Shown here: one piece after another, positions 1 to 64,000 of the stretch
How positions within the stretch are numbered: the first letter of the stretch is position 1
How the letters are laid out: each line of letters starts with the position of its first letter
Origin: a virus
DNA: 64,000 nucleotides
Direction: 5' to 3' (one strand)
IMG/VR virus record: IMGVR_UViG_3300044712_002699
Location: 16,744-80,743 of that record
Notes under the pieces: model-generated
Databases searched by the model: none
The model's input: only the letters and a program-made list of their open reading frames with translations
Told to the model about the DNA's origin: nothing
Position numbers and translations under genes: made by a program

Positions 1-3000
1 GGTATAAATTGGCTCGATAATCAGGATTTACCGAGTCCCACGTATCTTCATCAGAACCAATATAGACATAATAGTCTCCAGGCTCAAAGTTTTGAACATC
101 TAGGGCACCGCCCAGGATTTTCAGACTCATAATATCCTTATAGTTAAAGAGCGGGAGCCGAATCTCTAAATAAGAAACATCCACGTCTTTGAGATTAATT
201 GATCTAGTCGTATCAACCGAATCGGAAAAATATAGTATGTTATCTGGAGTAATTCCTAGATGATCATCGGAGCCCTCTTCAATAGAAATTTTGACGCACC
301 GATGACCGAAGGCTTGGGTAAAATCATCTATAACTTGCTGAAACGTAGCTGTTATCTTTCCTACATTGATACAATAAGCAGGCTTTTTATCAAGATTAAG
401 AACTAAGTAAGACCCCTCTGGATCAATTATAGAATTGATTAGGAACAGTTGCCCCTTATAGTAATGGTTTAACTCATCCCAGCAATCTTCAATCCCGGCA
501 ATATACACTTGATATGACTGCTCAGTTCCTAAGTCAAATTTAGTTTCCGGCATCCAATCCAATGTGAAGCTTTGAGGAATAAGTGGAGACCACCTATACG
601 CTTTATGTTTTCTCTCCAAGTCATAGCTTTGAGCCGACTCAGCCTCATTAACGATCAAAGTATCTCTCAATAACTTGATATCTGAAACGTACGCGCCGCT
701 AAGAGAGGGTGCCGGTTCACAAAAGTTAAATGGCACATCGGGTGCGGCACAAAAGAAGAATTCAGAAACCCACTCACACTTTTCACCAGTAGCATCTAAG
801 ATATCGGCTCCGTCCATTCTCCACCTGTAGACGTTGCCACTGTCTCGACGGATTTCTATCTTAAACCATTTCCCTGCCGGTATGGTTGTGTCAAACAAAT
901 CGAAGGTTTGAGTTATAAGAGGATTGCCTGTTGGTATATCTAGTAATGTATATTCCAACACTCGCCCCTCCCGTATGGCGGCTTGAACCTGACCTAAGTT
1001 TACCCTGAGATCGAACAGCACAATTTCTCTATCCACTAATTCAGATAATTCAGGAAACCTCAAATAACAAGAAAATGAGAAACGGAGCCCAAGCTGCCAG
1101 TCATATGACTCGTAATCAAAAACCGGAAAACCAGACGTAGTCATAATACTGGTAGGGTTACCGTAAGGATCAACTATGTTTTCTACTGAAGACCCTAAGC
1201 CCGGGCTTACCTGATGTTGAAATGGTTCACAGGAGAAAAAATGACCCACAGCGGGAATAGTGGTTTCTGTAAGGGGAACACTCAACATTACAGTCGAACC
1301 CTCTTGTGCAGACGGGGCTTCTCCAAAATATCGAATCGATTTGTTAAAAATATTTATTTTCAAGTACGCGCTATGATCTTCAAACCAAGACTCTTGAATA
1401 GAATACCCCTCCCATGACTCAAAATTATTTGTCAGAGGTTTCAAAATTACGTGCCATGTTCCTATATAAGTAGCCCGGTAATCGCCTGTCAAGAACATAG
1501 TCTGATCTAAGTCATGCTTAGCGGGCGTAACAAAAATCTGGTTTCGGTACTCTGGATCGAATAGGCTCCACTTGTGGTCTCTGCTGGAAATATAAACGTG
1601 ATAGGCCCCCGACTCATAACGATCCATTGTGTAGGGAAGACCGTTCTCAAAATACAGAGGTGGTCTTAAATCAAGGATCCCAAGACTCAACCTGCGTTCA
1701 CGAATATATGTGAGATAACCGCTTATAGTACTGTAATATGTATCCGGGCTTCGGTAAACAAGATCGTTTTGACCCGCGTCCCAATGAAGAGCCGGGCCAA
1801 CTTTACATCGATACGCTCCCAAGAAAGTATCAGAACTCTGAATGTCCAGCACTGTCCACTCAGAACCGTCCCACTTGATAACAACCCCATCTCCTGCGGC
1901 ATAGACGTTGTCCGGGTTTGTTCCATGTACAGAGAAGAGATTAGAGACAGTTGGAGAGTCCATCTCGCCCCACACGGTTCCGTTAAAATAGAGAATTTTA
2001 CCTCCGTCCCCGACAACAAATACGTCCCATCTAGAATGAGCCCAAGCGCCGTTGAGCCGTTCTGTAACAAATTGAGGGGCCTGTAAGAATGGGCCGCTTA
2101 TTATATTACCCGAGAACAAAAACCCAATATACCCGTCATCCCCCACAACAACCGTGAAGGGATATTCTCCAGCAACAGTTGACACTCCATTGAGACGAGT
2201 TCCTGTGTACGCACATCTATTCCAAACAACATTTGCGCTTCCCACGCCTCTATTGAGAACCCTTCCATTCTCTCCCACAGCAATTACCATCTCGTGAGAT
2301 GCTGAGACTGCTCTCATACCATCCGTAATTGGAGGAATATACTTCTCCCACACCTCTCCAACAATAAACATCAAAAACTTAGCATAACATCGAAACCTGA
2401 AATATCTAGATGGAGGTTCTGGCAAAACATAGTTGTTGTAAAGAATAGTTATTGGCTGCCAATAATCTGTCCAATCTTTCTGCCAAGTCTTACCGCTATC
2501 TTCAGAAACCAATATGGTAGTAGCAAGTCTAACATCCGGTAATAAAGAGGGCTGGTCTACCGGATCACCGACGCAGTAGATATAACCGTGTTCTGACGTA
2601 ATCCCCTGGAGATGAGAGGGCTGGAAATCGAGTTGCTCCTGAGTAGGGGACACATCGCTCCAGTTATTCCCGTCCGCCGATTCGTTGTAATAACCAACAT
2701 AACAATCCTCGCCACAAAAAAGAAGATTGTTCTTGTCGAATGTCGTATCGAAAGTAACACCAAGCCAAGTATTGATACCAACCGGCTCAGACACCTGAGT
2801 AAACTCTGGGTCTCCTGAAACCGTCTTGTGGTATCGGTAACATTGCGACCCAGCGAGATATAAGTCTTCTACAAGAGTCCCAGCGTTGGTCGGATCAAGG
2901 GTACACTTACTGATGTACCCGTCTTCAACAATTAGGTCTACTTCACCAACATATTTTGCTCCAATCTTATGGATCGGCTCCTGATAAATGGGGAAAGTGA

Positions 3001-4264
3001 GGTGAAATTCATCCGTTGATGCATCTATAAGAAACAACTGGTTTCGATAACCAGGACATAAAATATCCCATCTCTGAGTATTGGCTCCGACATAAACGTG
3101 ATACTTACCAGTCTTGATGGCTTCAGTTCTCAGGTAATTGTACAGAATTCGACCATGTCCTAATGGGTACCGAAAGTTAGTAGCAGATGAGGAAACTGTT
3201 AAGTATCTGGTATCTACATTTGTCCCAGCTATCAGTTCAACTTCGTAGCCGATATACACCAAGTGACCGTGGACAAGATGAAGCCGAGTCGTTGGATTGT
3301 CAAGGATAGTTATTGTGGCTATCCTGGCTTTCTCCCTTGTAAAAGGGCTTACCACTTCTTCTAGATCAACATCAACATTCCCTACATACGCAGCCCCAAC
3401 CCCTCTGTCTTGACCTATATTTAGTGAGAATAAACTATGATGACCCGGTCGATGACAAAAATCACTGCTGGATTCTACGAGAAAAAGATCACCCCGATAA
3501 CCTACTCTTACAGCATCCCACTCTTCCTGGTTGGAGGCTATATACACATTACAGTTTATCGTAGAAGTCGAAGATAATGGGTCGTAAACTTTTCTGGCAT
3601 TGATCTGTAAAGGTTTTCGGAAGTCTCGTTTATCCGCCTTCAACGTTACGTACGCGGTAGAAACTTCTGTATCACCAACAAGTCTGGTGGGGGATACTCC
3701 AGGATCGTCCAGAACCAATCCACCAGGAATCTCAGAAAGATAAGGGTCGCTACCTTCCAACACGATTACGTTGAACCTAAAACCGCTTCCGTCAATTATC
3801 CTCGCGTTTATCCTAGCAGACCCTAAATGGAGTCCATAAACTCTTCGTTTTACCTGACCATCTCGTATGATAACAGGTAAATTCAGAAGGTTTCCGTCGT
3901 TAGGAGTAGAGAGAGAAAGGAAAACCTGTCCTCGATAAACTTCGGGCCAATAGACGGTCGTGCTCGCAAGATAAACCTGATAAGTGCCGGGAACAAACTC
4001 TTCCCAATCGAGACGCGCCGATCCAGTAGTCCTCCACGTAACCTTTAAGATAGGTCTATACTTACCCATACCCTGTCTTAGGGTTAAAAAAGAGGCAGGA
4101 ACATCAGTACCACCTATCGGGAGAATAAAATTAGGGTCTGATGACTCATACTTTAGACCCTCATACTCATCCAGGTTCAAGCCAGGATCGTAGGCTATCA
4201 AGTTCGTAATTTTAGGAGACGGTAAAGTATCTCCAAGCACAGTTATAGTAGGGTAGTAAGGCAC
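1..4264 (-). CDS. Giant repeat-containing putative virion structural protein, >1420 aa, truncated by the window edge; paralog of 9274..14259
   Basis: GTG at 4264 with AAAGGA RBS. The N-terminus MPYYPTITVLGDTLPSPKITNL resembles MPVTPTITILDNTIQKPEAKNL. The same frame at the window start reads YYVYIGSDEDTWDSVNPDYRANLY, a copy of the repeat in the neighbouring proteins. Its absence from the ORF track is consistent with no stop before base 1. Confidence 0.8.
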   Translation of the reverse strand, partial: MPYYPTITVLGDTLPSPKITNLIAYDPGLNLDEYEGLKYESSDPNFILPIGGTDVPASFLTLRQGMGKYRPILKVTWRTTGSARLDWEEFVPGTYQVYLASTTVYWPEVYRGQVFLSLSTPNDGNLLNLPVIIRDGQVKRRVYGLHLGSARINARIIDGSGFRFNVIVLEGSDPYLSEIPGGLVLDDPGVSPTRLVGDTEVSTAYVTLKADKRDFRKPLQINARKVYDPLSSTSTINCNVYIASNQEEWDAVRVGYRGDLFLVESSSDFCHRPGHHSLFSLNIGQDRGVGAAYVGNVDVDLEEVVSPFTREKARIATITILDNPTTRLHLVHGHLVYIGYEVELIAGTNVDTRYLTVSSSATNFRYPLGHGRILYNYLRTEAIKTGKYHVYVGANTQRWDILCPGYRNQLFLIDASTDEFHLTFPIYQEPIHKIGAKYVGEVDLIVEDGYISKCTLDPTNAGTLVEDLYLAGSQCYRYHKTVSGDPEFTQVSEPVGINTWLGVTFDTTFDKNNLLFCGEDCYVGYYNESADGNNWSDVSPTQEQLDFQPSHLQGITSEHGYIYCVGDPVDQPSLLPDVRLATTILVSEDSGKTWQKDWTDYWQPITILYNNYVLPEPPSRYFRFRCYAKFLMFIVGEVWEKYIPPITDGMRAVSASHEMVIAVGENGRVLNRGVGSANVVWNRCAYTGTRLNGVSTVAGEYPFTVVVGDDGYIGFLFSGNIISGPFLQAPQFVTERLNGAWAHSRWDVFVVGDGGKILYFNGTVWGEMDSPTVSNLFSVHGTNPDNVYAAGDGVVIKWDGSEWTVLDIQSSDTFLGAYRCKVGPALHWDAGQNDLVYRSPDTYYSTISGYLTYIRERRLSLGILDLRPPLYFENGLPYTMDRYESGAYHVYISSRDHKWSLFDPEYRNQIFVTPAKHDLDQTMFLTGDYRATYIGTWHVILKPLTNNFESWEGYSIQESWFEDHSAYLKINIFNKSIRYFGEAPSAQEGSTVMLSVPLTETTIPAVGHFFSCEPFQHQVSPGLGSSVENIVDPYGNPTSIMTTSGFPVFDYESYDWQLGLRFSFSCYLRFPELSELVDREIVLFDLRVNLGQVQAAIREGRVLEYTLLDIPTGNPLITQTFDLFDTTIPAGKWFKIEIRRDSGNVYRWRMDGADILDATGEKCEWVSEFFFCAAPDVPFNFCEPAPSLSGAYVSDIKLLRDTLIVNEAESAQSYDLERKHKAYRWSPLIPQSFTLDWMPETKFDLGTEQSYQVYIAGIEDCWDELNHYYKGQLFLINSIIDPEGSYLVLNLDKKPAYCINVGKITATFQQVIDDFTQAFGHRCVKISIEEGSDDHLGITPDNILYFSDSVDTTRSINLKDVDVSYLEIRLPLFNYKDIMSLKILGGALDVQNFEPGDYYVYIGSDEDTWDSVNPDYRANLY

Positions 4265-4275
4265 ATCAAATCCTT

Positions 4276-6999
4276 TTACTCGTCTATAGACAAGTAATGG
4301 CTAATCCTAAAATTGGAAAAGAAAAGTCGATGGACAGGGAATCGGTAAAAATACGACTCTCCATACTGAGAAATTATACCCCAGCTATTTTCTGACTCCC
4401 TAAATGACATAATATAGTACTCTCGATTCGGAGAATCAGTTTCAAATAACGTTCTCGAGTATTGATACTCACACAAATCCCCATTTACGTCCCGAAGAAT
4501 CTTCCAGTCTTCGTTTGAAGGTTTGATGTAAATCCTGATAATGGAGCTTGCTTTTTCTCTCTCGAACCGAAATCCCGTCACATAACCTTCGGGCGGAAAA
4601 ATAAAATCAGGCCCCATATCAAATGGCATCCCCTCCACCGTGATACGCCCATACGATCCACCGACTTCGTTACCGTTATAATAGGCTAGAGTAATCTCCC
4701 ACGGAACAATGTTATCCTCAGTATCTTCAACCGCGTAACCAGACAAGATTGTTGATGTAAATTGAACCTGGGGAAATTTCATAAATAGCTCGACTCGGTA
4801 TCCCTGAGACATTCTCATAGGATCTCTTCCAAGACTCAAGTCAGGGTGTACTATTATCTTCACTTCTTTAAATTCGTACCCGCCGCCGTCTTCTGTTAAG
4901 GCATAAGAACTAACTCCAAGACACATACCCCCATCTTGCTGAGGCAAGTAACCCATAGACCCCCCACAATACACAAGAGAGGGAGACCATCCATACTCCC
5001 AATGCACGTCACCATACTCAGAAGTACCGGGGATCAACTCTGTAACTACAGTAGAAGCACATCGATATGTTACACAGAGTTCTCGAAAAAATTGCTCGGT
5101 CGTTAAAAAACCAGGACTCCCAGACTCAGATTCACAAGGAATACTGGTATCTTCGTACCGGGTAAACGCATTTGCTAAATAATAGAACCCTGTAATCCAG
5201 TCATACTCTTCTACCGGGGCTGTACTCATAGCACCGGCACAGTCAGAGATATAGAGAGGAGAAACCTTTGTTGGGAGAGAGGTTCCTTTCTGTATCTTTA
5301 TGTTTTTATAGTAGACCTTACCGTTATTACAAGAAAGCAAAGACGATTCAACCCCATAACTCTGTGAACCAGTAAAGAAAGAGTCCGTGTCCCAATAAAC
5401 GTCACTCTCCCAACCACAATATCTAGATCGCCTATCAAGAAGCACCTCATCGTTAAGGTACCACGTATAGGCATTCGTATCCTTATTTCTTGTAAGAGTT
5501 AACTTGAACCAAGAGTCGATAGGAATTGCTGAGAGATTTAATGCAAACTTGGCACAAAAACTCCCCCAGTTAATCTGAGACGCCTCGCTGTGAAAGACCC
5601 AAAATTTTCCAACTCTACTAAAACGAGCAAAAAACCAAGTTTCCATAGAAGGCATAAAAGGTTGAGGAGGCTGTTCCGAGGTAGAAAAGCTAAATAATGA
5701 AACACTCAGAGTAGTATATGTTACGTGAGAATCGATAAACAAATCAACATCAAATATAAAGTTGGGGCCAGTAATAAAGGTATCTACGTTTCCTCCGTCA
5801 ACAGTATTCAGATCTAAAATTACAAATCCCTGCCCGGCTCCTGTCATATATGCAGTATAAGGCAAGCCCGTCCGGTCATCACTAGCTGCGGTAATAGTAA
5901 TTGATCTATCAAAAACTTCGTCCTTAATAGTTCTCGTACCAACAGAGGGTATCTCAGTAAGAGGCAACTCAAAACTTGTCATTGGGTAAGGTATATAAGC
6001 AAAATCTTTCTTCCACAGGTCACTGGGAGTTGCTTCAGGTGGAGGCGGAGTAGTGGTCAGGGGCTCTGAGATATAAAAGATATCTACGGCGTACTCTTCA
6101 TTAGATGACTCTCCTCCAAGATAATATATCTTATTTTGATACCCCACACCAACATGAGCCTCTCGATGAGTCCCCCCGTCAAGAATCGAACTCCAGTGTC
6201 CTATAGAAGGGTCGTACATCTCGTTATATGATGGGATAATACCTACGTCAAACGAGCCAGACCATACAAAGATACGATTCGCAATAACAGCACCAGCAGT
6301 ATCACTTCGACCTGTAATGAGACCTGGACCCAGGGACCACGTAGAAGTCGAAAAGTTGAATATTTCTACTAAATTTTCTCTGTATTTAGCAAGAGAATTT
6401 CCGCCTATAGTAAAAAACTGGTTATTCAGAACAAGCCCTAAACCGAAAACTCTCCCAGTACCTCCGCTGACGCCCGATGTCCACTGACCTGTTGTGAAAT
6501 CGAAAATATCCATAGAAGTAAAAACGCGCTGGTCATTACCCCAAAATCGCCTATCTGTCCCTCCCCACGCGTACATCTTTGTTCCGTAAACACCGCAACA
6601 ATGTCCGAAGCGAGGTTGTCCTCCTGTAAGAGCACCTGTCCAGGTGTAATTACTAAAATTGAATATATCCATTGTGTTCAAAACAACTTCACTGTAATAG
6701 TCTGAAACACCTCCCCATACATACATGTTATCATTGTAAACAACCGCGGAATGGTATCTACGCGGAGTCGGGGCCTCTGGGCCTAGTGTCCAGACTCCAT
6801 CGGCAATATCCAAAATATAGAGATTATTCGAGATGTGGTCGGTATCATTTGGATCGGTTCCCCATCCACCGAAATAGAATATCTTACCGCCATACTGAAC
6901 AGCGGATCCCCACCCTGTCGGGTACATCTCTAGAGACATAGCAGGTCCGACAGACCAACCATAAGATAGCGGAGATATTGTACGGGTTGTTTGAGTCAT
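4276..6999 (-). CDS. Kelch-repeat beta-propeller protein with C-terminal beta-sandwich (LamG-like) regions, putative virion protein
   Basis: About six Kelch repeats (IFYFGG, MYVWGG, MYAWGG, FFTIGG, IFVWSG, IYYLGG, with W-x motifs) in the first ~310 aa, then a TTTPPPP linker. Confidence 0.8.
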   Translation of the reverse strand: MTQTTRTISPLSYGWSVGPAMSLEMYPTGWGSAVQYGGKIFYFGGWGTDPNDTDHISNNLYILDIADGVWTLGPEAPTPRRYHSAVVYNDNMYVWGGVSDYYSEVVLNTMDIFNFSNYTWTGALTGGQPRFGHCCGVYGTKMYAWGGTDRRFWGNDQRVFTSMDIFDFTTGQWTSGVSGGTGRVFGLGLVLNNQFFTIGGNSLAKYRENLVEIFNFSTSTWSLGPGLITGRSDTAGAVIANRIFVWSGSFDVGIIPSYNEMYDPSIGHWSSILDGGTHREAHVGVGYQNKIYYLGGESSNEEYAVDIFYISEPLTTTPPPPEATPSDLWKKDFAYIPYPMTSFELPLTEIPSVGTRTIKDEVFDRSITITAASDDRTGLPYTAYMTGAGQGFVILDLNTVDGGNVDTFITGPNFIFDVDLFIDSHVTYTTLSVSLFSFSTSEQPPQPFMPSMETWFFARFSRVGKFWVFHSEASQINWGSFCAKFALNLSAIPIDSWFKLTLTRNKDTNAYTWYLNDEVLLDRRSRYCGWESDVYWDTDSFFTGSQSYGVESSLLSCNNGKVYYKNIKIQKGTSLPTKVSPLYISDCAGAMSTAPVEEYDWITGFYYLANAFTRYEDTSIPCESESGSPGFLTTEQFFRELCVTYRCASTVVTELIPGTSEYGDVHWEYGWSPSLVYCGGSMGYLPQQDGGMCLGVSSYALTEDGGGYEFKEVKIIVHPDLSLGRDPMRMSQGYRVELFMKFPQVQFTSTILSGYAVEDTEDNIVPWEITLAYYNGNEVGGSYGRITVEGMPFDMGPDFIFPPEGYVTGFRFEREKASSIIRIYIKPSNEDWKILRDVNGDLCEYQYSRTLFETDSPNREYYIMSFRESENSWGIISQYGESYFYRFPVHRLFFSNFRISHYLSIDE

Positions 7000-7014
7000 T
7001 GCTAATAAACCACT

Positions 7015-8292
7015 TTACGGGCCGGGGTTTTCTGTTGTCGAAGTAAGAATAGTGCCCGTCGTAGTAGTGGAAAACGTAGTTGTCGTTGTGGTAGAAGAGG
7101 ACTTTTCCATAGCCGTCTCAGTAGAGTCCAACTCAACGAGGAGTGAAGGACCTCCTGAGGGCCGCTTAACGATTGCTGCCGCTCTCCGAATACTAATAGG
7201 AACCTTGCCAAGAGAAGCCATTTCATCAGGTATCAATTTGTTAAGAGGATTAGATTCTAAAGAAACAAAAATGTTATCGCCCACAGACGGCATAATCCCT
7301 CCGATAACACCGTTTTCAGTTGATATCTGAAATATCCTGTTGAGTCCAAAACCCGTCAACTCTCCTGATGGCAAAACGCCTATCATACTGCCTTCTGCGG
7401 TATAAAAATACCTATCCGGCCAAATGGGGATATCTACTCGACCCGACTGAACCATCTTGTTAATGTCTACACTTTTGGAAACAACCCAAGACTTCAAAAC
7501 AATCTGGTCATAATAATCCATTACGTCTCGGTCAGTTTCAAACTCAATACCGAAATATATCGGGTTACAGTTCAAAAAATCCGGTTGCCAAACAAAACCG
7601 CAGATAAGGGATCCTCCAGAATACCTTGATTCCGTTGTCACGCCTGATACAATTATCCTCTTCGAGCCGCCCGACGTATTGAGAATAGTAACAGGTTGCT
7701 CGACATAACTTAGAGGTCTATTCAGCTCGAAACTCCTGGTACTCTTAATCTTAACTTCTGCGAGATAAAGAGCCGTAACCGGAACCCCTCCTATCCTCCC
7801 TTTCAAGAGAGGAAGATCGTCATCATTGATTGGCTCCTTAGAAGCAATTATTGCCCCGCAATAGTGACGACCCAAAACTTTCCACTTCTCGTGAGCCGAG
7901 GTGAGGTAAAGATAGTAAAGAGAGGAACCGTAACCTTCATAATCTATTGTAAATTCCTCATTTTTAAGATAGAGAGGGGGGTTCAAGGCACTAACCGGGG
8001 AAAATGATAGACGAACGGTATCGAGAACAGTATCGTCAAGCATCAAAAACCTAGTGTCTCCCTCATTCCGGTAAATAAACTCTCCGGTATGGAGAAAGGC
8101 TTCTGTTGGCCCATCAATAATCCTAGCCACAAACGATCGGACGTCTCCTTCCGAGGGTACTAAATGATATTTACTATACCTAACCCTAACCATTCCAACC
8201 TTGGCGGATCGAATATCAAGATCCGCCCCGCCTGTATCAGATGGATTGGCGACCCACCACCACCCGCAATCATCACTTGACCAAATACTCAT
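7015..8292 (-). CDS. Hypothetical structural protein with one degenerate copy of the operon repeat and a Ser/Thr-rich C-terminal tail
   Basis: 425 aa ORF in operon. Contains YYLYLTSAHEKW...YCGAIIAS...ALYLAEV and the tail SSSTTTTTTFSTTTTGTILTSTTE. Confidence 0.7.
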   Translation of the reverse strand: MSIWSSDDCGWWWVANPSDTGGADLDIRSAKVGMVRVRYSKYHLVPSEGDVRSFVARIIDGPTEAFLHTGEFIYRNEGDTRFLMLDDTVLDTVRLSFSPVSALNPPLYLKNEEFTIDYEGYGSSLYYLYLTSAHEKWKVLGRHYCGAIIASKEPINDDDLPLLKGRIGGVPVTALYLAEVKIKSTRSFELNRPLSYVEQPVTILNTSGGSKRIIVSGVTTESRYSGGSLICGFVWQPDFLNCNPIYFGIEFETDRDVMDYYDQIVLKSWVVSKSVDINKMVQSGRVDIPIWPDRYFYTAEGSMIGVLPSGELTGFGLNRIFQISTENGVIGGIMPSVGDNIFVSLESNPLNKLIPDEMASLGKVPISIRRAAAIVKRPSGGPSLLVELDSTETAMEKSSSTTTTTTFSTTTTGTILTSTTENPGP

Positions 8293-8301
8293 ACTAGTCT
8301 C

Positions 8302-8514
8302 TTATCCACCAATGCCGCCGCTGAATGTTATGTTAGACTGGGCCAAGAAGATTTTTCCTGCATAGTCTCCCCACTCTTCTCGTAACGGCCCTACACAGAC
8401 ACACCAGTATCCAGGAACTAGGGGAACTCTTTTTATAGACCACGTAAAAGTCGGTTCTGTGTCTTCTCTTGGTATCGATCCAGCAGGATCTCTCTGTTTT
8501 AGATCACTGTCCAT
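8302..8514 (-). CDS. Small hypothetical protein (~70 aa) carrying a single repeat motif
   Basis: Likely start MDSDLK at 8514 with AAGGAG RBS. WCVCVGPLREEWGDYAGKIFLA resembles the Y-x-V-Y...W...G-x-(I/L)FL repeat. Confidence 0.55.
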   Translation of the reverse strand: MDSDLKQRDPAGSIPREDTEPTFTWSIKRVPLVPGYWCVCVGPLREEWGDYAGKIFLAQSNITFSGGIGG

Positions 8515-9274
8515 TACTTTTCTCCTTAGATATAAGAATAAATTGAGGCATAATATTAACATCAAGGAAAAACTTATCTTGAAGACCTCTCCTAACGATA
8601 GCCCGCTCGATTGCTTCTTGGGAACACTTAATTTGCTCCATTCTATGCTCCTTCGTAATAGAATTTCTATGAACTCGATGATAATGGAGGAACCTTTTTA
8701 ATTGATAGACACGTGTAATTTCACATATCCGTAGACAGAGGTCATAGTCAAAACTATAACGTATCGACTCATCAATTCCGCCAACACTGTCATAAATTGA
8801 TTTACGTAGGAGGCGAAAGTGAAACGTAAGAAATTCTGTCAACATTCCTAAATCTGTATAGGGTAAAAGCGAACTCCTTGATTTACCTACAATCCTACCG
8901 CACTCATCAATTAGTTTACAGTGGGTATAAACTAAACCTACATCAGGAAAAGCGTCCAAAACTGCAACTGTTTCTGTAAGCGTCTCTCTATCTATCCTGT
9001 CATCACTATCAACCCACCCCAAATACTCGCCCCTCGCTTCTCTAGCAGCTAACAGCAGCGGATAAGGCGTGCCTAAGTGGTGATGATAGATAACTCTCAT
9101 TCGGTCATCCATAGCCTCATAGTCTCTCAGAATATCTATTGACTTGTCAGTTGAGCCGTCATCCCACACAATAAACTCGAAGTCTTCAAAATCTTGACAT
9201 AAAACACTCTCTAAAGACCTCGCAAGATACTTCTCTCTATTATAAACCGACATTAAAATTGATACTTTAGGCAT
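8504..9274 (-). CDS. Glycosyltransferase family 2
   Basis: VSILMSVYNREKYL, IVWDDGSTD, YLGWVDSDD (DxD) and FDYDLCLR motifs. Confidence 0.93.
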   Translation of the reverse strand: MPKVSILMSVYNREKYLARSLESVLCQDFEDFEFIVWDDGSTDKSIDILRDYEAMDDRMRVIYHHHLGTPYPLLLAAREARGEYLGWVDSDDRIDRETLTETVAVLDAFPDVGLVYTHCKLIDECGRIVGKSRSSLLPYTDLGMLTEFLTFHFRLLRKSIYDSVGGIDESIRYSFDYDLCLRICEITRVYQLKRFLHYHRVHRNSITKEHRMEQIKCSQEAIERAIVRRGLQDKFFLDVNIMPQFILISKEKSNGQ

Positions 9275-12200
9275 TAAGCTTCTGGCCCCGGTCCTGACCC
9301 TACCGCGGTGATAAAAAGCGGAGGTCGGTACGACACCGGCCCTAATCTAATATGGTCATAGACAGAGGGCGAGTCAAGAATTTGAGTCTCCCAAACACCG
9401 GGGAGCCAAGTTGGGTCCGGGCCATTCCACCTGTATTCAATATCATACTTGTCATCCGTAACATTCAACATCTCGGAATGCGGGCCAAACATATCGAATA
9501 CAAAGAGAGGTCTAAGAGTAGAATACTCCTCATATGTTACCTCAACACCAACCTTCCCTAATACAGAGAGCGTAAAACCCTCAATCATATTTACTATTAG
9601 ATTCGGGTCGAGTTTTGTGAAAAAAACAACACTATCGGTTCCCGTAGAACTCTGTGTGACGAGACGATTATAATCCCCGAACAACACACTGTAGACGCCA
9701 TCCATCCACAAATCTTCGGAAAATACAAGAGCATCAAGTACTAAATAGTCACCGCTATATGCACCTGCATTTCTGAACCTGACCACTGTGAGTGGCTCAT
9801 ATCCAACTTCTTTACAAGGAATTCCTACGCGACCGAAAGCGTAGAAATACAGCGACCGATCTGGATCAAGGTATTTAGTTACTCCCTCGAAATGCCCCCG
9901 GTTAACATTATCCCACTCCCAGGAACGAATTAACCCCCGCCTGTTTTCAATATCTACCTGGTTCTCGGAGGAGATAGTGATTGAACGAGAAACAGGTTCT
10001 TGTTCTCTTGTAATGGCATTAACTGTTATGCCTCGTACAGACGGCTGAGATTCTCCATCTGAAACAAGTCCGAAAACAACGTCTGCTCTCTCAAGACTTA
10101 CATCTATTCTTTGCCATGCATCCTTAGCAAGATCGGTAAAGTAAAGACTCGGACTTTGATTGAAGGATATTTCCATAGCCTGTCTGAGACAGGAGAGTAA
10201 ATTGTTCTCGCTGGCAGCCTCCCAGGCATTATCCTTGTTCTTAAATTGCCAAATATGCACATCCGTATACTGTGCTATATCTTTCCACGCGCCTGAAATA
10301 AAAATTTTCCACGTCTTCTTGCGATCGAAAGAAAAGGCATAAAAAATAGAACATTGAGGAGGCACGTGTTCAAGAAAAGAAACAGATCGAATCTGAGCAA
10401 TATTGGTAAGATCGATATAATGGGATGATGCAGTAACCGCGGTGGAAACCTGCTTCGGACTCTTTAAATTCCCACCCAAGTCGTAAGATACCATCGTCAA
10501 ACCATTCACAGGAGAAACCATAAGGTGTGTTACGCTCCTCACATTTCCATCTAAATGATCTACGGAGGAGGAAACATCGCCACTACCTGATCCGTCCCCG
10601 GTTATACCTAGAACAAAAAACTCCTGACCGTCTTCCAACCCTATGAGAGAATATTCTTCAACTAAGGTATTATCTACACCAATTCTAATAATCTGTTTAA
10701 CAGTAGAGTCTTCCGTTATGGCGTCTTCAGCCCACTCTTCCCTGATAATTATTTCATTTTCTCGAGCAGCCGACACTGCTGTCAGCGGAGGCCGGGGACG
10801 CCCAGGACCAAGTCTCGTACACCAAAGTTGAGGATACCGCTCCTGCTCACCAGGTACCTGGGACCCGGGGCTCTCCCTAATCCATTCATCGTCAGGTGTT
10901 ACAGTACTATACTTATCCATTATCTCAATAGGATCCATTTTGATAACACGATACTTGTACATCTGCTTTTGACAATTCCACTCAAAATCAACTGACCCAA
11001 CCTTAATGGCTTTCAATGAAATCCCACTATCCGTAGTATAGTACCTTATGCCGTTCACGGGGTCACAGTCATCGGTTGATAAAAACATTGAGGCTCGGTA
11101 ACCATACTGGAAATCAGACCAGTCGGATTTATCGGGAGTAAGGAATACATTATAAGTCCCGCCCAACTCTTGAACTACACCTACTGTCCCGTTGTTTGTA
11201 TCCTCTAAAAGAGGGAGCCTATACCGACCAGGAGCATCCAAAAGAGAGATACCGGATACATCAACCTCAGTAGCGTCAATCTCTAAAACAGGATCAATTA
11301 CATCAGCATATATTAAATCCCCCTTCAGGGCATCGTAACTTAATTGATAAGAGGCTTTCACTGAATATTTTGAGAGATGAATATCAACCGAACCCATAAA
11401 CTCCGCTTCCAAATAAACATTACTACCGGTGTCGGGATCTGCATAAGGTATGCGGAGTAAATCATTCCCGTCAGGTTCTTCCGCAGCCAAAAACATCTTA
11501 CCTTTATAGTTTCTTCCGTTACTTACCTGGTACAACCAATCCCGTTGGTTAGACCCCAAAAAGATGTTATATTTCCGTTCCTCGAAAACCCCCTCTCCCA
11601 ATGCTTCTATCAAATCTGTGGGCCTTAAAAAATGGTGTTGGTAATGAAAAACCGGCAAATGAAGATACTGGGGATTATCCCACTCACCTCCGCTCTGACT
11701 CAACCAATCGGCTTCTACATAATAGGTATCATCGAGTTCTTTGTCATAAAAAGCATTTCCGTAGTGATCGATAAAGAAACCTCTGGGAGCAGAGTCAGGA
11801 TTCCCTAATGGTATATTTTGTTTGTAAAAATCATTCGTCTTAACCGACTCGATCCTATGTCCCTTGGTTCCTGTATAAGGGTCTTCAGAGGTTTTAAATA
11901 CCCAAGAGAATGACCCTAAGGAATAAAGAGCTACGGGAAACTCTGTCCTCGGGTTTGTAGAGCCGGGAGAGGGATCCATACCTGAATTATTGTAGTAGGA
12001 TAGCGCAGCCCACGTTGGTCTTAAAAACATCTTACCGGGATAGTCTGCATGAACGAGAGACCACTCTGACTTTAGAGTAGCAATAGCCGTATCATATCGC
12101 GTAGTGTAGGCATCAAAGTATTCGTAACCTAATGACAATCCCCTAAGATACTTAAAATCAAAAAGAATAACAGGTCTATACGAATCTTGAGGAAGTTTGA

Positions 12201-14259
12201 GCCTTAATAACTCTACAGAGATTGGCTCAAAACCAATATCCTCGGTTGCTCCGGTGCCTCCAGTAAATATGATGTCATTATCTTGTCCTAGACTTAATCG
12301 TGGATCACTTCCCTCTAGTATCTTTGCTGACGTTATTCGGTATGTAGTATCTCCTGTGTAGGAGTTAACAACTGTTTCTACTGAGAGAGTCGCCTGCCCA
12401 ACATACTTGGCATTGATTGCACTTTGACCGGCCTGTATGTGCGGGAACCAGTCCTTATCCGGATCCTCTGTCGCGTCTACAAGAAAAAGAACTCCTTCAT
12501 AGTTTGTCTCCAAACCAAGTTCCGACCAATTTCTAATCCCTGAAATATATATGTTGTAAGTACTGGACTCAAAAATGGAACTCTGGATTAATCCTGTGAG
12601 ATCCTTCGTGAGCGGGACTCGAAAATAGAATGACGTTCTTTTAAGGGTCAAACCCTTTGCCACAACTCGATAGCCGTCAACCTCAGTCCAAGGAGCCTCA
12701 TCATTAAAGACAATTTCATTGTTGTCATCAACAGTTAACCGGGGATCTCCTGAATACTTATTATTGAAGATTACTCGGGCAATACCAGTGCCATCCTCAG
12801 ACATAATGATACGAGCACTTGTCAAATAGATGGCATGTAAGGATTGATCGATTCCATACTTAAGAGGGAAAACCTCTTTAAGCTTAACCGTAGAAGTTAC
12901 CGGGACTCCCTCCTCGGTCTTATAAGGATCTATTTGACTCGAGTACCAAAAACCCGACCTCTCCTTGAAGAACTCCGTATTCATTACAAAATCAGTTTTT
13001 GGATCGGTTAAGAAAAGGTTTCCCTTAATACCCTCTCCAAAGAGCTGATCCCACGCCTTTTGATCCGACGCCAAGTAAATATTGTAATCCCCCGTCACTA
13101 AAGTTTCATAGGAAAACCTTGGAGTAGTGTAGCGCGCAGCGTGTAGGCAGGGTCTATAATGAAACACTGAAAGTAGGTTCGATAAACCGTCAACATTAAC
13201 GACAGTGCCCCCTATAACTCGAGTGGGTTGTTTGTTGTCTACAAAAATTAACTCCCCGTATGAATGCGGGTCATCGGGTGCGGCCCAATTAAGACGATCT
13301 CCCTCCACGTCTCTCACAATTTTACAGTAATTACAGAGATGCCCTGTAACCGTACTGTCATAAGGAGATACGACAGTTCGGAAAGCCATTGAAACCTCTC
13401 CAATATAAAGAGCATCGAGGTAAATGCCGCTTCCTATGTAGCGAGGGAATAAGAGAGGATCCCCCGTGTCGTAATCCTTATCAATAAACAACATTTGACC
13501 CTTATACAGGGGGTTTACGAGATCCCACTCAGACTGATTTGATGCTATATATACTCGATAGTTATGAGGAGCCGCTGGCAAAGATTGCACCTCAAACGTT
13601 TTTGTGGGATCATAAAAAAGCGGTTTTCTAAATCTAGAAAAACTAACATTCAGATACAAGTATTCAGAAGGAGTAGGAATTCCGGCCACGGGAATAGTAG
13701 CGCCTGGGTTAAGATCCTCATAAATAATGGTATCATTGTCAACTCTAATATTCGTTAAGTAAGGATCAGTTATAACCACTGAATAAGACATCTCCGTCTG
13801 ACCTAAGTAACGGGCATTTATTGTAACATTTGCCATTCTCAATGCAAAGAGAATCCTACTTTCCGACACAGGTATTCTCAACATATTTGTCGGATAGTTG
13901 GGAAACATCTTCGACAAAAACATCTGTCCACTTAGATAACCCCACCCCTGTTGGTCAGCCGCCAGATAAAGGTACCACTCCCCCGGTTCCGACGCCTTTA
14001 TCTCCTTGATCGTCCAAAGGCTTGTGTACTCGTTCTCTTCGAACTCAAGGGGATAGCTGACCTCACCAATACCAAGCTTCAGAGTTAAGCGATGAAAATA
14101 CACCGCAGTATTTCCTATAGTCTTAGGAGGTCTAGTCTCATCATCAAAATATAAAACGTGATCTCCGTCAACAACTATTGGATAAATTGCCTCCAGATTC
14201 TTCGCTTCCGGCTTCTGTATTGTGTTATCTAAGATCGTTATTGTGGGTGTTACAGGCAT
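9274..14259 (-). CDS. Giant repeat-containing putative virion structural protein (1661 aa)
   Basis: About seven copies of the Y-x-[VI]-Y-[IL]-[AS]-S...W...Y-x-G-x-[ML]FL repeat. Stop overlaps the GT2 start (TAATG). Confidence 0.75.
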   Translation of the reverse strand: MPVTPTITILDNTIQKPEAKNLEAIYPIVVDGDHVLYFDDETRPPKTIGNTAVYFHRLTLKLGIGEVSYPLEFEENEYTSLWTIKEIKASEPGEWYLYLAADQQGWGYLSGQMFLSKMFPNYPTNMLRIPVSESRILFALRMANVTINARYLGQTEMSYSVVITDPYLTNIRVDNDTIIYEDLNPGATIPVAGIPTPSEYLYLNVSFSRFRKPLFYDPTKTFEVQSLPAAPHNYRVYIASNQSEWDLVNPLYKGQMLFIDKDYDTGDPLLFPRYIGSGIYLDALYIGEVSMAFRTVVSPYDSTVTGHLCNYCKIVRDVEGDRLNWAAPDDPHSYGELIFVDNKQPTRVIGGTVVNVDGLSNLLSVFHYRPCLHAARYTTPRFSYETLVTGDYNIYLASDQKAWDQLFGEGIKGNLFLTDPKTDFVMNTEFFKERSGFWYSSQIDPYKTEEGVPVTSTVKLKEVFPLKYGIDQSLHAIYLTSARIIMSEDGTGIARVIFNNKYSGDPRLTVDDNNEIVFNDEAPWTEVDGYRVVAKGLTLKRTSFYFRVPLTKDLTGLIQSSIFESSTYNIYISGIRNWSELGLETNYEGVLFLVDATEDPDKDWFPHIQAGQSAINAKYVGQATLSVETVVNSYTGDTTYRITSAKILEGSDPRLSLGQDNDIIFTGGTGATEDIGFEPISVELLRLKLPQDSYRPVILFDFKYLRGLSLGYEYFDAYTTRYDTAIATLKSEWSLVHADYPGKMFLRPTWAALSYYNNSGMDPSPGSTNPRTEFPVALYSLGSFSWVFKTSEDPYTGTKGHRIESVKTNDFYKQNIPLGNPDSAPRGFFIDHYGNAFYDKELDDTYYVEADWLSQSGGEWDNPQYLHLPVFHYQHHFLRPTDLIEALGEGVFEERKYNIFLGSNQRDWLYQVSNGRNYKGKMFLAAEEPDGNDLLRIPYADPDTGSNVYLEAEFMGSVDIHLSKYSVKASYQLSYDALKGDLIYADVIDPVLEIDATEVDVSGISLLDAPGRYRLPLLEDTNNGTVGVVQELGGTYNVFLTPDKSDWSDFQYGYRASMFLSTDDCDPVNGIRYYTTDSGISLKAIKVGSVDFEWNCQKQMYKYRVIKMDPIEIMDKYSTVTPDDEWIRESPGSQVPGEQERYPQLWCTRLGPGRPRPPLTAVSAARENEIIIREEWAEDAITEDSTVKQIIRIGVDNTLVEEYSLIGLEDGQEFFVLGITGDGSGSGDVSSSVDHLDGNVRSVTHLMVSPVNGLTMVSYDLGGNLKSPKQVSTAVTASSHYIDLTNIAQIRSVSFLEHVPPQCSIFYAFSFDRKKTWKIFISGAWKDIAQYTDVHIWQFKNKDNAWEAASENNLLSCLRQAMEISFNQSPSLYFTDLAKDAWQRIDVSLERADVVFGLVSDGESQPSVRGITVNAITREQEPVSRSITISSENQVDIENRRGLIRSWEWDNVNRGHFEGVTKYLDPDRSLYFYAFGRVGIPCKEVGYEPLTVVRFRNAGAYSGDYLVLDALVFSEDLWMDGVYSVLFGDYNRLVTQSSTGTDSVVFFTKLDPNLIVNMIEGFTLSVLGKVGVEVTYEEYSTLRPLFVFDMFGPHSEMLNVTDDKYDIEYRWNGPDPTWLPGVWETQILDSPSVYDHIRLGPVSYRPPLFITAVGSGPGPEA

Positions 14260-14260
14260 A

Positions 14261-17200
14261 TTACCCCTGCTCTTCGCTCTCTACCGGATGAAAAAGAAAC
14301 GTTAGAGAACTAATAACTGGCTCCGGAACTATCTGGAGTGTTTTATTCGAGACCACAGCATTGCTCTTAACTACAACCTTCGCAATAATACTATCTCCAA
14401 GATTAACTTGCCGCTGCCCAATTCTACCGCTGTTGTCGGTGACTTTGAACATTTTGATCCGACTATTCATAAGATCATCTAAACCAATTTCCTGTGTCAG
14501 TAAAAAGGAAGCATTATCTATCACAGGAGGAGGCTGACCCGAAACAAAATACTCATCCAAATCAATAGTATAGTCTAGACACCAACTGGTTATCTGTATG
14601 ACACAATCCTTATTATTCAGATCAGGCGGAAGAATGAACTGCAGTTCGAGATAAATCGGCTTCCCTTCCGCGTAAATAGGCAACATTACAGCCCCGATAT
14701 AAACCTCCCCTCCCGAGAAGAAGGAACGGATTCCCGAGTCTGGAACGACTGTTTCAGTGGCTATTGGGTTGGTTCCAGATACCACAGTACTCCCAAATCC
14801 AGAAAATTTACTCTCCGGCTGAGATTCGCTTGCTCTAAAATAAGTCACCTGGACTCGGCCTACTTTCCATGCCTGAACTTGCTCGCTACCTATGTAAGAG
14901 GTGAGAATATCCCCAACAGTGTTAGGCTCGGCTTGACATAAAAAGAGAGAGCCAATATAGTCCAAACTTAGATCTTCCCATCCAAGTTCCATAGAAGAAA
15001 CATACACATTATAAATCCCCTCCAAGAACTCATCAACTACGCTGATCTGACTTGTTAATGGATCAAAGAATAGGGGTTTTCCGTTTCCATCCGAATAAGA
15101 CCACGACATACCCAAAAGAACGACCTCTGTGGCCCGTATCGTCTTTTTCCAATTGTCCTCATCAACATATCTAAGGCTATTATCAGAAACAATCCTTAGA
15201 TAGTCCGAGCCCTCAAGTATCTGCGCTGCCCCTGGATATACTTGTTCTAGGCTTTGAGAAGGCCCATACCTCAGTATAACTTTTCCAACACACCACGACC
15301 TAACCTCAGTAGTCTCAAAGAAACCGCTCCAACTCTTCTCACCAGATTTGTCGGGTGGTGACATGCTGAGAAATGCAGCATCCGAAAAACTCATCCAACG
15401 AACGTCTGGTACCGTTCTATAGATATAATATATACCAGCGTCAACCCTTTCGGCAGCAGGAAAGTGAGTTTCGTAACCGGGTAACGAAAGGGCTAGTGGC
15501 TTATCCTCAAATAATAACAAAACTTTACCTACTAATAATGGATTCACGCGATCCCCGTACTCATTGTACGGACTGCTACCACTATATACTGCAGCCCCGT
15601 CACTAAGGCAGTGATGTTCAAACTGTGGTAATCTCTCTTCCCAATACAAATCTTCCGAACTTTCTCCCACCTTGAGTTGAATATCGCTCCCAGGAAAAAC
15701 ATCAAAAATATAATTACCGTAGTTGCTAGTTAAGGTAAGTTCCTTCGTAGTCGAGACGCGTCCTATACACAGAGCCTTTGCAAGAGTTATGGAAGAATCA
15801 AGAACATATTCCCCCTCAAAGAGAGACGGACTTTCTGAAGACAAAAATAGTTGGCCTGAAAAATCCTGCCAAGATGGATCACTAGGCGCTAAATAGAGAT
15901 AGTAAGCCAACCCAGGGTCTATCTTAGTAACTTCTGGGTATCCACCTATAAGCCTTAGAGGATTTCTAAACTTACCAACGCCTGATCTAAGAGACTTAAT
16001 ACTGGAGTCAACGCACGTCCCTGATACCTCTTTAGGCCCCGGTCCTCTCAACAACAAGTCCCCGTCTTCTGTGACAAAAATGATATAAAACGTAAAATTA
16101 TCAACTAAATAAAACTCTTTACTCAATCCCTCAACAACAACGGGAGATGTCCAACTGTGGGTTGGTACATCCGAAAGGGTAAGAAAAGAGAAGCCAAACT
16201 GCTCCATCTTTTGTCTCCGAAGACTTGACAGTTGACCGACATACCCGAGAACAATCCTGTGCTTCGTTAGGTTACGGACCACAATCTCCCAATCCCTAAT
16301 ATCCGACAATGAATAGTGACCCCCAGGAACGGTTCTATCGAGATCAGGATATATCCCTATTGTAGCATCCTCGTCCTGGCTAACCGTTGGGTCAATAAAA
16401 ATTTCAGGCATCAACTCTGCCTTACTTGTTATCCAACTAGCAGCAACAGATTCCCCCACCTTACAAGTCCCAATCTTGAAGGCTGAACAAAGTTGAGGAT
16501 AATTCCACCAGGAAAAAGACGTAGCCTCTGGTGCCGTCAAATAGATATAACCATATTGATCCGGCTCTGCCTGTGATAAAAATATTCGCCCATCATAGCC
16601 CACAATGTTGGTAGCATCATACTCTGACCCAGCATCGCTGGTTTCTGTAGTAATGTTATAAAAAAAGTTCTCATCCGCCATTTGGTAGATATAGTAAACC
16701 CCATCTTTCATGTCTACTTGCTTGGCAAAAGCAGCCTTATTCCACCTATCAAATTCAACGACTTGGAGTGGATTAAATGTATCAGACGAATACTGGGTCT
16801 CTTCTACAGAGTCTGTTAAATATTGAGGAAGACAGAAAGGAACACCCTCAGAGGTCACCAGTGTACCTAAGGATGTGTCTTCCGGGCTCCCCACCACTAT
16901 TGAATTAGCGGTTTCAGTTCGTTGGACATTTATCAAAGGACTCTTACCAAGATTTACCTCTTTCATCTGAACCTCAACAACTCCTACTAATTTAGAGGTA
17001 ACCTCCCTCTCATAATACTCTATTCCCTTTATATCAAATTCAGTGATATCAATAATATTGGCTCTATTTACTCCTCCAATACGAGCACTAGGCACCGCAG
17101 TAAGATAACCCACGGCACTCCCATCCCATGTCAGTAAGTACTTATGACCTTGTAAAATATCATACCGCATCCAATCAGACCAAACATCAATTTCAGTTCC

Positions 17201-20200
17201 ACTCATAGTGAACCCGCTAACTCCTCCAAAAGTAACTCTTATTTTGGGAGGGCTTGTTAGGAACCCATAAGTGTCTTGGTCTCTATATCCAAAGTGTGCT
17301 TGATTAAGAGAAAAGTCCTGATCCTGATAAGGTCGAGAAAACCGAAATCGTATATAGTTTCCGCTTGTAGTAAAATCCACAAACCTTCGAAATGTTCCTG
17401 AAACAGAGTCCCATCCATTTATACTGTCTGCGGATGTAAGGGTTGATTCCTCTTCCTCGAGAATATCTTTAACTTCGATACGAGTTATATCAGCAGACGC
17501 TGATGGAGAATAGAGCCCGTAACCGGAGACTGAATCCAGATGGGCCTCGCTGGCACCTCCTTTATAATACGTAGCCTCCTTAGACCCCCGGTTACCTATA
17601 GACAGACCCTCAGTATACAGTTGTAACCTCGACATCGCCTCTTCAGTAGGAATTGTTACCCAATCTGACCACACTGACTCTGATCCTAAATCTAAGAATA
17701 GAGACGTATCTTGCCCCTCGTTGAAAGTGATCTGAGCCACAACTGGGTCTTCAATAGGTGGAGTATTAAATGCCCCCCATTCACCCACCCACACTTCAGA
17801 AATTAAAAGAGGCTCTTGTGCCAGGGGAGGGATAGTAAACTTAAATCTCACAACCTTAAACTCTTCTCTTGTGAAAATGTTTTGTACACAAGAAATAGTC
17901 TTATTTGTGGAGGGCGTATAGATTTGACGTGAAAACTCAGTAACGACAGAACCACCCTTCTTAGATTCAATACTAACGACATCACCATAAGTGTAAGTAT
18001 CAAAAGACTCAGAGGGCTCATCAGTAGCAGCATTAGCAGCCGATCCAAAATAAAAAACTCTTGGTTCGGGACAGAAATTTCCTATTCCGTACCCGTCCCA
18101 CGAAAGAAGATAAGTCTTATAAGCCCAACCAGTGTCTGGCCCAGGAAAAGCATACGAAATCCAGTCTGACCAAACGGTTGTTGTAGTTCGCGGATCAATT
18201 ACCACGGACGATTGTCCGCTAAACGTTACCCTTCTGACCAGTCCGGGAGTAGAAGTAAAGTTATGGCTCCAACTATACTCTGCGACACCAAAGAAACAGT
18301 TATAAATATTTGCTGGAACTATTGATCCGGGAGGGACGGAGAATTGAAAGCGTATACGGGAAAAACTCGAGTACATGTTTAGGGCTCGTCTTATTAGAAC
18401 CGGCTCAGATGAATTAAATTCGCTGTTAACAATGTTCGCTCTGAAGACTGTTCTTGCCTGACTGCTTTCTTCTACCTGAATCTCCGAGACGTCAAGTTTT
18501 TTAGTCGTATTCCCTGAACTGTTCCGGTATGCTTCTCCCACATCATCTTTGTTAAGGAGCCCGTATCCATCCCAAGAGATGAGGTAGTCATAAGAGGTAT
18601 TAACAGAATAGTCTAACCAATCGGTCCACACCTCTGTTTTGCCGACTGACGCGTCTAACACATACTGTGATCCCCCCGAAAAAGTTAGGGGTAATTTTCC
18701 TGTATAGAAGACGTAATTATAGTTTCGTTGCCCAAAATAAGCCTGGTTAATAATCGCGTAGCCCTTAGTGGACCCGCAGGGCAAGGAAAACTTGAATCTA
18801 ACTCGATCAGAATCCTTAACAAAGGACACAACTTGTCTTACATGACACGCCGAGGCCGAGGACGCCGTCAGAGTATCGTAGTGACAAGACGCCGTGTCAG
18901 TCCCATCAAATGCCTCGACTTCAGAGAACGTACTGTACGTATAAGACGATTCAGAGAGTCTCGGTACGTCTTCTGAGGCTTGATTTGAATTTGATTCAAA
19001 AAACGTAGTCAAGAAATCTGAACTAAACCCGAAATCTACAGCCGATCCATCAAAGGCTAATAAATACTCAATATCCTCTGATATATCAAAATCTACCCAA
19101 TCCGACCACACCGATGATCCTGGACTAATCTGTAATCCCTCGTTTGAGGAAAACGTCACTTGGGATTTTAGGGGATCAGGAGCAAAAGCGTAAGACCCGC
19201 TCAGCTGTCCAAAGTAACACTGAGACAGAGAAAAATCGGTCACAGAACTAGTGGGACAAGAAAACAAGAATCTGATTCGAGAAGCCGCTTCTCTGGGTCT
19301 AATCACGATACGAAACTCGGTATTCCTTGATACAATGTCTTTAGAAATAAACAGTGTACTCAATCGATCAGGAAGTGTGGACGAACTAGTTTCAAAAAGT
19401 TGAAATTCATTGAATGATATAGAATACGAATACCACCGGGCACTAGCATAGAAGCGGTAGTATCTGTAAGCCGTAGTATTATTAAAAGTCAGAACGGCAA
19501 ACTCAGGATAGTTACCCAGAGATGGATTAAAATACGTAGTGCTGTACAGGTTAACCCAGTTCGAATTATCATTTGATCCCTGTATTGCAAAGTCTCTTGG
19601 GGCGTAGTAGGAGCCACCAATCATATATCTAATCTTAGTGACAACTCTTGCATTGCCTGACCCGAGATCTATCTTCGTCCAATAAGGCGCTGAACCACTT
19701 ATTGGATTTGATGTCGTAGTATTATCATCATAGACTCGATAAGCATAATTAGAACCATCAGACTGAGAAACAACGGCAGGAGATGGAGATGAGTTAGCGT
19801 ACATGCCCACATTGATTCTCCCCACTAAGTCCTGATTATCACTATACTCAAACCCACCCACTACCGGTAAATTATAGAAGTTATCATAATCACCGCCAGG
19901 AAATTCTGCTGAATCAACCCCCCACACACCCGATTTTTTGAAAGCATACCTGTAAACACCTCCGGCTATACTACTTCTGTGCCCAAGATATCCTCCCTCA
20001 TAAGAAACCATATAGGTCTTACCTTTTTGAATGCTAAATGTCCCCCAATCTGTCCAAGATGAACGAAGGTCTCCTATTAACTGTTTTCCACTACTACCCG
20101 AAAATGTGAGTTGGATTTTTGAAGGGGTCGAAGCAAAATGGTAATTAGTCCCAGGGGCCACTTCTCCAAAATAACAAGAAGTGAGGAGCATAGGCGACGC

Positions 20201-23200
20201 CGAATCCTTTCCAAACCTTACCCTTACCCCCATCGCGTCTCTAGGCGCTACCCAAGGAGCCCTAAAATTATAGGAATAAGTCGGAAATCCAGATGATAAA
20301 TCGTTGTTTACCTGATAAATAGTTTCTACAGTTCCGGATCCTCCTGCTGACGAGGACAAATCTATACCTATTATATCCATCCACGCTGTGTCACTTCCAT
20401 AAGAAAAGGAAGGAACATCTACGTTTGCATAACCAGAACCACTAGTATAATATACATAGGGGGTAGCCACACCGTGCAACGGTTCATACGTATCAATAGC
20501 AATTAGAAGATACGGGTCTCCGTAATCACTAGAAAGTTCTGTTATTGATACCCAGTCCGACCACAAAGATTCACCCGGAGACAGGGTAACGCCCGCGGAC
20601 CCGGAGTTAAAGGTTACCGGGATTATACTACCAGCAAAAATCGTTGATAGGTTACCGTTAGTTATTCCAACAGTCATAGCCTGTATAGTTAAATCATCAG
20701 TGGCATCCTCCGGGTTAACCAACTTCAATCTAATATGACCATTTCCCATATATTTATCAGTTATTACAAAACGAACATGATACTTTTTTCGTTCCGAAGC
20801 ACCTTCTCCGGTAGTTATCGGGAATGTATGGAGACGTTTTATCCCCGATCCATCATAATCAACCTCGACACTGGAAAGAGGAGCTGACCAATCTATTCCT
20901 AGTGACGTAAAATCAGTCGGAGGTTCCTCCATATGAGAATTAGAAGAAGAGACACTTTTATAGCCAGACCCCACAGAAGCAGTTTCAACATTCGTATAAG
21001 CATCTCCGGAAGACTCATCCCAAGACAAGACATAGTTACCGGAACTAATGTCAAAGTTAATCCAGTCAGACCAGATTTCTGTATCTTGATCACTTAAAAA
21101 AATAAGTCTTTGAGAACTATTAAACGTTACAGGCTGCTTTTGCGGACTCGACGCGAAACAATATGGGTCTGAAGCCAGTGAGTCTTGCTTTCCAAAATAG
21201 ACCTCACTAATACAGATGAGCGAAACTATGTCGGGCGGAGCAGACACCTTAAACCTAACTCTGCTAAATGAACCATCGAAGTATAAGACTCGACGGCGGG
21301 TCGCTGCGGCTTGGCCTGTTCCAGTCACTGGTCTGGCAAAATTATTCGTTACCTCTCCATCGAGGCTAGTTTCTATTTGTGACACATCAAGTGCAGTTGT
21401 AGAAGATACTAGGTTCCACGAGTAATCTTCTTCAGCATCCAATGCCTCTCTGCCGTAAGCAATCTCCAAGTCCGACCCGAAATTGTTATTAAGAGACCCA
21501 TCCCACCATAAGAGATAAATGCTGTCAGGGGGCTGCTCAGAAAAATCAAAATCAATCCAATCGCTCCAAAACTCTTGCATATATGTATCGATATCTATTG
21601 ACGGATAGCCCGCAAAAGTTAACGGGATAGGATCAAGGCTTGGGTCAAAAACAAATGCTATATTACTTTGAAGTCCAAACTTTGCCGACTTTATCCTAAC
21701 AGATTGAACGTCAGTTATATTCGTCGAGAACCTAAATCGAATCTTTGTGGCTGAATTTGATGCCGTCTTGAAAGCTTTAATACATATATCTCCATAAGCC
21801 TCTCTCGAAATAATCACCTGTTCCCGGACGTCTACTACTCCGGAGCTGGGCGTTACTTCGATCTGAGAAACGTCACAGAGATCATAAATATAATCGAATC
21901 CGTAAGTATAATCGGCTGCTCCGAGCTGATTTTTCTTATATGAATCATTAAGAACAACAGTATTTCCAGCAGTAGGACCGCCCCACGAGATAATATAACG
22001 TACTCCCTTTGTCATCGAGAACGAAACCCAGTCAGACCAAATCGTAGAGAGGGGAGGTAGATTTAGGTAGGGTTGACCGTTATTGAAGGTAACAGGAACT
22101 TTCGATGGAGGATTGACAAAATGAGGGCCGATGTCATCATATTCATCAAGAACTCCCTGATTAGCCATTCCGAAATATGCCCGCGTGATAACCAACGGCT
22201 CTGATGTATTAAGTGACTTAAACTTGAACCTTATCTGGTCACAGTCTTGACTCGGGGTGACCCATAACCTAAAACTGTTCCCGGTTATCTTACTGTATGT
22301 AAGATCATTATCTAACTTTACAGCGGGGATAGAGGATATCCTCGATCCTATAACGGTAGCCGTGATAACATCAGTACCCGGATCCGGTTCTATAGAACTT
22401 AGAATGAGAGAATTTTGACTGCCAATTAGAACTTGATCTTCCCATTCAGGCTCATTACCAGTCAAATAAACATTATAAGTCCCACTTTTCGGTTCGGCAG
22501 GAAGAGATAGAGAAAGCGTATCACCTCTATAAGAAATAATCGGAGGTAACTGATACGTCTTCGGAACGTTTAGTGTTAGATAAGAAACATCAATAACAGA
22601 CCCCCCAATCTCCATAATTCCGAGATCGGGGTCTGAAAAATACAGTTCATTCGTCACGGGGTGTGTTGCTAAACCCTTCGTGTAGGGCTCAAGAATCTCT
22701 ATCTCAGAGATTTGATACGTCGGCATAGCATAGTTTATCGTATCCTGGATTCTAGAAAACTTAATCCAGGCTTGCCCGAGCTTAATAGCATCGACAGAAT
22801 TTTCGGAATCTACTGAGATAGGAAATGAAAAATTTTCCGACGCCCTAGTTAAAAACAGCCCACCACTAGAAGATAGATTGTAGTAAGACTCAGCCTGCTC
22901 CCACCCATAAAGAGAAGGAGTGACCCAAATATCCCACAGTTCTCTCTGTCCTCGGTCGAACAGACTCACCCCGAGAAGAGTGTTCTTATAATAACGAATA
23001 GTCTTCTTAACATTTGTGTAAAACCGCCGAGAACTAATCAGATCGAGATTAGCAACTTTCGTTCGGTAAGGCCCGATAAATTTGTAGGGATTCTGACTGT
23101 TAACGTAGGCTGGATTACTGCCGCCTCCGTAATAATCCATTCCAGCGTCTACTCGGTCTATGATAACTCCCTCTGTTGGATAGTATCGGTATCTTTGCTC

Positions 23201-26200
23201 TTCTTCATCGAAGAAACTATTAATAGTGTAACTCATCGCCCCGAGATAGTAAGCATAATAATGTTCGCCTGTATCAGGAGTGTGGGGGTCGAAAACCAGT
23301 CCATCGCTTGCCCTTGTGAGAAACATCTTACCGCGATGGTCTACACTTAAATTTTCCCACTCCTGCTGATCAGCAGATATCCATACAGGATAACTAGAAT
23401 CAGAATACGATTGATAGGAATCTTGGGGAACTGTTAGAGTCCGTTCGTCTCGGTTCAAAAGAATACTTGAGCCACCAGCAGTTAAGGTCAGGTCAAGCCC
23501 AGGTGTTCCTGAGACCGAAAAGGACTGGGCAGTTTCGATAATATCACATGAAATAGCGCGCCCGAGTGAATTTGTGGTAATCTCTACTACGCCATAGTAC
23601 GTGGCGGTAAAGAGATTATTGGTAGCATAATGCTGGAGAGGAAAATAGTTCTGAAGAACTTCTCCAGTCAGATCGTCTCGATGCTTAACAAGGAAGGCTT
23701 TTCCACTGTACCTCGTCAATTCCGTATAGCCAAAAGCCCCCGAAGTCGAAGCCTTAAAAACTTTGTACTGAACAGTCTCCGAGGCTGTGAGAGAAAACAT
23801 TGATGGGTGCATATACCCAGGAGCCAGAGCAAGCCCGCCCAGAACGATCCCTGTCAAAAAATCGTGAAACAACTCTGTAAGATTATTTGTTATACTTCCT
23901 AGGAGGATTCCGTCTCTATCTAAGGCATAAGAAATAGTCCCCAAAAAATCACCCTTTATAACCCGTTCCTCGTCAACAATTTGAAAATGTCGTCTCCAAT
24001 TAGACTCTCCGTACTGAACAGGTATGCCTGACCGGTACTCTTTAAAGGTCATAGCGCCGGGGTCATCAGCGGGACGTATCATAAAAGGAGGCCCGTCAAT
24101 AGAAACGCTCTCAAGTATGTACTGATTACCCACATAGCCCAAGTCGAGTTCGTACCTTCCTCCAGGTCTTCCACAGTACTTCGCTGCTATAGTCTCAGTG
24201 AAGTTCATTTGTGTAAGTATTCGTATATCAAATACTCCACCTTCAATTTCTTTATAATGATAACCCACGGGGGCATAAACATTGAAAGTGATCGATCCCT
24301 GCTCGAAAATTCTCTTATCTGATACAAGATCGTAGTATCTTGGCCCGGGAAATAGTCTTCTATCTCTGCAATGTAATGCCATCCCCTGCAAAATAAGGGA
24401 AGTGGTTCTAAGAGTGACGTGAATATCCCACTCAGTTGGGGATACTTGAGTCGCAGTCATAACCGGATTGTTATCCCACGTTCTCGAGTCCTTGAGACCT
24501 GAAAACTTATAGAGCCAATCGTTTATTGTTTTTGGTTCAATAAAAGGAGTTCCAGCTACTTGACCCTTCCATTTCAGAAATTCATTAACTTTATCGACGG
24601 CTTCGTAGAGTTTTAGACTCAGGGGATATTCGGTAAAACGAAGTATCTTTACTTCTGCTTTCAATAAAAAAGCAACGTCGGTAAGTTCTAATGGATTGGT
24701 GCATACAGCGTAAATCTCATAGTAATCACCTGGCTCTAAATAGACGACGTTGGGGGGAACTTTAAGTTCATACTTCTCAAGGTATCCGGAAACAGGGAAA
24801 TGAAGAGAAGGTAAACCTCCAGGTGGATCTGGTTCTCCATTGAGTCTCAACCCCACGGTACCTGTAAAAGGTCTATCCGCATAAAGGCTATAATATATCT
24901 CATAGTATCCGGCCTGCTTGATACGCATCTTCGAACCATCAAGCTCACAGTAGGCCGAGTTTTCGGTAACAGGTAAATCGAGGTCTAACACTACTCCTGG
25001 GAACACCCTCAAATTTAGAGACGTATCTCTACAAATAGCATCCCCTACTACGGGATTAACCAGCGTCGTCTGTCCGCCCTGTGTAAAAGAGGTAATCCTA
25101 TTATTCTTTAAGTGAACGTCAACATTGAAAATATCCTTAGAAATAGCAGGCGATTCAATGCTTACGCGCTCGCTGCCCCAAAGGTCTACCCAACCATCAG
25201 GACCAGGTGATCCCCCAGGACCTCCTGGTGGAGATTGGTAAGAGTTGTAAGGCACTTCGGCCCAAAAATCTTCCCACGCTCCAGCCCCATCATTGGGGCG
25301 ATCAAAAACGGTTGATCGATGCGTCTGAAGACATTGGTAGACCGTAGTAACCCTTAATACGTACTCGTCCTGTTCGTAGAAAAAGTCATCCTCCCACGGG
25401 TCCGGATCTTCTTTAAGATGTGGCCCCCAGTATCCTTGGTTAGCCTCCATCGAATAGGTAATTTTCCCCATATAGTAGGCCCTAAGTATCCCGTACACGC
25501 TATCGTACGGAAATTCTCTCGGCGGGTCTACAGTATCGGGGGTACCTTCATAGGGCATCAGAAAAATCTGTCCGCGGTAAACCGGGTCGAAGTGTTCCCA
25601 TGTAGGATCATCTAAGGCCATCCAAACTCGATAAACCGGATACTGAGTCGTAGCAAAAGTCAGTTTTTCTAATGTTCCGTTTGCTAAATTTTTCTGGATC
25701 GGAGGTCTCCAAGAACCTGATGGGGACATTCTAGCGAGTCGTTTAACCGGATATTTAAATCCTATCGACTTACGCTTGACCATCTTCAGTGGATTCTTGA
25801 AACTCTCGTTGTCATTCTCAACAACAACTAAATCTCGATAGACCCATTTATGTAACTGCAGGGTATACTTATCCGTCCCTTCAGTGTATTGAGGTTCATT
25901 GTTTGCATTAACGGTTAGGTTGACATCAGACCCATCCGCAATTTCCGTCTCCATAATGTACTCATTACCATCTGTAAGTGTTATAGATGCAATCCCCAGG
26001 AATTTATCGGTAACTAGGGCGTGAGTAGGATCGGTTTCAAAGTCTGTCGCTTGGAGACACTTACGCCCAACCAGAGGTATTGCTTCTGGATCAATGACCT
26101 CTACCAGCGAAAGATTATAAATTCCAGAAGTCAGAGTACGGTATTCACTCCGGAGTTGTATTGTTTTATCCAGAGTAATTACTGGCCTAAATAGGTGAGA

Positions 26201-27250
26201 ATTAAAATGAAGAGGAATATACCGGCACTGTACTTGCTCACCCCCAATCAATCGAGAGGGAACATCTTCATTAGCATAAAACAAAACATATTCATCTCCT
26301 ATCATTCTAGATTGGAGATAAGGTTCACCTTCTATGATAGTCAGACCATAAATATAAAGCCCGGTATTTGGATAACTGTGATTCGTATCTACATCGATAG
26401 TAACCTTTCCTACATAAAAAGCGTCCAGCGTCCTACCGTCTCTCAAATTAATTGGGAACGGATTTCCGCTGCCTGTACTCGACGTCATAAGAATTAAATG
26501 ACCCGACAGACCAGGCCATACCTCTTCCCACTCCGGTTGGCCGGAAGCTATAAAAACATTACAAGTCCCACTGGACGCCGGAGAAACCCCAAAGAAATCC
26601 TTCACCGAGGGCACTAGCGGTAAATTCAGAAGAGGATATCCGAAACGACAAAAGAGATACTCATATGGTATTGAATCTTCTCCAACTTCTACCTGTTCAC
26701 CTTCTTCTCCAATATAGTAGATTCGGTTTCTCGAACAAGCTAGTTTTCCATTGGTTCGGTCACTGTCTATATAAGAGGTATAGTCGTAACGAGAACCAAC
26801 TAAATAACCAATAGTTGAAATAGAACCTAAATAACGACAAGAAATAGTTTTACCACTAACTAAAGGGATCTCCTTAATAACTTCTACCTGCTCTGAATCA
26901 GGCTCCATATTATCACTAAGAAAAAGGTTTAGCCGATAATAGCCCCACGCCTGATCCCCCGATGCAACGTAGACGTGATAGGTTCCTTGTTTATATTCAA
27001 CAGGTACTAAGGCAAATTTAGACCCCACAGCAGTAAGATGAAGGATGGGTTTTCCTGAGTCACGGTTAGTGACATAACCCGCAGCCATCGGACTAGTTCC
27101 CAAATAAACGTTAGGATCGCTCTGATCACTAAGTATAAGTCCCTGAGGATCTTTTTGATCCATATTAATTCGCGGGTCTCTAGTGTCTAGGAGCTGGATG
27201 TCCGGTACGTGCGTATATTCGTCAAGGATTTCGAATTCAGTTTTAGCCAT
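14261..27250 (-). CDS. Giant multidomain putative virion/adhesion protein (4329 aa) with two repeat families, a discoidin (F5/8 type C)-like domain and a CBM5/12-like motif
   Basis: About nine YxVY...W...G.LFL repeats and ten VTF...W[ST]DW repeats. WTKIDLGSGN...FAIQGSNDNSNW...YRYYRF is discoidin-like; YQCLQTHRS...W is CBM-like. GAGGAG RBS. Confidence 0.8.
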   Translation of the reverse strand: MAKTEFEILDEYTHVPDIQLLDTRDPRINMDQKDPQGLILSDQSDPNVYLGTSPMAAGYVTNRDSGKPILHLTAVGSKFALVPVEYKQGTYHVYVASGDQAWGYYRLNLFLSDNMEPDSEQVEVIKEIPLVSGKTISCRYLGSISTIGYLVGSRYDYTSYIDSDRTNGKLACSRNRIYYIGEEGEQVEVGEDSIPYEYLFCRFGYPLLNLPLVPSVKDFFGVSPASSGTCNVFIASGQPEWEEVWPGLSGHLILMTSSTGSGNPFPINLRDGRTLDAFYVGKVTIDVDTNHSYPNTGLYIYGLTIIEGEPYLQSRMIGDEYVLFYANEDVPSRLIGGEQVQCRYIPLHFNSHLFRPVITLDKTIQLRSEYRTLTSGIYNLSLVEVIDPEAIPLVGRKCLQATDFETDPTHALVTDKFLGIASITLTDGNEYIMETEIADGSDVNLTVNANNEPQYTEGTDKYTLQLHKWVYRDLVVVENDNESFKNPLKMVKRKSIGFKYPVKRLARMSPSGSWRPPIQKNLANGTLEKLTFATTQYPVYRVWMALDDPTWEHFDPVYRGQIFLMPYEGTPDTVDPPREFPYDSVYGILRAYYMGKITYSMEANQGYWGPHLKEDPDPWEDDFFYEQDEYVLRVTTVYQCLQTHRSTVFDRPNDGAGAWEDFWAEVPYNSYQSPPGGPGGSPGPDGWVDLWGSERVSIESPAISKDIFNVDVHLKNNRITSFTQGGQTTLVNPVVGDAICRDTSLNLRVFPGVVLDLDLPVTENSAYCELDGSKMRIKQAGYYEIYYSLYADRPFTGTVGLRLNGEPDPPGGLPSLHFPVSGYLEKYELKVPPNVVYLEPGDYYEIYAVCTNPLELTDVAFLLKAEVKILRFTEYPLSLKLYEAVDKVNEFLKWKGQVAGTPFIEPKTINDWLYKFSGLKDSRTWDNNPVMTATQVSPTEWDIHVTLRTTSLILQGMALHCRDRRLFPGPRYYDLVSDKRIFEQGSITFNVYAPVGYHYKEIEGGVFDIRILTQMNFTETIAAKYCGRPGGRYELDLGYVGNQYILESVSIDGPPFMIRPADDPGAMTFKEYRSGIPVQYGESNWRRHFQIVDEERVIKGDFLGTISYALDRDGILLGSITNNLTELFHDFLTGIVLGGLALAPGYMHPSMFSLTASETVQYKVFKASTSGAFGYTELTRYSGKAFLVKHRDDLTGEVLQNYFPLQHYATNNLFTATYYGVVEITTNSLGRAISCDIIETAQSFSVSGTPGLDLTLTAGGSSILLNRDERTLTVPQDSYQSYSDSSYPVWISADQQEWENLSVDHRGKMFLTRASDGLVFDPHTPDTGEHYYAYYLGAMSYTINSFFDEEEQRYRYYPTEGVIIDRVDAGMDYYGGGSNPAYVNSQNPYKFIGPYRTKVANLDLISSRRFYTNVKKTIRYYKNTLLGVSLFDRGQRELWDIWVTPSLYGWEQAESYYNLSSSGGLFLTRASENFSFPISVDSENSVDAIKLGQAWIKFSRIQDTINYAMPTYQISEIEILEPYTKGLATHPVTNELYFSDPDLGIMEIGGSVIDVSYLTLNVPKTYQLPPIISYRGDTLSLSLPAEPKSGTYNVYLTGNEPEWEDQVLIGSQNSLILSSIEPDPGTDVITATVIGSRISSIPAVKLDNDLTYSKITGNSFRLWVTPSQDCDQIRFKFKSLNTSEPLVITRAYFGMANQGVLDEYDDIGPHFVNPPSKVPVTFNNGQPYLNLPPLSTIWSDWVSFSMTKGVRYIISWGGPTAGNTVVLNDSYKKNQLGAADYTYGFDYIYDLCDVSQIEVTPSSGVVDVREQVIISREAYGDICIKAFKTASNSATKIRFRFSTNITDVQSVRIKSAKFGLQSNIAFVFDPSLDPIPLTFAGYPSIDIDTYMQEFWSDWIDFDFSEQPPDSIYLLWWDGSLNNNFGSDLEIAYGREALDAEEDYSWNLVSSTTALDVSQIETSLDGEVTNNFARPVTGTGQAAATRRRVLYFDGSFSRVRFKVSAPPDIVSLICISEVYFGKQDSLASDPYCFASSPQKQPVTFNSSQRLIFLSDQDTEIWSDWINFDISSGNYVLSWDESSGDAYTNVETASVGSGYKSVSSSNSHMEEPPTDFTSLGIDWSAPLSSVEVDYDGSGIKRLHTFPITTGEGASERKKYHVRFVITDKYMGNGHIRLKLVNPEDATDDLTIQAMTVGITNGNLSTIFAGSIIPVTFNSGSAGVTLSPGESLWSDWVSITELSSDYGDPYLLIAIDTYEPLHGVATPYVYYTSGSGYANVDVPSFSYGSDTAWMDIIGIDLSSSAGGSGTVETIYQVNNDLSSGFPTYSYNFRAPWVAPRDAMGVRVRFGKDSASPMLLTSCYFGEVAPGTNYHFASTPSKIQLTFSGSSGKQLIGDLRSSWTDWGTFSIQKGKTYMVSYEGGYLGHRSSIAGGVYRYAFKKSGVWGVDSAEFPGGDYDNFYNLPVVGGFEYSDNQDLVGRINVGMYANSSPSPAVVSQSDGSNYAYRVYDDNTTTSNPISGSAPYWTKIDLGSGNARVVTKIRYMIGGSYYAPRDFAIQGSNDNSNWVNLYSTTYFNPSLGNYPEFAVLTFNNTTAYRYYRFYASARWYSYSISFNEFQLFETSSSTLPDRLSTLFISKDIVSRNTEFRIVIRPREAASRIRFLFSCPTSSVTDFSLSQCYFGQLSGSYAFAPDPLKSQVTFSSNEGLQISPGSSVWSDWVDFDISEDIEYLLAFDGSAVDFGFSSDFLTTFFESNSNQASEDVPRLSESSYTYSTFSEVEAFDGTDTASCHYDTLTASSASACHVRQVVSFVKDSDRVRFKFSLPCGSTKGYAIINQAYFGQRNYNYVFYTGKLPLTFSGGSQYVLDASVGKTEVWTDWLDYSVNTSYDYLISWDGYGLLNKDDVGEAYRNSSGNTTKKLDVSEIQVEESSQARTVFRANIVNSEFNSSEPVLIRRALNMYSSFSRIRFQFSVPPGSIVPANIYNCFFGVAEYSWSHNFTSTPGLVRRVTFSGQSSVVIDPRTTTTVWSDWISYAFPGPDTGWAYKTYLLSWDGYGIGNFCPEPRVFYFGSAANAATDEPSESFDTYTYGDVVSIESKKGGSVVTEFSRQIYTPSTNKTISCVQNIFTREEFKVVRFKFTIPPLAQEPLLISEVWVGEWGAFNTPPIEDPVVAQITFNEGQDTSLFLDLGSESVWSDWVTIPTEEAMSRLQLYTEGLSIGNRGSKEATYYKGGASEAHLDSVSGYGLYSPSASADITRIEVKDILEEEESTLTSADSINGWDSVSGTFRRFVDFTTSGNYIRFRFSRPYQDQDFSLNQAHFGYRDQDTYGFLTSPPKIRVTFGGVSGFTMSGTEIDVWSDWMRYDILQGHKYLLTWDGSAVGYLTAVPSARIGGVNRANIIDITEFDIKGIEYYEREVTSKLVGVVEVQMKEVNLGKSPLINVQRTETANSIVVGSPEDTSLGTLVTSEGVPFCLPQYLTDSVEETQYSSDTFNPLQVVEFDRWNKAAFAKQVDMKDGVYYIYQMADENFFYNITTETSDAGSEYDATNIVGYDGRIFLSQAEPDQYGYIYLTAPEATSFSWWNYPQLCSAFKIGTCKVGESVAASWITSKAELMPEIFIDPTVSQDEDATIGIYPDLDRTVPGGHYSLSDIRDWEIVVRNLTKHRIVLGYVGQLSSLRRQKMEQFGFSFLTLSDVPTHSWTSPVVVEGLSKEFYLVDNFTFYIIFVTEDGDLLLRGPGPKEVSGTCVDSSIKSLRSGVGKFRNPLRLIGGYPEVTKIDPGLAYYLYLAPSDPSWQDFSGQLFLSSESPSLFEGEYVLDSSITLAKALCIGRVSTTKELTLTSNYGNYIFDVFPGSDIQLKVGESSEDLYWEERLPQFEHHCLSDGAAVYSGSSPYNEYGDRVNPLLVGKVLLLFEDKPLALSLPGYETHFPAAERVDAGIYYIYRTVPDVRWMSFSDAAFLSMSPPDKSGEKSWSGFFETTEVRSWCVGKVILRYGPSQSLEQVYPGAAQILEGSDYLRIVSDNSLRYVDEDNWKKTIRATEVVLLGMSWSYSDGNGKPLFFDPLTSQISVVDEFLEGIYNVYVSSMELGWEDLSLDYIGSLFLCQAEPNTVGDILTSYIGSEQVQAWKVGRVQVTYFRASESQPESKFSGFGSTVVSGTNPIATETVVPDSGIRSFFSGGEVYIGAVMLPIYAEGKPIYLELQFILPPDLNNKDCVIQITSWCLDYTIDLDEYFVSGQPPPVIDNASFLLTQEIGLDDLMNSRIKMFKVTDNSGRIGQRQVNLGDSIIAKVVVKSNAVVSNKTLQIVPEPVISSLTFLFHPVESEEQG
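17030..22300 (-). repeat. Block of ten ~150 aa tandem protein domains (R[IV]RF.F...YFG...[VL]TF.G...W[ST]DW..F...Y..[SW]WDG)
   Basis: Ten W[ST]DW motifs counted in the translation. Boundaries are approximate. Confidence 0.8.
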
Positions 27251-27273
27251 ATCTCCTCACTAATGCAATGAGG

Positions 27274-27774
27274 TTATTTAGAGGTATCTCGGACTTGAAT
27301 AAGGCTCTTCTTATTTTTAGGCTGGAGTTTTGAGAGACCGGGTCTCATCGACCTCATCTGGTTAATCTTGTCTCGCGGAGTTTTGGCACCTGCAACTCCT
27401 AAATCTATATCACCACTGAACCAATTTCGGTTATGATAATCTTGAGATTCCTTTCCGCCCACCTGGGTCGCTTGACCGGTACCTGTTGAGGAACCAATGG
27501 CATAGGCTTCTATCTCCTCTTTTTTGTAAGGCGTCTCCATGTCAACTATGGCCGTCTTTTCAATGGGAAAGTTATACCTCTTCGACGGATCATCGGGATC
27601 ACGGCAAAGAATCGTTTTCTGCCCCACACTTAAAATTTCATAATATTTAGGATCATCTTGTAGAATATCACAAGTAATATATCTACCTTGGACGTAACCG
27701 CTCATGTCCATCGGGTTATCCACTATTCCGATAACGGTTTCACACAACTCTATAACATCTTTGGCTCTGAGCAT
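27274..27774 (-). CDS. Hypothetical protein with the shared N-terminal leader
   Basis: 166 aa, starts MLRAKDVIELCE. Confidence 0.7.
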   Translation of the reverse strand: MLRAKDVIELCETVIGIVDNPMDMSGYVQGRYITCDILQDDPKYYEILSVGQKTILCRDPDDPSKRYNFPIEKTAIVDMETPYKKEEIEAYAIGSSTGTGQATQVGGKESQDYHNRNWFSGDIDLGVAGAKTPRDKINQMRSMRPGLSKLQPKNKKSLIQVRDTSK

Positions 27775-27795
27775 TTTCGCCTCGAGAAGTTAAAA

Positions 27796-28881
27796 CTACC
27801 TGTAGAGGAAAGACGCGGACTGAATGATTTTTTCTTCGCTGCTGCGTCTGCCTGGTACCAATATGAGATCATCATATCTACCATAATGAACCGATGCGTG
27901 ACAGTTCCTACAAAGGAGTGCGCACTTATCAAGTTCAGGCTGTATGATGGTTTCCCAGTCTTTACCCCTAAGTTTTCCAATATTATATGTCTTGGAGAAA
28001 GAGTCTATGTGGTGAAAATCATACTTAGCGAAATCATTGGTTACAAGACCACAAATTTGACAACCATTTCCTATGTATTCGACACAGAGTCTTTTGTACA
28101 TATTTGCTCTATCATCATATCTTTGTTTCCATTGGCGGTCTTCGGTAGGTTTTAATCGAGCAATTTGGCTGGTCAAAGAACTGTGACAGGAGGCGCAGAC
28201 AAGAATGCACTTTCGAAGTTCTGGAACGATTATTGTGTCCCAATCTTTATAACGCATTCCGGCAATGCCGTATTCTTTTTCTTCTGGATTTAAGTGGTGA
28301 CAGTCATAAACTTCATACCACTCTGTTTTTAAGCCACAAACTTCACACTTGCCTCCTTTATGCAGAACTACTTTCTTCTTAAATTCGGCTATTGCGAGTT
28401 TGGTACCTGCGCCGTAACATGTTTTACATGTATTAGTTCTGCCGTCTTTGTGCCCGACGTGTTTGCGAAACTCCTCTACGGGTTTTTCCAATCCACACTT
28501 TTTACACCTTTTCTTCCCATTAACTATCTTTGCCAAACAGTTTCGCCTAGCCGGATCCGGATGTCTTCCTTTAATACTGACACAGACTTTACATCTATTT
28601 TTCCGTTCGCCAGTTCCCGTTGTACTCCTGTGAAATTCCTCTAGTGGTTTTTCCAACCCGCAATCCTTACACTTCTTCTTTCCATTTATTACCTCTGCCC
28701 GGTAATTTCTCCTAGATGGATGAGAAATCTCATAATACCTAGATATCGACTTATTACGGCGACATGCTTTACACTCGTTTACCCATCCATCCTTACACCC
28801 TAATTGTTTATAGAACTCACCCAAGACTTTTTCTTTACCACAGTTACAACAAACTTTACTGTTTAAGTGTTCCATATCCAT
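27796..28881 (-). CDS. HNH-type homing endonuclease with three N-terminal CxxC zinc-finger repeats and two tandem HNH-like modules
   Basis: K.C..CG.EK...EF...C..C three times, then CEVCG...DCHHLNPEEK...KCILVCASCH and CQICG...DFHHID...KCALLCRNCH. Confidence 0.8.
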   Translation of the reverse strand: MDMEHLNSKVCCNCGKEKVLGEFYKQLGCKDGWVNECKACRRNKSISRYYEISHPSRRNYRAEVINGKKKCKDCGLEKPLEEFHRSTTGTGERKNRCKVCVSIKGRHPDPARRNCLAKIVNGKKRCKKCGLEKPVEEFRKHVGHKDGRTNTCKTCYGAGTKLAIAEFKKKVVLHKGGKCEVCGLKTEWYEVYDCHHLNPEEKEYGIAGMRYKDWDTIIVPELRKCILVCASCHSSLTSQIARLKPTEDRQWKQRYDDRANMYKRLCVEYIGNGCQICGLVTNDFAKYDFHHIDSFSKTYNIGKLRGKDWETIIQPELDKCALLCRNCHASVHYGRYDDLILVPGRRSSEEKIIQSASFLYR

Positions 28882-28943
28882 GACCTTATCTTAAAGAATT
28901 TAATGAAAGACACTTTCTATCTTAAACTTTCAAAAAATTTTTC

Positions 28944-28972
28944 TTGACAAGCGTTATATCTTGTGATATTAT
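28944..28972 (+). promoter_or_regulatory. Sigma70-like promoter upstream of the ligase
   Basis: TTGACA (28944-49), 17 bp spacer, TGn extension, TATTAT (28967-72). Confidence 0.75.
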
Positions 28973-29001
28973 ATAATACAGATAATACTGAGGAGATTGC
29001 A

Positions 29002-30795
29002 ATGCTGACTAAAGAACAGCTCGATAAAGCAAGTCCAGTACAGTTGGATACCTTCATCCGAAAGTGCTCAAAATCTTACTATGAGGGGAACCCGATTGTC
29101 CCAGACGATATCTTCGACTACGCGCTCGATCTCATAAAGGTAAAAGATCCCTCATCACCTCTTCCGTACTCTATTGGACATGGTTATGTAGTAGACGGAA
29201 CTCTAACCTTGCCTCACAAAGTTGCTACAAGCAGTCTTCCAAAAATACACAGTCTCGGAAAGGTTTCTAGTGATGCTTATGCTACCCCAAAGTTCGACGG
29301 CATGTCTTTTGTGGCTTATTACAATAAAGGCGAAATAGAGAACATTCTAACAAGAGGAGGTGACGAGGCAGCAGGTGAACCTATTTACAACCTTGCATAC
29401 TTCTTCAAACAAAATGGACTGGACAAGATGCCCCCTGAAGTCTTTGCAATCTCAGGTGAAGTTGTGGTCAGGGTCAGCATCTTCCTCAAGAAAATGGACC
29501 AAGAAGTCGGCGGACCTTACGCCAACCCAAGAAGCGCAGCAACTGGTATAGCGCGCTCCAAGTTCCTTCATGAGTTCTATCAAGACTTGGAAGCCAAACC
29601 GTTTCGTATTCACTTCACTGACGGAACTCATGTCAGTATCAAAGATTCGACTTCAAAAGACCTTTTCTTCAAATACTGCAAGATTGATGTTCCATATATC
29701 CCCCTCGAAGGTGAAACCCTGCAAACTCTCCACGATTGGGTTCGCAAATTCGATTACTACACCGACGGTGTCGTCCTAGAAGACCGGGAAGCCTTAAAGT
29801 TCCCTACCGAGTACAAGAAAACGACGATCAAACGGATCGTTTGGAATACCCCCAAGTCAGGTAACCTCATCCCCGTGGCCCACTTTGAAACGGTTCACCT
29901 TTATGGAACCAAAGTTTCTAAATGTACGCTCACTGCGGGTTCCTGGGTTATAGAACATAAACTGGGGGCCGGTGCGATTATCACAGTCACTAAGGCAAAT
30001 GAAATAATCCCCGAGTTCGGCGAGGCTATCGAACCGCTAGAGCGCGGTGAGATTCCAACTGAGTGTCCGGCATGCGGGGGGCCTGTAAGGTGGGGCGTAA
30101 ATGATTGGGACAAACTCCACCTTACCTGCAAAAACAGGTGTATGGTCGAGAAATTCCGAATTTTCACATTCGTCTTCTGCCATGCCGAACTCAAGGGTTA
30201 TAGAAACTCAACACTCGTAAAAATCCTGGACGAGAACGACATCAAGACCTTTGATGATTTCTTGGAAAAAGCCGGAAGTCTAGTCTCTGTCAATCTGACA
30301 GACCACGAAAAAAAATTTCTCGATTACATCAATACCCAGTTTCAGGGAACACTATCTCTTGAAAAGTTCCTGGACTCCCTCAACATCCAAGGTATAGGGC
30401 CAGAGTGGTCGGCGAAGCTGGCTCCATTTATAATTCCCTACCTCCACGGCGGCGGATTATTTCCCTTCAATGTATCATCAAACGTCCAACAGGTTATAGA
30501 CGAAAATAGAGATCTCATCTTGAAAACCTATAATCTCTTTAAGTGGGTTGTTGATGACGGCAACGGTAAGAAAAAGACCCCAGTAACGATTACAGGGGCG
30601 TTAACCCTTCCAAAGGCTGAGTTCTGTCAGAAATATGACCTCGTCCAAGTAAGTATTGGTAAAGCAGAACTCCTCATTACTGCTGACAAATCCAGCACTT
30701 CAAACAAGACAAAGGATGCTATCAAGCGCGGTATCCAGATTATGACTGAAAGGGAGTTTTTGGCTTCTAGGAATGTAAAAATAGATAATCCCTAA
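29002..30795 (+). CDS. ligA: NAD-dependent DNA ligase (compact phage type with C-terminal BRCT)
   Basis: YYEGNPIVPDDIFD (domain Ia), PKFDG adenylation motif, TRG, GE, NPR, DGVV, OB fold (KANEIIP), CPAC zinc finger, BRCT (ITG...KAIKRGIQIMTEREF). ATG 29002 follows a GAGGAG RBS. Confidence 0.92.
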   Translation: MLTKEQLDKASPVQLDTFIRKCSKSYYEGNPIVPDDIFDYALDLIKVKDPSSPLPYSIGHGYVVDGTLTLPHKVATSSLPKIHSLGKVSSDAYATPKFDGMSFVAYYNKGEIENILTRGGDEAAGEPIYNLAYFFKQNGLDKMPPEVFAISGEVVVRVSIFLKKMDQEVGGPYANPRSAATGIARSKFLHEFYQDLEAKPFRIHFTDGTHVSIKDSTSKDLFFKYCKIDVPYIPLEGETLQTLHDWVRKFDYYTDGVVLEDREALKFPTEYKKTTIKRIVWNTPKSGNLIPVAHFETVHLYGTKVSKCTLTAGSWVIEHKLGAGAIITVTKANEIIPEFGEAIEPLERGEIPTECPACGGPVRWGVNDWDKLHLTCKNRCMVEKFRIFTFVFCHAELKGYRNSTLVKILDENDIKTFDDFLEKAGSLVSVNLTDHEKKFLDYINTQFQGTLSLEKFLDSLNIQGIGPEWSAKLAPFIIPYLHGGGLFPFNVSSNVQQVIDENRDLILKTYNLFKWVVDDGNGKKKTPVTITGALTLPKAEFCQKYDLVQVSIGKAELLITADKSSTSNKTKDAIKRGIQIMTEREFLASRNVKIDNP

Positions 30796-30848
30796 TGACT
30801 TTTTGACACGGATGCCTATATTAGTAATAAACTGCAATGGAGGCATCC

Positions 30849-31040
30849 GTGTCAAAGAAGTACAAACCTGACCCCGCTCAAAAAGAACTCTACAATACCG
30901 TTGAAGCCTGCTACGAGATGCTGACTTCACACGATACTCAAAGACTAGCAAACCACAAACTAAATGAACTTGTTGAAGAACATGGAAAAGAAACGATTGT
31001 AGCCCTAATGGAGAGGGTAAGAGATAAGAAGAAGAGATGA
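30849..31040 (+). CDS. Small hypothetical protein
   Basis: GGAGG RBS then GTG. Ends inside a hairpin terminator. Confidence 0.55.
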   Translation: MSKKYKPDPAQKELYNTVEACYEMLTSHDTQRLANHKLNELVEEHGKETIVALMERVRDKKKR

Positions 31041-31065
31041 GAGAAGGCAAATCGCCTTCTCTCAT
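31037..31065. terminator. Probable bidirectional terminator hairpin between convergent genes
   Basis: ATGAGAGAAGGC-AAATC-GCCTTCTCTCAT, a perfect 12 bp stem. Confidence 0.75.
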
Positions 31066-31070
31066 TATTG

Positions 31071-31652
31071 TCACAACACCGCTGAAGAATAGCGTGTTTC
31101 TTGAAAGGCATCGTCGAGATCGAATGGTAAACCGCAATCCTCTTGAGGCTCCTCTAATTGAACTCTTGAGGGTAGCGGTTTTTGTTTTGGCTTTTTCCGC
31201 TTAACCCACGAACTGAGCGCTGTATCAAGAGCGTCTACGAGTGAAATGTCCTCTGACGCGGATCGCCGTTTAACACTCTCCAAGAGACCCTTATCAACTG
31301 ATACGAAAATTAAAGTATCGGATTTACCTCGCCTCAAGGATTCAGCCATCTTTTCAATGAATCCGCGGATAATTGCTTCTTCCGTGTAAAGATTCTGCTT
31401 CGGTCTGTTTTGATCCGATACATCCATGAGCCAGCCCCGGTTGCTTGATATATACTTACCGAGGCTTTTTGCCGTCCACTCTTTTCCCTTCGGGGCTGTC
31501 ACTTTTCTCTCATTGAGACGATTTGCTGCTTCAAGAATAGGGAATCTTGAACTTGAACACTCAATTAGGGCTTCCCTAATAAATGAAATCAGTCGCTCCT
31601 TTTCTTCGGAAAGTGAAACAGTTAAGGGAATGCTTTTTTCTACTGCATTCAT
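31071..31652 (-). CDS. Putative DNA-binding protein: recombinase-type helical motif plus C-terminal ribbon-helix-helix-like domain
   Basis: AANRLNERKVTAPKGKEWTAKSL and VSVDKGLLESVKRRSASEDISLVDALDTAL. Start MNAVEK at 31652 with GAGGAA RBS. Confidence 0.6.
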   Translation of the reverse strand: MNAVEKSIPLTVSLSEEKERLISFIREALIECSSSRFPILEAANRLNERKVTAPKGKEWTAKSLGKYISSNRGWLMDVSDQNRPKQNLYTEEAIIRGFIEKMAESLRRGKSDTLIFVSVDKGLLESVKRRSASEDISLVDALDTALSSWVKRKKPKQKPLPSRVQLEEPQEDCGLPFDLDDAFQETRYSSAVL

Positions 31653-31685
31653 TGGTTTCCTCTCGACAAGATTCATGATGAATAC

Positions 31686-31714
31686 ATAATACCAACCCAC
31701 ATAAACCTTGTCAA
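31686..31714 (-). promoter_or_regulatory. Sigma70-like promoter with extended -10
   Basis: Minus strand TTGACA-N17-TATTAT, preceded by TGG. Confidence 0.75.
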
Positions 31715-31724
31715 GAGAAAATTT

Positions 31725-32870
31725 TCAAGCCACTTTCAGATAATCCTTGTCGTGATAAAAACGAAGATGAATCTCCTCCATTGTTCTTCCAATCAAAACG
31801 CGGTCTGGATCGTTCCGCAGCTTAGATGCTTTCATCAACTGAGTCAACTCTTTATCCTCTTTTTCAGCAAACTCTACAAGTTCCGAATACGTCCACGTCC
31901 CGAAATAACGAATAGCCTTGAGTTCTTCAGCATCAGGTCGCTTAACCTGAACTTTACCGGTAGTTAGAATCTCTCTCGCCATTCTCATCAACTGAACAAG
32001 GCGGGCGGCGTGTTTGGTGTCGTACCCAAACTTAGCTTCGAGTTCTTTTCTCTTTGCGTTCCTCTCTTTAAGCCACCTCCGGTAACCTTCCCACATCTTC
32101 ACTGCCGCCCGATACGCCTTCTCTTTAGCGAGATACTCCATAAAATTCGTATCAAAATTCATGACTCGAAAGGCGGCTCGCTCCAGAATTGATTTGAGTT
32201 CCTTTATCTCAAGATCAACACCAATCTGATTCAAGACGATATTGGTCATGTCAATAATCTCAGGATAAAGCTTGATCTTCAAATCTTCAGGTAACTCGGT
32301 TTGATCGATAAGCCACTCCTCAACTATGAGTTCAAGAATCTTGTCCACCGCGTTGAGTTGGTCTTCAGGGAACTTATAGAGATGAAGTCCGTACTCCTCC
32401 CTGCTTGGCTCGTGGCTAGGCGGGTTTACAAGATATTGATAAGACGATTCAATACGTTTCAACTGCTGAACCGCGTAACCCGAAAACCGGTGCTTTAGAA
32501 CCTTACTCAAGAAAGATTCTCTAATATCAACGAGTTGTTTCCAATATGGAGTGGACAAAATCCAATCCGACTCCTCTGTAAAGAGAAGTTCAATAACATT
32601 CGGGTTTCCGTGAGCAGCAAGTTCAACAAACCGTTGCAGAGAATACACCTCCACGTCATCACTATCAACAGTGATAATTCCCTTATAGTACGTAGAGGTC
32701 TGCTTAGACTGCGCGTGTTGGAACCTATCGAGTCCAAAAATGTAGTTGAGTGGAGGGATCGCTACTCCCCTTAGGTCCGTATCACTCGTTTCGATGTTAG
32801 TGCCGTACGACTCGGAGCCAGCCCTAGTCATGTAGATAGTATTTTTAGCAATCCAATCCTTGATCTGCAT
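31725..32870 (-). CDS. Pol-beta superfamily nucleotidyltransferase (RlaP/Nuc-transf-like)
   Basis: GSESYGTNIETSDTDLRG (GS...DxD), GNPNVIELLF, GYDTKHAARLVQL. Probable start MQIKDW at 32870. Confidence 0.85.
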   Translation of the reverse strand: MQIKDWIAKNTIYMTRAGSESYGTNIETSDTDLRGVAIPPLNYIFGLDRFQHAQSKQTSTYYKGIITVDSDDVEVYSLQRFVELAAHGNPNVIELLFTEESDWILSTPYWKQLVDIRESFLSKVLKHRFSGYAVQQLKRIESSYQYLVNPPSHEPSREEYGLHLYKFPEDQLNAVDKILELIVEEWLIDQTELPEDLKIKLYPEIIDMTNIVLNQIGVDLEIKELKSILERAAFRVMNFDTNFMEYLAKEKAYRAAVKMWEGYRRWLKERNAKRKELEAKFGYDTKHAARLVQLMRMAREILTTGKVQVKRPDAEELKAIRYFGTWTYSELVEFAEKEDKELTQLMKASKLRNDPDRVLIGRTMEEIHLRFYHDKDYLKVA

Positions 32871-32874
32871 CGTC

Positions 32875-33345
32875 TCAATCCTTAAAAACAACTCCCTCTT
32901 TTCGGGGAGGTAACGGTACCACCGACCGCACATAGTCTTTTGCATCATCGAGGGAAATCCCCTCATCTTCTTTCAGCACATCATATTCCCATCCAATGCC
33001 CTTCTCGTGTCTAAGTCTATACGTCAGGTCTAACTCAGTCAGAATCCCCACTGCTTCATCGCTATTGGGATAGTAAAATTCTATCTCGATCCCCCCGTCT
33101 GTCAACGGATAGGCATCAGTCTTTAGGCCGAGGCTTACCCCAAATTCATGGAGCGCAATCGCTGAGTCTACGACGTGTTGAGGCGACGGATCACCATCTC
33201 CAAAATCCCACCCCTTTGGGTGGTTCTTGAATTCTTCTATCTTCTCGAGAGTCGATAGGCTAAAGTAGGGGTCACTTGTTATAATCTTATGAGCCTCGTC
33301 CCAGGTGATATCTTCACCGACCCTCAAACATTTCCATTTTGTCAT
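32875..33345 (-). CDS. Hypothetical protein (GWD...P...GG-I-x-I-E-F family)
   Basis: 156 aa with GAGG RBS. Contains PKGWDFGDGDP...YPLTDGGIEIEF. Confidence 0.65.
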   Translation of the reverse strand: MTKWKCLRVGEDITWDEAHKIITSDPYFSLSTLEKIEEFKNHPKGWDFGDGDPSPQHVVDSAIALHEFGVSLGLKTDAYPLTDGGIEIEFYYPNSDEAVGILTELDLTYRLRHEKGIGWEYDVLKEDEGISLDDAKDYVRSVVPLPPRKEGVVFKD

Positions 33346-33354
33346 AACAACCTC

Positions 33355-33558
33355 TCAGCCCTGAGGCCCCATCGCCCCCGGGGGACGCTTCCAACGGTAC
33401 CGCTCACATTCGACATACCCCTTCTTTCCGTTGGTATATTCACAAGATGGCTCATAGTTTAAACAAGAATCGACCGATTCACACGGAGATTTAGCCACAC
33501 CAATATCTACACGCTGAGAACGGTCTCTCTGTTTATGAATGTCCCTTAAACTTCCCAT
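33355..33558 (-). CDS. Small Cys-containing hypothetical protein with MGSLR N-terminus
   Basis: 67 aa, translationally coupled (TAATG), four Cys. Confidence 0.6.
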   Translation of the reverse strand: MGSLRDIHKQRDRSQRVDIGVAKSPCESVDSCLNYEPSCEYTNGKKGYVECERYRWKRPPGAMGPQG

Positions 33559-34217
33559 TATTCGCCAACGGCTCGCCTATCAATCTTTCCTCCCCAAGAC
33601 GTCTCCAGAAAATCTAGAGAATCGGAAAGGGAACCGTAGGCGTAATCGAGAACTTTATCAAGAATCCCATCTCGTGTCAAGTCAATTCCGAGCAGATCAA
33701 ATTTTTCCAGAGTGCCAGAACTAATCCTAAAAGGATCGGGCTGTTCCTGAGCAGCCTCCTCTGCGCGCATCCCTGCTTGCAGATCATACTTTTTAGACAA
33801 AGCCCGTGCTATCTGAGGGTCACAGATAAATGAGAGAGATGACTTGTCAGGAGAGTACGCCTCGACTGGGAAATAGTGTGGATAAGAACTATCCAGTCCC
33901 ATCTCCCTCATCTGAGCGACGAATGATGTATGGACGTAACCGTACTTCGAGGCAGCGTTGCTGAACCGATAGAGTTTGGCACGATCTTTCCGGCTGATAT
34001 CCCCAAATTTGAGTGTGACTCGGTAAGACTCCGGAGAACAGAATATCTTAGCAACCGTAGCCTCATCGCTGACGAGGCCGACCCTCTCAAGATTGTGAGC
34101 AAAAACCACAAGTTTGATAGAGTCTGTCTCTGTGTTTCCATAGACCGCGACACAGTCCAATTTCTGTTCGATGATTCTAGCGATTCCAGGATAAAGATCT
34201 ACTAGCGTCTTAGCCAT
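33558..34217 (-). CDS. Hypothetical protein
   Basis: Start MAKTLV at 34217 overlaps the upstream TGA. GGAGG RBS. Confidence 0.65.
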   Translation of the reverse strand: MAKTLVDLYPGIARIIEQKLDCVAVYGNTETDSIKLVVFAHNLERVGLVSDEATVAKIFCSPESYRVTLKFGDISRKDRAKLYRFSNAASKYGYVHTSFVAQMREMGLDSSYPHYFPVEAYSPDKSSLSFICDPQIARALSKKYDLQAGMRAEEAAQEQPDPFRISSGTLEKFDLLGIDLTRDGILDKVLDYAYGSLSDSLDFLETSWGGKIDRRAVGE

Positions 34218-34702
34218 CACTTCCTCCAAGGTATTAAGACTTGCCCCAACTTGAACGCGTTCTTCAGATACTCATACGCATCATTAAGAAGACCTTGTTT
34301 GGGAACAGGGCGGTTTCGATAGTTCCAACTAGGTTCGCACTCTTTTTTATTCTGAGGACACTCAGGCCCGCACGTCCCTGTTCCGGGGTGACACTGCCAA
34401 GGCTGCGGTAGGTTCGGTTGGGATACTACATTGTGAGTATGATTTGCCCTCGCGGCTGACGGGGCTGAGCCCTGCCAACCAGGCCCAGACACTACAGGCC
34501 CACTACCTTTAGCGCCGCGAGGACCTGTTGGCGTAGCGGGAGGTCCCACGTAAGGCTTACCTGCAGGTCCGGTGGGGCCGAAGACGACATTGACTGGGCC
34601 TGTCATACCCCAAGGAGTATGGACTGCTTCTTCAGGCTCAGGGACATACTTAGGAACGAACGAACTATGCGCTTCTCTACGAATATCTCTTAGACTGCCC
34701 AT
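34217..34702 (-). CDS. Pro/Gly-rich hypothetical protein with MGSLR N-terminus and a Cys cluster
   Basis: 161 aa, downstream of a TTGACA promoter at 34769. Confidence 0.6.
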   Translation of the reverse strand: MGSLRDIRREAHSSFVPKYVPEPEEAVHTPWGMTGPVNVVFGPTGPAGKPYVGPPATPTGPRGAKGSGPVVSGPGWQGSAPSAARANHTHNVVSQPNLPQPWQCHPGTGTCGPECPQNKKECEPSWNYRNRPVPKQGLLNDAYEYLKNAFKLGQVLIPWRK

Positions 34703-34740
34703 ACTATTCCTATGCTTGAATTATATAGATGTGTAGAGAT

Positions 34741-34769
34741 ACATTACACCACGAGAGGAAAAATGTCAA
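34741..34769 (-). promoter_or_regulatory. Sigma70-like promoter
   Basis: Minus strand TTGACA-N17-TAATGT. Confidence 0.6.
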
Positions 34770-34781
34770 GCCTAACAGCGG

Positions 34782-37700
34782 TTAGTGCGCTCCCGCTTTC
34801 TGGAGGAGGGAAAGGAGACGCGGCGCGCCTATATTCTGAGCAAGTTCTAGGAGAGAAGCACCAGATTTCATTTTCGGGTTGGGGTTTGCTCCTTTATCAA
34901 GGAGATACTGAGCAACTTTGAACTTACCAAGACTCACAGCATACCAAAGAGGTGTTCTACCGTCATCGTCCGAGGCTTCTATATCAGATCCATTCGAGAG
35001 GAACAAATCTATTACTTGAAGGGCCTCGGGTTTCTTACTCTCTATTGCTCTCATAAGGGCTGTCTTACCAGTGGAAGTCCTCTCCTGAACATCTCCGCTT
35101 GCTCCGTGCTTGGCAAGGTACATAACAAGTTCGAGGTCTTTCCTGGCATCAAAAGCAGCAATAAGGAGAGGATCGCCATCCTTGGTGTACGCATAGTCTG
35201 CGCTTGCTCCGTATTGGAAAAGGAGATCGGCTAATTTGTAATCAGATACGGTAACCTGCCCTCTTCTATACTGCCACTGGCTTACAAGAAGAGCAGGAAT
35301 AAGGGCAGTCTCTTTAGAATCGTTCTGATCGTTAGGATCTTCCCCTTCCTTCAAGATATACTTGATTGTGGCAAGAACCTTGTTCTTATCAATCTTTTCT
35401 CTCTCAGCATACCACTGATCTCGGTGAAACTGCCGGATAAGATGCATTAACAAGGTATCACCATAATCGCCTATCCTGTTTTCAAGGTGCGCTCCGTTGT
35501 TTAACAATTCATCTGCGATATCGAGGTCACCCTGAAGAAGTGCATGAACAATCAGAGTATTCCCGTCGTCTAGTTCGATATCAGGATCAATACCATCATC
35601 CATAGCCTTCTTCACAGTCGTAAGATCGTGATTAATAACCGCATCCACAAGCATTACTTCCTGAGGAAGGTTGAGGCGATGAGTCACTTCGTTATCAAAC
35701 ATCACGCTCTTAGCATTGAGAAGTTCCTTCTCATCGATTTCCTTGAAAACACCAGCGGTCTTCGCCTTCTTAAGAAAATCCAAGACATAGTGATGAAAAT
35801 CATCGTCAACAAGACCATCGCCTCGACCGCGTATTGCAGTAATTTTCTTAGACTGCTGGTTGAGAAAAATTATAACCTGACCTCTGTCCTGTCTGTCTCT
35901 GAGACAATAGATAACAAGCTTCTTATTCGCAACATCCTCTTCATGTTTATTGAGTTGTTCATCCTCTTTCTCATCACTGCTGCTGTAATAGCTGCTATAA
36001 GATGAAGATTTTATTCTGACCTTCATCTCCTTGAGAGCAGATTTAATTTCCAATCCACTGTTCAGGATTTCCCACTGAAACCCGTTGGGGTAGTCCTTGA
36101 GGGGGATGCGCCCGATTATCTCGGAAGAATGAATGTCCCTATCGACTCGAGTATCACCTACCTTCATTGCATTGAGAGACTTCTCATATATACCAAAATC
36201 TTTTACGCCGAGTTTCTTAAGAAGAGCATAGAAATATCCTCTGTCTTGGGAGCGTATCACATCCCCATATCCAGCTTCTTTTCCATCTTCGCCGATCCCG
36301 GCTATTCCATCTATTCTGTACTTGGAAACGTCACCGTAATCCGAGCCGTATGTGGATAGACCTAACGCTCCGATAACCGATGATCCATCCTTGAGAGCAT
36401 AGATAAAGTCTTTTCCCGAAGTAATATCTCTCAAATTACTCCCATTGGCTTTGAACTTATAATCATCCTTAAGGGTCTTACATATCTCGCTTAGTTGACT
36501 CACTGTATAAACAGGGTACCACGCAAGCCCACCTGAGAAAGTTAAGACCGGGTCCGGGTCTCCAACGATGTCTTCATAATTTTCATAGGAAAGATAGGAG
36601 CCTTTGAAGTAAATAGACCCAATCGCGTCGAGATAACTTCCATCGATTTGTGTGATGTGTTGGTTATTCAAAAACTCAATAACGTAAGGTTTGAAACTAT
36701 CTTCAACGTCTCCGCCAAGCTCCAGACCTCGGAGATACTCTACCTTAGAGCCATTAACTATTGCAATAACTCGAGAAGATTCTCCCGAGTCTCTCAAGCT
36801 GTAGAAATTGCCCTTACTTATCGAATTCGAAAGCGACCATGAATCTGTCTTGCCTTTATAAGGAATTATTTCTAGGTCTATTTCGTCCTTGTTTTTAAGG
36901 TAAATCCACCTGATTCCGCTGGGCCAACTCATAACGTCCGGCACATCAAGAAGGCGAGCCCCCGCCTCTTCAGGAGTATGAAGTTCTCCATTGATCAGAT
37001 AACCGCCAATATTTTCATATTCCTTGCTGCGATTATACTGGTCGGAATACGTGAGGTAACCTTCCTCTTCCTTAATACTTTTCAAAACATCATAACAATA
37101 AGACCAGTACTTCGTTTCTACCTTTCCCCCAGTATCTAAACCGCGGATAATGGTTACTGTTCCACTATGATTTATGAGGATCACTGCGCGGGGGTTGCTT
37201 CCGGAGTCCTCAAGAACCATTAACTTCGATCCACCATTAATAAGGCTATATTCCAGACGTAATAGGTCAACACCAAATGTCTGACGTACCTCTGAAATGT
37301 CTTCTTCGAGGAACAGATTAATCCACCTCAAACCATTACCGTATGATTTCCTAACCAAACTCTCCGCCGTAGTAATTTGCCTAAACTCATCCCGACTCAT
37401 TACTCTGTCTTGATAGAGAACTGCCCCAACTGCGACAAGTAGTTCCGAATGTTCCTCAAGTCTGGATTGATAAAGTTCGTTCAATAAATCGTAACAGGGA
37501 GGCCAATATTGCTCTCTAACCATATTGCCAACATTAGACGTCACCGAGGTTTTAATATCCTGACGAATATCTCTACCGTCACCGCCGATGTTGGTGGGAT
37601 AAGTTTTATTTACTGCAATCAAGGCTCTAGTCTGGCCCGAAGAATCTTTCAAGAGGTAGGTTCTGGGTTTGTCAGGATCTCCGACTATCAGTTTACTTTC

Positions 37701-39248
37701 ATACCGATCCATACCATATCCTGCTTCAGAAATACCTACGGCATCGAACCCTTCCTCAAGTTCTTCCTGAAGTACGGCGAGTGTCCACTCTAATCCCCCC
37801 GGATAGGTACGTTTTGGTTCTCTTTCCTTCATCAAATTTGAAAATTCTTCTCTCGTCAAAAGATTATTCTCGTAGTAAAGAACCCCAAGAGCCTGCAAAG
37901 TATCCGAATGGTATCCGATAGTGCCCTTCTTGCTGAGGTCGCTTAACAAATCGAAACAGTATTTCCTCACCTCTTCCGAGAATGAAGTTTGATTGTTGTA
38001 GTACCCCCGAGTACCTAGCGTGGCCGATCCGTCACTCACAAAATCAAGTCTGTTTCCCGACACGCCAACTAGAACACGGGTCTTTTCAGAGGTGTCACGT
38101 AACACGTAGAGGCTATTGGAAGTTTTTCCACCAAGAAGGTCATCCTCGAGACGACTGTATGAATAAGGCACAGAAAGATTAATATCTGTAAAGGAAGCAG
38201 TCACATCATCCTGAACTATCACAGACCTCCACTGAAACCTATTGGGGTATTCGAGCAGAGGCTTTTGATTTCGAAGCTCGGCAAGATAATCATCTCGCTT
38301 CATAATCTCGCCATTGTAAAAGACTCCTCCTACATTACCAAGCTCCCGGACATTACTTATCCATCCCTCTTTCTTTCCTTGTCTAAGAAAACTAATTACA
38401 TAGTCGTGATATCTTTCAACAACCGCTTGGTTTCCCTTACCCTTAATCTGGTTGACATCTCTGCCCCGAACTTCTATCGTGACGTGAGGCTCATTCTTCT
38501 CGTCTCTGAGGCTATAAATGATACACTGCTTCGCCTCTACTTGAGACGCATAAGAACCGACACAGTGACCCATCTGAGAGCCTTCTCGGTTTAGGGCATC
38601 TTCCGAAGTTACTTCAACCCACCGATAGCCATTCCCATAGACCTTTATTGTTGTAGTACCTGGTTCGTCTACGGTTTCCGCAGCACCGCCAGCCTTCGAT
38701 TGATTGATAAGCCAAGAAGTCCACTGCTCTGATTTCTTGATAGCTTCAGGAACAGAGATTCGAGTCAAATCATTTACTTTGAGGTCACGTAAAATAGTAT
38801 CTGGATGCTCCAGCATATAATTGAAGTAGTCCACAACATGAGTGACTTTCTCCGTAAAATCCTCTGATTCTACCCCGTTTACATCTACAATAAAGATTTC
38901 TTCTCCCCTCTGAAGTGCAGCATCCATCCAGGCTTGATAATCCCTCGAAGTAGGATCGGGTAACTTAGTCACTTGGTCGGCTTCGGGGTAGTCGTTGATG
39001 AGGAACTTTCTAAGATTGGATTGGAGCCACTTATTTATCTCGGGAAACTGAGCCTGTGCGGTGAACTGTTTGACATATTCATCTATCTCCCACACGTTCG
39101 CGACATTCCTCTCATTGAGAGGCATCACAACATTAAGGGCTTCCAATAAGCCAACAGCGCTAATTAAAGTTCCAGGCAGAACGGGTCTTCGAGCCACAAC
39201 TCCTCCAACAGAGTCTAGCGTTTCAAAAATCTGCCTAGATTTTATCAT
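34782..39248 (-). CDS. PcfJ-like tandem-domain protein with C-terminal ankyrin repeats (1488 aa)
   Basis: REGSQMGHCVGSY...YSLRD...PHVTIEV...QIKGKGN (PcfJ-like) followed by six degenerate copies. C-terminal ankyrin motifs GNTLIVHA, GDTLLMHL, GKTALMRA, GRTPLWYAV...LLDKGANPN. Confidence 0.85.
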   Translation of the reverse strand: MIKSRQIFETLDSVGGVVARRPVLPGTLISAVGLLEALNVVMPLNERNVANVWEIDEYVKQFTAQAQFPEINKWLQSNLRKFLINDYPEADQVTKLPDPTSRDYQAWMDAALQRGEEIFIVDVNGVESEDFTEKVTHVVDYFNYMLEHPDTILRDLKVNDLTRISVPEAIKKSEQWTSWLINQSKAGGAAETVDEPGTTTIKVYGNGYRWVEVTSEDALNREGSQMGHCVGSYASQVEAKQCIIYSLRDEKNEPHVTIEVRGRDVNQIKGKGNQAVVERYHDYVISFLRQGKKEGWISNVRELGNVGGVFYNGEIMKRDDYLAELRNQKPLLEYPNRFQWRSVIVQDDVTASFTDINLSVPYSYSRLEDDLLGGKTSNSLYVLRDTSEKTRVLVGVSGNRLDFVSDGSATLGTRGYYNNQTSFSEEVRKYCFDLLSDLSKKGTIGYHSDTLQALGVLYYENNLLTREEFSNLMKEREPKRTYPGGLEWTLAVLQEELEEGFDAVGISEAGYGMDRYESKLIVGDPDKPRTYLLKDSSGQTRALIAVNKTYPTNIGGDGRDIRQDIKTSVTSNVGNMVREQYWPPCYDLLNELYQSRLEEHSELLVAVGAVLYQDRVMSRDEFRQITTAESLVRKSYGNGLRWINLFLEEDISEVRQTFGVDLLRLEYSLINGGSKLMVLEDSGSNPRAVILINHSGTVTIIRGLDTGGKVETKYWSYCYDVLKSIKEEEGYLTYSDQYNRSKEYENIGGYLINGELHTPEEAGARLLDVPDVMSWPSGIRWIYLKNKDEIDLEIIPYKGKTDSWSLSNSISKGNFYSLRDSGESSRVIAIVNGSKVEYLRGLELGGDVEDSFKPYVIEFLNNQHITQIDGSYLDAIGSIYFKGSYLSYENYEDIVGDPDPVLTFSGGLAWYPVYTVSQLSEICKTLKDDYKFKANGSNLRDITSGKDFIYALKDGSSVIGALGLSTYGSDYGDVSKYRIDGIAGIGEDGKEAGYGDVIRSQDRGYFYALLKKLGVKDFGIYEKSLNAMKVGDTRVDRDIHSSEIIGRIPLKDYPNGFQWEILNSGLEIKSALKEMKVRIKSSSYSSYYSSSDEKEDEQLNKHEEDVANKKLVIYCLRDRQDRGQVIIFLNQQSKKITAIRGRGDGLVDDDFHHYVLDFLKKAKTAGVFKEIDEKELLNAKSVMFDNEVTHRLNLPQEVMLVDAVINHDLTTVKKAMDDGIDPDIELDDGNTLIVHALLQGDLDIADELLNNGAHLENRIGDYGDTLLMHLIRQFHRDQWYAEREKIDKNKVLATIKYILKEGEDPNDQNDSKETALIPALLVSQWQYRRGQVTVSDYKLADLLFQYGASADYAYTKDGDPLLIAAFDARKDLELVMYLAKHGASGDVQERTSTGKTALMRAIESKKPEALQVIDLFLSNGSDIEASDDDGRTPLWYAVSLGKFKVAQYLLDKGANPNPKMKSGASLLELAQNIGAPRLLSLLQKAGAH

Positions 39249-39329
39249 ATATTTCTCACTTTGTCAAGTAAATTCTTGTGCAGGATGAATCAAAAGAAAA
39301 ACAAAGAGGAGGATAAAAAAGTTGAAGAG

Positions 39330-40073
39330 TTAACGCGGCTTCTTTTGGAACGGTCTCTTCGGAGGGGGTTGACTCTTACCCGAGCGCGGTGATCGACCAG
39401 ATGAAAAGGAGCCGCCCCTAGACATTCCCTGTTCTGGTCTCTTTTCACCTCGAAAACTCAAACCTCGGTACATCTCTTCTGTGAGACACCTCAAAACGTT
39501 CTCCCTCCCATAGACTTGCTCGACTTGCCTTAGAAGAATCATCATCGGGATATCGTCTTGATTCCTCTCAATGAATGCCGCCGAATCGATTGAGGCATCA
39601 GGCTCGGAATAATCCCCTTCCGAAATAGAAGGAACTTTTTTATCTGATTCTTTTGCCAGTTTCCGCTCCCACAACCAGTTTTTAAGTTCAGTATCAGTCC
39701 TGCCTTTACAGGAACTCATAGCGACCGGTATATCCTCATTATCGAGCCACCCCAACTCAGCAAAAGAAGCAAGGATTTGAATCTTAGAGAACCCTATCTT
39801 AGATATATCCCTACTACTCAATCCTTGTTTTTTTATAAAATCTCCTACCTTTAGACACGTCTCTGCCGTCTCGAATCCGCAGGAAAGGTTTCGCTCTACC
39901 ATATCTCTAAGATCATTATAACCCAAGGTAGAAAGAGTCGGTTTGCCCGATCCGTTGTTAGATTGGCAGAGACGCGTAAGTATATCGGACATTACCGTCT
40001 TATACTTCGCGGCAAGCGAGTCAGCCTCCAAGAGATCCTTCAACAAGGTCTCTGTCTCATTATTGTTTGTCAT
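39330..40073 (-). CDS. Hypothetical protein with basic C-terminus
   Basis: 247 aa ORF, no recognised motif. Confidence 0.6.
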   Translation of the reverse strand: MTNNNETETLLKDLLEADSLAAKYKTVMSDILTRLCQSNNGSGKPTLSTLGYNDLRDMVERNLSCGFETAETCLKVGDFIKKQGLSSRDISKIGFSKIQILASFAELGWLDNEDIPVAMSSCKGRTDTELKNWLWERKLAKESDKKVPSISEGDYSEPDASIDSAAFIERNQDDIPMMILLRQVEQVYGRENVLRCLTEEMYRGLSFRGEKRPEQGMSRGGSFSSGRSPRSGKSQPPPKRPFQKKPR

Positions 40074-40108
40074 CTGATTCCAGTGGTTAGATATGAGGGT
40101 GCAGTCTA

Positions 40109-40441
40109 TCAGTGTCTATGCTTAATCCCAAAATCAATTTCGAGTTGTTTCAAATCAATAGCCCAATGTTTCACGCTGTGGTGGAGATTGTCTACAGAAA
40201 TACGGGTGAGCATCTCATCCCATGTCTCTTCTTCAATAGTATCTTTTGCTTCTTTTAAACCAGCGCCGGAGACTTGCCGGAGCAATTTTATAGCGAGTAT
40301 TTTCCTGTTTTTACGTTTATACAACGTTTCTAAGAGCAGACTAATTCGATCCCTGATGCTGTTCCACTCTTCGATCTCGGCCTGAAGCCTCACCTGCTCC
40401 TCTTGATATGCTTTAGTAGCCAAAGTTCGTAGCGAACCCAA
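40109..40441 (-). CDS. Protein with a ribosomal protein L7/L12 C-terminal-like motif and MGSLR N-terminus
   Basis: KILAIKLLRQVSGAGLKEAKDTIEE matches the bL12 CTD signature K.I..IK..R...G.GLKEAK..VE. TTG start with GGAG RBS. Confidence 0.75.
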   Translation of the reverse strand: MGSLRTLATKAYQEEQVRLQAEIEEWNSIRDRISLLLETLYKRKNRKILAIKLLRQVSGAGLKEAKDTIEEETWDEMLTRISVDNLHHSVKHWAIDLKQLEIDFGIKHRH

Positions 40442-40455
40442 AAACTCTCTCCGTT

Positions 40456-40812
40456 CTACTTAGACGCGTGAAACTCAATGAGAGGAAAAACCTTAACAGG
40501 AATTTCAGCCTCGATACCTTTTCCTCGACCCATAATAATATCAGACTCTGATGCGTAAGTAAACGTATAATCCGGCCACTTGTCAAATTTTTTCTTTCCA
40601 AAGGGCATAGGAGGAGGGCCAACATTCGTTCCGGGTGGAAGAAAAATCTCTTCATTATCGACACAGAAATGGACTCCTTCTTCTATACCCAGAGCAGTCA
40701 AAAACTGTATCAAATCCTCTTTTATCACGCGGGTATCGGGAATGGTTGGATCCATGTCATCTCCAGATGCTTCATATAGTAAAATTTCGATTTGTTCGCT
40801 GATACTAAACAC
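40456..40812 (-). CDS. Hypothetical protein
   Basis: 118 aa in operon. N-terminal ILLYE|A is a possible cleavage site. Confidence 0.55.
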   Translation of the reverse strand: MFSISEQIEILLYEASGDDMDPTIPDTRVIKEDLIQFLTALGIEEGVHFCVDNEEIFLPPGTNVGPPPMPFGKKKFDKWPDYTFTYASESDIIMGRGKGIEAEIPVKVFPLIEFHASK

Positions 40813-40825
40813 GTCGTGGGATCTC

Positions 40826-41401
40826 TTAGTTTGAGGAAAATGTCTTTATATGATGAAGTCTACGCGCAGCAGCGAGCCCCATTTTCTGTTGCTCTCCCAA
40901 TCGCCTGTTTCTTTTCTGATGAGTCACGACACTGATTTTTCTATTGCCCTTCATAGTAAAGGCTTCATCAAGCAACGATTTGGTTAAACCGCATGTCCCG
41001 CTCTCTTTCACTTCTTGGTAGTCAACCTTTCCAGCACTCATTAAGTTGGTAAGAACCGCCTTCCTTAACCACCGACCGTCTCCAAATACGACTCTATCTC
41101 TATTAATCGGCATAACACCTTCCAGATCGATCCAACCCATTTCATCGTCTGTAAGGGGGTTAAGGATAGAACACCCAGGAACTTCGTCCTGATAGGTTAA
41201 TATTGCGTCAATACTATCACCTTCTTGGTCAGTTAGATTAATAAAAACGTCACCCGTAGTCTCATCACAATAAGCATAAGAATCACTAACCACAAGATTA
41301 TACCTAGAGAGGAGACGCGTTAGAACATCGGAACAGTCTGTCAAGTCGTAGTTAAGACTACAAACGCGAGCCATAGGATTGCCAAGTGCTCCAAAAGACA
41401 T
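40826..41401 (-). CDS. Hypothetical protein, possibly prohead-core-like (acidic N-terminal part, LLDE|A, basic C-terminus)
   Basis: 191 aa with SLLDEAF...KRNRRLGEQQKMGLAAARRLHH. The functional call is weak. Confidence 0.5.
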   Translation of the reverse strand: MSFGALGNPMARVCSLNYDLTDCSDVLTRLLSRYNLVVSDSYAYCDETTGDVFINLTDQEGDSIDAILTYQDEVPGCSILNPLTDDEMGWIDLEGVMPINRDRVVFGDGRWLRKAVLTNLMSAGKVDYQEVKESGTCGLTKSLLDEAFTMKGNRKISVVTHQKRNRRLGEQQKMGLAAARRLHHIKTFSSN

Positions 41402-41757
41402 CAGGAGTTCCTCCGGTCTTCAGTATAGGATTTTCTCAACACCACTTGCTGTCGCCACTTTTCAACTTCCTCTTCGAGACATGACGATCTATAACAACAC
41501 TTGAGCTGATCACAAAAGTCTTCAGCCTTTAAGTAACAGGTAGGATAACCGTTTTGTTTTTGGCTTTTTCTTATCTTGCTGACAGCCTGTCCTCGAAGAC
41601 ACTCGGGACAATAGCCTGAGGAGATATCTACTTGATCACGCTCTATCATCTCCCTTATATTCTCGGGAGTATCCTCACTCATTGTCCAGTATACCCCGCA
41701 CTTGATGCAACGATAAATAAAAGCTTCGGCTTCTTTAAGAACCGCTTGAGTTGACAA
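41401..41757 (-). CDS. Small Cys-rich (metal-binding) protein of a type common in Desulfobacterota
   Basis: CIKC...CPEC and IRKSQKQNGYPTCY...CDQLKCCYRSSCL. Family attribution is from memory. Confidence 0.6.
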   Translation of the reverse strand: MSTQAVLKEAEAFIYRCIKCGVYWTMSEDTPENIREMIERDQVDISSGYCPECLRGQAVSKIRKSQKQNGYPTCYLKAEDFCDQLKCCYRSSCLEEEVEKWRQQVVLRKSYTEDRRNS

Positions 41758-41773
41758 GGTCGTGTACCTCTGA

Positions 41774-42550
41774 TCATCCGATTAATTGCTGCTTCACCTG
41801 AAGGGTGTAACGAACCATCTTATCAAAGTCAGCGAACCTTTTGTTCCTAAGAAAAACACTACTATCTAACACAATCGTTAGGATTCTGTCAAGACCCCGG
41901 CAATTCACATGAAACTCTATTTGTTTCTCAATTTGTGTTTGAGCCATCCAATGCTCTACATATAAGATATAGTTATCTACGGAGAAGTCAACTTTCAAGT
42001 AAGCAAGATCGCCGAACTCGAATCTTATCTTATTCCATAAAAGACTCGCCTCGTCTCGCATTTCCAATTCAGATACCTTTTGCGCGTTCACACCCCGAGG
42101 CTCATCTCGTCTAATATATGAAACTATGGCAGGAATATGTGTAAATCCAAACTCAATACTGACGTTGGCGCGGTGAATCCCGTCTGAGATTTGAAAATGA
42201 CCACCGTCAGGATTTTGATGTAATCTTATAGGCGACAGAGGAATTCCAGATTCGATATCTCTGCGAACGCGCTCAGATTTGCCGCTGCTCCACGGCTTTT
42301 CCAGTTCAACTCTATCAAGAGGAAAAATCTCTAATTTATCTCGAGTCCAGTATCCGTAATCGCGCCAAGAAAGGTAGGCTTCCGCGGGGTCTTGTTTCTT
42401 AAGGAGAGATTTGTCGTATTGAGTTAATTGGTACTTATAGTACAACTTATTGTTATTACTACTTTCTGTACATGTACCAATTTTTCTCTTTTTTTCGCTT
42501 TGTTTCAACGCCTCTCGGCTTAATTTAATGATGGAACGCGCGGTTGTCAA
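41774..42550 (-). CDS. ParB/Sulfiredoxin-like N-terminal-domain protein with the shared leader
   Basis: PLSPIRL...FQISDGIHRANVSIEFGFTHIPAIV. Starts MTTARSIIKLSRE|A. Confidence 0.75.
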   Translation of the reverse strand: MTTARSIIKLSREALKQSEKKRKIGTCTESSNNNKLYYKYQLTQYDKSLLKKQDPAEAYLSWRDYGYWTRDKLEIFPLDRVELEKPWSSGKSERVRRDIESGIPLSPIRLHQNPDGGHFQISDGIHRANVSIEFGFTHIPAIVSYIRRDEPRGVNAQKVSELEMRDEASLLWNKIRFEFGDLAYLKVDFSVDNYILYVEHWMAQTQIEKQIEFHVNCRGLDRILTIVLDSSVFLRNKRFADFDKMVRYTLQVKQQLIG

Positions 42551-42560
42551 GGGGTTTGCC

Positions 42561-42965
42561 TCAAAAAAATGAAACTCTTTTTCCTCTCACAGAATTTTTG
42601 TAAGATTTGAGTATCTTAGAAATATCTCTAGCGTTTAGTATCATCCCTTTCCTTTTAGCCTTCTTAATTTCCTTATCAATTCTCTCGTCACTATCTTCTT
42701 TACCGTCTTGATTATCCGGTTCCGGGTATTTAGCACTAACAATTCCAATCTTCCCTTTCCGAAACGCGCCCCCGCCTACACCAGATGCAAGCGGTCGTCC
42801 TAGATTATTAAGACTAATACCGCCCCCAGGGGATACCGCGCTGGCATAGTTACTAGCGCCCATTCCACCTATACCGCCAGCCCCTATTCCGTTGCTGAGA
42901 CCCCCCATACCGTCTTCAGGCAGTTCTCTCTCAAGCAACTCGAGCAATTCTTTTGCTTTCGACAT
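42561..42965 (-). CDS. Gly-rich/basic hypothetical protein with the shared leader
   Basis: Starts MSKAKELLELLE. GGAG RBS. Confidence 0.65.
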   Translation of the reverse strand: MSKAKELLELLERELPEDGMGGLSNGIGAGGIGGMGASNYASAVSPGGGISLNNLGRPLASGVGGGAFRKGKIGIVSAKYPEPDNQDGKEDSDERIDKEIKKAKRKGMILNARDISKILKSYKNSVRGKRVSFF

Positions 42966-43158
42966 TTTTCTGTCTCCGCTCCACCCGTTTCAAAAACTCA
43001 ATCTTAATATGTCTAGTTAAAGATTCAACAACTTCTTCAAGGTTTTTACATTGTATCTTGCCTGCCCGAACCGGGAACCCGATGTTCCTCAAATACTGCT
43101 CGTAATCTTTTAAGAATGAATCAAGTATTTCACAGAATTCCTCATGAGATATTTCCAT
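42931..43158 (-). CDS. Small hypothetical protein downstream of the portal
   Basis: Start MEISHEE at 43158 with GAAAGGT RBS. Confidence 0.5.
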   Translation of the reverse strand: MEISHEEFCEILDSFLKDYEQYLRNIGFPVRAGKIQCKNLEEVVESLTRHIKIEFLKRVERRQKNVESKRIARVA

Positions 43159-43180
43159 TGTGCTACCTTTCTGTGTTTGT

Positions 43181-44830
43181 TCAGGGTTTGCCCCACTTCC
43201 TGGGAACCTGTGAAGATGATCTTCGTTTTGATGCACCCTCGTTCAATTCATCCCAAGCACTTTCTATGAGGTTCATAGCCTCTTCTCTTGCCCCCTTCGG
43301 GAGCGATTCTACTAGGTCTCGGATATGTGAATCTACGTCTTTCTTTTTCCTTTGCTCTTCAAAATCAGTAACTTTGAGAGGAGCCTCTGCTCCAGGAAAG
43401 TGTTTCAATTTACCGTAAACAAATTGGATCATCGCCAACGTATCGATATACTCTCCCGCGCCCTCCATCTCTTTCAGGGTTCCTATAAAGTTTGTGTAGT
43501 TTCCGAGGAGTGACACGAGAATGTCAAGAAACTCCAACCTCTCAATATTAGCAATAGAGACTATATTGGAGAAGGTTACGTCAATGTCACTTTTGACGGC
43601 ATCATTGTACCCGTGGAGGTAAAGTTCTATTAGGCCCAGATGTTTCAGTCCCTCCTTGAGACACGTCTGTACCGACTCAAGTTTCCTCAAATACCTCACG
43701 TAAGATTTCAACGACTCCATTGAAGTAGCACCAGTTTCTCCAAACACGTAGGACGGAGGAAGCCCGACACTCGTAACAATCTGGTTCCTCATATCAACGA
43801 TGTCATTGAGATCACCCATTTCAGGTGGATTGACCGGCATTTCCTCAACAGTTCCCTTATCACCTAAGATAGGGAGTACTTTATACTTACCGATATTGTT
43901 AACGACTTGATTTATATCGAGAGATGCTGTTGAGGTGACGCGTGTGTTAAGAAACCTTTCATATTCTCGACAAGCCGAAAGGGCTTGTTTGAGTTGCATT
44001 TGTTGGCCTAACCTTACACCAAGAACGGTATTCCTGTCAAGTTGTAAGAGGCGGCTCAGGGGGATCAAGCTCTCCATAAGAGCAAGGGCTTTTATCTTTT
44101 CAAGAGTTTGGAGAGGAAAAATAGACCTTCCCACCTTCATAGTTCCTCGAGTCAGATAGGAATGGTACTCAGATGGTATCACCCTCATCTTTTTTGGGTT
44201 CCTGAGGAACATAATAAAATCGCCTGGTGAAACCTGTCGGACTCCACCTCCAAATTGTCCCCACGATCCTCCCGTCTTTACGAGATATTTCACAATCTCT
44301 AAGTTCTGATACATTGGAACAATAGACCAAGGATTCATAAGTTCTTCTAGGGATTCAATCTGTTCAAGATTCGAGAAGATTTTAAGGGGGTATTCTCCAA
44401 ATAGAAGAAGGTCGGCGCATATTTCATTGATGAGTTGGTCTAAACAAAGCCGCGATTCCATACCCTTCAAAACCGCGTCGTATTTTTTATCATCTGAACT
44501 TATCTGAAAAATTTCTCCCGTTGCCTCGTTCGGGCTTAACACGTCATCTTTCATAATTTCAATGATCATGGTTGGAAGTGTATATTCTTCCAAGTCCATT
44601 AAGGCTCGGTATATCTGTTCCTTGTAGTTTCCTATCTGTACAAAACTAGTGTAAAGTCTTGCTATACCATCTCCGGAATCGCCTGATGCTAGAGACTGAG
44701 GGATAGTAGAACCAGCATCAGAGAATCCTGGCATTACAGTCCGGCCACTGGCTTTATTCTGCATTTGGGCGGCTCTATAATATTTTCCGCCTAAAAGTCT
44801 GGCACTTATATTCCATTCATAACTTGGCAC
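43181..44830 (-). CDS. Portal protein, T4 gp20-like
   Basis: 549 aa. YRALMDL...IIEIMKDD, LLLFGE, GRSIF...LALMESLIPLSRL, DI..MRNQI.TSVGLPPSY, YLRKLESVQ...LKHL..IELYLHG follow the gp20-family pattern. Lies near the terminase. Confidence 0.8.
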   Translation of the reverse strand: MPSYEWNISARLLGGKYYRAAQMQNKASGRTVMPGFSDAGSTIPQSLASGDSGDGIARLYTSFVQIGNYKEQIYRALMDLEEYTLPTMIIEIMKDDVLSPNEATGEIFQISSDDKKYDAVLKGMESRLCLDQLINEICADLLLFGEYPLKIFSNLEQIESLEELMNPWSIVPMYQNLEIVKYLVKTGGSWGQFGGGVRQVSPGDFIMFLRNPKKMRVIPSEYHSYLTRGTMKVGRSIFPLQTLEKIKALALMESLIPLSRLLQLDRNTVLGVRLGQQMQLKQALSACREYERFLNTRVTSTASLDINQVVNNIGKYKVLPILGDKGTVEEMPVNPPEMGDLNDIVDMRNQIVTSVGLPPSYVFGETGATSMESLKSYVRYLRKLESVQTCLKEGLKHLGLIELYLHGYNDAVKSDIDVTFSNIVSIANIERLEFLDILVSLLGNYTNFIGTLKEMEGAGEYIDTLAMIQFVYGKLKHFPGAEAPLKVTDFEEQRKKKDVDSHIRDLVESLPKGAREEAMNLIESAWDELNEGASKRRSSSQVPRKWGKP

Positions 44831-44942
44831 TTTATATTCCTTTTCTATTTCTTTGTAATAACTTTATTACTTAACCAAAATAAGTGTTGAGTTAGTGTTT
44901 TTTAGGCACTATTCCTTATGAAAGACAAGTATTAGGCTGAGT

Positions 44943-45785
44943 TTATAGTGCGAGAGAGATAAGTCTATCCTTGTTAAGGCTTCTTGCGCCAGGAACGAAA
45001 ACTAAATCCGGGTATCTCCCAAAGGTATAGGATCTATGACAGTTACCACACAAAACTACACACTTATTTAATTCCGGAATAAGGTTCTCGAATGAGAGGC
45101 TTCGGCGGTTGGTGATAGTAAAACTTTTTGTAGATGGATCGACGTGATGAAATTCGTACCTCGGGAGGTCTACGTGAACCCGCCCACAAATTTCACATTT
45201 TCCGCCTAGGTATTCCACGCATTTCCACTTTCGGGCATCTAACCTCTTATCTCTTACTAAGTTATCGTGGTGTTTATTAGGTTTTGACCTCATAGTTTGT
45301 TGGGTCAAGACATTATGACATTCAGTACATAGAAGAATACACTTCCTCATTTCAGGAATAGCTTCAGTCTCCCAATTCTTATGCATCATATTAGTTATCT
45401 GACTGTCTTTTTCCTCCGGGTTTCTGTGATGACAATGGTATACCTCGTACCAATCTGTTTCTAGTCCGCACAGTTCACACTTTGCTCCCATATACAAGAC
45501 TACTTTCCTAGCAAATTCCCAATAGATTTCCCTTTTCCCGGCTGCTATCCGATCCCTATTTTCGACCCGATACTGCTTTTTCTGTCGGTGTATCTGGTCA
45601 TAGTTATCTTGGCGGTATTGTACACTGTATATCCTTGCTTCCTCTTTATGCTTATCCCGATATACCTTATCGCAAGATTTACATTTGTTCTGGTAACCGT
45701 CGGGTGACCTTCGCAAGATAGCATATTCACTTAGCGGCTTAACTTGTTTACAAATATTACATCTCTTCGAGTTTACTTCTGTCAT
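44943..45785 (-). CDS. HNH-type homing endonuclease with two tandem HNH-like modules; paralog of 27796..28881
   Basis: CELCGLETDWYEVYHCHHRNPEEK...KCILLCTECH and CEICG...EFHHVDPSTK...KCVVLCGNCH. Confidence 0.8.
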   Translation of the reverse strand: MTEVNSKRCNICKQVKPLSEYAILRRSPDGYQNKCKSCDKVYRDKHKEEARIYSVQYRQDNYDQIHRQKKQYRVENRDRIAAGKREIYWEFARKVVLYMGAKCELCGLETDWYEVYHCHHRNPEEKDSQITNMMHKNWETEAIPEMRKCILLCTECHNVLTQQTMRSKPNKHHDNLVRDKRLDARKWKCVEYLGGKCEICGRVHVDLPRYEFHHVDPSTKSFTITNRRSLSFENLIPELNKCVVLCGNCHRSYTFGRYPDLVFVPGARSLNKDRLISLAL

Positions 45786-45976
45786 TCCACCTCTCCTACA
45801 ATCATACCTCTAATCCTCTCTACTTCATCCCTAGAAATCATATACTTTCCTCGTTTACTGAGAGTTCTGCCCGCCTTAATCTTACCCTCCGTGATCCAAC
45901 GACGGATCGTAGATTCATGCAGACTTAATTCCTCTGCTACTTCTTTTGTAGTCAAGAACTTCTTCTCTCCGCTCAT
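45782..45976 (-). CDS. Excisionase/MerR-type (HTH_17) DNA-binding protein
   Basis: FLTTKEVAEELSLHESTIRRWITEGKIKA...YMISRDEVE. ATG at 45976; ATGA overlap with the HNH gene. Confidence 0.85.
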   Translation of the reverse strand: MSGEKKFLTTKEVAEELSLHESTIRRWITEGKIKAGRTLSKRGKYMISRDEVERIRGMIVGEVE

Positions 45977-46074
45977 TGCACTTCCTTCCAGAAACTCATT
46001 TCTTAGAAGAAAGACGACTTTTGGTTGACAAATTTTTGATGTGTACCATCTTATCTTCAAACAGAGGAGTAGAG

Positions 46075-46479
46075 ATGACACTACAAGAAACCCTACAAAA
46101 TGATATGAGGTCGGCTGAGGCAGGAAGAAGAAAAGAAGCCCTTAAGTTGGCCGTATCAGAGATGCAACGAGAGCCTCAAAAAATTGTTACGGACGAGCGA
46201 GTCGTTAAAATTCTCAACAAACTCATTGTGAGTGAACGTGAAATGTTAAAGGCACTGGCAGAAAGAAACGGCACAGTTTTTGTGGACAGTACCTTCATTA
46301 CTACCCTAGAGTCTTATTTGCCAAAGGAAGTGAGCGAAGAAGAAGTTCGGGCATGGGTTCAAGCCAATATAGACCTCTCAACGTTCAAGAATCGTATGCA
46401 GGCTATGAAACCTGTGATGGCACAATTTACGGGTCGGATCGATGGGAACAAAGTCAAAGCAATCTTAGAGAATTTGTAA
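46075..46479 (+). CDS. GatB/YqeY domain protein
   Basis: LQETLQNDMRSA...DERVVKILNKLI...LESYLPKEVSEEEV...MQAMKPVM...GRIDGNKVKAIL. GAGGAG RBS and an upstream TTGACA at 46025. Confidence 0.88.
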   Translation: MTLQETLQNDMRSAEAGRRKEALKLAVSEMQREPQKIVTDERVVKILNKLIVSEREMLKALAERNGTVFVDSTFITTLESYLPKEVSEEEVRAWVQANIDLSTFKNRMQAMKPVMAQFTGRIDGNKVKAILENL

Positions 46480-46482
46480 TAA

Positions 46483-47016
46483 CTACCGCGGCAGCATTTT
46501 AGAAGATGATCTAATTGTAGTCTCTCCTAAAATTCTTTCCATTTCTCTCGGTGATAACCAACTCTTAAATGCTCCGGGATGTTTTTCCCATCTATCAGGA
46601 AAATCAAGTCCTCGCCACGATTTATGCGATTTTACGCGTTGGATTAGCTTATGAATTACTTCAGCAGGATTAGAAGTATAGGAGGATTCGTCAATTTTAA
46701 TTGAATAGTGTCCTTCTAGTTGGTGTTGAGTCATACTAAAAGCAGCAATTTTGAGACTAGGTAACAACATATAAGTATCTCTGTCAGGCGCATGTGTTGA
46801 TTCGCCATACAGGTGAAGGTCAAAGACGTGTCCAGGATACTCTTGCCAACCAAGGTGGGGTCCTCCAAACACACTCTTTCCCTCTGCTACAATATGAAAG
46901 GGGTGTTCTGACGTTACATAGAGTTTGAACCCCCACGCATCCCACTCTTTCTCTTGATCTGATCGCTTTCTAAATATGTCGAGAACTGACTCAATGACTT
47001 TATTCGCGGTTATCAT
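46483..47016 (-). CDS. Hypothetical protein with the shared leader
   Basis: Starts MITANKVIE|S. Confidence 0.65.
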   Translation of the reverse strand: MITANKVIESVLDIFRKRSDQEKEWDAWGFKLYVTSEHPFHIVAEGKSVFGGPHLGWQEYPGHVFDLHLYGESTHAPDRDTYMLLPSLKIAAFSMTQHQLEGHYSIKIDESSYTSNPAEVIHKLIQRVKSHKSWRGLDFPDRWEKHPGAFKSWLSPREMERILGETTIRSSSKMLPR

Positions 47017-47317
47017 AAGAGAAACCTTCCTTAAGTGAGGTGACGTCCCTTGCCTGAAGTATCTTTCTCGACACGTCCGAGAAAAGATTAGCCTTATCCA
47101 CGTCTCCTTGAGTCATATAAGCCCAGGCTTTCATAACATAGCGAGAATATTCTTTTTGGAGAATTGAGATTGCTTTGTTTTTGTTCCCATCAGCAGCATC
47201 AAGTGCCCATTCAGTGATTTGCTCAGGAGAGGCAGCAACCCAATCAGGGGTTTCTTCCTCTTTCTTCTTTTTTTTCTTTACCTCGGAAAGTTCCAAGAAT
47301 GCTGACGCCTTTGACAT
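47000..47317 (-). CDS. Hypothetical protein with the shared leader and a poly-Lys stretch
   Basis: MSKASAFLELSE|VKKKKKKEE. Confidence 0.65.
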   Translation of the reverse strand: MSKASAFLELSEVKKKKKKEEETPDWVAASPEQITEWALDAADGNKNKAISILQKEYSRYVMKAWAYMTQGDVDKANLFSDVSRKILQARDVTSLKEGFSYDNRE

Positions 47318-47372
47318 CTTACTTCACCTGCTTATCTTTTTAGAAAGACGTTAATGTCACGAGGAAACCCCA

Positions 47373-47945
47373 ATGAGTGACCCAATAGTAATTCCTGTCG
47401 TTGGAGTTATCGACGATGAAATGGCTAAAGTCATCATAGAGAAACTTTATACCTGTCTTCTAACGAAAAAGAATGTTCATATCCCAATATATTCCCCGGG
47501 CGGAGACGGTGACCAGATTTTCGGGGCAATAAGTCTCATTAGAGAAATGGAGCAGCATCATCTTATAGTCACCACAATCAACGTCGGATACGCCTTCAGT
47601 GCTGCTGCAATGCTCCTAATCGGAGGAACTGTGGGCCATAGATATGGTTTACCTGGCTCAGATATTATGATTCACCGAGGAACTTGGAGAATTGAAGTCA
47701 CCGGAGACACCGCTGATACAGTCTTTGATTACAGTGCTCGAGCGAAGCAAAAATTTGAAGATTTCTATACCTCAATAAACGGAGACCGAAAGAAAATCCT
47801 GAAATGGTTACGGAAAGATACCTATTTTACGACTGATAAAGCCCTGGAAGAGGGTTTAATAGATCAAGTCGGGTCTCCTTCGACAAACCCCCGAGCCGTG
47901 AGCCAGTTGGGTAGGTCTTCCAAGAACTCATCCAAAGACTCATAA
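47373..47945 (+). CDS. clpP: ClpP-like serine protease
   Basis: IYSPGG, GYAFSAAA (catalytic Ser), IMIH (His), RKDTYFTTDKALEEGLIDQV (Asp). Confidence 0.88.
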   Translation: MSDPIVIPVVGVIDDEMAKVIIEKLYTCLLTKKNVHIPIYSPGGDGDQIFGAISLIREMEQHHLIVTTINVGYAFSAAAMLLIGGTVGHRYGLPGSDIMIHRGTWRIEVTGDTADTVFDYSARAKQKFEDFYTSINGDRKKILKWLRKDTYFTTDKALEEGLIDQVGSPSTNPRAVSQLGRSSKNSSKDS

Positions 47946-48202
47946 CCCGTGGGACGACCTGTTATAATTCCAAGCCTTGGGTTAACGGCCCCTATTGAGT
48001 AGAACCCATTGTGTTCGTCTACAACGAGGGTACCTCCCTTAGGTGTCAAAAAACCGACCGCAGTCGCCATATTTGTAGGTAAATTGGGCACCGGTTCTGG
48101 AATCCGAGACACGCCAAACTTGTTGAGAGTAGCCTCTATTCTAGGATCCAAACTAGGCCCCATCGATTCATTCAATAGGCACTGAACGTCAATTGCTTTC
48201 AC
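47864..48202 (-). CDS. Hypothetical protein with a possible leader (LLNE|S)
   Basis: 112 aa, coupled to the speE stop. Overlaps the clpP 3' end convergently. Confidence 0.5.
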   Translation of the reverse strand: MKAIDVQCLLNESMGPSLDPRIEATLNKFGVSRIPEPVPNLPTNMATAVGFLTPKGGTLVVDEHNGFYSIGAVNPRLGIITGRPTGYESLDEFLEDLPNWLTARGFVEGDPT

Positions 48203-49038
48203 TTCGTCCTCAATAAGTCCTCCACAAATACTGGCACGGCAAGAGCCGCTTTGTGGACATCTTTGGTATAGTATTTAAGACCCTCAGGAAGTTTACGCTC
48301 CATAAGATAATAGGGATCCGCTTCCTCTGAACAAATTGTTGCTGTCCAATAACCGCTAGGATAACTCGGTGTGGGAAAAAACATTGGTTGGGCCGTGTAA
48401 GAAAAAACATTACTCAGTGACTTAACAGTTGCCCCGAAAATACCTGGCATAAATAGTGGCGACTCGGTCTGAAAAACGGCTGCTCCATACTCGGCTAGAC
48501 TGTTCTTAACTGTTACAAAGAACTCTTCTGTAAATAAAGAAGCTCCAGGACCCACTGGATCGGTAGAATCCACAATAACAAGGTCATAAACTCCCACAGC
48601 CCTCTGCAGAAAATAAGCCCCGTCTTCATTCACAACTTTGACTCGATCATCGTCTAATCCGCTGGAAATTTCAGGGAAGAACTCTCGACCGATCCTCACG
48701 ACTTCAGGATCAATTTCACAAAGAACTATTGATTCTATCTCCGGGTATTTGACCAGTTCTGTCACAATACCCCCGTCCCCGCCACCGATAACTGCCACAT
48801 CTTGAACTCTGCTAGATACGCTCATCGCTGGGTGGACCATCATCTCGTGATAGATAAATGAATCGTTACACACCATAAAACAGCCGCCTAGGATAAGTAC
48901 TCGACCTAAGGATACGCTGTCATAAACTTCAATTCTCTGAAACTCACTTCGAGTGTCGTAAATTTTACTGTGATAGCGAAAAGAAAAAGCAGTAGAGGCG
49001 TCATAAATTTCAGTAAACCAGTTCTCGTTTGAAAGCAT
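48199..49038 (-). CDS. speE: Spermidine synthase (polyamine aminopropyltransferase)
   Basis: SEFQRIEV, IYHEMMVH, VIGGGDGG, CEIDPEVV, IVDSTDPVGPGASLF, PSYPSGYW. Confidence 0.95.
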   Translation of the reverse strand: MLSNENWFTEIYDASTAFSFRYHSKIYDTRSEFQRIEVYDSVSLGRVLILGGCFMVCNDSFIYHEMMVHPAMSVSSRVQDVAVIGGGDGGIVTELVKYPEIESIVLCEIDPEVVRIGREFFPEISSGLDDDRVKVVNEDGAYFLQRAVGVYDLVIVDSTDPVGPGASLFTEEFFVTVKNSLAEYGAAVFQTESPLFMPGIFGATVKSLSNVFSYTAQPMFFPTPSYPSGYWTATICSEEADPYYLMERKLPEGLKYYTKDVHKAALAVPVFVEDLLRTK

Positions 49039-49063
49039 TAATATTTTCCTTTCTTATGAGAGA

Positions 49064-50995
49064 TTACACGCCTAACATATCGCCAAACCTATTTTCAAAT
49101 TGGAACAATTTGTCATACTCGTCCTCACCAAAGACTGTGCGCTGAGGTAATTTTTGGGACTCCATCTGAGTGGAAAAGTATTCAAAAGCATTTTGTTTGT
49201 AAAGTTCCATCAACGTAAAATATACTCCGGCACACGCATCAGCAATGTCTTTTCCAACACTACCCTCGTCGGGGTGATCAATTTTCTTTCCGGTATCCCT
49301 AAGGTTTTCAAGTTCCTTGTAAAGAATCGGATGACCTGGAAGCTCCGTCCTCTCTTCATAGATAGAGTTTTTGAACGAAATATAAGGTAGTTTAGTCTTA
49401 TCGAGAGATACCTCTTTTATTTCAAAGCCCACTCTCTTCATTAGCTGAAGCATATCTGTGCTCTGATAACTATCTGCCTGAATTATACCTATGGGAAAAC
49501 CCATACGAGCCAGGTCAAGAATAAGTTTTCTGACCTTAAAAAACGGTATCTGAAAAGAGCTTCCTCTTAAAATGCCCAACGCAAGTTCTATCCTAACCAC
49601 AGGTTCGGTAACAATGGCCTGCCCAGTAAGCTCCATTTGAACCGGGTCTCCCCGAACAATTTCCTTCAATCCGCAGATACACCCCATAGCAAAGCCAAAC
49701 GCATCATGTGTTCGTGACATATCAAGATGGATAACTCTCTTTGCCATTGGGTTCTTATGAAGATAAGTCAGAAGATAGTCCTCTTGTATATAATCCAGTA
49801 GTTGGTCATCATCATCAAAAGAAAGCTTCAAATAATCTCCCCGGCAAACATTGACGACCTTTCTCATAGCAGTCTTTACTAGTTCCGTATTAGGAAAGAA
49901 CTTGAACTTTGAAGTTGTTGAGACGCCAGCAAGGTCTCGGATAGCCATACCGATATCTGTCTCAAAGACATCCCTGTGTTCTATGGGAACATCTATCACT
50001 AGACTATCATCATACCTTAGAAGCTCATCGGGGCGCTTGATAATTACAGGTTCTTGGGTTTGATTTCCAACGAAAACTTGAAATGTCTCTCCACAGTAAA
50101 CTCTCTTTCCGTTGGGTTTAACCACATCCTTTTTAACATCAAAAATACAAGCATCAATAATAAGACTTGTCTCGACATTCTTCTTTCGGATAGTTTCGAT
50201 TCGAGTCTCAAGGAAGTCAGATTCGTCTCTCTTAGATGAAACTAGGAATATCTGGCCCGGAAGATTCCCGCCAACTTTTCCTTCTTCTTGAGCTTCTTGA
50301 AAACGAGATGAAAGTCGGCCTCTAATAGAATTGTAAATCTCGTATACCTTTTGGGCACCGCTCTTTATTGTCTTATTGAAACTCGTTTCATCGAGAATAG
50401 CCCCGAAAACGGCTCGACCCAAGGTATGTTCGACCTTAGATGCCATACAAAGCCCAACATTATTCGGGAGTACAATCTCGACTTCTTCAGGTCGCTTATT
50501 CTTAGGAACCTTTTCTGTTGCGTTGATGCTCTGAAAATATTCAGAAGCAGAAAGCATATTGTTAATGTATTTCCATAAGACGTCAACAACCAAATCGAGA
50601 GTGATGTTAACGAGCAAGAACTTTATATCTACCGCGTTACTCAAACCATAGGTTCTATGGGGATTGTCCAGCAGGCTAACCCGATACATCGAATAGATAG
50701 TGCTCACCACTGCAAACGTGGTTTTACCAGTTCCGATAGAGCCCGTTACAAGACATTCATTATATTGAGACGGTACTAGGGGATGAGGATATAGTTTTTT
50801 AAGCCATTTTTTCCAGTAGGGGTAGAATCCGCCTACGTCTTCGAAGGAGTTGGCAAGAAAATATGGATCGTCAAGGAATGTTATAATATCTACTGGGGCT
50901 TCAATATACCCTTCAAGCTCTGCCCACAGCTGCTCTTTCTCCGCCTTATTCATCGACTTGAGCATTCTGTCAAGTTCATTATCTATTTTAATCAT
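49064..50995 (-). CDS. terL: Terminase large subunit
   Basis: Walker A TGSIGTGKT, Walker B AILDE, LVSS motif III, nuclease IHLDMS...D, DSYQS, KIDHP...KDIADA. Confidence 0.9.
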   Translation of the reverse strand: MIKIDNELDRMLKSMNKAEKEQLWAELEGYIEAPVDIITFLDDPYFLANSFEDVGGFYPYWKKWLKKLYPHPLVPSQYNECLVTGSIGTGKTTFAVVSTIYSMYRVSLLDNPHRTYGLSNAVDIKFLLVNITLDLVVDVLWKYINNMLSASEYFQSINATEKVPKNKRPEEVEIVLPNNVGLCMASKVEHTLGRAVFGAILDETSFNKTIKSGAQKVYEIYNSIRGRLSSRFQEAQEEGKVGGNLPGQIFLVSSKRDESDFLETRIETIRKKNVETSLIIDACIFDVKKDVVKPNGKRVYCGETFQVFVGNQTQEPVIIKRPDELLRYDDSLVIDVPIEHRDVFETDIGMAIRDLAGVSTTSKFKFFPNTELVKTAMRKVVNVCRGDYLKLSFDDDDQLLDYIQEDYLLTYLHKNPMAKRVIHLDMSRTHDAFGFAMGCICGLKEIVRGDPVQMELTGQAIVTEPVVRIELALGILRGSSFQIPFFKVRKLILDLARMGFPIGIIQADSYQSTDMLQLMKRVGFEIKEVSLDKTKLPYISFKNSIYEERTELPGHPILYKELENLRDTGKKIDHPDEGSVGKDIADACAGVYFTLMELYKQNAFEYFSTQMESQKLPQRTVFGEDEYDKLFQFENRFGDMLGV

Positions 50996-51013
50996 GACAC
51001 ACTTTCGGTATTG

Positions 51014-51502
51014 TTAGATACCTAGAGACCGCTCATAGGGGTCTATTTGTCCTCCATGTACATATTTTCCGTTATTTAACAGAACTACCGCTCCCATGTC
51101 TTTAAGTAGTCCCCACGAAATAGCACTAACTTCTTTATATAATCTGCTGTTAATCTTGTTATCTGCTAGATATCTTGACATAAGACCCGTTGCAATACCC
51201 AAACCGGAGATTATTCTGCCGCCGCCGTGAGATTGACCCGTCAGGGCTAGTAGTATTATGCCCGCGACTGTCCCTGCTATAACTCCTCCAAGCATCATTG
51301 AAAATTTCACCAGGGACGGGTGTTTATTAACAAAAGAAGGATTGTCTAAGATATAGATATTTGCGACTCGAACAACCTCATCGTTTGATATGAGATGCTT
51401 GTAGACGACTCGCTGACCCACCCTAAGATTTTCCGTGTTATTCCTATGTCGATCCCACAGTGCTTCGTCACATTCTTTGATGATTTCTTTCGCAGTAGTC
51501 AT
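51014..51502 (-). CDS. Hypothetical protein with the shared leader and two hydrophobic segments
   Basis: MTTAKEIIKECDE|A; MMLGGVIAGTVAGIILLAL and IISGLGIATGLM. Confidence 0.7.
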   Translation of the reverse strand: MTTAKEIIKECDEALWDRHRNNTENLRVGQRVVYKHLISNDEVVRVANIYILDNPSFVNKHPSLVKFSMMLGGVIAGTVAGIILLALTGQSHGGGRIISGLGIATGLMSRYLADNKINSRLYKEVSAISWGLLKDMGAVVLLNNGKYVHGGQIDPYERSLGI

Positions 51503-51510
51503 TTCTAACC

Positions 51511-52035
51511 CTAGAGTTTATAGAACTGACGACTCAGCCTATCAATAGTTGGAATTGTCTGAGTAGATGGAGTAATTTCTTTACGAGTATCTTTAGCCAA
51601 CTCAGCCTTTTTCTTGTCTTGATTAATAGATTTGGTTCCTATTTTTATTGACACTGACTGAACCTCTTTTGCACTTGTGTTATCTTCCCCTTCAATATCT
51701 ACCGGGGGATATCCAGTGCCGTCCGGCTGCACCCAACTCCGAGGAAAGTTTATACTCTTAACATCTTCATAGGACATTATCTTCTGGAATTTCTCTTTAA
51801 GAGATTCAAATGCTGCCTTTGCTTTCTTTTCATCATCAAAGAACTTAACTTCTTTTCCACTCGATCCGGTTGTATAGTATGTTCCAGTAATCTCTTTGCC
51901 TTTCGTGAATTTAAGTTCAATAGCCCAGGCGGGAGCCTTAGAATAAGAAAGTAGACTTAACTTAGCCTCACCTTTAACAAGGCCAATGTCCTTCGCTTCA
52001 TTGAGATAGGTTAAGATTTGTTTTGCTGTTACCAT
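51511..52035 (-). CDS. Hypothetical protein with the shared leader
   Basis: MVTAKQILTYLNE|A. Confidence 0.7.
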   Translation of the reverse strand: MVTAKQILTYLNEAKDIGLVKGEAKLSLLSYSKAPAWAIELKFTKGKEITGTYYTTGSSGKEVKFFDDEKKAKAAFESLKEKFQKIMSYEDVKSINFPRSWVQPDGTGYPPVDIEGEDNTSAKEVQSVSIKIGTKSINQDKKKAELAKDTRKEITPSTQTIPTIDRLSRQFYKL

Positions 52036-52037
52036 AG

Positions 52038-52454
52038 TTAATACAGGTCAAAAAGATTTTCTGTGCGCCTAAGTCCGCGTATGAAAGACGCTAGTTTAGG
52101 AAAAGTCTGGTCAAGGGCTGGATAATAGTTAGGATGTTCGGACTCCGTGGTATACATCTTATCACTGGCGTTTACCGTTCCTAAGACGTAAAAACCGCTT
52201 CCGCTGCCTTCAAATCGGTCATGAGTAGCCCGGTAGGCACACCAGACCTTCAACACGTCTTTCCTCGGATCATAAAGAAACCGTAGTAACGGATCCTTCT
52301 TGAACTCTAGTACTGGGTCTCGAATATCGTCTTTGAGATCAACTAGGGCTTGGGATAGTGAAGAGGGGTCTCTACTGTAAAGAACTGGCCTGGGGCCGTA
52401 AGAAATGTCTGCAGACTCTTGGATACAAGAGAGGATGTATCTAGCACTAATCAT
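52038..52454 (-). CDS. Hypothetical protein with the shared leader; tandem paralog of 52451..52888
   Basis: MISARYILSCIQE|S; DPSS...DLKDDIRDP...RFLY...WCA..A.H. Confidence 0.75.
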   Translation of the reverse strand: MISARYILSCIQESADISYGPRPVLYSRDPSSLSQALVDLKDDIRDPVLEFKKDPLLRFLYDPRKDVLKVWCAYRATHDRFEGSGSGFYVLGTVNASDKMYTTESEHPNYYPALDQTFPKLASFIRGLRRTENLFDLY

Positions 52455-52888
52455 CGAAACCTCACGTCTCCATACTGTGCTACCCGCTTTAGACCTGACT
52501 CGAATCGAACGAGTCTCGGGTATAATGAATCCATCGAAGGGTTATAGTTTGTATCAAATGATTGTGTAAAAAATACTCTTCTCGATGCGTCTATCGTGCC
52601 AAGTATGTCTGCCCTTGACTGTGAAAAATCTCTATGTATAGCCTTCGCAGCACACCAAGCCGTGAGTTTGTCGGAATCCTTGTTGTAGAGAAACCTAATC
52701 AGCGGCTCTTGCCGAAAATTGACGTCAGGGTCGCGTATGTCATCTTTGAGGTCGCGCATTACTTCTGAGAAAGAAGAGGGGTCGTCGCTAATAGAAATAG
52801 GCCCCTTTTTAGGGTCTACCCGTGCAATCGCCCACTCCTCAGAGAATAGATCCAAAATCTTATCTAGTAGTGTTCTGGCTGTTATCAT
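52451..52888 (-). CDS. Hypothetical protein with the shared leader; tandem paralog of 52038..52454
   Basis: Start MITARTLL at 52888 (TAATG coupling). Same DLKDDIRDP core. Confidence 0.75.
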   Translation of the reverse strand: MITARTLLDKILDLFSEEWAIARVDPKKGPISISDDPSSFSEVMRDLKDDIRDPDVNFRQEPLIRFLYNKDSDKLTAWCAAKAIHRDFSQSRADILGTIDASRRVFFTQSFDTNYNPSMDSLYPRLVRFESGLKRVAQYGDVRFR

Positions 52889-53382
52889 TATGCTGACCAA
52901 AAACTAATTGAGTCTTCAGGAAAATCACCGCTTACCAATTTAAACATTTGTTCCTCGATTTCGGGGTTCGGAAAATCAGTGATTCGGATCACCGTTTTTA
53001 CCTCATTCAATTCCCCGAAAAAGATTAGGCTCGCCTTTTTTCTGTCGGAACTCTGCTGAATTAAGACCCCCTCACTTTCTTTTATAAGCCTTGGTAGAGT
53101 CGTAAAAAATGTATCGTGTTCTACTCGATGGTTAAGAAACTCAGTTAGTTCAGGAAAATACTCTAGGGCTCTATTGGCTTGTTTAGGAAGAAAATAAGCC
53201 CTCTCTGAGAGGAGCCCCATACCTAGAATATTTAATAAGGCCCTGACACTTCCTAAACCCCCTATCACTGCCCCTGTAGGTGTAACAGAGAGACCGGCAA
53301 GTTCTGCCAGTTTGGTCATACCCGCCAATCCTAGGGCCTCATCTATTTTATAAAGTATGCTTTGAGCCGTTATCATCTTCAT
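52888..53382 (-). CDS. Hypothetical protein with the shared leader and a Gly/hydrophobic segment
   Basis: (MK)MITAQSILYKIDE|ALGLAG...GAVIGGLG. Confidence 0.7.
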   Translation of the reverse strand: MKMITAQSILYKIDEALGLAGMTKLAELAGLSVTPTGAVIGGLGSVRALLNILGMGLLSERAYFLPKQANRALEYFPELTEFLNHRVEHDTFFTTLPRLIKESEGVLIQQSSDRKKASLIFFGELNEVKTVIRITDFPNPEIEEQMFKLVSGDFPEDSISFWSA

Positions 53383-54221
53383 TACCCGCGTAGTCTTTTT
53401 CTAACGTAGTGCGTTGGAGCCCCGGGTCTTAACATATGGATAGATCCAAAACTTACTGCATCTGCTCCCATCATAAAGGCTCGATGAATGTCTTCGTAGC
53501 ACCAAATATCAGGGAGTATTAGTGGGACCTTAGAGTCGTTAATAATTTGACGAGCAGCCTTCCAGTTAACCTCCTGTGCCGCTTGGCCTGAGACTCCTCC
53601 TCCACCTAAGTGTTGAAGTGGAGATTTCTTATTAGGAAAAACAAGAGACCACGGAACAGAATTGAGAGTAACAGCGTCTAGGCTATTAGCAACTTTGGGG
53701 ATAAGATACACCTGTTCAGAGTTGAATTTTCCAATCAACCCACAACTTGCTCCGATCATTTTTCTAACTGATTCGCAAGTCTCTACAATTTCTTCAGGCT
53801 CATTCTTTTTGAACGTGGGGCAAGAAAAATTTAGTTCAATCCCATCAAGTGGAAAACCTCTTGTCCGGCCCACCATCATTCGAATCTCGTACATACTTCC
53901 TGCTAAACTTATAACTAGAGGCGGTTTTTTCCTACTCCCATTCAAAAATCCTTCGGGAAAATTTCTCATCCACCTGTCTATACCTGGATTAGGGAGACCT
54001 AAAGCGTTTACAACTCCGCCGCGTATCAATCTTACTGCTGAGAGGTTTCCTGTCTTAGGCTCTAGAGTTAGCGTTTTTGAAACTACGAGGAAGAGGTTAG
54101 GATTGATTAGTCCGCACCAAACTAGAGGGCGCTCCCAAGGCCATCCTTGTCCATAAAACCCCAGAGCGCCGGAAGCAACAACAAATTCGAATTCAAGACC
54201 ATTGGGGAAACGTATCATCAC
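53382..54221 (-). CDS. pyrD: Dihydroorotate dehydrogenase-like FMN enzyme (class 1)
   Basis: VVASG, SKTLT, NALGLPNPG, ELNFSCP (catalytic Cys), GGGVSG, GADAVSFGS. Confidence 0.8.
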   Translation of the reverse strand: MMIRFPNGLEFEFVVASGALGFYGQGWPWERPLVWCGLINPNLFLVVSKTLTLEPKTGNLSAVRLIRGGVVNALGLPNPGIDRWMRNFPEGFLNGSRKKPPLVISLAGSMYEIRMMVGRTRGFPLDGIELNFSCPTFKKNEPEEIVETCESVRKMIGASCGLIGKFNSEQVYLIPKVANSLDAVTLNSVPWSLVFPNKKSPLQHLGGGGVSGQAAQEVNWKAARQIINDSKVPLILPDIWCYEDIHRAFMMGADAVSFGSIHMLRPGAPTHYVRKRLRG

Positions 54222-54502
54222 TACTTACCTTCAAGTAGTTTCTTTATTTCCTCGTCGGTATATCCACTCTTTTTCAAAACCTTTGTCAATTTCTTGTCGT
54301 CATAACCATTTTTTCGGAGAACCTCTATGGCTTCTTTCTTAGTCATCCCGCCCATCACACTAGCTCCCGCATCACTATAAGAAAGAGTTTTGAGGGCTAT
54401 ATTCATCTGATGTTTTGCGGGAACATCTTTTGCTTCACAGAAAGGCTTCCCCTGGACAAATCCTATTTCCCTCAACAGTTTTGTCGCTCTGCTCTCATTC
54501 AT
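54221..54502 (-). CDS. Small basic hypothetical protein with a leader-like N-terminus
   Basis: Start MNESRATKLLRE at 54502 with GAGGG RBS; FCE|A. Confidence 0.6.
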   Translation of the reverse strand: MNESRATKLLREIGFVQGKPFCEAKDVPAKHQMNIALKTLSYSDAGASVMGGMTKKEAIEVLRKNGYDDKKLTKVLKKSGYTDEEIKKLLEGK

Positions 54503-54785
54503 TTCCCTCTTCGCCTCCGCCCCCAGCAAGTTTTTTCATAATGGTATTCGAGTCCTGTCCGTGCCAGTCATAACCAAGTTCGCTGCTCAAGTAAGATGAT
54601 GCTTCAGATTCGGAATCAGGAGTAGGAGTAAACGATCTTTGACTCAATTCTTGCCTACGCTTCATCAAATTACCCATGTGGCTGTGGGGTAATTTATCAT
54701 TATAATTTTTACCGACTTGTGGGAGTTCGTGAGTCGGTTCGATAGGTTCTTCTGTACCTAAGAGTCGATCCAATGTGCTAGACAT
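54495..54785 (-). CDS. Hypothetical protein
   Basis: 96 aa with AAAGGAG RBS. Confidence 0.6.
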   Translation of the reverse strand: MSSTLDRLLGTEEPIEPTHELPQVGKNYNDKLPHSHMGNLMKRRQELSQRSFTPTPDSESEASSYLSSELGYDWHGQDSNTIMKKLAGGGGEEGNE

Positions 54786-54885
54786 ATTTGTCTCCTTTAA
54801 TAGTTAATATCCCGATTGTTGTAAGTAGGATTCCTATTTCACGTAGGAAAAACGGTGGGAGAGACTTTTTTAGAGCAGATGGGGC

Positions 54886-55275
54886 TTATTCGTCTTTAAG
54901 ACTTCTCCATATCTCATCATTTGGATAGGATATCCCTTCCGCCCCTCTTTCTTTTGCATCTCGTAAAAGCCTCCCATACGCAAAGAGAACCTCAGCAAGA
55001 GAGGGGTAATCATTGAGTAGTGAGTAGCCAAAATCTTTGTTATTGTCGTCCCTGGATACTCTCAGAACGATTCTGCACCCAGGCTCTACTGGTATTTTTT
55101 CAAGGACAAGATAATAAGCGTAACCATTCCGATCCGACCATTCAAAATAACTCTCATTGTCGAGCGAAAGGTGGCTACCTGGGTTCAAGACTTCCGTTCC
55201 CCTCACAAAAGAGGAGTACCTGTCGTCTCCAAGGGCTTCTACAATCTGCTCGATTATTTGGTTAGAAGTGATCAT
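54886..55275 (-). CDS. Hypothetical protein with the shared leader
   Basis: MITSNQIIEQIVE|A. Confidence 0.7.
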   Translation of the reverse strand: MITSNQIIEQIVEALGDDRYSSFVRGTEVLNPGSHLSLDNESYFEWSDRNGYAYYLVLEKIPVEPGCRIVLRVSRDDNNKDFGYSLLNDYPSLAEVLFAYGRLLRDAKERGAEGISYPNDEIWRSLKDE

Positions 55276-55278
55276 AGT

Positions 55279-55800
55279 TTAGAAATCCACCGCCAAATAG
55301 GTCACGTCTATTATATACTGACCAGGTCCTACCACTGTGCGTTGTTGAAAAAATTCGTTAATGCCACCCGGTTGATCGAAGAAACTTCTGACTTGTTTTG
55401 CTGTGTCTAGAAATGTTTGGCCCTTGAAGGATATGAAACCACCTGTGCCACCCATATCTTCCGCAGAAGAATACCATACGTCTAAGAGATGTTCCGATGG
55501 ACTCAACACATCTCTATTAGAATAGCAAAGACCAGTCCCGCCCGGGAAAGCGTTCTCCAAGAAAGAGAGCGCACTCGAAGTAATATAATCGGATGAAGGC
55601 CCGAAAAAAGAGGTATAATAGGTTCTAAATCCGATATCTTCAGCCCGATAGTACCACGCCTCCACAAAATGCTGCATCGGGCCTGCCTGAGCACGACTGA
55701 AGTCTTGAATACATATCTCATTCTCTTGGAAAAGACTAGATAGATTCTCCACCAAGTCTAGATCAGATTTACCTGTAAAAAGGGAGTAGTAGCATTTCAT
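55279..55800 (-). CDS. Hypothetical protein with an internal duplication
   Basis: QHFVEAWYYRAEDIG and EHLLDVWYSSAEDMG. Confidence 0.65.
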   Translation of the reverse strand: MKCYYSLFTGKSDLDLVENLSSLFQENEICIQDFSRAQAGPMQHFVEAWYYRAEDIGFRTYYTSFFGPSSDYITSSALSFLENAFPGGTGLCYSNRDVLSPSEHLLDVWYSSAEDMGGTGGFISFKGQTFLDTAKQVRSFFDQPGGINEFFQQRTVVGPGQYIIDVTYLAVDF

Positions 55801-55817
55801 AAAGAAGTCCTACTTGA

Positions 55818-56126
55818 TTACGGCAAGGCATCCTGAAGGAGTTGCTTTAGGGCTGAAATTTGTGTGGTATGTCTACGGGATAACTGGTCTTGAATAGACG
55901 AAACAAGATCAGCAAGTCCTGATCCCGTCTCGGCAATTAAGTCGCTGTCTTGTATAACTTGCAATCTGTCAGCACCTCCAACTGATCCAAAAAATTTGAA
56001 GATGTAAGTGCTATTAAAGCCTGCTACGTATTTAAGATTAGGCATTAAGTCTGCTGGTGTTGGAGATGCCCAGACAAGAATATCCTGATTAGTAGCTTCT
56101 ACAAAAACTGCAATAATATCTTCCAA
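55818..56126 (-). CDS. Hypothetical protein
   Basis: 102 aa, TTG start with AGGAG RBS. Confidence 0.55.
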   Translation of the reverse strand: MEDIIAVFVEATNQDILVWASPTPADLMPNLKYVAGFNSTYIFKFFGSVGGADRLQVIQDSDLIAETGSGLADLVSSIQDQLSRRHTTQISALKQLLQDALP

Positions 56127-56137
56127 GGGAGAATCTC

Positions 56138-56764
56138 CTAAATGTCGTAAGGGATAGCGTCCCAGTCTACCGGAAAGCCAATCTCGGAAAGACCGCCTGT
56201 TTGAGCCCTATCGGCTAAAGTACCAAATTCTTGGTATTGTTTTGAGAACTCAACCCTAAATGACCTTCTGTGGACGTATACCCTAACATCTGCTTGGTTA
56301 AATCTATGCCCAAACTTGATTTTGTTATCCCGGCGGTTTTCGGGTCTGCTCTTTATTCCTTTAGTAATTATTAGTCTAATCCCAGGAGGCGGAGTGTAGG
56401 TTTGCTGCGTAAAACCAAACATCCAGTTATCGACTTCCGTTAGGGTTAGAAGGCATTTTGATTCCTTACCCTCAATTACTTCATACCAAGAACAGTCCCC
56501 TAGATACGGATCAAAGTGATAATTCCATATCTCTTTTGTCTCAACCTCGTGAGATTGAGTCTTATCATCTGCTAAATCAATTTTATCAGGAACTTCAGAC
56601 GGGACAAAATCCGTACCGTCGTTTTTTGATAGGAGGTCAAGTTCCTTTTTCTTTTTGATTTTTCTCAAAGCAGTCGCCCCAGCTATTGCACGAGGAACGA
56701 CCTTAGACCCTGACAGGGCTTCAAATATATCTCTCGCAGTAATTATTTTGTCTCGATCTGACAT
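56138..56764 (-). CDS. Hypothetical protein with the shared leader, offset by six residues
   Basis: MSDRDKIITARDIFE|A. Confidence 0.7.
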   Translation of the reverse strand: MSDRDKIITARDIFEALSGSKVVPRAIAGATALRKIKKKKELDLLSKNDGTDFVPSEVPDKIDLADDKTQSHEVETKEIWNYHFDPYLGDCSWYEVIEGKESKCLLTLTEVDNWMFGFTQQTYTPPPGIRLIITKGIKSRPENRRDNKIKFGHRFNQADVRVYVHRRSFRVEFSKQYQEFGTLADRAQTGGLSEIGFPVDWDAIPYDI

Positions 56765-56794
56765 TATGCCAAGACTCCAGGGAGTGATAATAGA

Positions 56795-57208
56795 CTAACC
56801 GGTTGTATCCCAAAAGGGAGTAGCCGATGGGTTAGGCCCACCCTGATTACAAATCTTGGCTATTTCCGGCCATCGAAGCTGACATTCAAAGTCTTTGTCG
56901 GGGTTAGCCTTCAAAAAGTCTATCCAATTCTCGTAACCCTCAGGAGAAAGTTTCGGGATTCCGAGAAACTTGTCGGTCGGCCCAAACAGTTTCATGTAGG
57001 CTTCGAGTTTCCAGCCCTCAAGAGCGGCAGGGGTCGTGAAGGTACGCATTCCTGTCTTGAATACAAAATTATTGTTCTCAGAATCATATCTACAATAGCC
57101 TGGAATACTTCTCCCTGACAGAAAAGACTCACTCATTACAGACTCGAGTTCTTCGGTGAGGGTTTCTGCTTTACTCTTAGGCCCTATGGGGATTCTAATT
57201 TTTGGCAT
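56795..57208 (-). CDS. Hypothetical protein
   Basis: 137 aa with AGGAG RBS; ...SKAETLTEELESVMSE|S. Confidence 0.65.
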   Translation of the reverse strand: MPKIRIPIGPKSKAETLTEELESVMSESFLSGRSIPGYCRYDSENNNFVFKTGMRTFTTPAALEGWKLEAYMKLFGPTDKFLGIPKLSPEGYENWIDFLKANPDKDFECQLRWPEIAKICNQGGPNPSATPFWDTTG

Positions 57209-57278
57209 AACAAACTGCTCCTATGAATTGTCATAGATTTCCAAAAGAAAAACAAAAGGAGCAGATAAATTGGGTGTG

Positions 57279-58124
57279 CTATAATTCGGAAAGAATCCAG
57301 GGGCCGTCTTCGGTTATTGCTACGGAGTGTTCAAAATGTGCGCTAAGTGATCCATCCTTAGTAACTATTGTCTGACCTCGATGCGAAATCTTCCAGGTAC
57401 CCGCATTAACCATTGGCTCAAGAGCAAGAACCATTCCAGGTACAAGCTGAACCTTATTGTTAGTCGAGGAAAAGTAATTGTGGAGCGACGGGGGTTCGTG
57501 AATTTTTCTTCCAATTCCATGACCGGTGTAATCCCGGACTAAACTAAAACCCCCTGCCTCAGCGCAATCCTGAACAGACCTCGATATGTCGGCCAAAGAA
57601 TTTCCAGGCACCATTTTAGCAATTCCTGCATAAAGAGCAGATCGAGTAGTTTCTATGAGACGCGTCGCTAGGTCTGAAACTCTTCCTACCGGATAGGTTC
57701 TCGCAGTATCTGCCTTCCAACCCTTATAGTCAATACAAAGGTCAATACCAACAATATCACCCTCTACCAGCACCTGTTTTTTAGGGATTCCATGACCAAC
57801 CTCTTCGTTGACTGAGGCACAAACTACCGCGGGCCAAGGACAACCTCCCACGGGATACCCTAGCATGGCGGAGGTTCCTTCAGAGAGATGGATTCGCTTC
57901 TCCACTTCTCGATTTATGTCTTCTGTGGTTATTCCCGGAACAATAAATTTCTCTAAGTGTTGCAGAATGGCAGCGGCGATGAGGTTTGCTTGCCTCATCA
58001 ATAGGAGATCCTCCCTAGATTTCAGAGTAATCCCTAAGTATTCAAGATCAGATACGACAAACAAATCATCACCGTCTTCATGAATCCACACAAAATCAAA
58101 TGTTTCTGGATCTTCAATCTTCAT
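57279..58124 (-). CDS. map: Type I methionine aminopeptidase
   Basis: CASVNEEVGHGIP, GDIVGID...ADTART, GHGIG..IHEPP, ALEPMVN, SAHFEHSV metal ligands. Confidence 0.95.
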   Translation of the reverse strand: MKIEDPETFDFVWIHEDGDDLFVVSDLEYLGITLKSREDLLLMRQANLIAAAILQHLEKFIVPGITTEDINREVEKRIHLSEGTSAMLGYPVGGCPWPAVVCASVNEEVGHGIPKKQVLVEGDIVGIDLCIDYKGWKADTARTYPVGRVSDLATRLIETTRSALYAGIAKMVPGNSLADISRSVQDCAEAGGFSLVRDYTGHGIGRKIHEPPSLHNYFSSTNNKVQLVPGMVLALEPMVNAGTWKISHRGQTIVTKDGSLSAHFEHSVAITEDGPWILSEL

Positions 58125-58326
58125 CGCTACCTTCAAAATCTCCGCGCCAGAAATTCGGAGAAAATATCTGGACGGAAGTTAGGCGCGTAGAAGATGAAGA
58201 AACAGGAACAATTTTGTTCCGGACAAGAAACTGTATAAGCCTCTCCCTGTCTTCCTCACGCCTTTCAGCAGACAATTCATCAGACGGGGTACAGAATCCG
58301 ATCTGAGCATCTATTAGGCGGTTCAT
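58114..58326 (-). CDS. Small hypothetical protein
   Basis: 70 aa, coupled to its neighbours. Confidence 0.45.
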   Translation of the reverse strand: MNRLIDAQIGFCTPSDELSAERREEDRERLIQFLVRNKIVPVSSSSTRLTSVQIFSPNFWRGDFEGSDED

Positions 58327-58682
58327 GATGCTTTTTTCCTCTGTTTCCTATCCTTAATGCCTTCGAGAAAAGAGCCCATTATCTGTGCCTCCCGGCCACG
58401 TTCATGGACTTGTAGGTAGCAATTGTACGATCCGAGAGAGGCACCGGTTTCTCGGTCCTGGCTTTCCTTATAGACAACCTGGAGCCGAGTCGCTGTACCT
58501 TCATAGGCCAGGAGCGGTTTCAAGCAAGACAGAACGGAATCGATGAACTCCTTCGTTCCAGTGATGCGGATACCATCCTCCGCATAGGTAGATCCGCTGT
58601 GTTTATACGGAACCGGCGTTACTCTCAGCGGCTGGTTTTCGGGGAGACCTTTCCAGTGTTCAAGCATTTCATCTTTTTTCAT
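58323..58682 (-). CDS. Hypothetical phage protein
   Basis: GGAGG RBS before MKKDE; YAEDGIRITGTKEFIDSVLS. Confidence 0.7.
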   Translation of the reverse strand: MKKDEMLEHWKGLPENQPLRVTPVPYKHSGSTYAEDGIRITGTKEFIDSVLSCLKPLLAYEGTATRLQVVYKESQDRETGASLGSYNCYLQVHERGREAQIMGSFLEGIKDRKQRKKAS

Positions 58683-58725
58683 CTTATCCTCCAAGTCTTA
58701 AGAAAAAATCACGCAGCGTCTTGTG

Positions 58726-59241
58726 TTACTCATCTTCATCATACTCTTCGTCTTCTTCGTACTCAAGTCTCGTGAAACATTCACAGCAGACCGGGTCTCC
58801 CGCAACCCATGTAATTCCACCCTCTGAGTGATAGTCTTCTTCGAGATAGAACGTCTGACTGGGGTCGATAAGTTCTATCCCGCAGACCTTACACGGGAAA
58901 GTGAACCACTCAATGTCGTTCTGTTCTGCCAATTTGAGTAGACCCTGAACATAGGAGCCAGGAATGTCTTCTTTGAAGTCTGTTACAAAATGTATCTCGC
59001 CTAGGTTGAGAAGCACTTCTCGATTGCTGTCCGTCTCTTTCCACTTATAATTCCCGTAGTGTCTCGGATCGTTGGCCCAGATAATTTTGCCGCGATCAAT
59101 AAGGGCAACAACCCATAACCAGAAACAGCCATCATAAGGGCTCCAAGCCTTAGCCTTCAAGATGGAACCGTCGTGTTTTCCTTGAGCGATTTCTCGCAGG
59201 ATAAGGCCGACTTGCTTTGGGTTAGTTTCATATTTGCTCAT
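58726..59241 (-). CDS. Hypothetical protein with a C-terminal CxxC...CxxC zinc motif and acidic tail
   Basis: Start MSKYETN with GGAG RBS; CKVC...CCEC. Confidence 0.65.
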   Translation of the reverse strand: MSKYETNPKQVGLILREIAQGKHDGSILKAKAWSPYDGCFWLWVVALIDRGKIIWANDPRHYGNYKWKETDSNREVLLNLGEIHFVTDFKEDIPGSYVQGLLKLAEQNDIEWFTFPCKVCGIELIDPSQTFYLEEDYHSEGGITWVAGDPVCCECFTRLEYEEDEEYDEDE

Positions 59242-59242
59242 G

Positions 59243-59872
59243 TTACTTATCTCCGCCCGGATACATCTCTTGAAGGGTCTGGTTCCAGCCAAACGTCACT
59301 GTAGCAGCCTTTTCCTTCTTAGGTTTAGGAGCCGCCTCGTAGGGCTTCCCGTATATGACTGTATAGACTTCGACAGGAATTTGTCGATGGTACTTTCGGA
59401 GCAGTTGGAACCCTACCCACGCTTGTTTGTAGGTTAGAGACTCCCGTAGGGCAAGCTCATGACCCAGACCGGCATCGTGCGCGTTGAACCCGGCATAATC
59501 GCGAGCCCATGCTCCGTCACACATCCCTGCCAGACTTTTCAGTGTTTTATGAATAGCAGAAACCTGTTCCTCAGACAGCGCGTTGTTCTTTTTCGTGCCA
59601 GCCGCCATTGCAGCCCGAACTGTCTCGATTTCCTTTTCCGTAAGAGCGCGCATCTCCTTCACCGCGTCAGGGGTTTTAGCAAACGCCTTCTCTAGACGAT
59701 CCCGGCACGTTTCATCTGCAAACATGTAAAGAAAACAAGCAACTCCTTCCCAGGGAGTGTGCCAAATCTTGCGCTCTCCATCCCATGTCCACTTGCCGCA
59801 CCGCTTAACGAGTTCCTTATCTTCGAAACGGCACTTGACCTCGAATTCGGTTCCGTTAAACGTCAATCTCAT
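59243..59872 (-). CDS. Two-domain protein: DUF5710-like N-terminus plus a C-terminal CDGA...DxxGFNxxD domain
   Basis: FEDKELVKRCGKWTWDGERKIWH and LAGMCDGAWARDYAGFNAHDAGLGHELA...LTYKQ...LLRKYHRQI. Start 59872 after GGAGG. Confidence 0.65.
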   Translation of the reverse strand: MRLTFNGTEFEVKCRFEDKELVKRCGKWTWDGERKIWHTPWEGVACFLYMFADETCRDRLEKAFAKTPDAVKEMRALTEKEIETVRAAMAAGTKKNNALSEEQVSAIHKTLKSLAGMCDGAWARDYAGFNAHDAGLGHELALRESLTYKQAWVGFQLLRKYHRQIPVEVYTVIYGKPYEAAPKPKKEKAATVTFGWNQTLQEMYPGGDK

Positions 59873-59906
59873 TGCCTGCACCTCCAATTCCGTTTTATCT
59901 ATAATC

Positions 59907-59935
59907 ATAATACCATACGCGCACCCCTTTGTCAA
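59907..59935 (-). promoter_or_regulatory. Sigma70-like promoter with extended -10, divergent from the ncRNA promoter
   Basis: Minus strand TTGACA-N17-TATTAT, preceded by TATGG. Confidence 0.8.
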
Positions 59936-60051
59936 GTAAAATCTTTTTACCCAAAAAATTTTCTTTTTTCGTCTCCAAACGGAAAAATTTAATAGATAAA
60001 TATCCGTTTTTACTTAACAAAAAGAAAAATTCTTTTACGATTAAAAAAGTC

Positions 60052-60080
60052 TTGACAACAAATCCATTTTGAACTATCTT
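60052..60080 (+). promoter_or_regulatory. Sigma70-like promoter for the putative large ncRNA
   Basis: TTGACA (60052-57), 17 bp spacer, TATCTT (60075-80), A-rich upstream region. Predicted +1 near 60087 coincides with the first hairpin. Confidence 0.65.
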
Positions 60081-60086
60081 CTAACT

Positions 60087-61180
60087 ATCGGACAGTTCGA
60101 GAGGTTGTTCGATGTGAGACTCAGAGAGGGATTCGCAAATCCCTGGACGAGCCTGCTGTTAAGGAGACGTTATTAGCAGCGGGGGCTTTGAGGAGAGGGA
60201 ACTCAAATCAAGGCTAGATTGGCATAGGGCTTAGACGAGGTGAAGGCTCGAACCTGCCTCTACATCAAAGCCGCCAGAGAATACGTCAGGCTTCGACTAA
60301 TCGAGGCTATAATAGAACCAACAAGGAAGGGTCAGGTTTAGATAGATAAGCGGAAGATAGGGACTTTTGATCTAGAAACCCTAAGACCTGGATGAGAAGT
60401 GAAGCCCAAAAGGCAGAACGGCCACTCAAAAGGGTAGCGGGGAATCCGGAGATAGGGAAACAAAAAGAAGTGAGTCTATCGAGTCTAGGCAATTCCGAGA
60501 AGGCAACTAGGTAGCGCAGAAGAAATCGAAGAGCCGTATCCCGAAAGGATATCTTGGCGGAATTCAACGGCGTATGATGTAGGGTAAACCTTAAACGCGG
60601 TAAGCAGGGACACCAGCCGGTGTGTGGTTCAGTTTTAGTGTCGATAGACTGAGCCCACCAGCCACACTAAGACCCTTCTAGGACTCTGGTCTAATAAGCC
60701 AGAGCAGGACAAAAACGGGGTTCACGACCCCTTCACTAGCGGCACTGCCGGATCGGGGATGTCCTTCCCGCCAGAGCCGGTTAATAGTGATAAAACCTGA
60801 TCGCAGATCGGGGATCGTTCCTAGAAGGTGATACTGGTGAATCCGGCCAGAAGATGAGAGTCTTCGGTTCTATTGCCAAGCAGTTGGGTAGCAACCAACT
60901 GTGGTGTCTCAGCGGGGTGCTGAGACCTCTGAGGCTTCGCTATGACGAACAACCGGAAGTGGGAGTAATCGTAGGCCACGAGACCTCCCACTTTTCTCCA
61001 CCCTCAAGGAGAACACTCTCTGGGGTAAGAGTCCTTGAGGAATTTCAGTGATTGCTCGTTATCGAGAATGCCCTATAGGATCACTGGTTATGTTATCGGC
61101 CTAAAAACAATGGAAAATACTACAGCCTAATTTAGTGGGCCGTACTATATACCCAGATGTTCTAAGGGATGTCTGGGTTG
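60087..61180 (+). ncRNA. Putative large structured non-coding RNA (~0.9-1.1 kb; GOLLD/ROOL size class, family unassigned)
   Basis: No credible ORF in an otherwise gene-dense genome. More than 15 hairpins, long-range helices 60117-23/60471-77 and 60674-83/60819-28, GNRA loops, G-U pairs consistent with the + strand, own promoter and a terminal hairpin. Confidence 0.7.
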
Positions 61181-61184
61181 TTGT
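61151..61184 (+). terminator. Candidate terminator hairpin closing the ncRNA unit
   Basis: ACCCAGATGTTC-TAAG-GGATGTCTGGGT (12 bp, three G-U) followed by TGTTGT. An alternative hairpin plus T-run lies at 60957-60995. Confidence 0.5.
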
Positions 61185-61206
61185 GTCTACAGGGTCAAAA
61201 ATTCTC

Positions 61207-61235
61207 TTGACAACCCAATAGAAATGAGATAGATA
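61207..61235 (+). promoter_or_regulatory. Sigma70-like promoter
   Basis: TTGACA at 61207-12 with a weaker -10 (TAGATA) at 17 bp, upstream of an AGGAGG RBS. Confidence 0.45.
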
Positions 61236-61264
61236 GAAATATTGGGACAACAGGAGGATAAACA

Positions 61265-61753
61265 ATGGAAGACCTCAAGACACGGTTTCTAGCCTTGGTC
61301 AATCTCTACGGACACCAATGGAACATCATTTCCGGCATCCTTACCAAAGAGGGTTATAAGACCCCCAACGGTTCCAAAATTTGGTCAAATAACTGCGCCC
61401 GAAAGTTCTACAATCGAACCCTCAGGACAGATAAATCACCCTACGATCACCGGTCAATTCTTCCGGGTATCGGTTCTGTGAAACCCGTTAAGGGCTACGT
61501 TGACTGGTGGAATAGGACGCGACGACCCGAGGGTGAAGAGATAGATCGAAAACCAATTCTTAATGGTCGAAGACAAAAAATCGGGCCGAGAGTGAACGTC
61601 AATCTTTTGAATCTCGTTAAGAAGCAAATGAAGGAAGACGGAATTCTTGACCAGAACAATCTGTCGGCACTAGTTGAGTTTCTCCTTTTCCGGTACGCGG
61701 GTTCACCTGAAAGTCTGATGAGACCGGAAGAGATGCAAGCGGAGACATTCTAG
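61265..61753 (+). CDS. Putative DNA-binding protein (recombinase-type motif plus RHH-like domain), same architecture as 31071..31652
   Basis: ISGILTKEGYKTPNGSKIWS and PRVNVNLLNLVKKQMKE...NLSALVEFLLFRY. Confidence 0.6.
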   Translation: MEDLKTRFLALVNLYGHQWNIISGILTKEGYKTPNGSKIWSNNCARKFYNRTLRTDKSPYDHRSILPGIGSVKPVKGYVDWWNRTRRPEGEEIDRKPILNGRRQKIGPRVNVNLLNLVKKQMKEDGILDQNNLSALVEFLLFRYAGSPESLMRPEEMQAETF

Positions 61754-61754
61754 C

Positions 61755-62165
61755 CTAGTCCAATTCTTTTACCATATCCTGTACGTCCTTAAAGGCTTCG
61801 CGAACCTGACTCTGAGTTACACAGAGTCGGTTTGTGACGTCTGCAATATCCAAATCTCCGCGCTCCACGAGCTTGCGGAATAACTGCTGGAGGTGACGCT
61901 CCTTTTTCAGATCGTACTTTTCGATAAGTTGCTCATTACTCAGCCCCTCGTTCAAGTCCTTAAGAAATCCTTTTCGGTCAATAGACCTGTGAACCTTTTT
62001 CTTAACTTCCGCCATTTCTTTCAGAACGCGCCTTACCTGTAACTTCAGGATAGCAAGAGATTTCTTACTAGATATTGAATACTTCTTCAGTAATTCGTCA
62101 TCACTGACTCCGTTTGACACGTCTTCTGCAAATTGGACGGCGACGCGTCCGGCTAGTCGGGACAT
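61755..62165 (-). CDS. Small helical protein with a duplicated D...G.S...L..KY motif (family recalled from Desulfomonile-type genomes)
   Basis: EDVSNGVSDDELLKKYSI and KDLNEGLSNEQLIEKYDL...LQQLFRKLVERG. AGGAG RBS. Confidence 0.65.
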   Translation of the reverse strand: MSRLAGRVAVQFAEDVSNGVSDDELLKKYSISSKKSLAILKLQVRRVLKEMAEVKKKVHRSIDRKGFLKDLNEGLSNEQLIEKYDLKKERHLQQLFRKLVERGDLDIADVTNRLCVTQSQVREAFKDVQDMVKELD

Positions 62166-62207
62166 CTCTTCTCCTGCAAAAATTTACCATAATTCTGCAA
62201 AAAATAC

Positions 62208-62236
62208 TTGACATTATGGTAATGGTATGGTATTAT
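62208..62236 (+). promoter_or_regulatory. Sigma70-like promoter with extended -10
   Basis: TTGACA-N17-TATTAT, preceded by TATGG. Confidence 0.8.
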
Positions 62237-62265
62237 GTATCTAGGTAGAAACAAAGAGGGCTTAG

Positions 62266-63105
62266 ATGAAAGACGCATTAGAGACAGGAGCAGCAATGAC
62301 TCAAGAAAAAATCCATGTGTGGGAAGCTGTTGGACACGGAAAAGCCCCGTTTCGTCTCGTCGGCGTCATTTCTTTTCCCGGGTCTGGACTAGCAGAAGCC
62401 AATGTTGATGCCTACAATAACGCGCTGCGAGAAGTGTCTCAGTTAAGCCAAGCCTACGGTGTTACCGGGCACCTCGGTATCTGCGACGTCTGCGGTCACG
62501 AGCTTATGAACAACTACGTTATCCGTTCCAAAGACGGCAAAACCTTTGTCGTTGGTTCCGAGTGTGTTCTAAAAAGCGGAGATGGCGGTCTTGTCGAGAG
62601 GGTAAAACTGGAGGAACGGAAGAGGCGCAAAGCAAAGGAAAATGAAAAGCGACGACTCCAGTGGGAGGCGGAGACCCCTCTCCGAGAGGCTAAAGATAGA
62701 GTTTGTAGAGAAATACAGGATAGAAAAAGAGAGATCGAAAAGGAACTCTCCCAAGTAATCTTGGCAGAGAATACTTGGTTCATTGAGGTATTGACTACAA
62801 TAAACGGCGACTTTGCTGCCAGTCTTGCCGAAGACCTAAGGCACAAATCAATGGGTGACCTCTCAGAGAAGTGTCTCACTATCTGTGGAGAAATCTACGC
62901 CAAACACATCGCGGGGAGTCGTAAAAATAAGACTCAGTACTATGATGCCTTCGATGAGTTCTTTAGGCGAAAAAGACAAAGTGCAAATACTGTTCAAGAA
63001 AAGAGAACTGAGGCATGGGAACAGGAACGGATGCTTGATGAAGAGTACAGACAGAGATGTAAAAAACTAGAGAAAGAGTTTATTGAAAGGGGCGTTATAG
63101 AATGA
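62266..63105 (+). CDS. Hypothetical phage protein with a zinc-binding motif and coiled coil
   Basis: GHGKAPFRLVG...CDVCGHEL...FVVGSECVLK, then a charged helix. Confidence 0.7.
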   Translation: MKDALETGAAMTQEKIHVWEAVGHGKAPFRLVGVISFPGSGLAEANVDAYNNALREVSQLSQAYGVTGHLGICDVCGHELMNNYVIRSKDGKTFVVGSECVLKSGDGGLVERVKLEERKRRKAKENEKRRLQWEAETPLREAKDRVCREIQDRKREIEKELSQVILAENTWFIEVLTTINGDFAASLAEDLRHKSMGDLSEKCLTICGEIYAKHIAGSRKNKTQYYDAFDEFFRRKRQSANTVQEKRTEAWEQERMLDEEYRQRCKKLEKEFIERGVIE

Positions 63106-63617
63106 GCAGTTTGTCAAACGAAATGCTTGCGGAGATTCAGGGCCGTCTCAATGAAGCAGGTTACGTTCTGACCGAAACAAATCACGACTTGCGATTCGTA
63201 AAAGATGGATTGGGCTCGATTAAAATCAAGGTATATCCTGATTGGATAGAAGTCTCCGGTGGAGACTATCCGACCTTTGATGGAGTCGGCAGACGCCCAA
63301 GAGAAACATATCGATTGTCCCTGAAACCGCGCACTGTAGGGAAACGAATCGTGGATCAAATCGTTACGCCCCACGAAGAAGTCTACAAGGTAGCGCTGGC
63401 TAGAAAGATGTTCGAGATGTCGATGGACGATTTGGTAGCGGAAACTAAGGAGGCCCTAGGCGATCTCGGTAAGAAAATCAGTATCCGGTGGAGTGACAAT
63501 CTTCACAGAGGCGAAGTCCGGTTCACGATAGGGCTAGAAAGAGAGGCTTATGGGGGTCTCTCAATAGATGAATGGGCCACTGCCGCGGAAGTTCTTCAAA
63601 AATATCTCAAAAAGTGA
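63102..63617 (+). CDS. Hypothetical protein
   Basis: 171 aa, ATGA-coupled. Confidence 0.65.
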   Translation: MSSLSNEMLAEIQGRLNEAGYVLTETNHDLRFVKDGLGSIKIKVYPDWIEVSGGDYPTFDGVGRRPRETYRLSLKPRTVGKRIVDQIVTPHEEVYKVALARKMFEMSMDDLVAETKEALGDLGKKISIRWSDNLHRGEVRFTIGLEREAYGGLSIDEWATAAEVLQKYLKK

Positions 63618-63625
63618 GGTAACTG

Positions 63626-64000
63626 ATGTACGAGATGAGCCGCGAAGAAATAGATAGGATTATGAACCTCTCCGACGAGGAAAGGGAACGAGCCATTAAT
63701 GACCATCGCCGAAAAGCAGAGGATTATGAAAGAGGGTTCAACATCGGAAAATCCCTCGCCGATCTTCCATGTCCGGCTCGCAGCAGCGATCCCGCGATAC
63801 GGGGTTTCTTGGATGCCATTGACCGCCAACACAGAACTCACCAACAAAACATCTTTAGGGTCATTTACCTGACGTGTAAGATGTGGGCAGCGAACAAGAA
63901 AAAGGGCGGGGGCTGGTATGATGCCAGAAACGAAGCAGCAGTGGAAGGCTCAGAAAGGATTGTAAAAGTCCTCGATGACCTCCCGATCCCTTATATCTGA
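63626..64000 (+). CDS. Hypothetical protein
   Basis: 124 aa with GAGG RBS; HRTHQQ...YDARNEAA. Confidence 0.65.
   Translation: MYEMSREEIDRIMNLSDEERERAINDHRRKAEDYERGFNIGKSLADLPCPARSSDPAIRGFLDAIDRQHRTHQQNIFRVIYLTCKMWAANKKKGGGWYDARNEAAVEGSERIVKVLDDLPIPYI

Follow-up and report, generated by a model that had tools for sequence, protein, structure and literature searches.

A shared N-terminal leader on about fifteen otherwise unrelated proteins of an uncultured soil phage is probably a T4-type capsid-targeting tag

Introduction

Why should about 15 otherwise unrelated proteins of an uncultured soil phage all begin alike, with a 13-residue helix that terminates in Glu-Ala/Ser? The genes in question lie on IMG/VR virus record IMGVR_UViG_3300044712_002699, of which the window analyzed here is a stretch of 64,000 nucleotides (positions 16,744 to 80,743 of the record; coordinates below are those of the window). 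A first-pass annotation of the letters read this leader as a distinct address tag, removed by a head protease, that loads diverse effectors into the phage head for injection. Among sequencing runs, the sole full DNA match was a rhizosphere metagenome, which is probably the source sample; no run with RNA containing the phage was listed.

Results

The leader is an N-terminal protein motif

The leader follows the pattern M-x-[KT]-[AS]-x-x-[ILV]-[IL]-x-x-[IL]-x-E-[AS]. All 13 main leaders claimed in the first-pass annotation were found at the positions given there, on the minus strand, with starts at 27774, 39248, 42550 (a TTG start), 42965, 47016, 47317, 51502, 52035, 52454, 52888, 53376, 55275, and 56746, and two further leaders lie on the same contig outside the window. 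With a loose form of the pattern placed directly after the start codon, 15 of 74 ORFs matched, compared with 0.59 N-terminal matches expected from a background of 28 matches in 24,641 internal positions (Fisher p = 3.7e-15); the N-terminal enrichment exceeds background. In six-frame space, 13 of the 20 matches to the pattern at start codons head real long ORFs. A leave-one-out matrix scored 13 N-termini at p≤0.0015, the leader at 56746 reaching 15.2 bits, higher than every internal position. When the matrix was trained solely on the leaders of distant relatives (terminase about 33% identical), it again recovered 13 N-termini here (p≤0.0016), indicating that the motif is common to a lineage.

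The end of the leader is conserved as well. Six leaders within the window, the number first counted, have Ala or Ser directly after a Glu at position 13. A broader signature, hydrophobic-x-Glu-[Ala/Ser/Thr] within leader positions 6-15, is shared by 10 of the 14 leaders of this phage and by 9 of the 15 from relatives; the background rate is 2.9% per scanned segment (p = 4e-13). The helical hydrophobic moment is raised in the leaders (0.42 vs 0.27; p = 1.6e-4). Because codons vary synonymously between leader copies and the DNA upstream is not conserved, we conclude that selection acts on the protein. A nucleotide-level cause, such as a repeat or a translation signal, was rejected on the grounds that codons differ and upstream regions are unrelated.

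Matrix scoring also upheld the proposal that the enzymes, the terminase, the portal, and the giant proteins lack the leader. Three weaker cases could not be sustained (54502 and 57208 at p of about 0.04-0.06, with 48202 unranked), nor could a suggested late-promoter motif, YGTCTTTC, which was not enriched (9 matches vs 5.9 expected, with 9 reached in 12 of 100 shuffles).

Leader-bearing proteins have largely unrelated bodies

As first described, the bodies behind the leader are unrelated by BLASTP save for one tandem pair (52038-52454 and 52451-52900, 41% identity). Their pI and hydropathy follow no common trend, and scans of ten leader proteins with Pfam and PHROG returned nothing reliable. 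A recognizable body was found in the 1488-aa protein encoded at 34782..39248 (minus strand, as are all leader genes below), which begins MIKSRQIFE/T (a slash marks the putative cleavage point; leader score p<1/22,939) and carries a PcfJ-like domain (PF14284, 1.4e-13) and C-terminal ankyrin repeats (Ank_2, 2.2e-32). The 166-aa protein at 27274..27774, beginning MLRAKDVIELCE/T (leave-one-out p = 4e-5; relatives-trained matrix p = 0.0016), matched no Pfam or PHROG family in profile scans.

Two leader genes lie close together at 41774..42965. The first, at 41774..42550, is shortly downstream of the portal gene and encodes 258 aa from a TTG start, with a matrix-scored N-terminus (M)TTARSIIKLSRE/A; Pfam, PHROG, and ESM Atlas searches gave no reliable family for it, the last yielding a weak ParB_N-like lead (score 0.89, few shared features). 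The second, at 42561..42965 (134 aa), begins MSKAKELLELLE and continues with a Gly-rich stretch. It scored 16.7 bits with the relatives-trained matrix and resembles, in position and make-up, a small Gly/Ala-rich leader protein encoded after the portal gene in the relative L007. A 177-aa protein at 46483..47016 has a short-class leader, MITANKVIE/S (leave-one-out p = 0.0002), and a 105-aa protein at 47000..47317 begins MSKASAFLELSE/V followed by a Lys/Glu-rich stretch (leave-one-out p = 0.001; relatives-trained p = 0.0015).

The gene at 51014..51502, which adjoins the terminase gene, encodes a 162-aa protein beginning MTTAKEIIKECDE/A for which no relative was found among 5.8 billion proteins. 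At higher coordinates lie genes for a 174-aa protein at 51511..52035 (MVTAKQILTYLNE/A; 14.7 bits with the relatives-trained matrix), a 138-aa protein at 52038..52454 (MISARYILSCIQE/S), and the paralogue of the latter at 52451..52888, a 145-aa protein that, read from the ATG at 52888, begins MITARTLLDKILD-L and has Asp for Glu at position 13. Both matrices recovered the leaders of the 162-aa protein at 52888..53376 (from the ATG at 53376; MITAQSILYKIDE/A) and of the 129-aa protein at 54886..55275 (MITSNQIIEQIVE/A). In the 208-aa protein at 56138..56764, the leader IITARDIFE/A starts at 56746, after a six-residue extension, MSDRDK.

Many of these genes sit among metabolic genes and not among head genes, which argues against a T4-type head tag. 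The large terminase subunit, which has no leader (643 aa; 49064..50995, minus strand), was recognized from a Walker A motif, GSIGTGKT, and conserved columns, and is 32-35% identical to annotated phage terminases. The portal protein, also without a leader (549 aa; 43181..44830, minus strand), was identified solely through a Rhizobium phage portal (27.6% identity, E 7e-48) and has no Pfam or PHROG match. It had been called gp20-like, a description that did not survive comparison with T4 gp20, to which no similarity was detectable (BLASTP at noise level; no profile match).

Relatives carry the leader within their head-assembly blocks

The relatives compared for leaders have terminases at most 36% identical to that of this phage. 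The same motif, including Glu13 followed by Ala/Ser14, was present in L006, L007, L008, and L106 (terminases 32-36% identical). Leader genes of relatives are interspersed with, or adjacent to, the genes for terminase, portal, protease, and capsid protein, which form a head-assembly block with the portal gene after the terminase gene. Cleavage after Glu cannot be universal, since three L006 leaders have Gln or Lys there. Other lineages bear shared N-termini of their own (L086, of the MRLVD type, L040, and L082), as would follow from co-evolution of the tag with a receptor that the phage encodes. No leader was found in the head region of Maribacter phage Molly, and cultured relatives lack the leader expansion; Rhizobium phage RHph_TM39 has one similar start, on a gene downstream of the capsid gene. 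Closer relatives also exist: their capsid proteins are 92%, 77%, and 64% identical to the one here, a terminase reaches 80%, and one of these relatives lies on a contig of 179 kb.

A gp21-type protease and a Gp23-family capsid protein are encoded on the same contig

Genes for a protease-scaffold fusion of 509 aa, with the protease domain at residues 1-215, and for a capsid protein of the Gp23 family lie immediately beyond the window. The protease matched PHROG 207 at 1.9e-26 and Pfam S77 at 27.3 bits (cut-off 27). A phmmer search against PDB sequences missed gp21, and a fold search was needed: the AF2 model (pLDDT 82.5) gave T4 gp21 as its top Foldseek match (5JBL; E 2.5e-9, target TM 0.71), with herpesvirus proteases ranking after it. 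His78, His90, and Ser133 are invariant in 58 homologues, and a coiled-coil region of LGTPxEI repeats, the scaffold part, is fused to the protease. The protease family keeps [ILV]-E-E-[AS] at its own residues 16-19; for T4 gp21, too, a site of this sort near the N-terminus, LIE-9, has been discussed (PMC9026906).

The capsid protein was assigned to the Gp23 family by profile (PF07068, 1.6e-18), and the best structural matches of its low-confidence model (pLDDT 63.9) were to T4 gp23 (Z 11-12). This poor model places the maturation site roughly near residues 70-85. The first-pass annotation had proposed looking for a gp21-like protease and for an E/A site in the capsid and scaffold proteins. The former is present, by PHROG 207 and by the gp21 fold; in the capsid protein the latter is doubtful, as the candidate site IDE/A varies among homologues and the conserved Glu72 follows Pro, which is atypical for a T4 site. 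BLASTP comparisons with T4 gp21, gp23, and gp20 were at noise level, so that this phage is only a very remote relative of T4, and T4 rules may not transfer.

Discussion

We think that the leader is probably a tag of the T4 type, for capsid targeting followed by cleavage, and that far more proteins carry it than carry the tag in T4. The N-terminal amphipathic helix, with its conserved residues 3-4, 7-8, and 11, would attach a freshly synthesized protein to the scaffolding core of the assembling prohead; the gp21-type protease, here fused to the scaffold, would then cut after Glu13 (position 9 or 12 in some copies), and the body would stay inside the capsid. Core binding, cleavage, presence in the virion, ejection into the host, and an effector role of the bodies are steps that we can only infer. 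The interpretation offered in the first-pass annotation is supported in part, and circumstantially, by the gp21-type protease and Gp23-family capsid protein, by the T4-type site, and by the position of the leader genes in the head block of relatives. It has to be amended not only for the portal and the weak cases but also in calling the tag distinct, which it is not really, as its layout is that of the T4 internal protein (IP), gp24, and gp22 propeptides.

In the T4 genome, these propeptides read MAKINELLRE/S (gp24), MLKEQLIAE/A (gp22), and MKTYQEFIAE (the IP tag). As in this phage, a short N-terminal tag stands on unrelated proteins (PMC9026906, PMC3012670), and both follow M-x-K/T-x-x-x-hydrophobic-hydrophobic and then Glu and Ala/Ser, in peptides too short to tell descent from convergence. 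Both phages also have a gp21-fold protease and a capsid protein of the Gp23 family, and in both, small tagged genes neighbour those for portal and protease; T4 genes 67 and 68, between genes 20 and 21, are placed much like the leader genes in the head block of relatives. In contrast, the consensus here is another one, most copies have an extra helical turn (Glu at 13, compared with 10 in T4), about 15 carriers occur on 81 kb compared with a handful in T4, and protease and scaffold form one protein. Between the two phages, the core proteins are related at profile or fold level only, and the case made here comes from sequence analysis and structure models. Within the T4 tag, targeting depends on residues 4 and 7 and processing on residues 8 and 10 (PMC9026906). 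The same positions are those most conserved in the leader here.

Other phages offer partial parallels. In the giant phages phiKZ, 201phi2-1, and SPN3US, many head proteins, among them inner-body and ejection proteins, are cut after Glu by a gp21-related protease, and their propeptides are believed to direct them into the prohead (PMC5694885, PMC10052503). Those propeptides, however, are mostly >100 residues long and have no single shared sequence and Ser/Ala/Gly at P3, whereas here one consensus of 9-13 residues has a hydrophobic P3, which sets it apart from the phiKZ type. The variable internal-protein genes of T-even phages with CTS-like sequences likewise have diverse, fast-changing bodies that share the tag alone, and their variability has been interpreted as the mark of an arms race against the defences of the host (PMC3012670, PMC9026906). 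The present phage differs from these in lineage and in its origin from a rhizosphere sample, and its bodies are without known function.

The carriers of the relatives are small proteins inside the head gene block, some L006 leaders lack Glu13, and in a Rhizobium phage, one gene lying downstream of that for the capsid protein starts similarly. These features would also suit head-core or structural parts that share an N-terminal assembly helix, that become part of the core, head, or neck, and that are neither cleaved nor injected as effectors, just as T4 gp67, gp68, and gp22 are core proteins and not effectors (PMC5694885). We nevertheless consider this unlikely, given that the fifteen carriers have unrelated bodies, range from 105 to 1488 aa, and include a PcfJ/ankyrin protein. 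Moreover, Glu13 followed by Ala/Ser14 is kept across lineages, and one carrier has no homologue even though relatives with an 80% identical terminase exist, a turnover unlike that of conserved structural parts.

The leader might instead be a degradation or recognition tag for a ClpX-type unfoldase which, together with a phage ClpP, would give the tagged proteins a short, timed life. Flynn et al., in 2003, reportedly described the N-termini of lambda O and Dps as ClpX recognition signals, with a pattern said to be polar-Thr-hydrophobic-basic-hydrophobic. Both proteins are ClpXP substrates (PMC5415555). The lambda O N-terminus, MTNTAKILNFGR, has T-A-K and I-L in common with the leader, and a ClpP-family protease gene with Ser, His, and Asp motifs visible in its sequence (47373..47945, plus strand; PF00574, 1.5e-22) lies on the opposite strand inside the leader-rich region. 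However, the resemblance to these signals, an N-terminal Thr-Ala-Lys and then hydrophobic residues, is in another register: the spacing is off by one residue, and nearly every copy has a polar residue after Lys/Arg. Such a tag would have no role for residue 11 or for the conserved Glu13-Ala/Ser14, and would leave the placement in the head block unexplained. The contig has no ClpX gene, no ClpP was found in the loci of leader-bearing relatives, and the shared N-termini of other lineages are quite different. We give this explanation little credence. It seems very improbable that a modifying enzyme recognizes the leader as its target sequence: a DHODH-like flavoenzyme (53382-54221) and a methionine aminopeptidase (57279-58136) are encoded among the leader genes, but the proteins scanned included no match to a radical-SAM or known peptide-maturase family, and terminase and head protease are the sole enzymes encoded beside the leader genes of relatives.

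Returning to the T4-type tag, a single rule (key positions 3-4, 7-8, and 11, then Glu-Ala/Ser) appears to be conserved, and lineages seem to use their own versions of it. It is possible, and we suggest it tentatively, that phages with a gp21-type protease, T4 included, have in common an ancient modular tag for head targeting, of which the leader represents the version of one lineage. The layout of this tag would be M-x-K/T-x-x-x-hydrophobic-hydrophobic with one or two helical turns and then Glu/Ala or Glu/Ser. Were this so, the set of encapsidated and injected proteins of uncultured phages could be read from their genomes, and about a fifth of the genes on this contig would be capsid cargo, including the 1488-aa PcfJ/ankyrin protein. 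Should the leader function like the T4 tag, it would identify proteins that travel inside the capsid of an uncultured phage. Such capsid-borne proteins, all ORFans here, would be prime candidates for anti-defence and host-takeover factors. The leader would also provide a second, sequence-distinct packaging tag for engineered protein delivery by phage capsids, and the capsid-targeting principle would extend well past the T-even phages.

A shared N-terminal leader under protein-level constraint

The stretch comprises bases 16744-80743 of one 80,743-bp virus contig (L001), with nearly all genes on the minus strand, and is contained entirely in a single sequencing run from a rhizosphere metagenome, probably its source sample. 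Each of the 13 main leaders proposed in the first-pass annotation was found where it had been placed, and the leader is enriched at N-termini: a loose leader pattern followed the start codon directly in 15 of 74 ORFs but occurred at only 28 of 24,641 internal positions, from which 0.59 N-terminal matches would be expected (Fisher p=3.7e-15). With a leave-one-out position matrix, 13 N-termini had p≤0.0015, and a copy six residues inside the ORF at 56764 scored 15.2 bits, exceeding all 22,939 internal positions. Three weaker cases were not recovered, scoring neither with this matrix nor with one trained on relatives' leaders. L001 carries two extra members beyond the window, one at contig position 9640 (MRKSRDVLDAINE/A, the slash marking the candidate cleavage point) and one at 7250 (MKASTVLRAVNE/S, which fits with residue 2 absent). 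Across the whole proteome, the leader matrix matches strongly at just one internal site, VTKANEIIPEFGEA at residue 342 of an NAD-dependent ligase (28963-30795, plus strand), probably by chance.

Conservation is highest at positions 3-4, 7-8 and 11, and the helical hydrophobic moment is raised in the leaders (0.42 versus 0.27 for internal 12-mers; p=1.6e-4). The main class of leaders has its Glu at position 13, and a short class has it at position 9 or position 12; the leader at 52888 has Asp at position 13. Because the codons for conserved residues vary freely among copies and the upstream DNA is unrelated, the constraint acts at the protein level; together with the N-terminal enrichment, these observations exclude a chance or DNA-level origin. 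A second N-terminal motif, MGSLRDI or (M)GSLRTL, begins three otherwise dissimilar minus-strand proteins of 67, 161 and 110 aa (33355-33558, 34217-34702 and 40109-40441), and it too is not a DNA repeat, since the codons differ.

As first proposed, the protein bodies behind the leader are mutually unrelated by BLASTP, except for a tandem pair at 52038-52900 (41% identity). Pfam and PHROG scans of ten bodies returned no reliable family, and the leader protein adjoining the terminase gene had zero relatives in a search of 5.8 billion proteins, despite the existence of phages with an 80% identical terminase.

The same leader in uncultured relatives

Among 160 loci fetched from metagenomes and IMG/VR with terminase as the anchor, the same leader was present on three to six small proteins per contig in four independent contigs (L006, L007, L008 and L106; L007 and L092 are one contig), whose terminases are 32-36% identical to that of the window. 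Such leaders include MSKASEILKKIRE/S, MSRASQLLQRLYE/A and MNKSKEILRFIAE/A. A matrix trained solely on 15 relatives' leaders (positions 3-14) picked out 13 N-termini of the window phage's genome (p≤0.0016), with a best score of 20.8 bits versus a maximum of 14.2 across 22,495 internal positions. Glu occupies position 13 in 7 of 14 leaders of the window phage and 9 of 15 foreign leaders, and Ala or Ser position 14 in 8 of 14 and 11 of 15, respectively. In the relatives, the leader genes lie among or beside those for terminase, portal, a conserved core protein, protease-scaffold and capsid protein, an arrangement like that of T4 genes 20-67-68-21-22-23. The expansion is absent from the closest phages in culture: no start of this type occurs in the head region of Maribacter phage Molly, and a single similar one is present in Rhizobium phage RHph_TM39.

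Genome setting

The window encodes the large terminase (49064-50995; Walker A GSIGTGKT), a portal (43181-44830), three mutually paralogous giant proteins and further enzymes, including the ligase, a nucleotidyltransferase and two HNH endonucleases. The latter are paralogous (27796-28881 and 44943-45785; 39% identity), one being directly upstream of the portal gene. Genes for spermidine synthase (48199-49038), a DHODH-like flavoenzyme (53382-54221) and methionine aminopeptidase (57279-58136) are interspersed with the leader genes and terminase. Many terminase homologues (P0034, P0036, P0043 and others) contain intein splicing domains (PF14890), which the window's terminase lacks. The head gene block is in two parts, with protease and capsid protein ∼50 kb from terminase and portal, past the giant proteins.

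A gp21-like protease and candidate cut sites

The first-pass annotation, which saw in the leader a candidate capsid-targeting, protease-cleaved element, suggested looking for a gp21-like protease and for an E/A site in the major capsid and scaffold proteins; the protease and capsid protein genes lie beyond the window on L001, out of its sight. Such a protease is indeed encoded there, as a 509-aa protease-scaffold fusion (5376-6905; PHROG 207, 1.9e-26; Pfam S77, 27.3 bits, cut-off 27). When residues 1-220 were modelled with AF2 from a 58-sequence alignment (pLDDT 82.5), Foldseek ranked T4 gp21 (5JBL) first (E 2.5e-9, probability 1.0, target TM 0.71) and herpesvirus proteases next. Within the family, His78, His90 and Ser133 are invariant and residues 16-19 keep [ILV]-E-E-[AS], a pattern reminiscent of LIE-9, which has been discussed as a site in gp21 itself (PMC9026906). 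Repeated helices with LGTPxEI once per ∼26 residues make up the C-terminal half, which looks like a scaffold and whose fusion to the protease is widespread (2658 relatives at E≤0.001). In the window phage, 10 of 14 leaders contain hydrophobic-x-Glu-[Ala/Ser/Thr] between positions 6 and 15, a pattern present in 2.9% of 10-residue windows drawn at random (p=4e-13).

The Gp23-family major capsid protein (L001 3112-4563; PF07068, 1.6e-18; PHROG 138) begins with a helical region of ∼70 residues, and its low-confidence model best matches T4 gp23 (Z 11-12). A candidate maturation site in it, IDE/A at residues 33-36, is not conserved, and the nearly invariant Glu72 is preceded by Pro. Model residues 152-252 form an immunoglobulin-like insertion domain matching T-cell receptor variable domains (Z ∼7).

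Interpretation of the leader

The most probable role of the leader, in our view a fairly likely one, is capsid targeting followed by cleavage as for the T4 tag; many more proteins carry it than in T4, and it is conserved within an uncultured lineage. The carriers might instead be uncleaved core or structural proteins, as Gln or Lys at position 13 in the L006 leaders would allow, but this fits poorly with how numerous the bodies are, how widely their sizes range and how they turn over. The leader is also similar to the lambda O N-terminus that ClpX recognises (MTNTAKILNFGR), and a ClpP-family protease gene (47373-47945; PF00574, 1.5e-22; Ser, His and Asp motifs) is the sole plus-strand gene within its minus-strand block; however, the register is unlike lambda O, a ClpX-type tag leaves the Glu-Ala/Ser end unaccounted for, and the relatives' leader-bearing loci yielded no ClpP. 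Finally, the leader might be recognised by a modifying enzyme, but no such enzyme was found among the proteins scanned and the relatives' leader genes neighbour no enzymes except terminase and protease.

The leader has the layout of the T4 internal protein tag, MKTYQEFIAE (PMC8442874), and of the gp24 (MAKINELLRE/S) and gp22 (MLKEQLIAE/A) starts read from the T4 genome. In the T4 tag, residues 4 and 7 direct targeting and residues 8 and 10 processing, and Asp at position 10 blocks cutting while targeting is kept (PMC9026906). By sequence, the window phage is only a remote relative of T4: BLASTP against gp20, gp21 and gp23 gave no convincing match. The first description of the portal as gp20-like thus found no support; the portal is 27.6% identical to the annotated portal of RHph_TM39 (E 7e-48), and a Pfam search of it gave no match.

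T-even phages have diverse internal proteins with nothing in common but the tag (PMC3012670), and giant phages have longer propeptides (PMC5694885); thus, the tag principle is already known, and the novelty here lies in the phage lineage, in the consensus and in how many proteins carry the leader. An unbiased N-terminal 12-mer similarity test within each of 114 loci gave 44 similar pairs versus 5 at an internal control position, concentrated in the window phage's genome (13) and a few others. In other terminase-related lineages, several proteins beside head genes carry the lineage's own shared N-terminus: MRLVD/MKLVE in loci L086 (13235, 14834, 19012, 19452 and 19790) and L087 (3214), MIIKL (MIIKL-E) in L040 and MII-R-KYFA in L082. 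These separate shared N-termini suggest that such tags are lineage-specific.

Follow-up and report, generated by a model that had tools for sequence, protein, structure and literature searches.

A probable gene for a discrete, structured non-coding RNA of about 850 nucleotides in a T4-like phage

We describe a segment of phage DNA (60087/60100-60954, + strand) that is probably the gene of a discrete, very stable and structured non-coding RNA of ~850 nt, representing a class without an entry in Rfam 15 and carried by a T4-like phage. RNA of that extent exists as a contig of its own in RNA libraries from several habitats and in several variants, and its two ends are predicted to pair with certainty. 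The analysis follows up an earlier note which had proposed a large structured non-coding RNA with its own promoter; that proposal is supported, and it came through the tests of coding potential, folding and discrete RNA as far as contigs allow. To our knowledge, only a handful of bacterial and phage RNAs longer than 500 nt and of unknown function are known. Were another class to be added, cryo-EM could readily be applied to it and the use of such RNAs to phages could be investigated; the present candidate is abundant in environmental RNA, its ends are defined and several variants of it occur in nature.

The gene-free gap and its signals

The window, i.e., the whole 64-kb stretch of DNA that was analysed, comprises bases 16744-80743 of an 80.7-kb IMG/VR record that CheckV rates as ~36% complete. 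IMG/VR labels the record a provirus; no sign of an integrated provirus was noticed in it despite that label. Two genes of the record, both located before the window, identify the carrier:

Record 3112-4563 (-): Gp23-type major capsid protein
Record 5376-6905 (-): S77 prohead protease

Given this capsid protein and protease, the source of the RNA gene is a T4-like phage, and probably a jumbo phage. Because its nearest major capsid proteins are only 36% identical among isolated phages (Rhizobium phages) and 30% identical in IMG/VR, the phage lineage is, as judged by these sequences, isolated.

The gap lies at the junction of a long leftward operon and rightward genes, and genes are tightly packed elsewhere. 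It had been described as the only ~1.3-kb gap in a packed genome, and this is borne out: 59936-61264 is the largest stretch of the window without an open reading frame of at least 100 aa. No coding signature was found in 60040-61260, where each of the six frames contains 16-28 stops and all three stop types are present. Since the three stop types are frequent in all six frames, no stop reassignment opens the gap; with TAG decoded as Gln, or TGA as Trp (code 4), every frame of 60040-61260 stays closed. A 40-codon ATG reading frame at 60392-60514 contains ten of the differences that distinguish the window from a soil variant (run X9, see below), distributed 3/3/4 on codon positions 1/2/3. Protein coding by the gap 60040-61260 is impossible. 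The elements that flank the RNA are the following:

59907-59935 (-): divergent promoter TTGACA-17-TATTAT with TG, score 11/12, for the leftward operon with first gene 59243-59872
60050-60080 (+): sigma-70-type promoter with extended -35 word TCTTGACAA, 17-nt spacer and -10 TATCTT, score 10/12
60955-60998 (+): terminator-like hairpin with an 11-bp outer stem, -20 kcal/mol, followed by UUUUCU, directly 3' of the closing helix
61002-61178 (+): spacer with hairpins 61002-61040 and 61151-61178 (the latter terminator-like), outside the stable RNA
61205-61264 (+): separate promoter word TCTTGACAA and Shine-Dalgarno sequence for gene 61265-61753

The promoter TTGACA-N17-TATCTT that the earlier note had read is thus present at 60052-60080, and the predicted +1 of the RNA gene falls at ~60087. 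The exact word TCTTGACAA occurs in the window only at 28942(+), 31708(-), 60050(+) and 61205(+), each time in an intergenic position upstream of a gene and in matching orientation, and from its sequence and placement it looks like the mark of a class of host-type (early?) promoters of this phage. Near-copies are found at 59929(-) and 39261(-). Because a promoter word of the downstream gene itself is located at 61205, the RNA is not a leader of 61265-61753. At the other end of the RNA gene, the predicted hairpin at 60955-60998 is likely its terminator.

A gap between divergent operons could also house an element that acts at the DNA level, for instance an origin of replication or, where the two operons diverge, a regulatory spacer, with the RNA being incidental. 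The A/T-rich segment 59928-60034, between the divergent promoters, contains a 34-nt direct repeat (59956-89 and 59998-60031) as well as inverted repeats, and its sequence suggests a possible role as an operator or in DNA bending. However, these repeats are situated upstream of the promoter and outside the RNA body, and 60100-60954 itself contains no iterons, only 10-16-nt words in two copies. The evidence from RNA runs, given in the next section, counts against this explanation as well, and we regard it as highly improbable.

RNA species in public sequencing runs

Public runs were searched by words with 60040-61260 as the query, the search being performed on Logan contigs and not on raw reads. 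Parts of the stretch are found in 20 listed runs from 10 studies (11 of the 20 are on record as RNA), and the habitats of these runs include soil, wetland, sediment, activated sludge, wastewater and fresh water. The contigs of four runs, designated X2, X3, X4 and X9, were compared with positions 57000-64000 of the window.

In the freshwater run X2, a whole contig of 847 nt corresponds to 60104-60950 with 2 differences. The soil RNA run X9 contains an 852-nt match to 60100-60951 with 67 differences and a depth of 103, beyond which there is only Illumina adaptor. In the wetland RNA run X4, near-identical pieces end at 60955. The same run contains an 860-nt contig that starts at ~60094 and aligns only at 60124-60256 (79%) and 60900-60929 (29/30); between 60256 and 60900, 648 letters that cannot be aligned at 80% replace the 643 of the window. 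The two shared end blocks and the similar amount of sequence between them indicate that X4 holds a divergent full-length homologue. A fourth variant, again from X2, covers 60697-60781 with 11 differences, the stem CUCUGG/CCAGAG being kept and the loop replaced.

None of X2, X4 and X9 covers 60040-60099 or 60956-61260, though both segments are within the query, and the spacer 61002-61178 accordingly has zero cover in these runs. In the DNA-like run X3, both flanks are covered at 99-100% identity and one contig crosses the 3' border to 61015, so that RNA region and phage flanks occur together in this run. The flank gaps of X4 and X9 are not counted as evidence because the phages in these runs may be too diverged. 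Contig ends that are shared among three studies while the DNA continues would by themselves be a weak hint; together with the depth, we read them as the ends of a discrete, abundant RNA. At the contig level, then, the discrete transcript that had been called for is found as an RNA species of ~850 nt in RNA runs of three studies, with its strand, exact ends and expression level derived indirectly, from contigs. Beyond 60951, on the + strand, the adaptor sequence is presumably of the TruSeq read-2 type. In dUTP-stranded kits a read-2-type adaptor at this place would mean RNA of + sense, a weak hint given its dependence on the library kit.

The contigs also alter the dimensions of the gene. The earlier estimate of ~1.1 kb is revised to ~850-870 nt, from 60087/60100 to 60950/60954, and the 3' border is not at 61184. 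The last two hairpins that had been assigned to the RNA, 60957-93 and 61004-40, are outside the RNA contigs, and the former looks like a terminator. One organism-labelled (non-metagenome) run, X11, contains 20% of the words that were sampled from the RNA region and could point to a host or a culture.

Searches of DNA collections returned little. No usable homologue was obtained when the region was compared with 50,697 phage records by blastn or by a search for exact conserved blocks in IMG/VR, and words from the loose ends of two divergent RNA variants had no usable match in IMG/VR. A pattern of the 3' hairpin was found at 7 loci in 241 million JGI records, all of them an unrelated terminator-region hairpin, and a block identical in the 92% variant (that of X9) gave only 5 chance 19-22-mers in GTDB (one genome for each of 185,579 species). 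The contigs of three distant capsid relatives contain no match to the RNA, no locus with the RNA was found when the flank protein 61265-61753 was searched in viral and metagenome contigs, and the left flank protein led to one unrelated high-GC locus without the RNA.

These results bear on the question of whose RNA is sequenced in the metatranscriptomes. It could come mainly from cellular or other mobile genomes, in which case the phage copy would be captured or hitch-hiking and the RNA would still be a non-coding RNA. Such an origin could account for the number of sequence variants, at least four, that occur in soil, wetland, fresh water and wastewater, for a phage lineage almost absent from DNA collections, as its capsid comparisons indicate, and for the uncovered phage flank in X2, X4 and X9. 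On the other hand, the conserved blocks are absent from the GTDB genomes and the 3' hairpin block occurs in the JGI records only in the unrelated element, the RNA gene shares its promoter word with other genes of the same phage, and X3 joins the RNA region to the phage flanks. We therefore consider a foreign origin unlikely and continue to treat the RNA as a product of the phage. The contrast between a common RNA and a nearly absent DNA hints at a widespread phage lineage that is under-sampled by metagenomes.

Predicted fold and natural variants

The predicted anatomy of the RNA is as follows:

60087-60102 (+): short 5' leader that folds into a small hairpin (60088-92/60096-100) and is probably either trimmed off or poorly covered in the RNA contigs
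60100-60954 (+): body of the stable RNA, ~851-855 nt, as defined by RNA-run contigs of three studies
60103-60111 (+): closing helix P1, 5' strand GGUUGUUCG, paired with 60946-60954
60120-60215 (+): P2 5' strand (60120-26) and hairpins 60127-44, 60152-83 and 60184-215, mean pair probabilities 0.95-1.00
60219-60608 (+): large central multibranch region, helix probabilities 0.4-0.99
60674-60828 (+): self-contained 3' domain with a perfect 10-bp closing helix 60674-83/60819-28 and four inner stems
60850-60933 (+): three terminal hairpins, 60850-65 (GAGA loop), 60880-902 and 60906-26, followed by the P2 3' strand 60927-33
60946-60954 (+): closing helix P1, 3' strand CGAACAACC, inside which RNA contigs end, at 60950/60951

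The body consists of 59% purines, and its minimum free energy (MFE) structure, at -317.1 kcal/mol, has 63% of the bases paired and 19 hairpin loops. P1 comprises 9 bp with a pair probability of 1.0, even in the fold of the full precursor 60087-60998. Inward of P1 follow a helix 60114-18/60936-40, then P2 (60120-26/60927-33) and then the three 5' hairpins. The central region 60219-60608 is predicted with the least certainty and differs most among the variants. In the 3' domain the closing helix has a probability of 0.97 and the inner stems 0.92-0.98. The best conserved block is 60900-60929, where the divergent X4 homologue differs at 1 of 30 positions.

Most of the local stems listed earlier by inspection are located in the MFE structure with high pair probability:

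60127-33/60138-44, 60152-62/60173-83, 60536-41/60547-52 and 60626-35/60646-55 (+): confirmed stems 5' of the self-contained 3' domain
60684-90/60698-704, 60717-22/60726-31 and 60796-802/60806-12 (+): confirmed stems of the self-contained 3' domain
60850-55/60860-65, 60880-87/60895-902 and 60906-13/60919-26 (+): confirmed stems of the terminal hairpins

Among the local stems, 60290-96/60301-07 is absent from the MFE structure, in which its strands have other partners. Similarly, one of the two long-range helices, the 10-bp helix 60674-83/60819-28, is recovered while the other, 60117-23/60471-77, is absent from the MFE structure. The GAGA-capped hairpin that had been placed at 60087-60113 is not the preferred fold either, as 60103-11 pairs with 60946-54 at a probability of 1.0. 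Going by the predicted structure, this 5' hairpin and the helices 60117-23/60471-77 and 60290-96/60301-07 are probably wrong.

Comparison with dinucleotide shuffles, which the earlier note had proposed as a check, finds the + strand fold more stable than the shuffled sequences (MFE z -4.65). The - strand gives z -5.36 as well, and consequently energy alone picks no strand. Loop motifs of the CsrA-sponge kind are not over-represented in the RNA, the only mild enrichments being GCCAGA (4x) and CGGGG (6x).

A distinction between the strands does come from the natural variation in X9. We used the differences in 60100-60456, for which the list is apparently complete; they amount to 39 substitutions, nearly all of them transitions. 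This segment holds 39 of the 67 differences, i.e., 10.9% in the 5' 357 nt compared with 5.7% in the rest. Twenty of the 39 substitutions fall in pairs of the MFE structure, and 14 of the 20 keep a standard pair. When substitutions are placed at random on the same bases, 12.0±2.2 pairs of the + strand are expected to be broken, compared with 6 observed (P=0.005), whereas no depletion is seen on the - strand (P=0.88 when its own MFE structure is used, P=0.30 with the mirrored structure). The six pair-breaking changes are all located within 60366-60456. In the hairpins 60152-83 and 60184-215, all six paired substitutions keep pairing via G-U, A-U or G-C.

All 14 pair-keeping changes are one-sided (for example A-U to G-U, or U-G to C-G), and the X9 data contain zero pairs in which both sides changed. 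The natural variation hence supports a conserved + strand structure by one-sided changes and is not a covariation test. A chimera of the window sequence with the 39 X9 changes folds at -327.6 kcal/mol, compared with -317.1 kcal/mol for the window and -299.0±6.8 kcal/mol for 72 random equivalents, of which 0/72 are as stable; this energy test does not separate the strands either. For the X4 homologue, P2 was followed by eye from 30+17 loose letters. The pairs 60122-60931 and 60123-60930 are compensated (C-G to U-A and A-U to G-C), the next two pairs mismatch, and P1 is not recovered from the shortened contig end.

Abundance of contigs proves stability and not function, and no partner or target of the RNA has been identified. 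Both points would suit a functionless, nuclease-resistant by-product, namely a fragment processed out of an early transcript, whose accumulation would be due solely to its tight folding. Against this, the RNA has its own strong promoter and a terminator-like hairpin, 1.3 kb are kept gene-free in a dense genome, and the RNA is conserved at 92-99.8% across habitats with substitutions that spare pairs. We judge a mere by-product to be very unlikely and favour a gene that is maintained for its RNA.

Known large RNAs, possible role and genome context

The 4227 models of Rfam 15 give no hit in the window at the gathering score. At E<=10 with lax filters, there is no relevant match on the 1.45-kb region or on its 450-500-nt halves, and the remaining 16.7 kb of the record are likewise without an Rfam hit (the record represents only ~36% of the genome). 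GOLLD, ROOL, OLE, HEARO, group I and II introns, RNase P, tmRNA, rRNA and known ribozymes were considered as identities and set aside, as none of their Rfam models matches. The earlier note had left the choice between a divergent member of a known family and a new class to such a scan; with no Rfam hit, the new class is the branch that is supported. ARAGORN finds no tRNA or tmRNA in the 64-kb window, in agreement with the statement that no tRNA cluster flanks the RNA. By eye, GAGCCGUAU at 60531-39 (nine bases), followed by a GAAA-containing loop, resembles domain V of a group II intron; this candidate was rejected because the needed 3' strand is absent, the element being a plain 6-bp hairpin with a CGAAA loop, and no intron model matches.

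GOLLD RNAs exceed 800 nt, are multi-domain, encoded by phages or prophages, strongly expressed and found in freshwater samples, have no known protein partner and are more variable in the 5' part than in the 3' part (PMC12286853). The present RNA is similar in being 847-860 nt long, multi-domain and phage-encoded, in its more variable 5' part and in its occurrence in fresh water. It differs in that the Rfam GOLLD model does not match it at E<=10, in that the 64-kb window is free of tRNA genes, be they adjacent or embedded, whereas GOLLD is frequently associated with tRNAs, and in its carrier, a T4-like phage of 43-45% GC from rhizosphere and water samples. The likenesses in size, phage origin, abundance and 5' variability (the last as described for GOLLD in PMC12286853) are what a very divergent member of GOLLD, ROOL or another large family, beyond the reach of the Rfam models, would display. 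The scan of all 4227 models with lax filters and in pieces of 450-500 nt, and the lack of a nearby tRNA, argue against such membership, which we consider improbable in comparison with a separate class.

ROOL is likewise a phage-encoded, abundant and ornate RNA of unknown function (PMC12286853). The present RNA shares these properties of phage origin, abundance and ornate structure with ROOL but differs in its length of ~850 nt, in having no match to the Rfam ROOL model and in the absence of a tRNA island nearby. ROOL is ~580 nt long. OLE, raiA and HEARO are also large, highly structured and highly expressed non-coding RNAs of bacteria, which were found by comparative genomics; they differ in being chromosomal, and none of their Rfam models matches the RNA described here. 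GOLLD, ROOL and OLE have recently proved to be RNA-only multimers and cages.

The following course of events is proposed for the RNA. Host RNA polymerase would start at ~60087 from TCTTGACAA-N17-TATCTT and stop at the hairpin 60955-60998, and the leader and trailer would be trimmed back to the closing helix P1. P1 and the compact multi-domain fold would shield the product from exonucleases, as a result of which it would accumulate far above the neighbouring mRNAs. By analogy with GOLLD and ROOL, it may act as RNA, as a structural or scaffold RNA of infection that possibly self-assembles or engages the translation apparatus, a suggestion we make tentatively; it would then be neither an antisense regulator nor a cis-acting leader. 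A broader and more doubtful picture, also drawn by analogy, is that giant ornate RNAs of this kind form a new class, cosmopolitan across soil and water habitats, which would be among the most abundant transcripts of a T4-like jumbo lineage scarce in DNA surveys and would form a homo-oligomeric RNA assembly or engage the translation machinery of the host during infection.

The first gene to the right of the RNA, 61265-61753(+), matches no family, and a search of 5.8 billion proteins yields just two homologues of it, at 64-67% identity. Its N-terminus, with a Myb/SANT-like W..I..L...T...C.R pattern recognized by eye, suggests a DNA-binding regulator. Other genes of the window include:

4276-6999: Kelch-repeat protein
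9274-14259 (-): giant open reading frame of 1661 aa
14261-27250 (-): giant open reading frame of 4329 aa
27796-28881 and 44943-45785 (-): two paralogous HNH/endonuclease VII-type genes, probably homing endonucleases
28963-30795 (+): auxiliary, NAD-dependent DNA ligase
31725-32966 (-): auxiliary, phrog_388 nucleotidyltransferase
34782-39248 (-): giant open reading frame of 1488 aa
48199-49038 (-): auxiliary, spermidine synthase
53382-54221 (-): auxiliary, dihydroorotate-dehydrogenase-like
57279-58136 (-): auxiliary, M24 peptidase (methionine aminopeptidase type)

The M24 aminopeptidase gene is two genes away from the RNA gene. Before the window, the record encodes a protein that combines sigma-70 region 4/LuxR-type HTH motifs with a LAGLIDADG-like domain (record 1815-2900, - strand) and a 688-aa hybrid sensor kinase with two PAS domains, HATPase and receiver domain (record 10535-12601, - strand), an unusual cargo for a phage.
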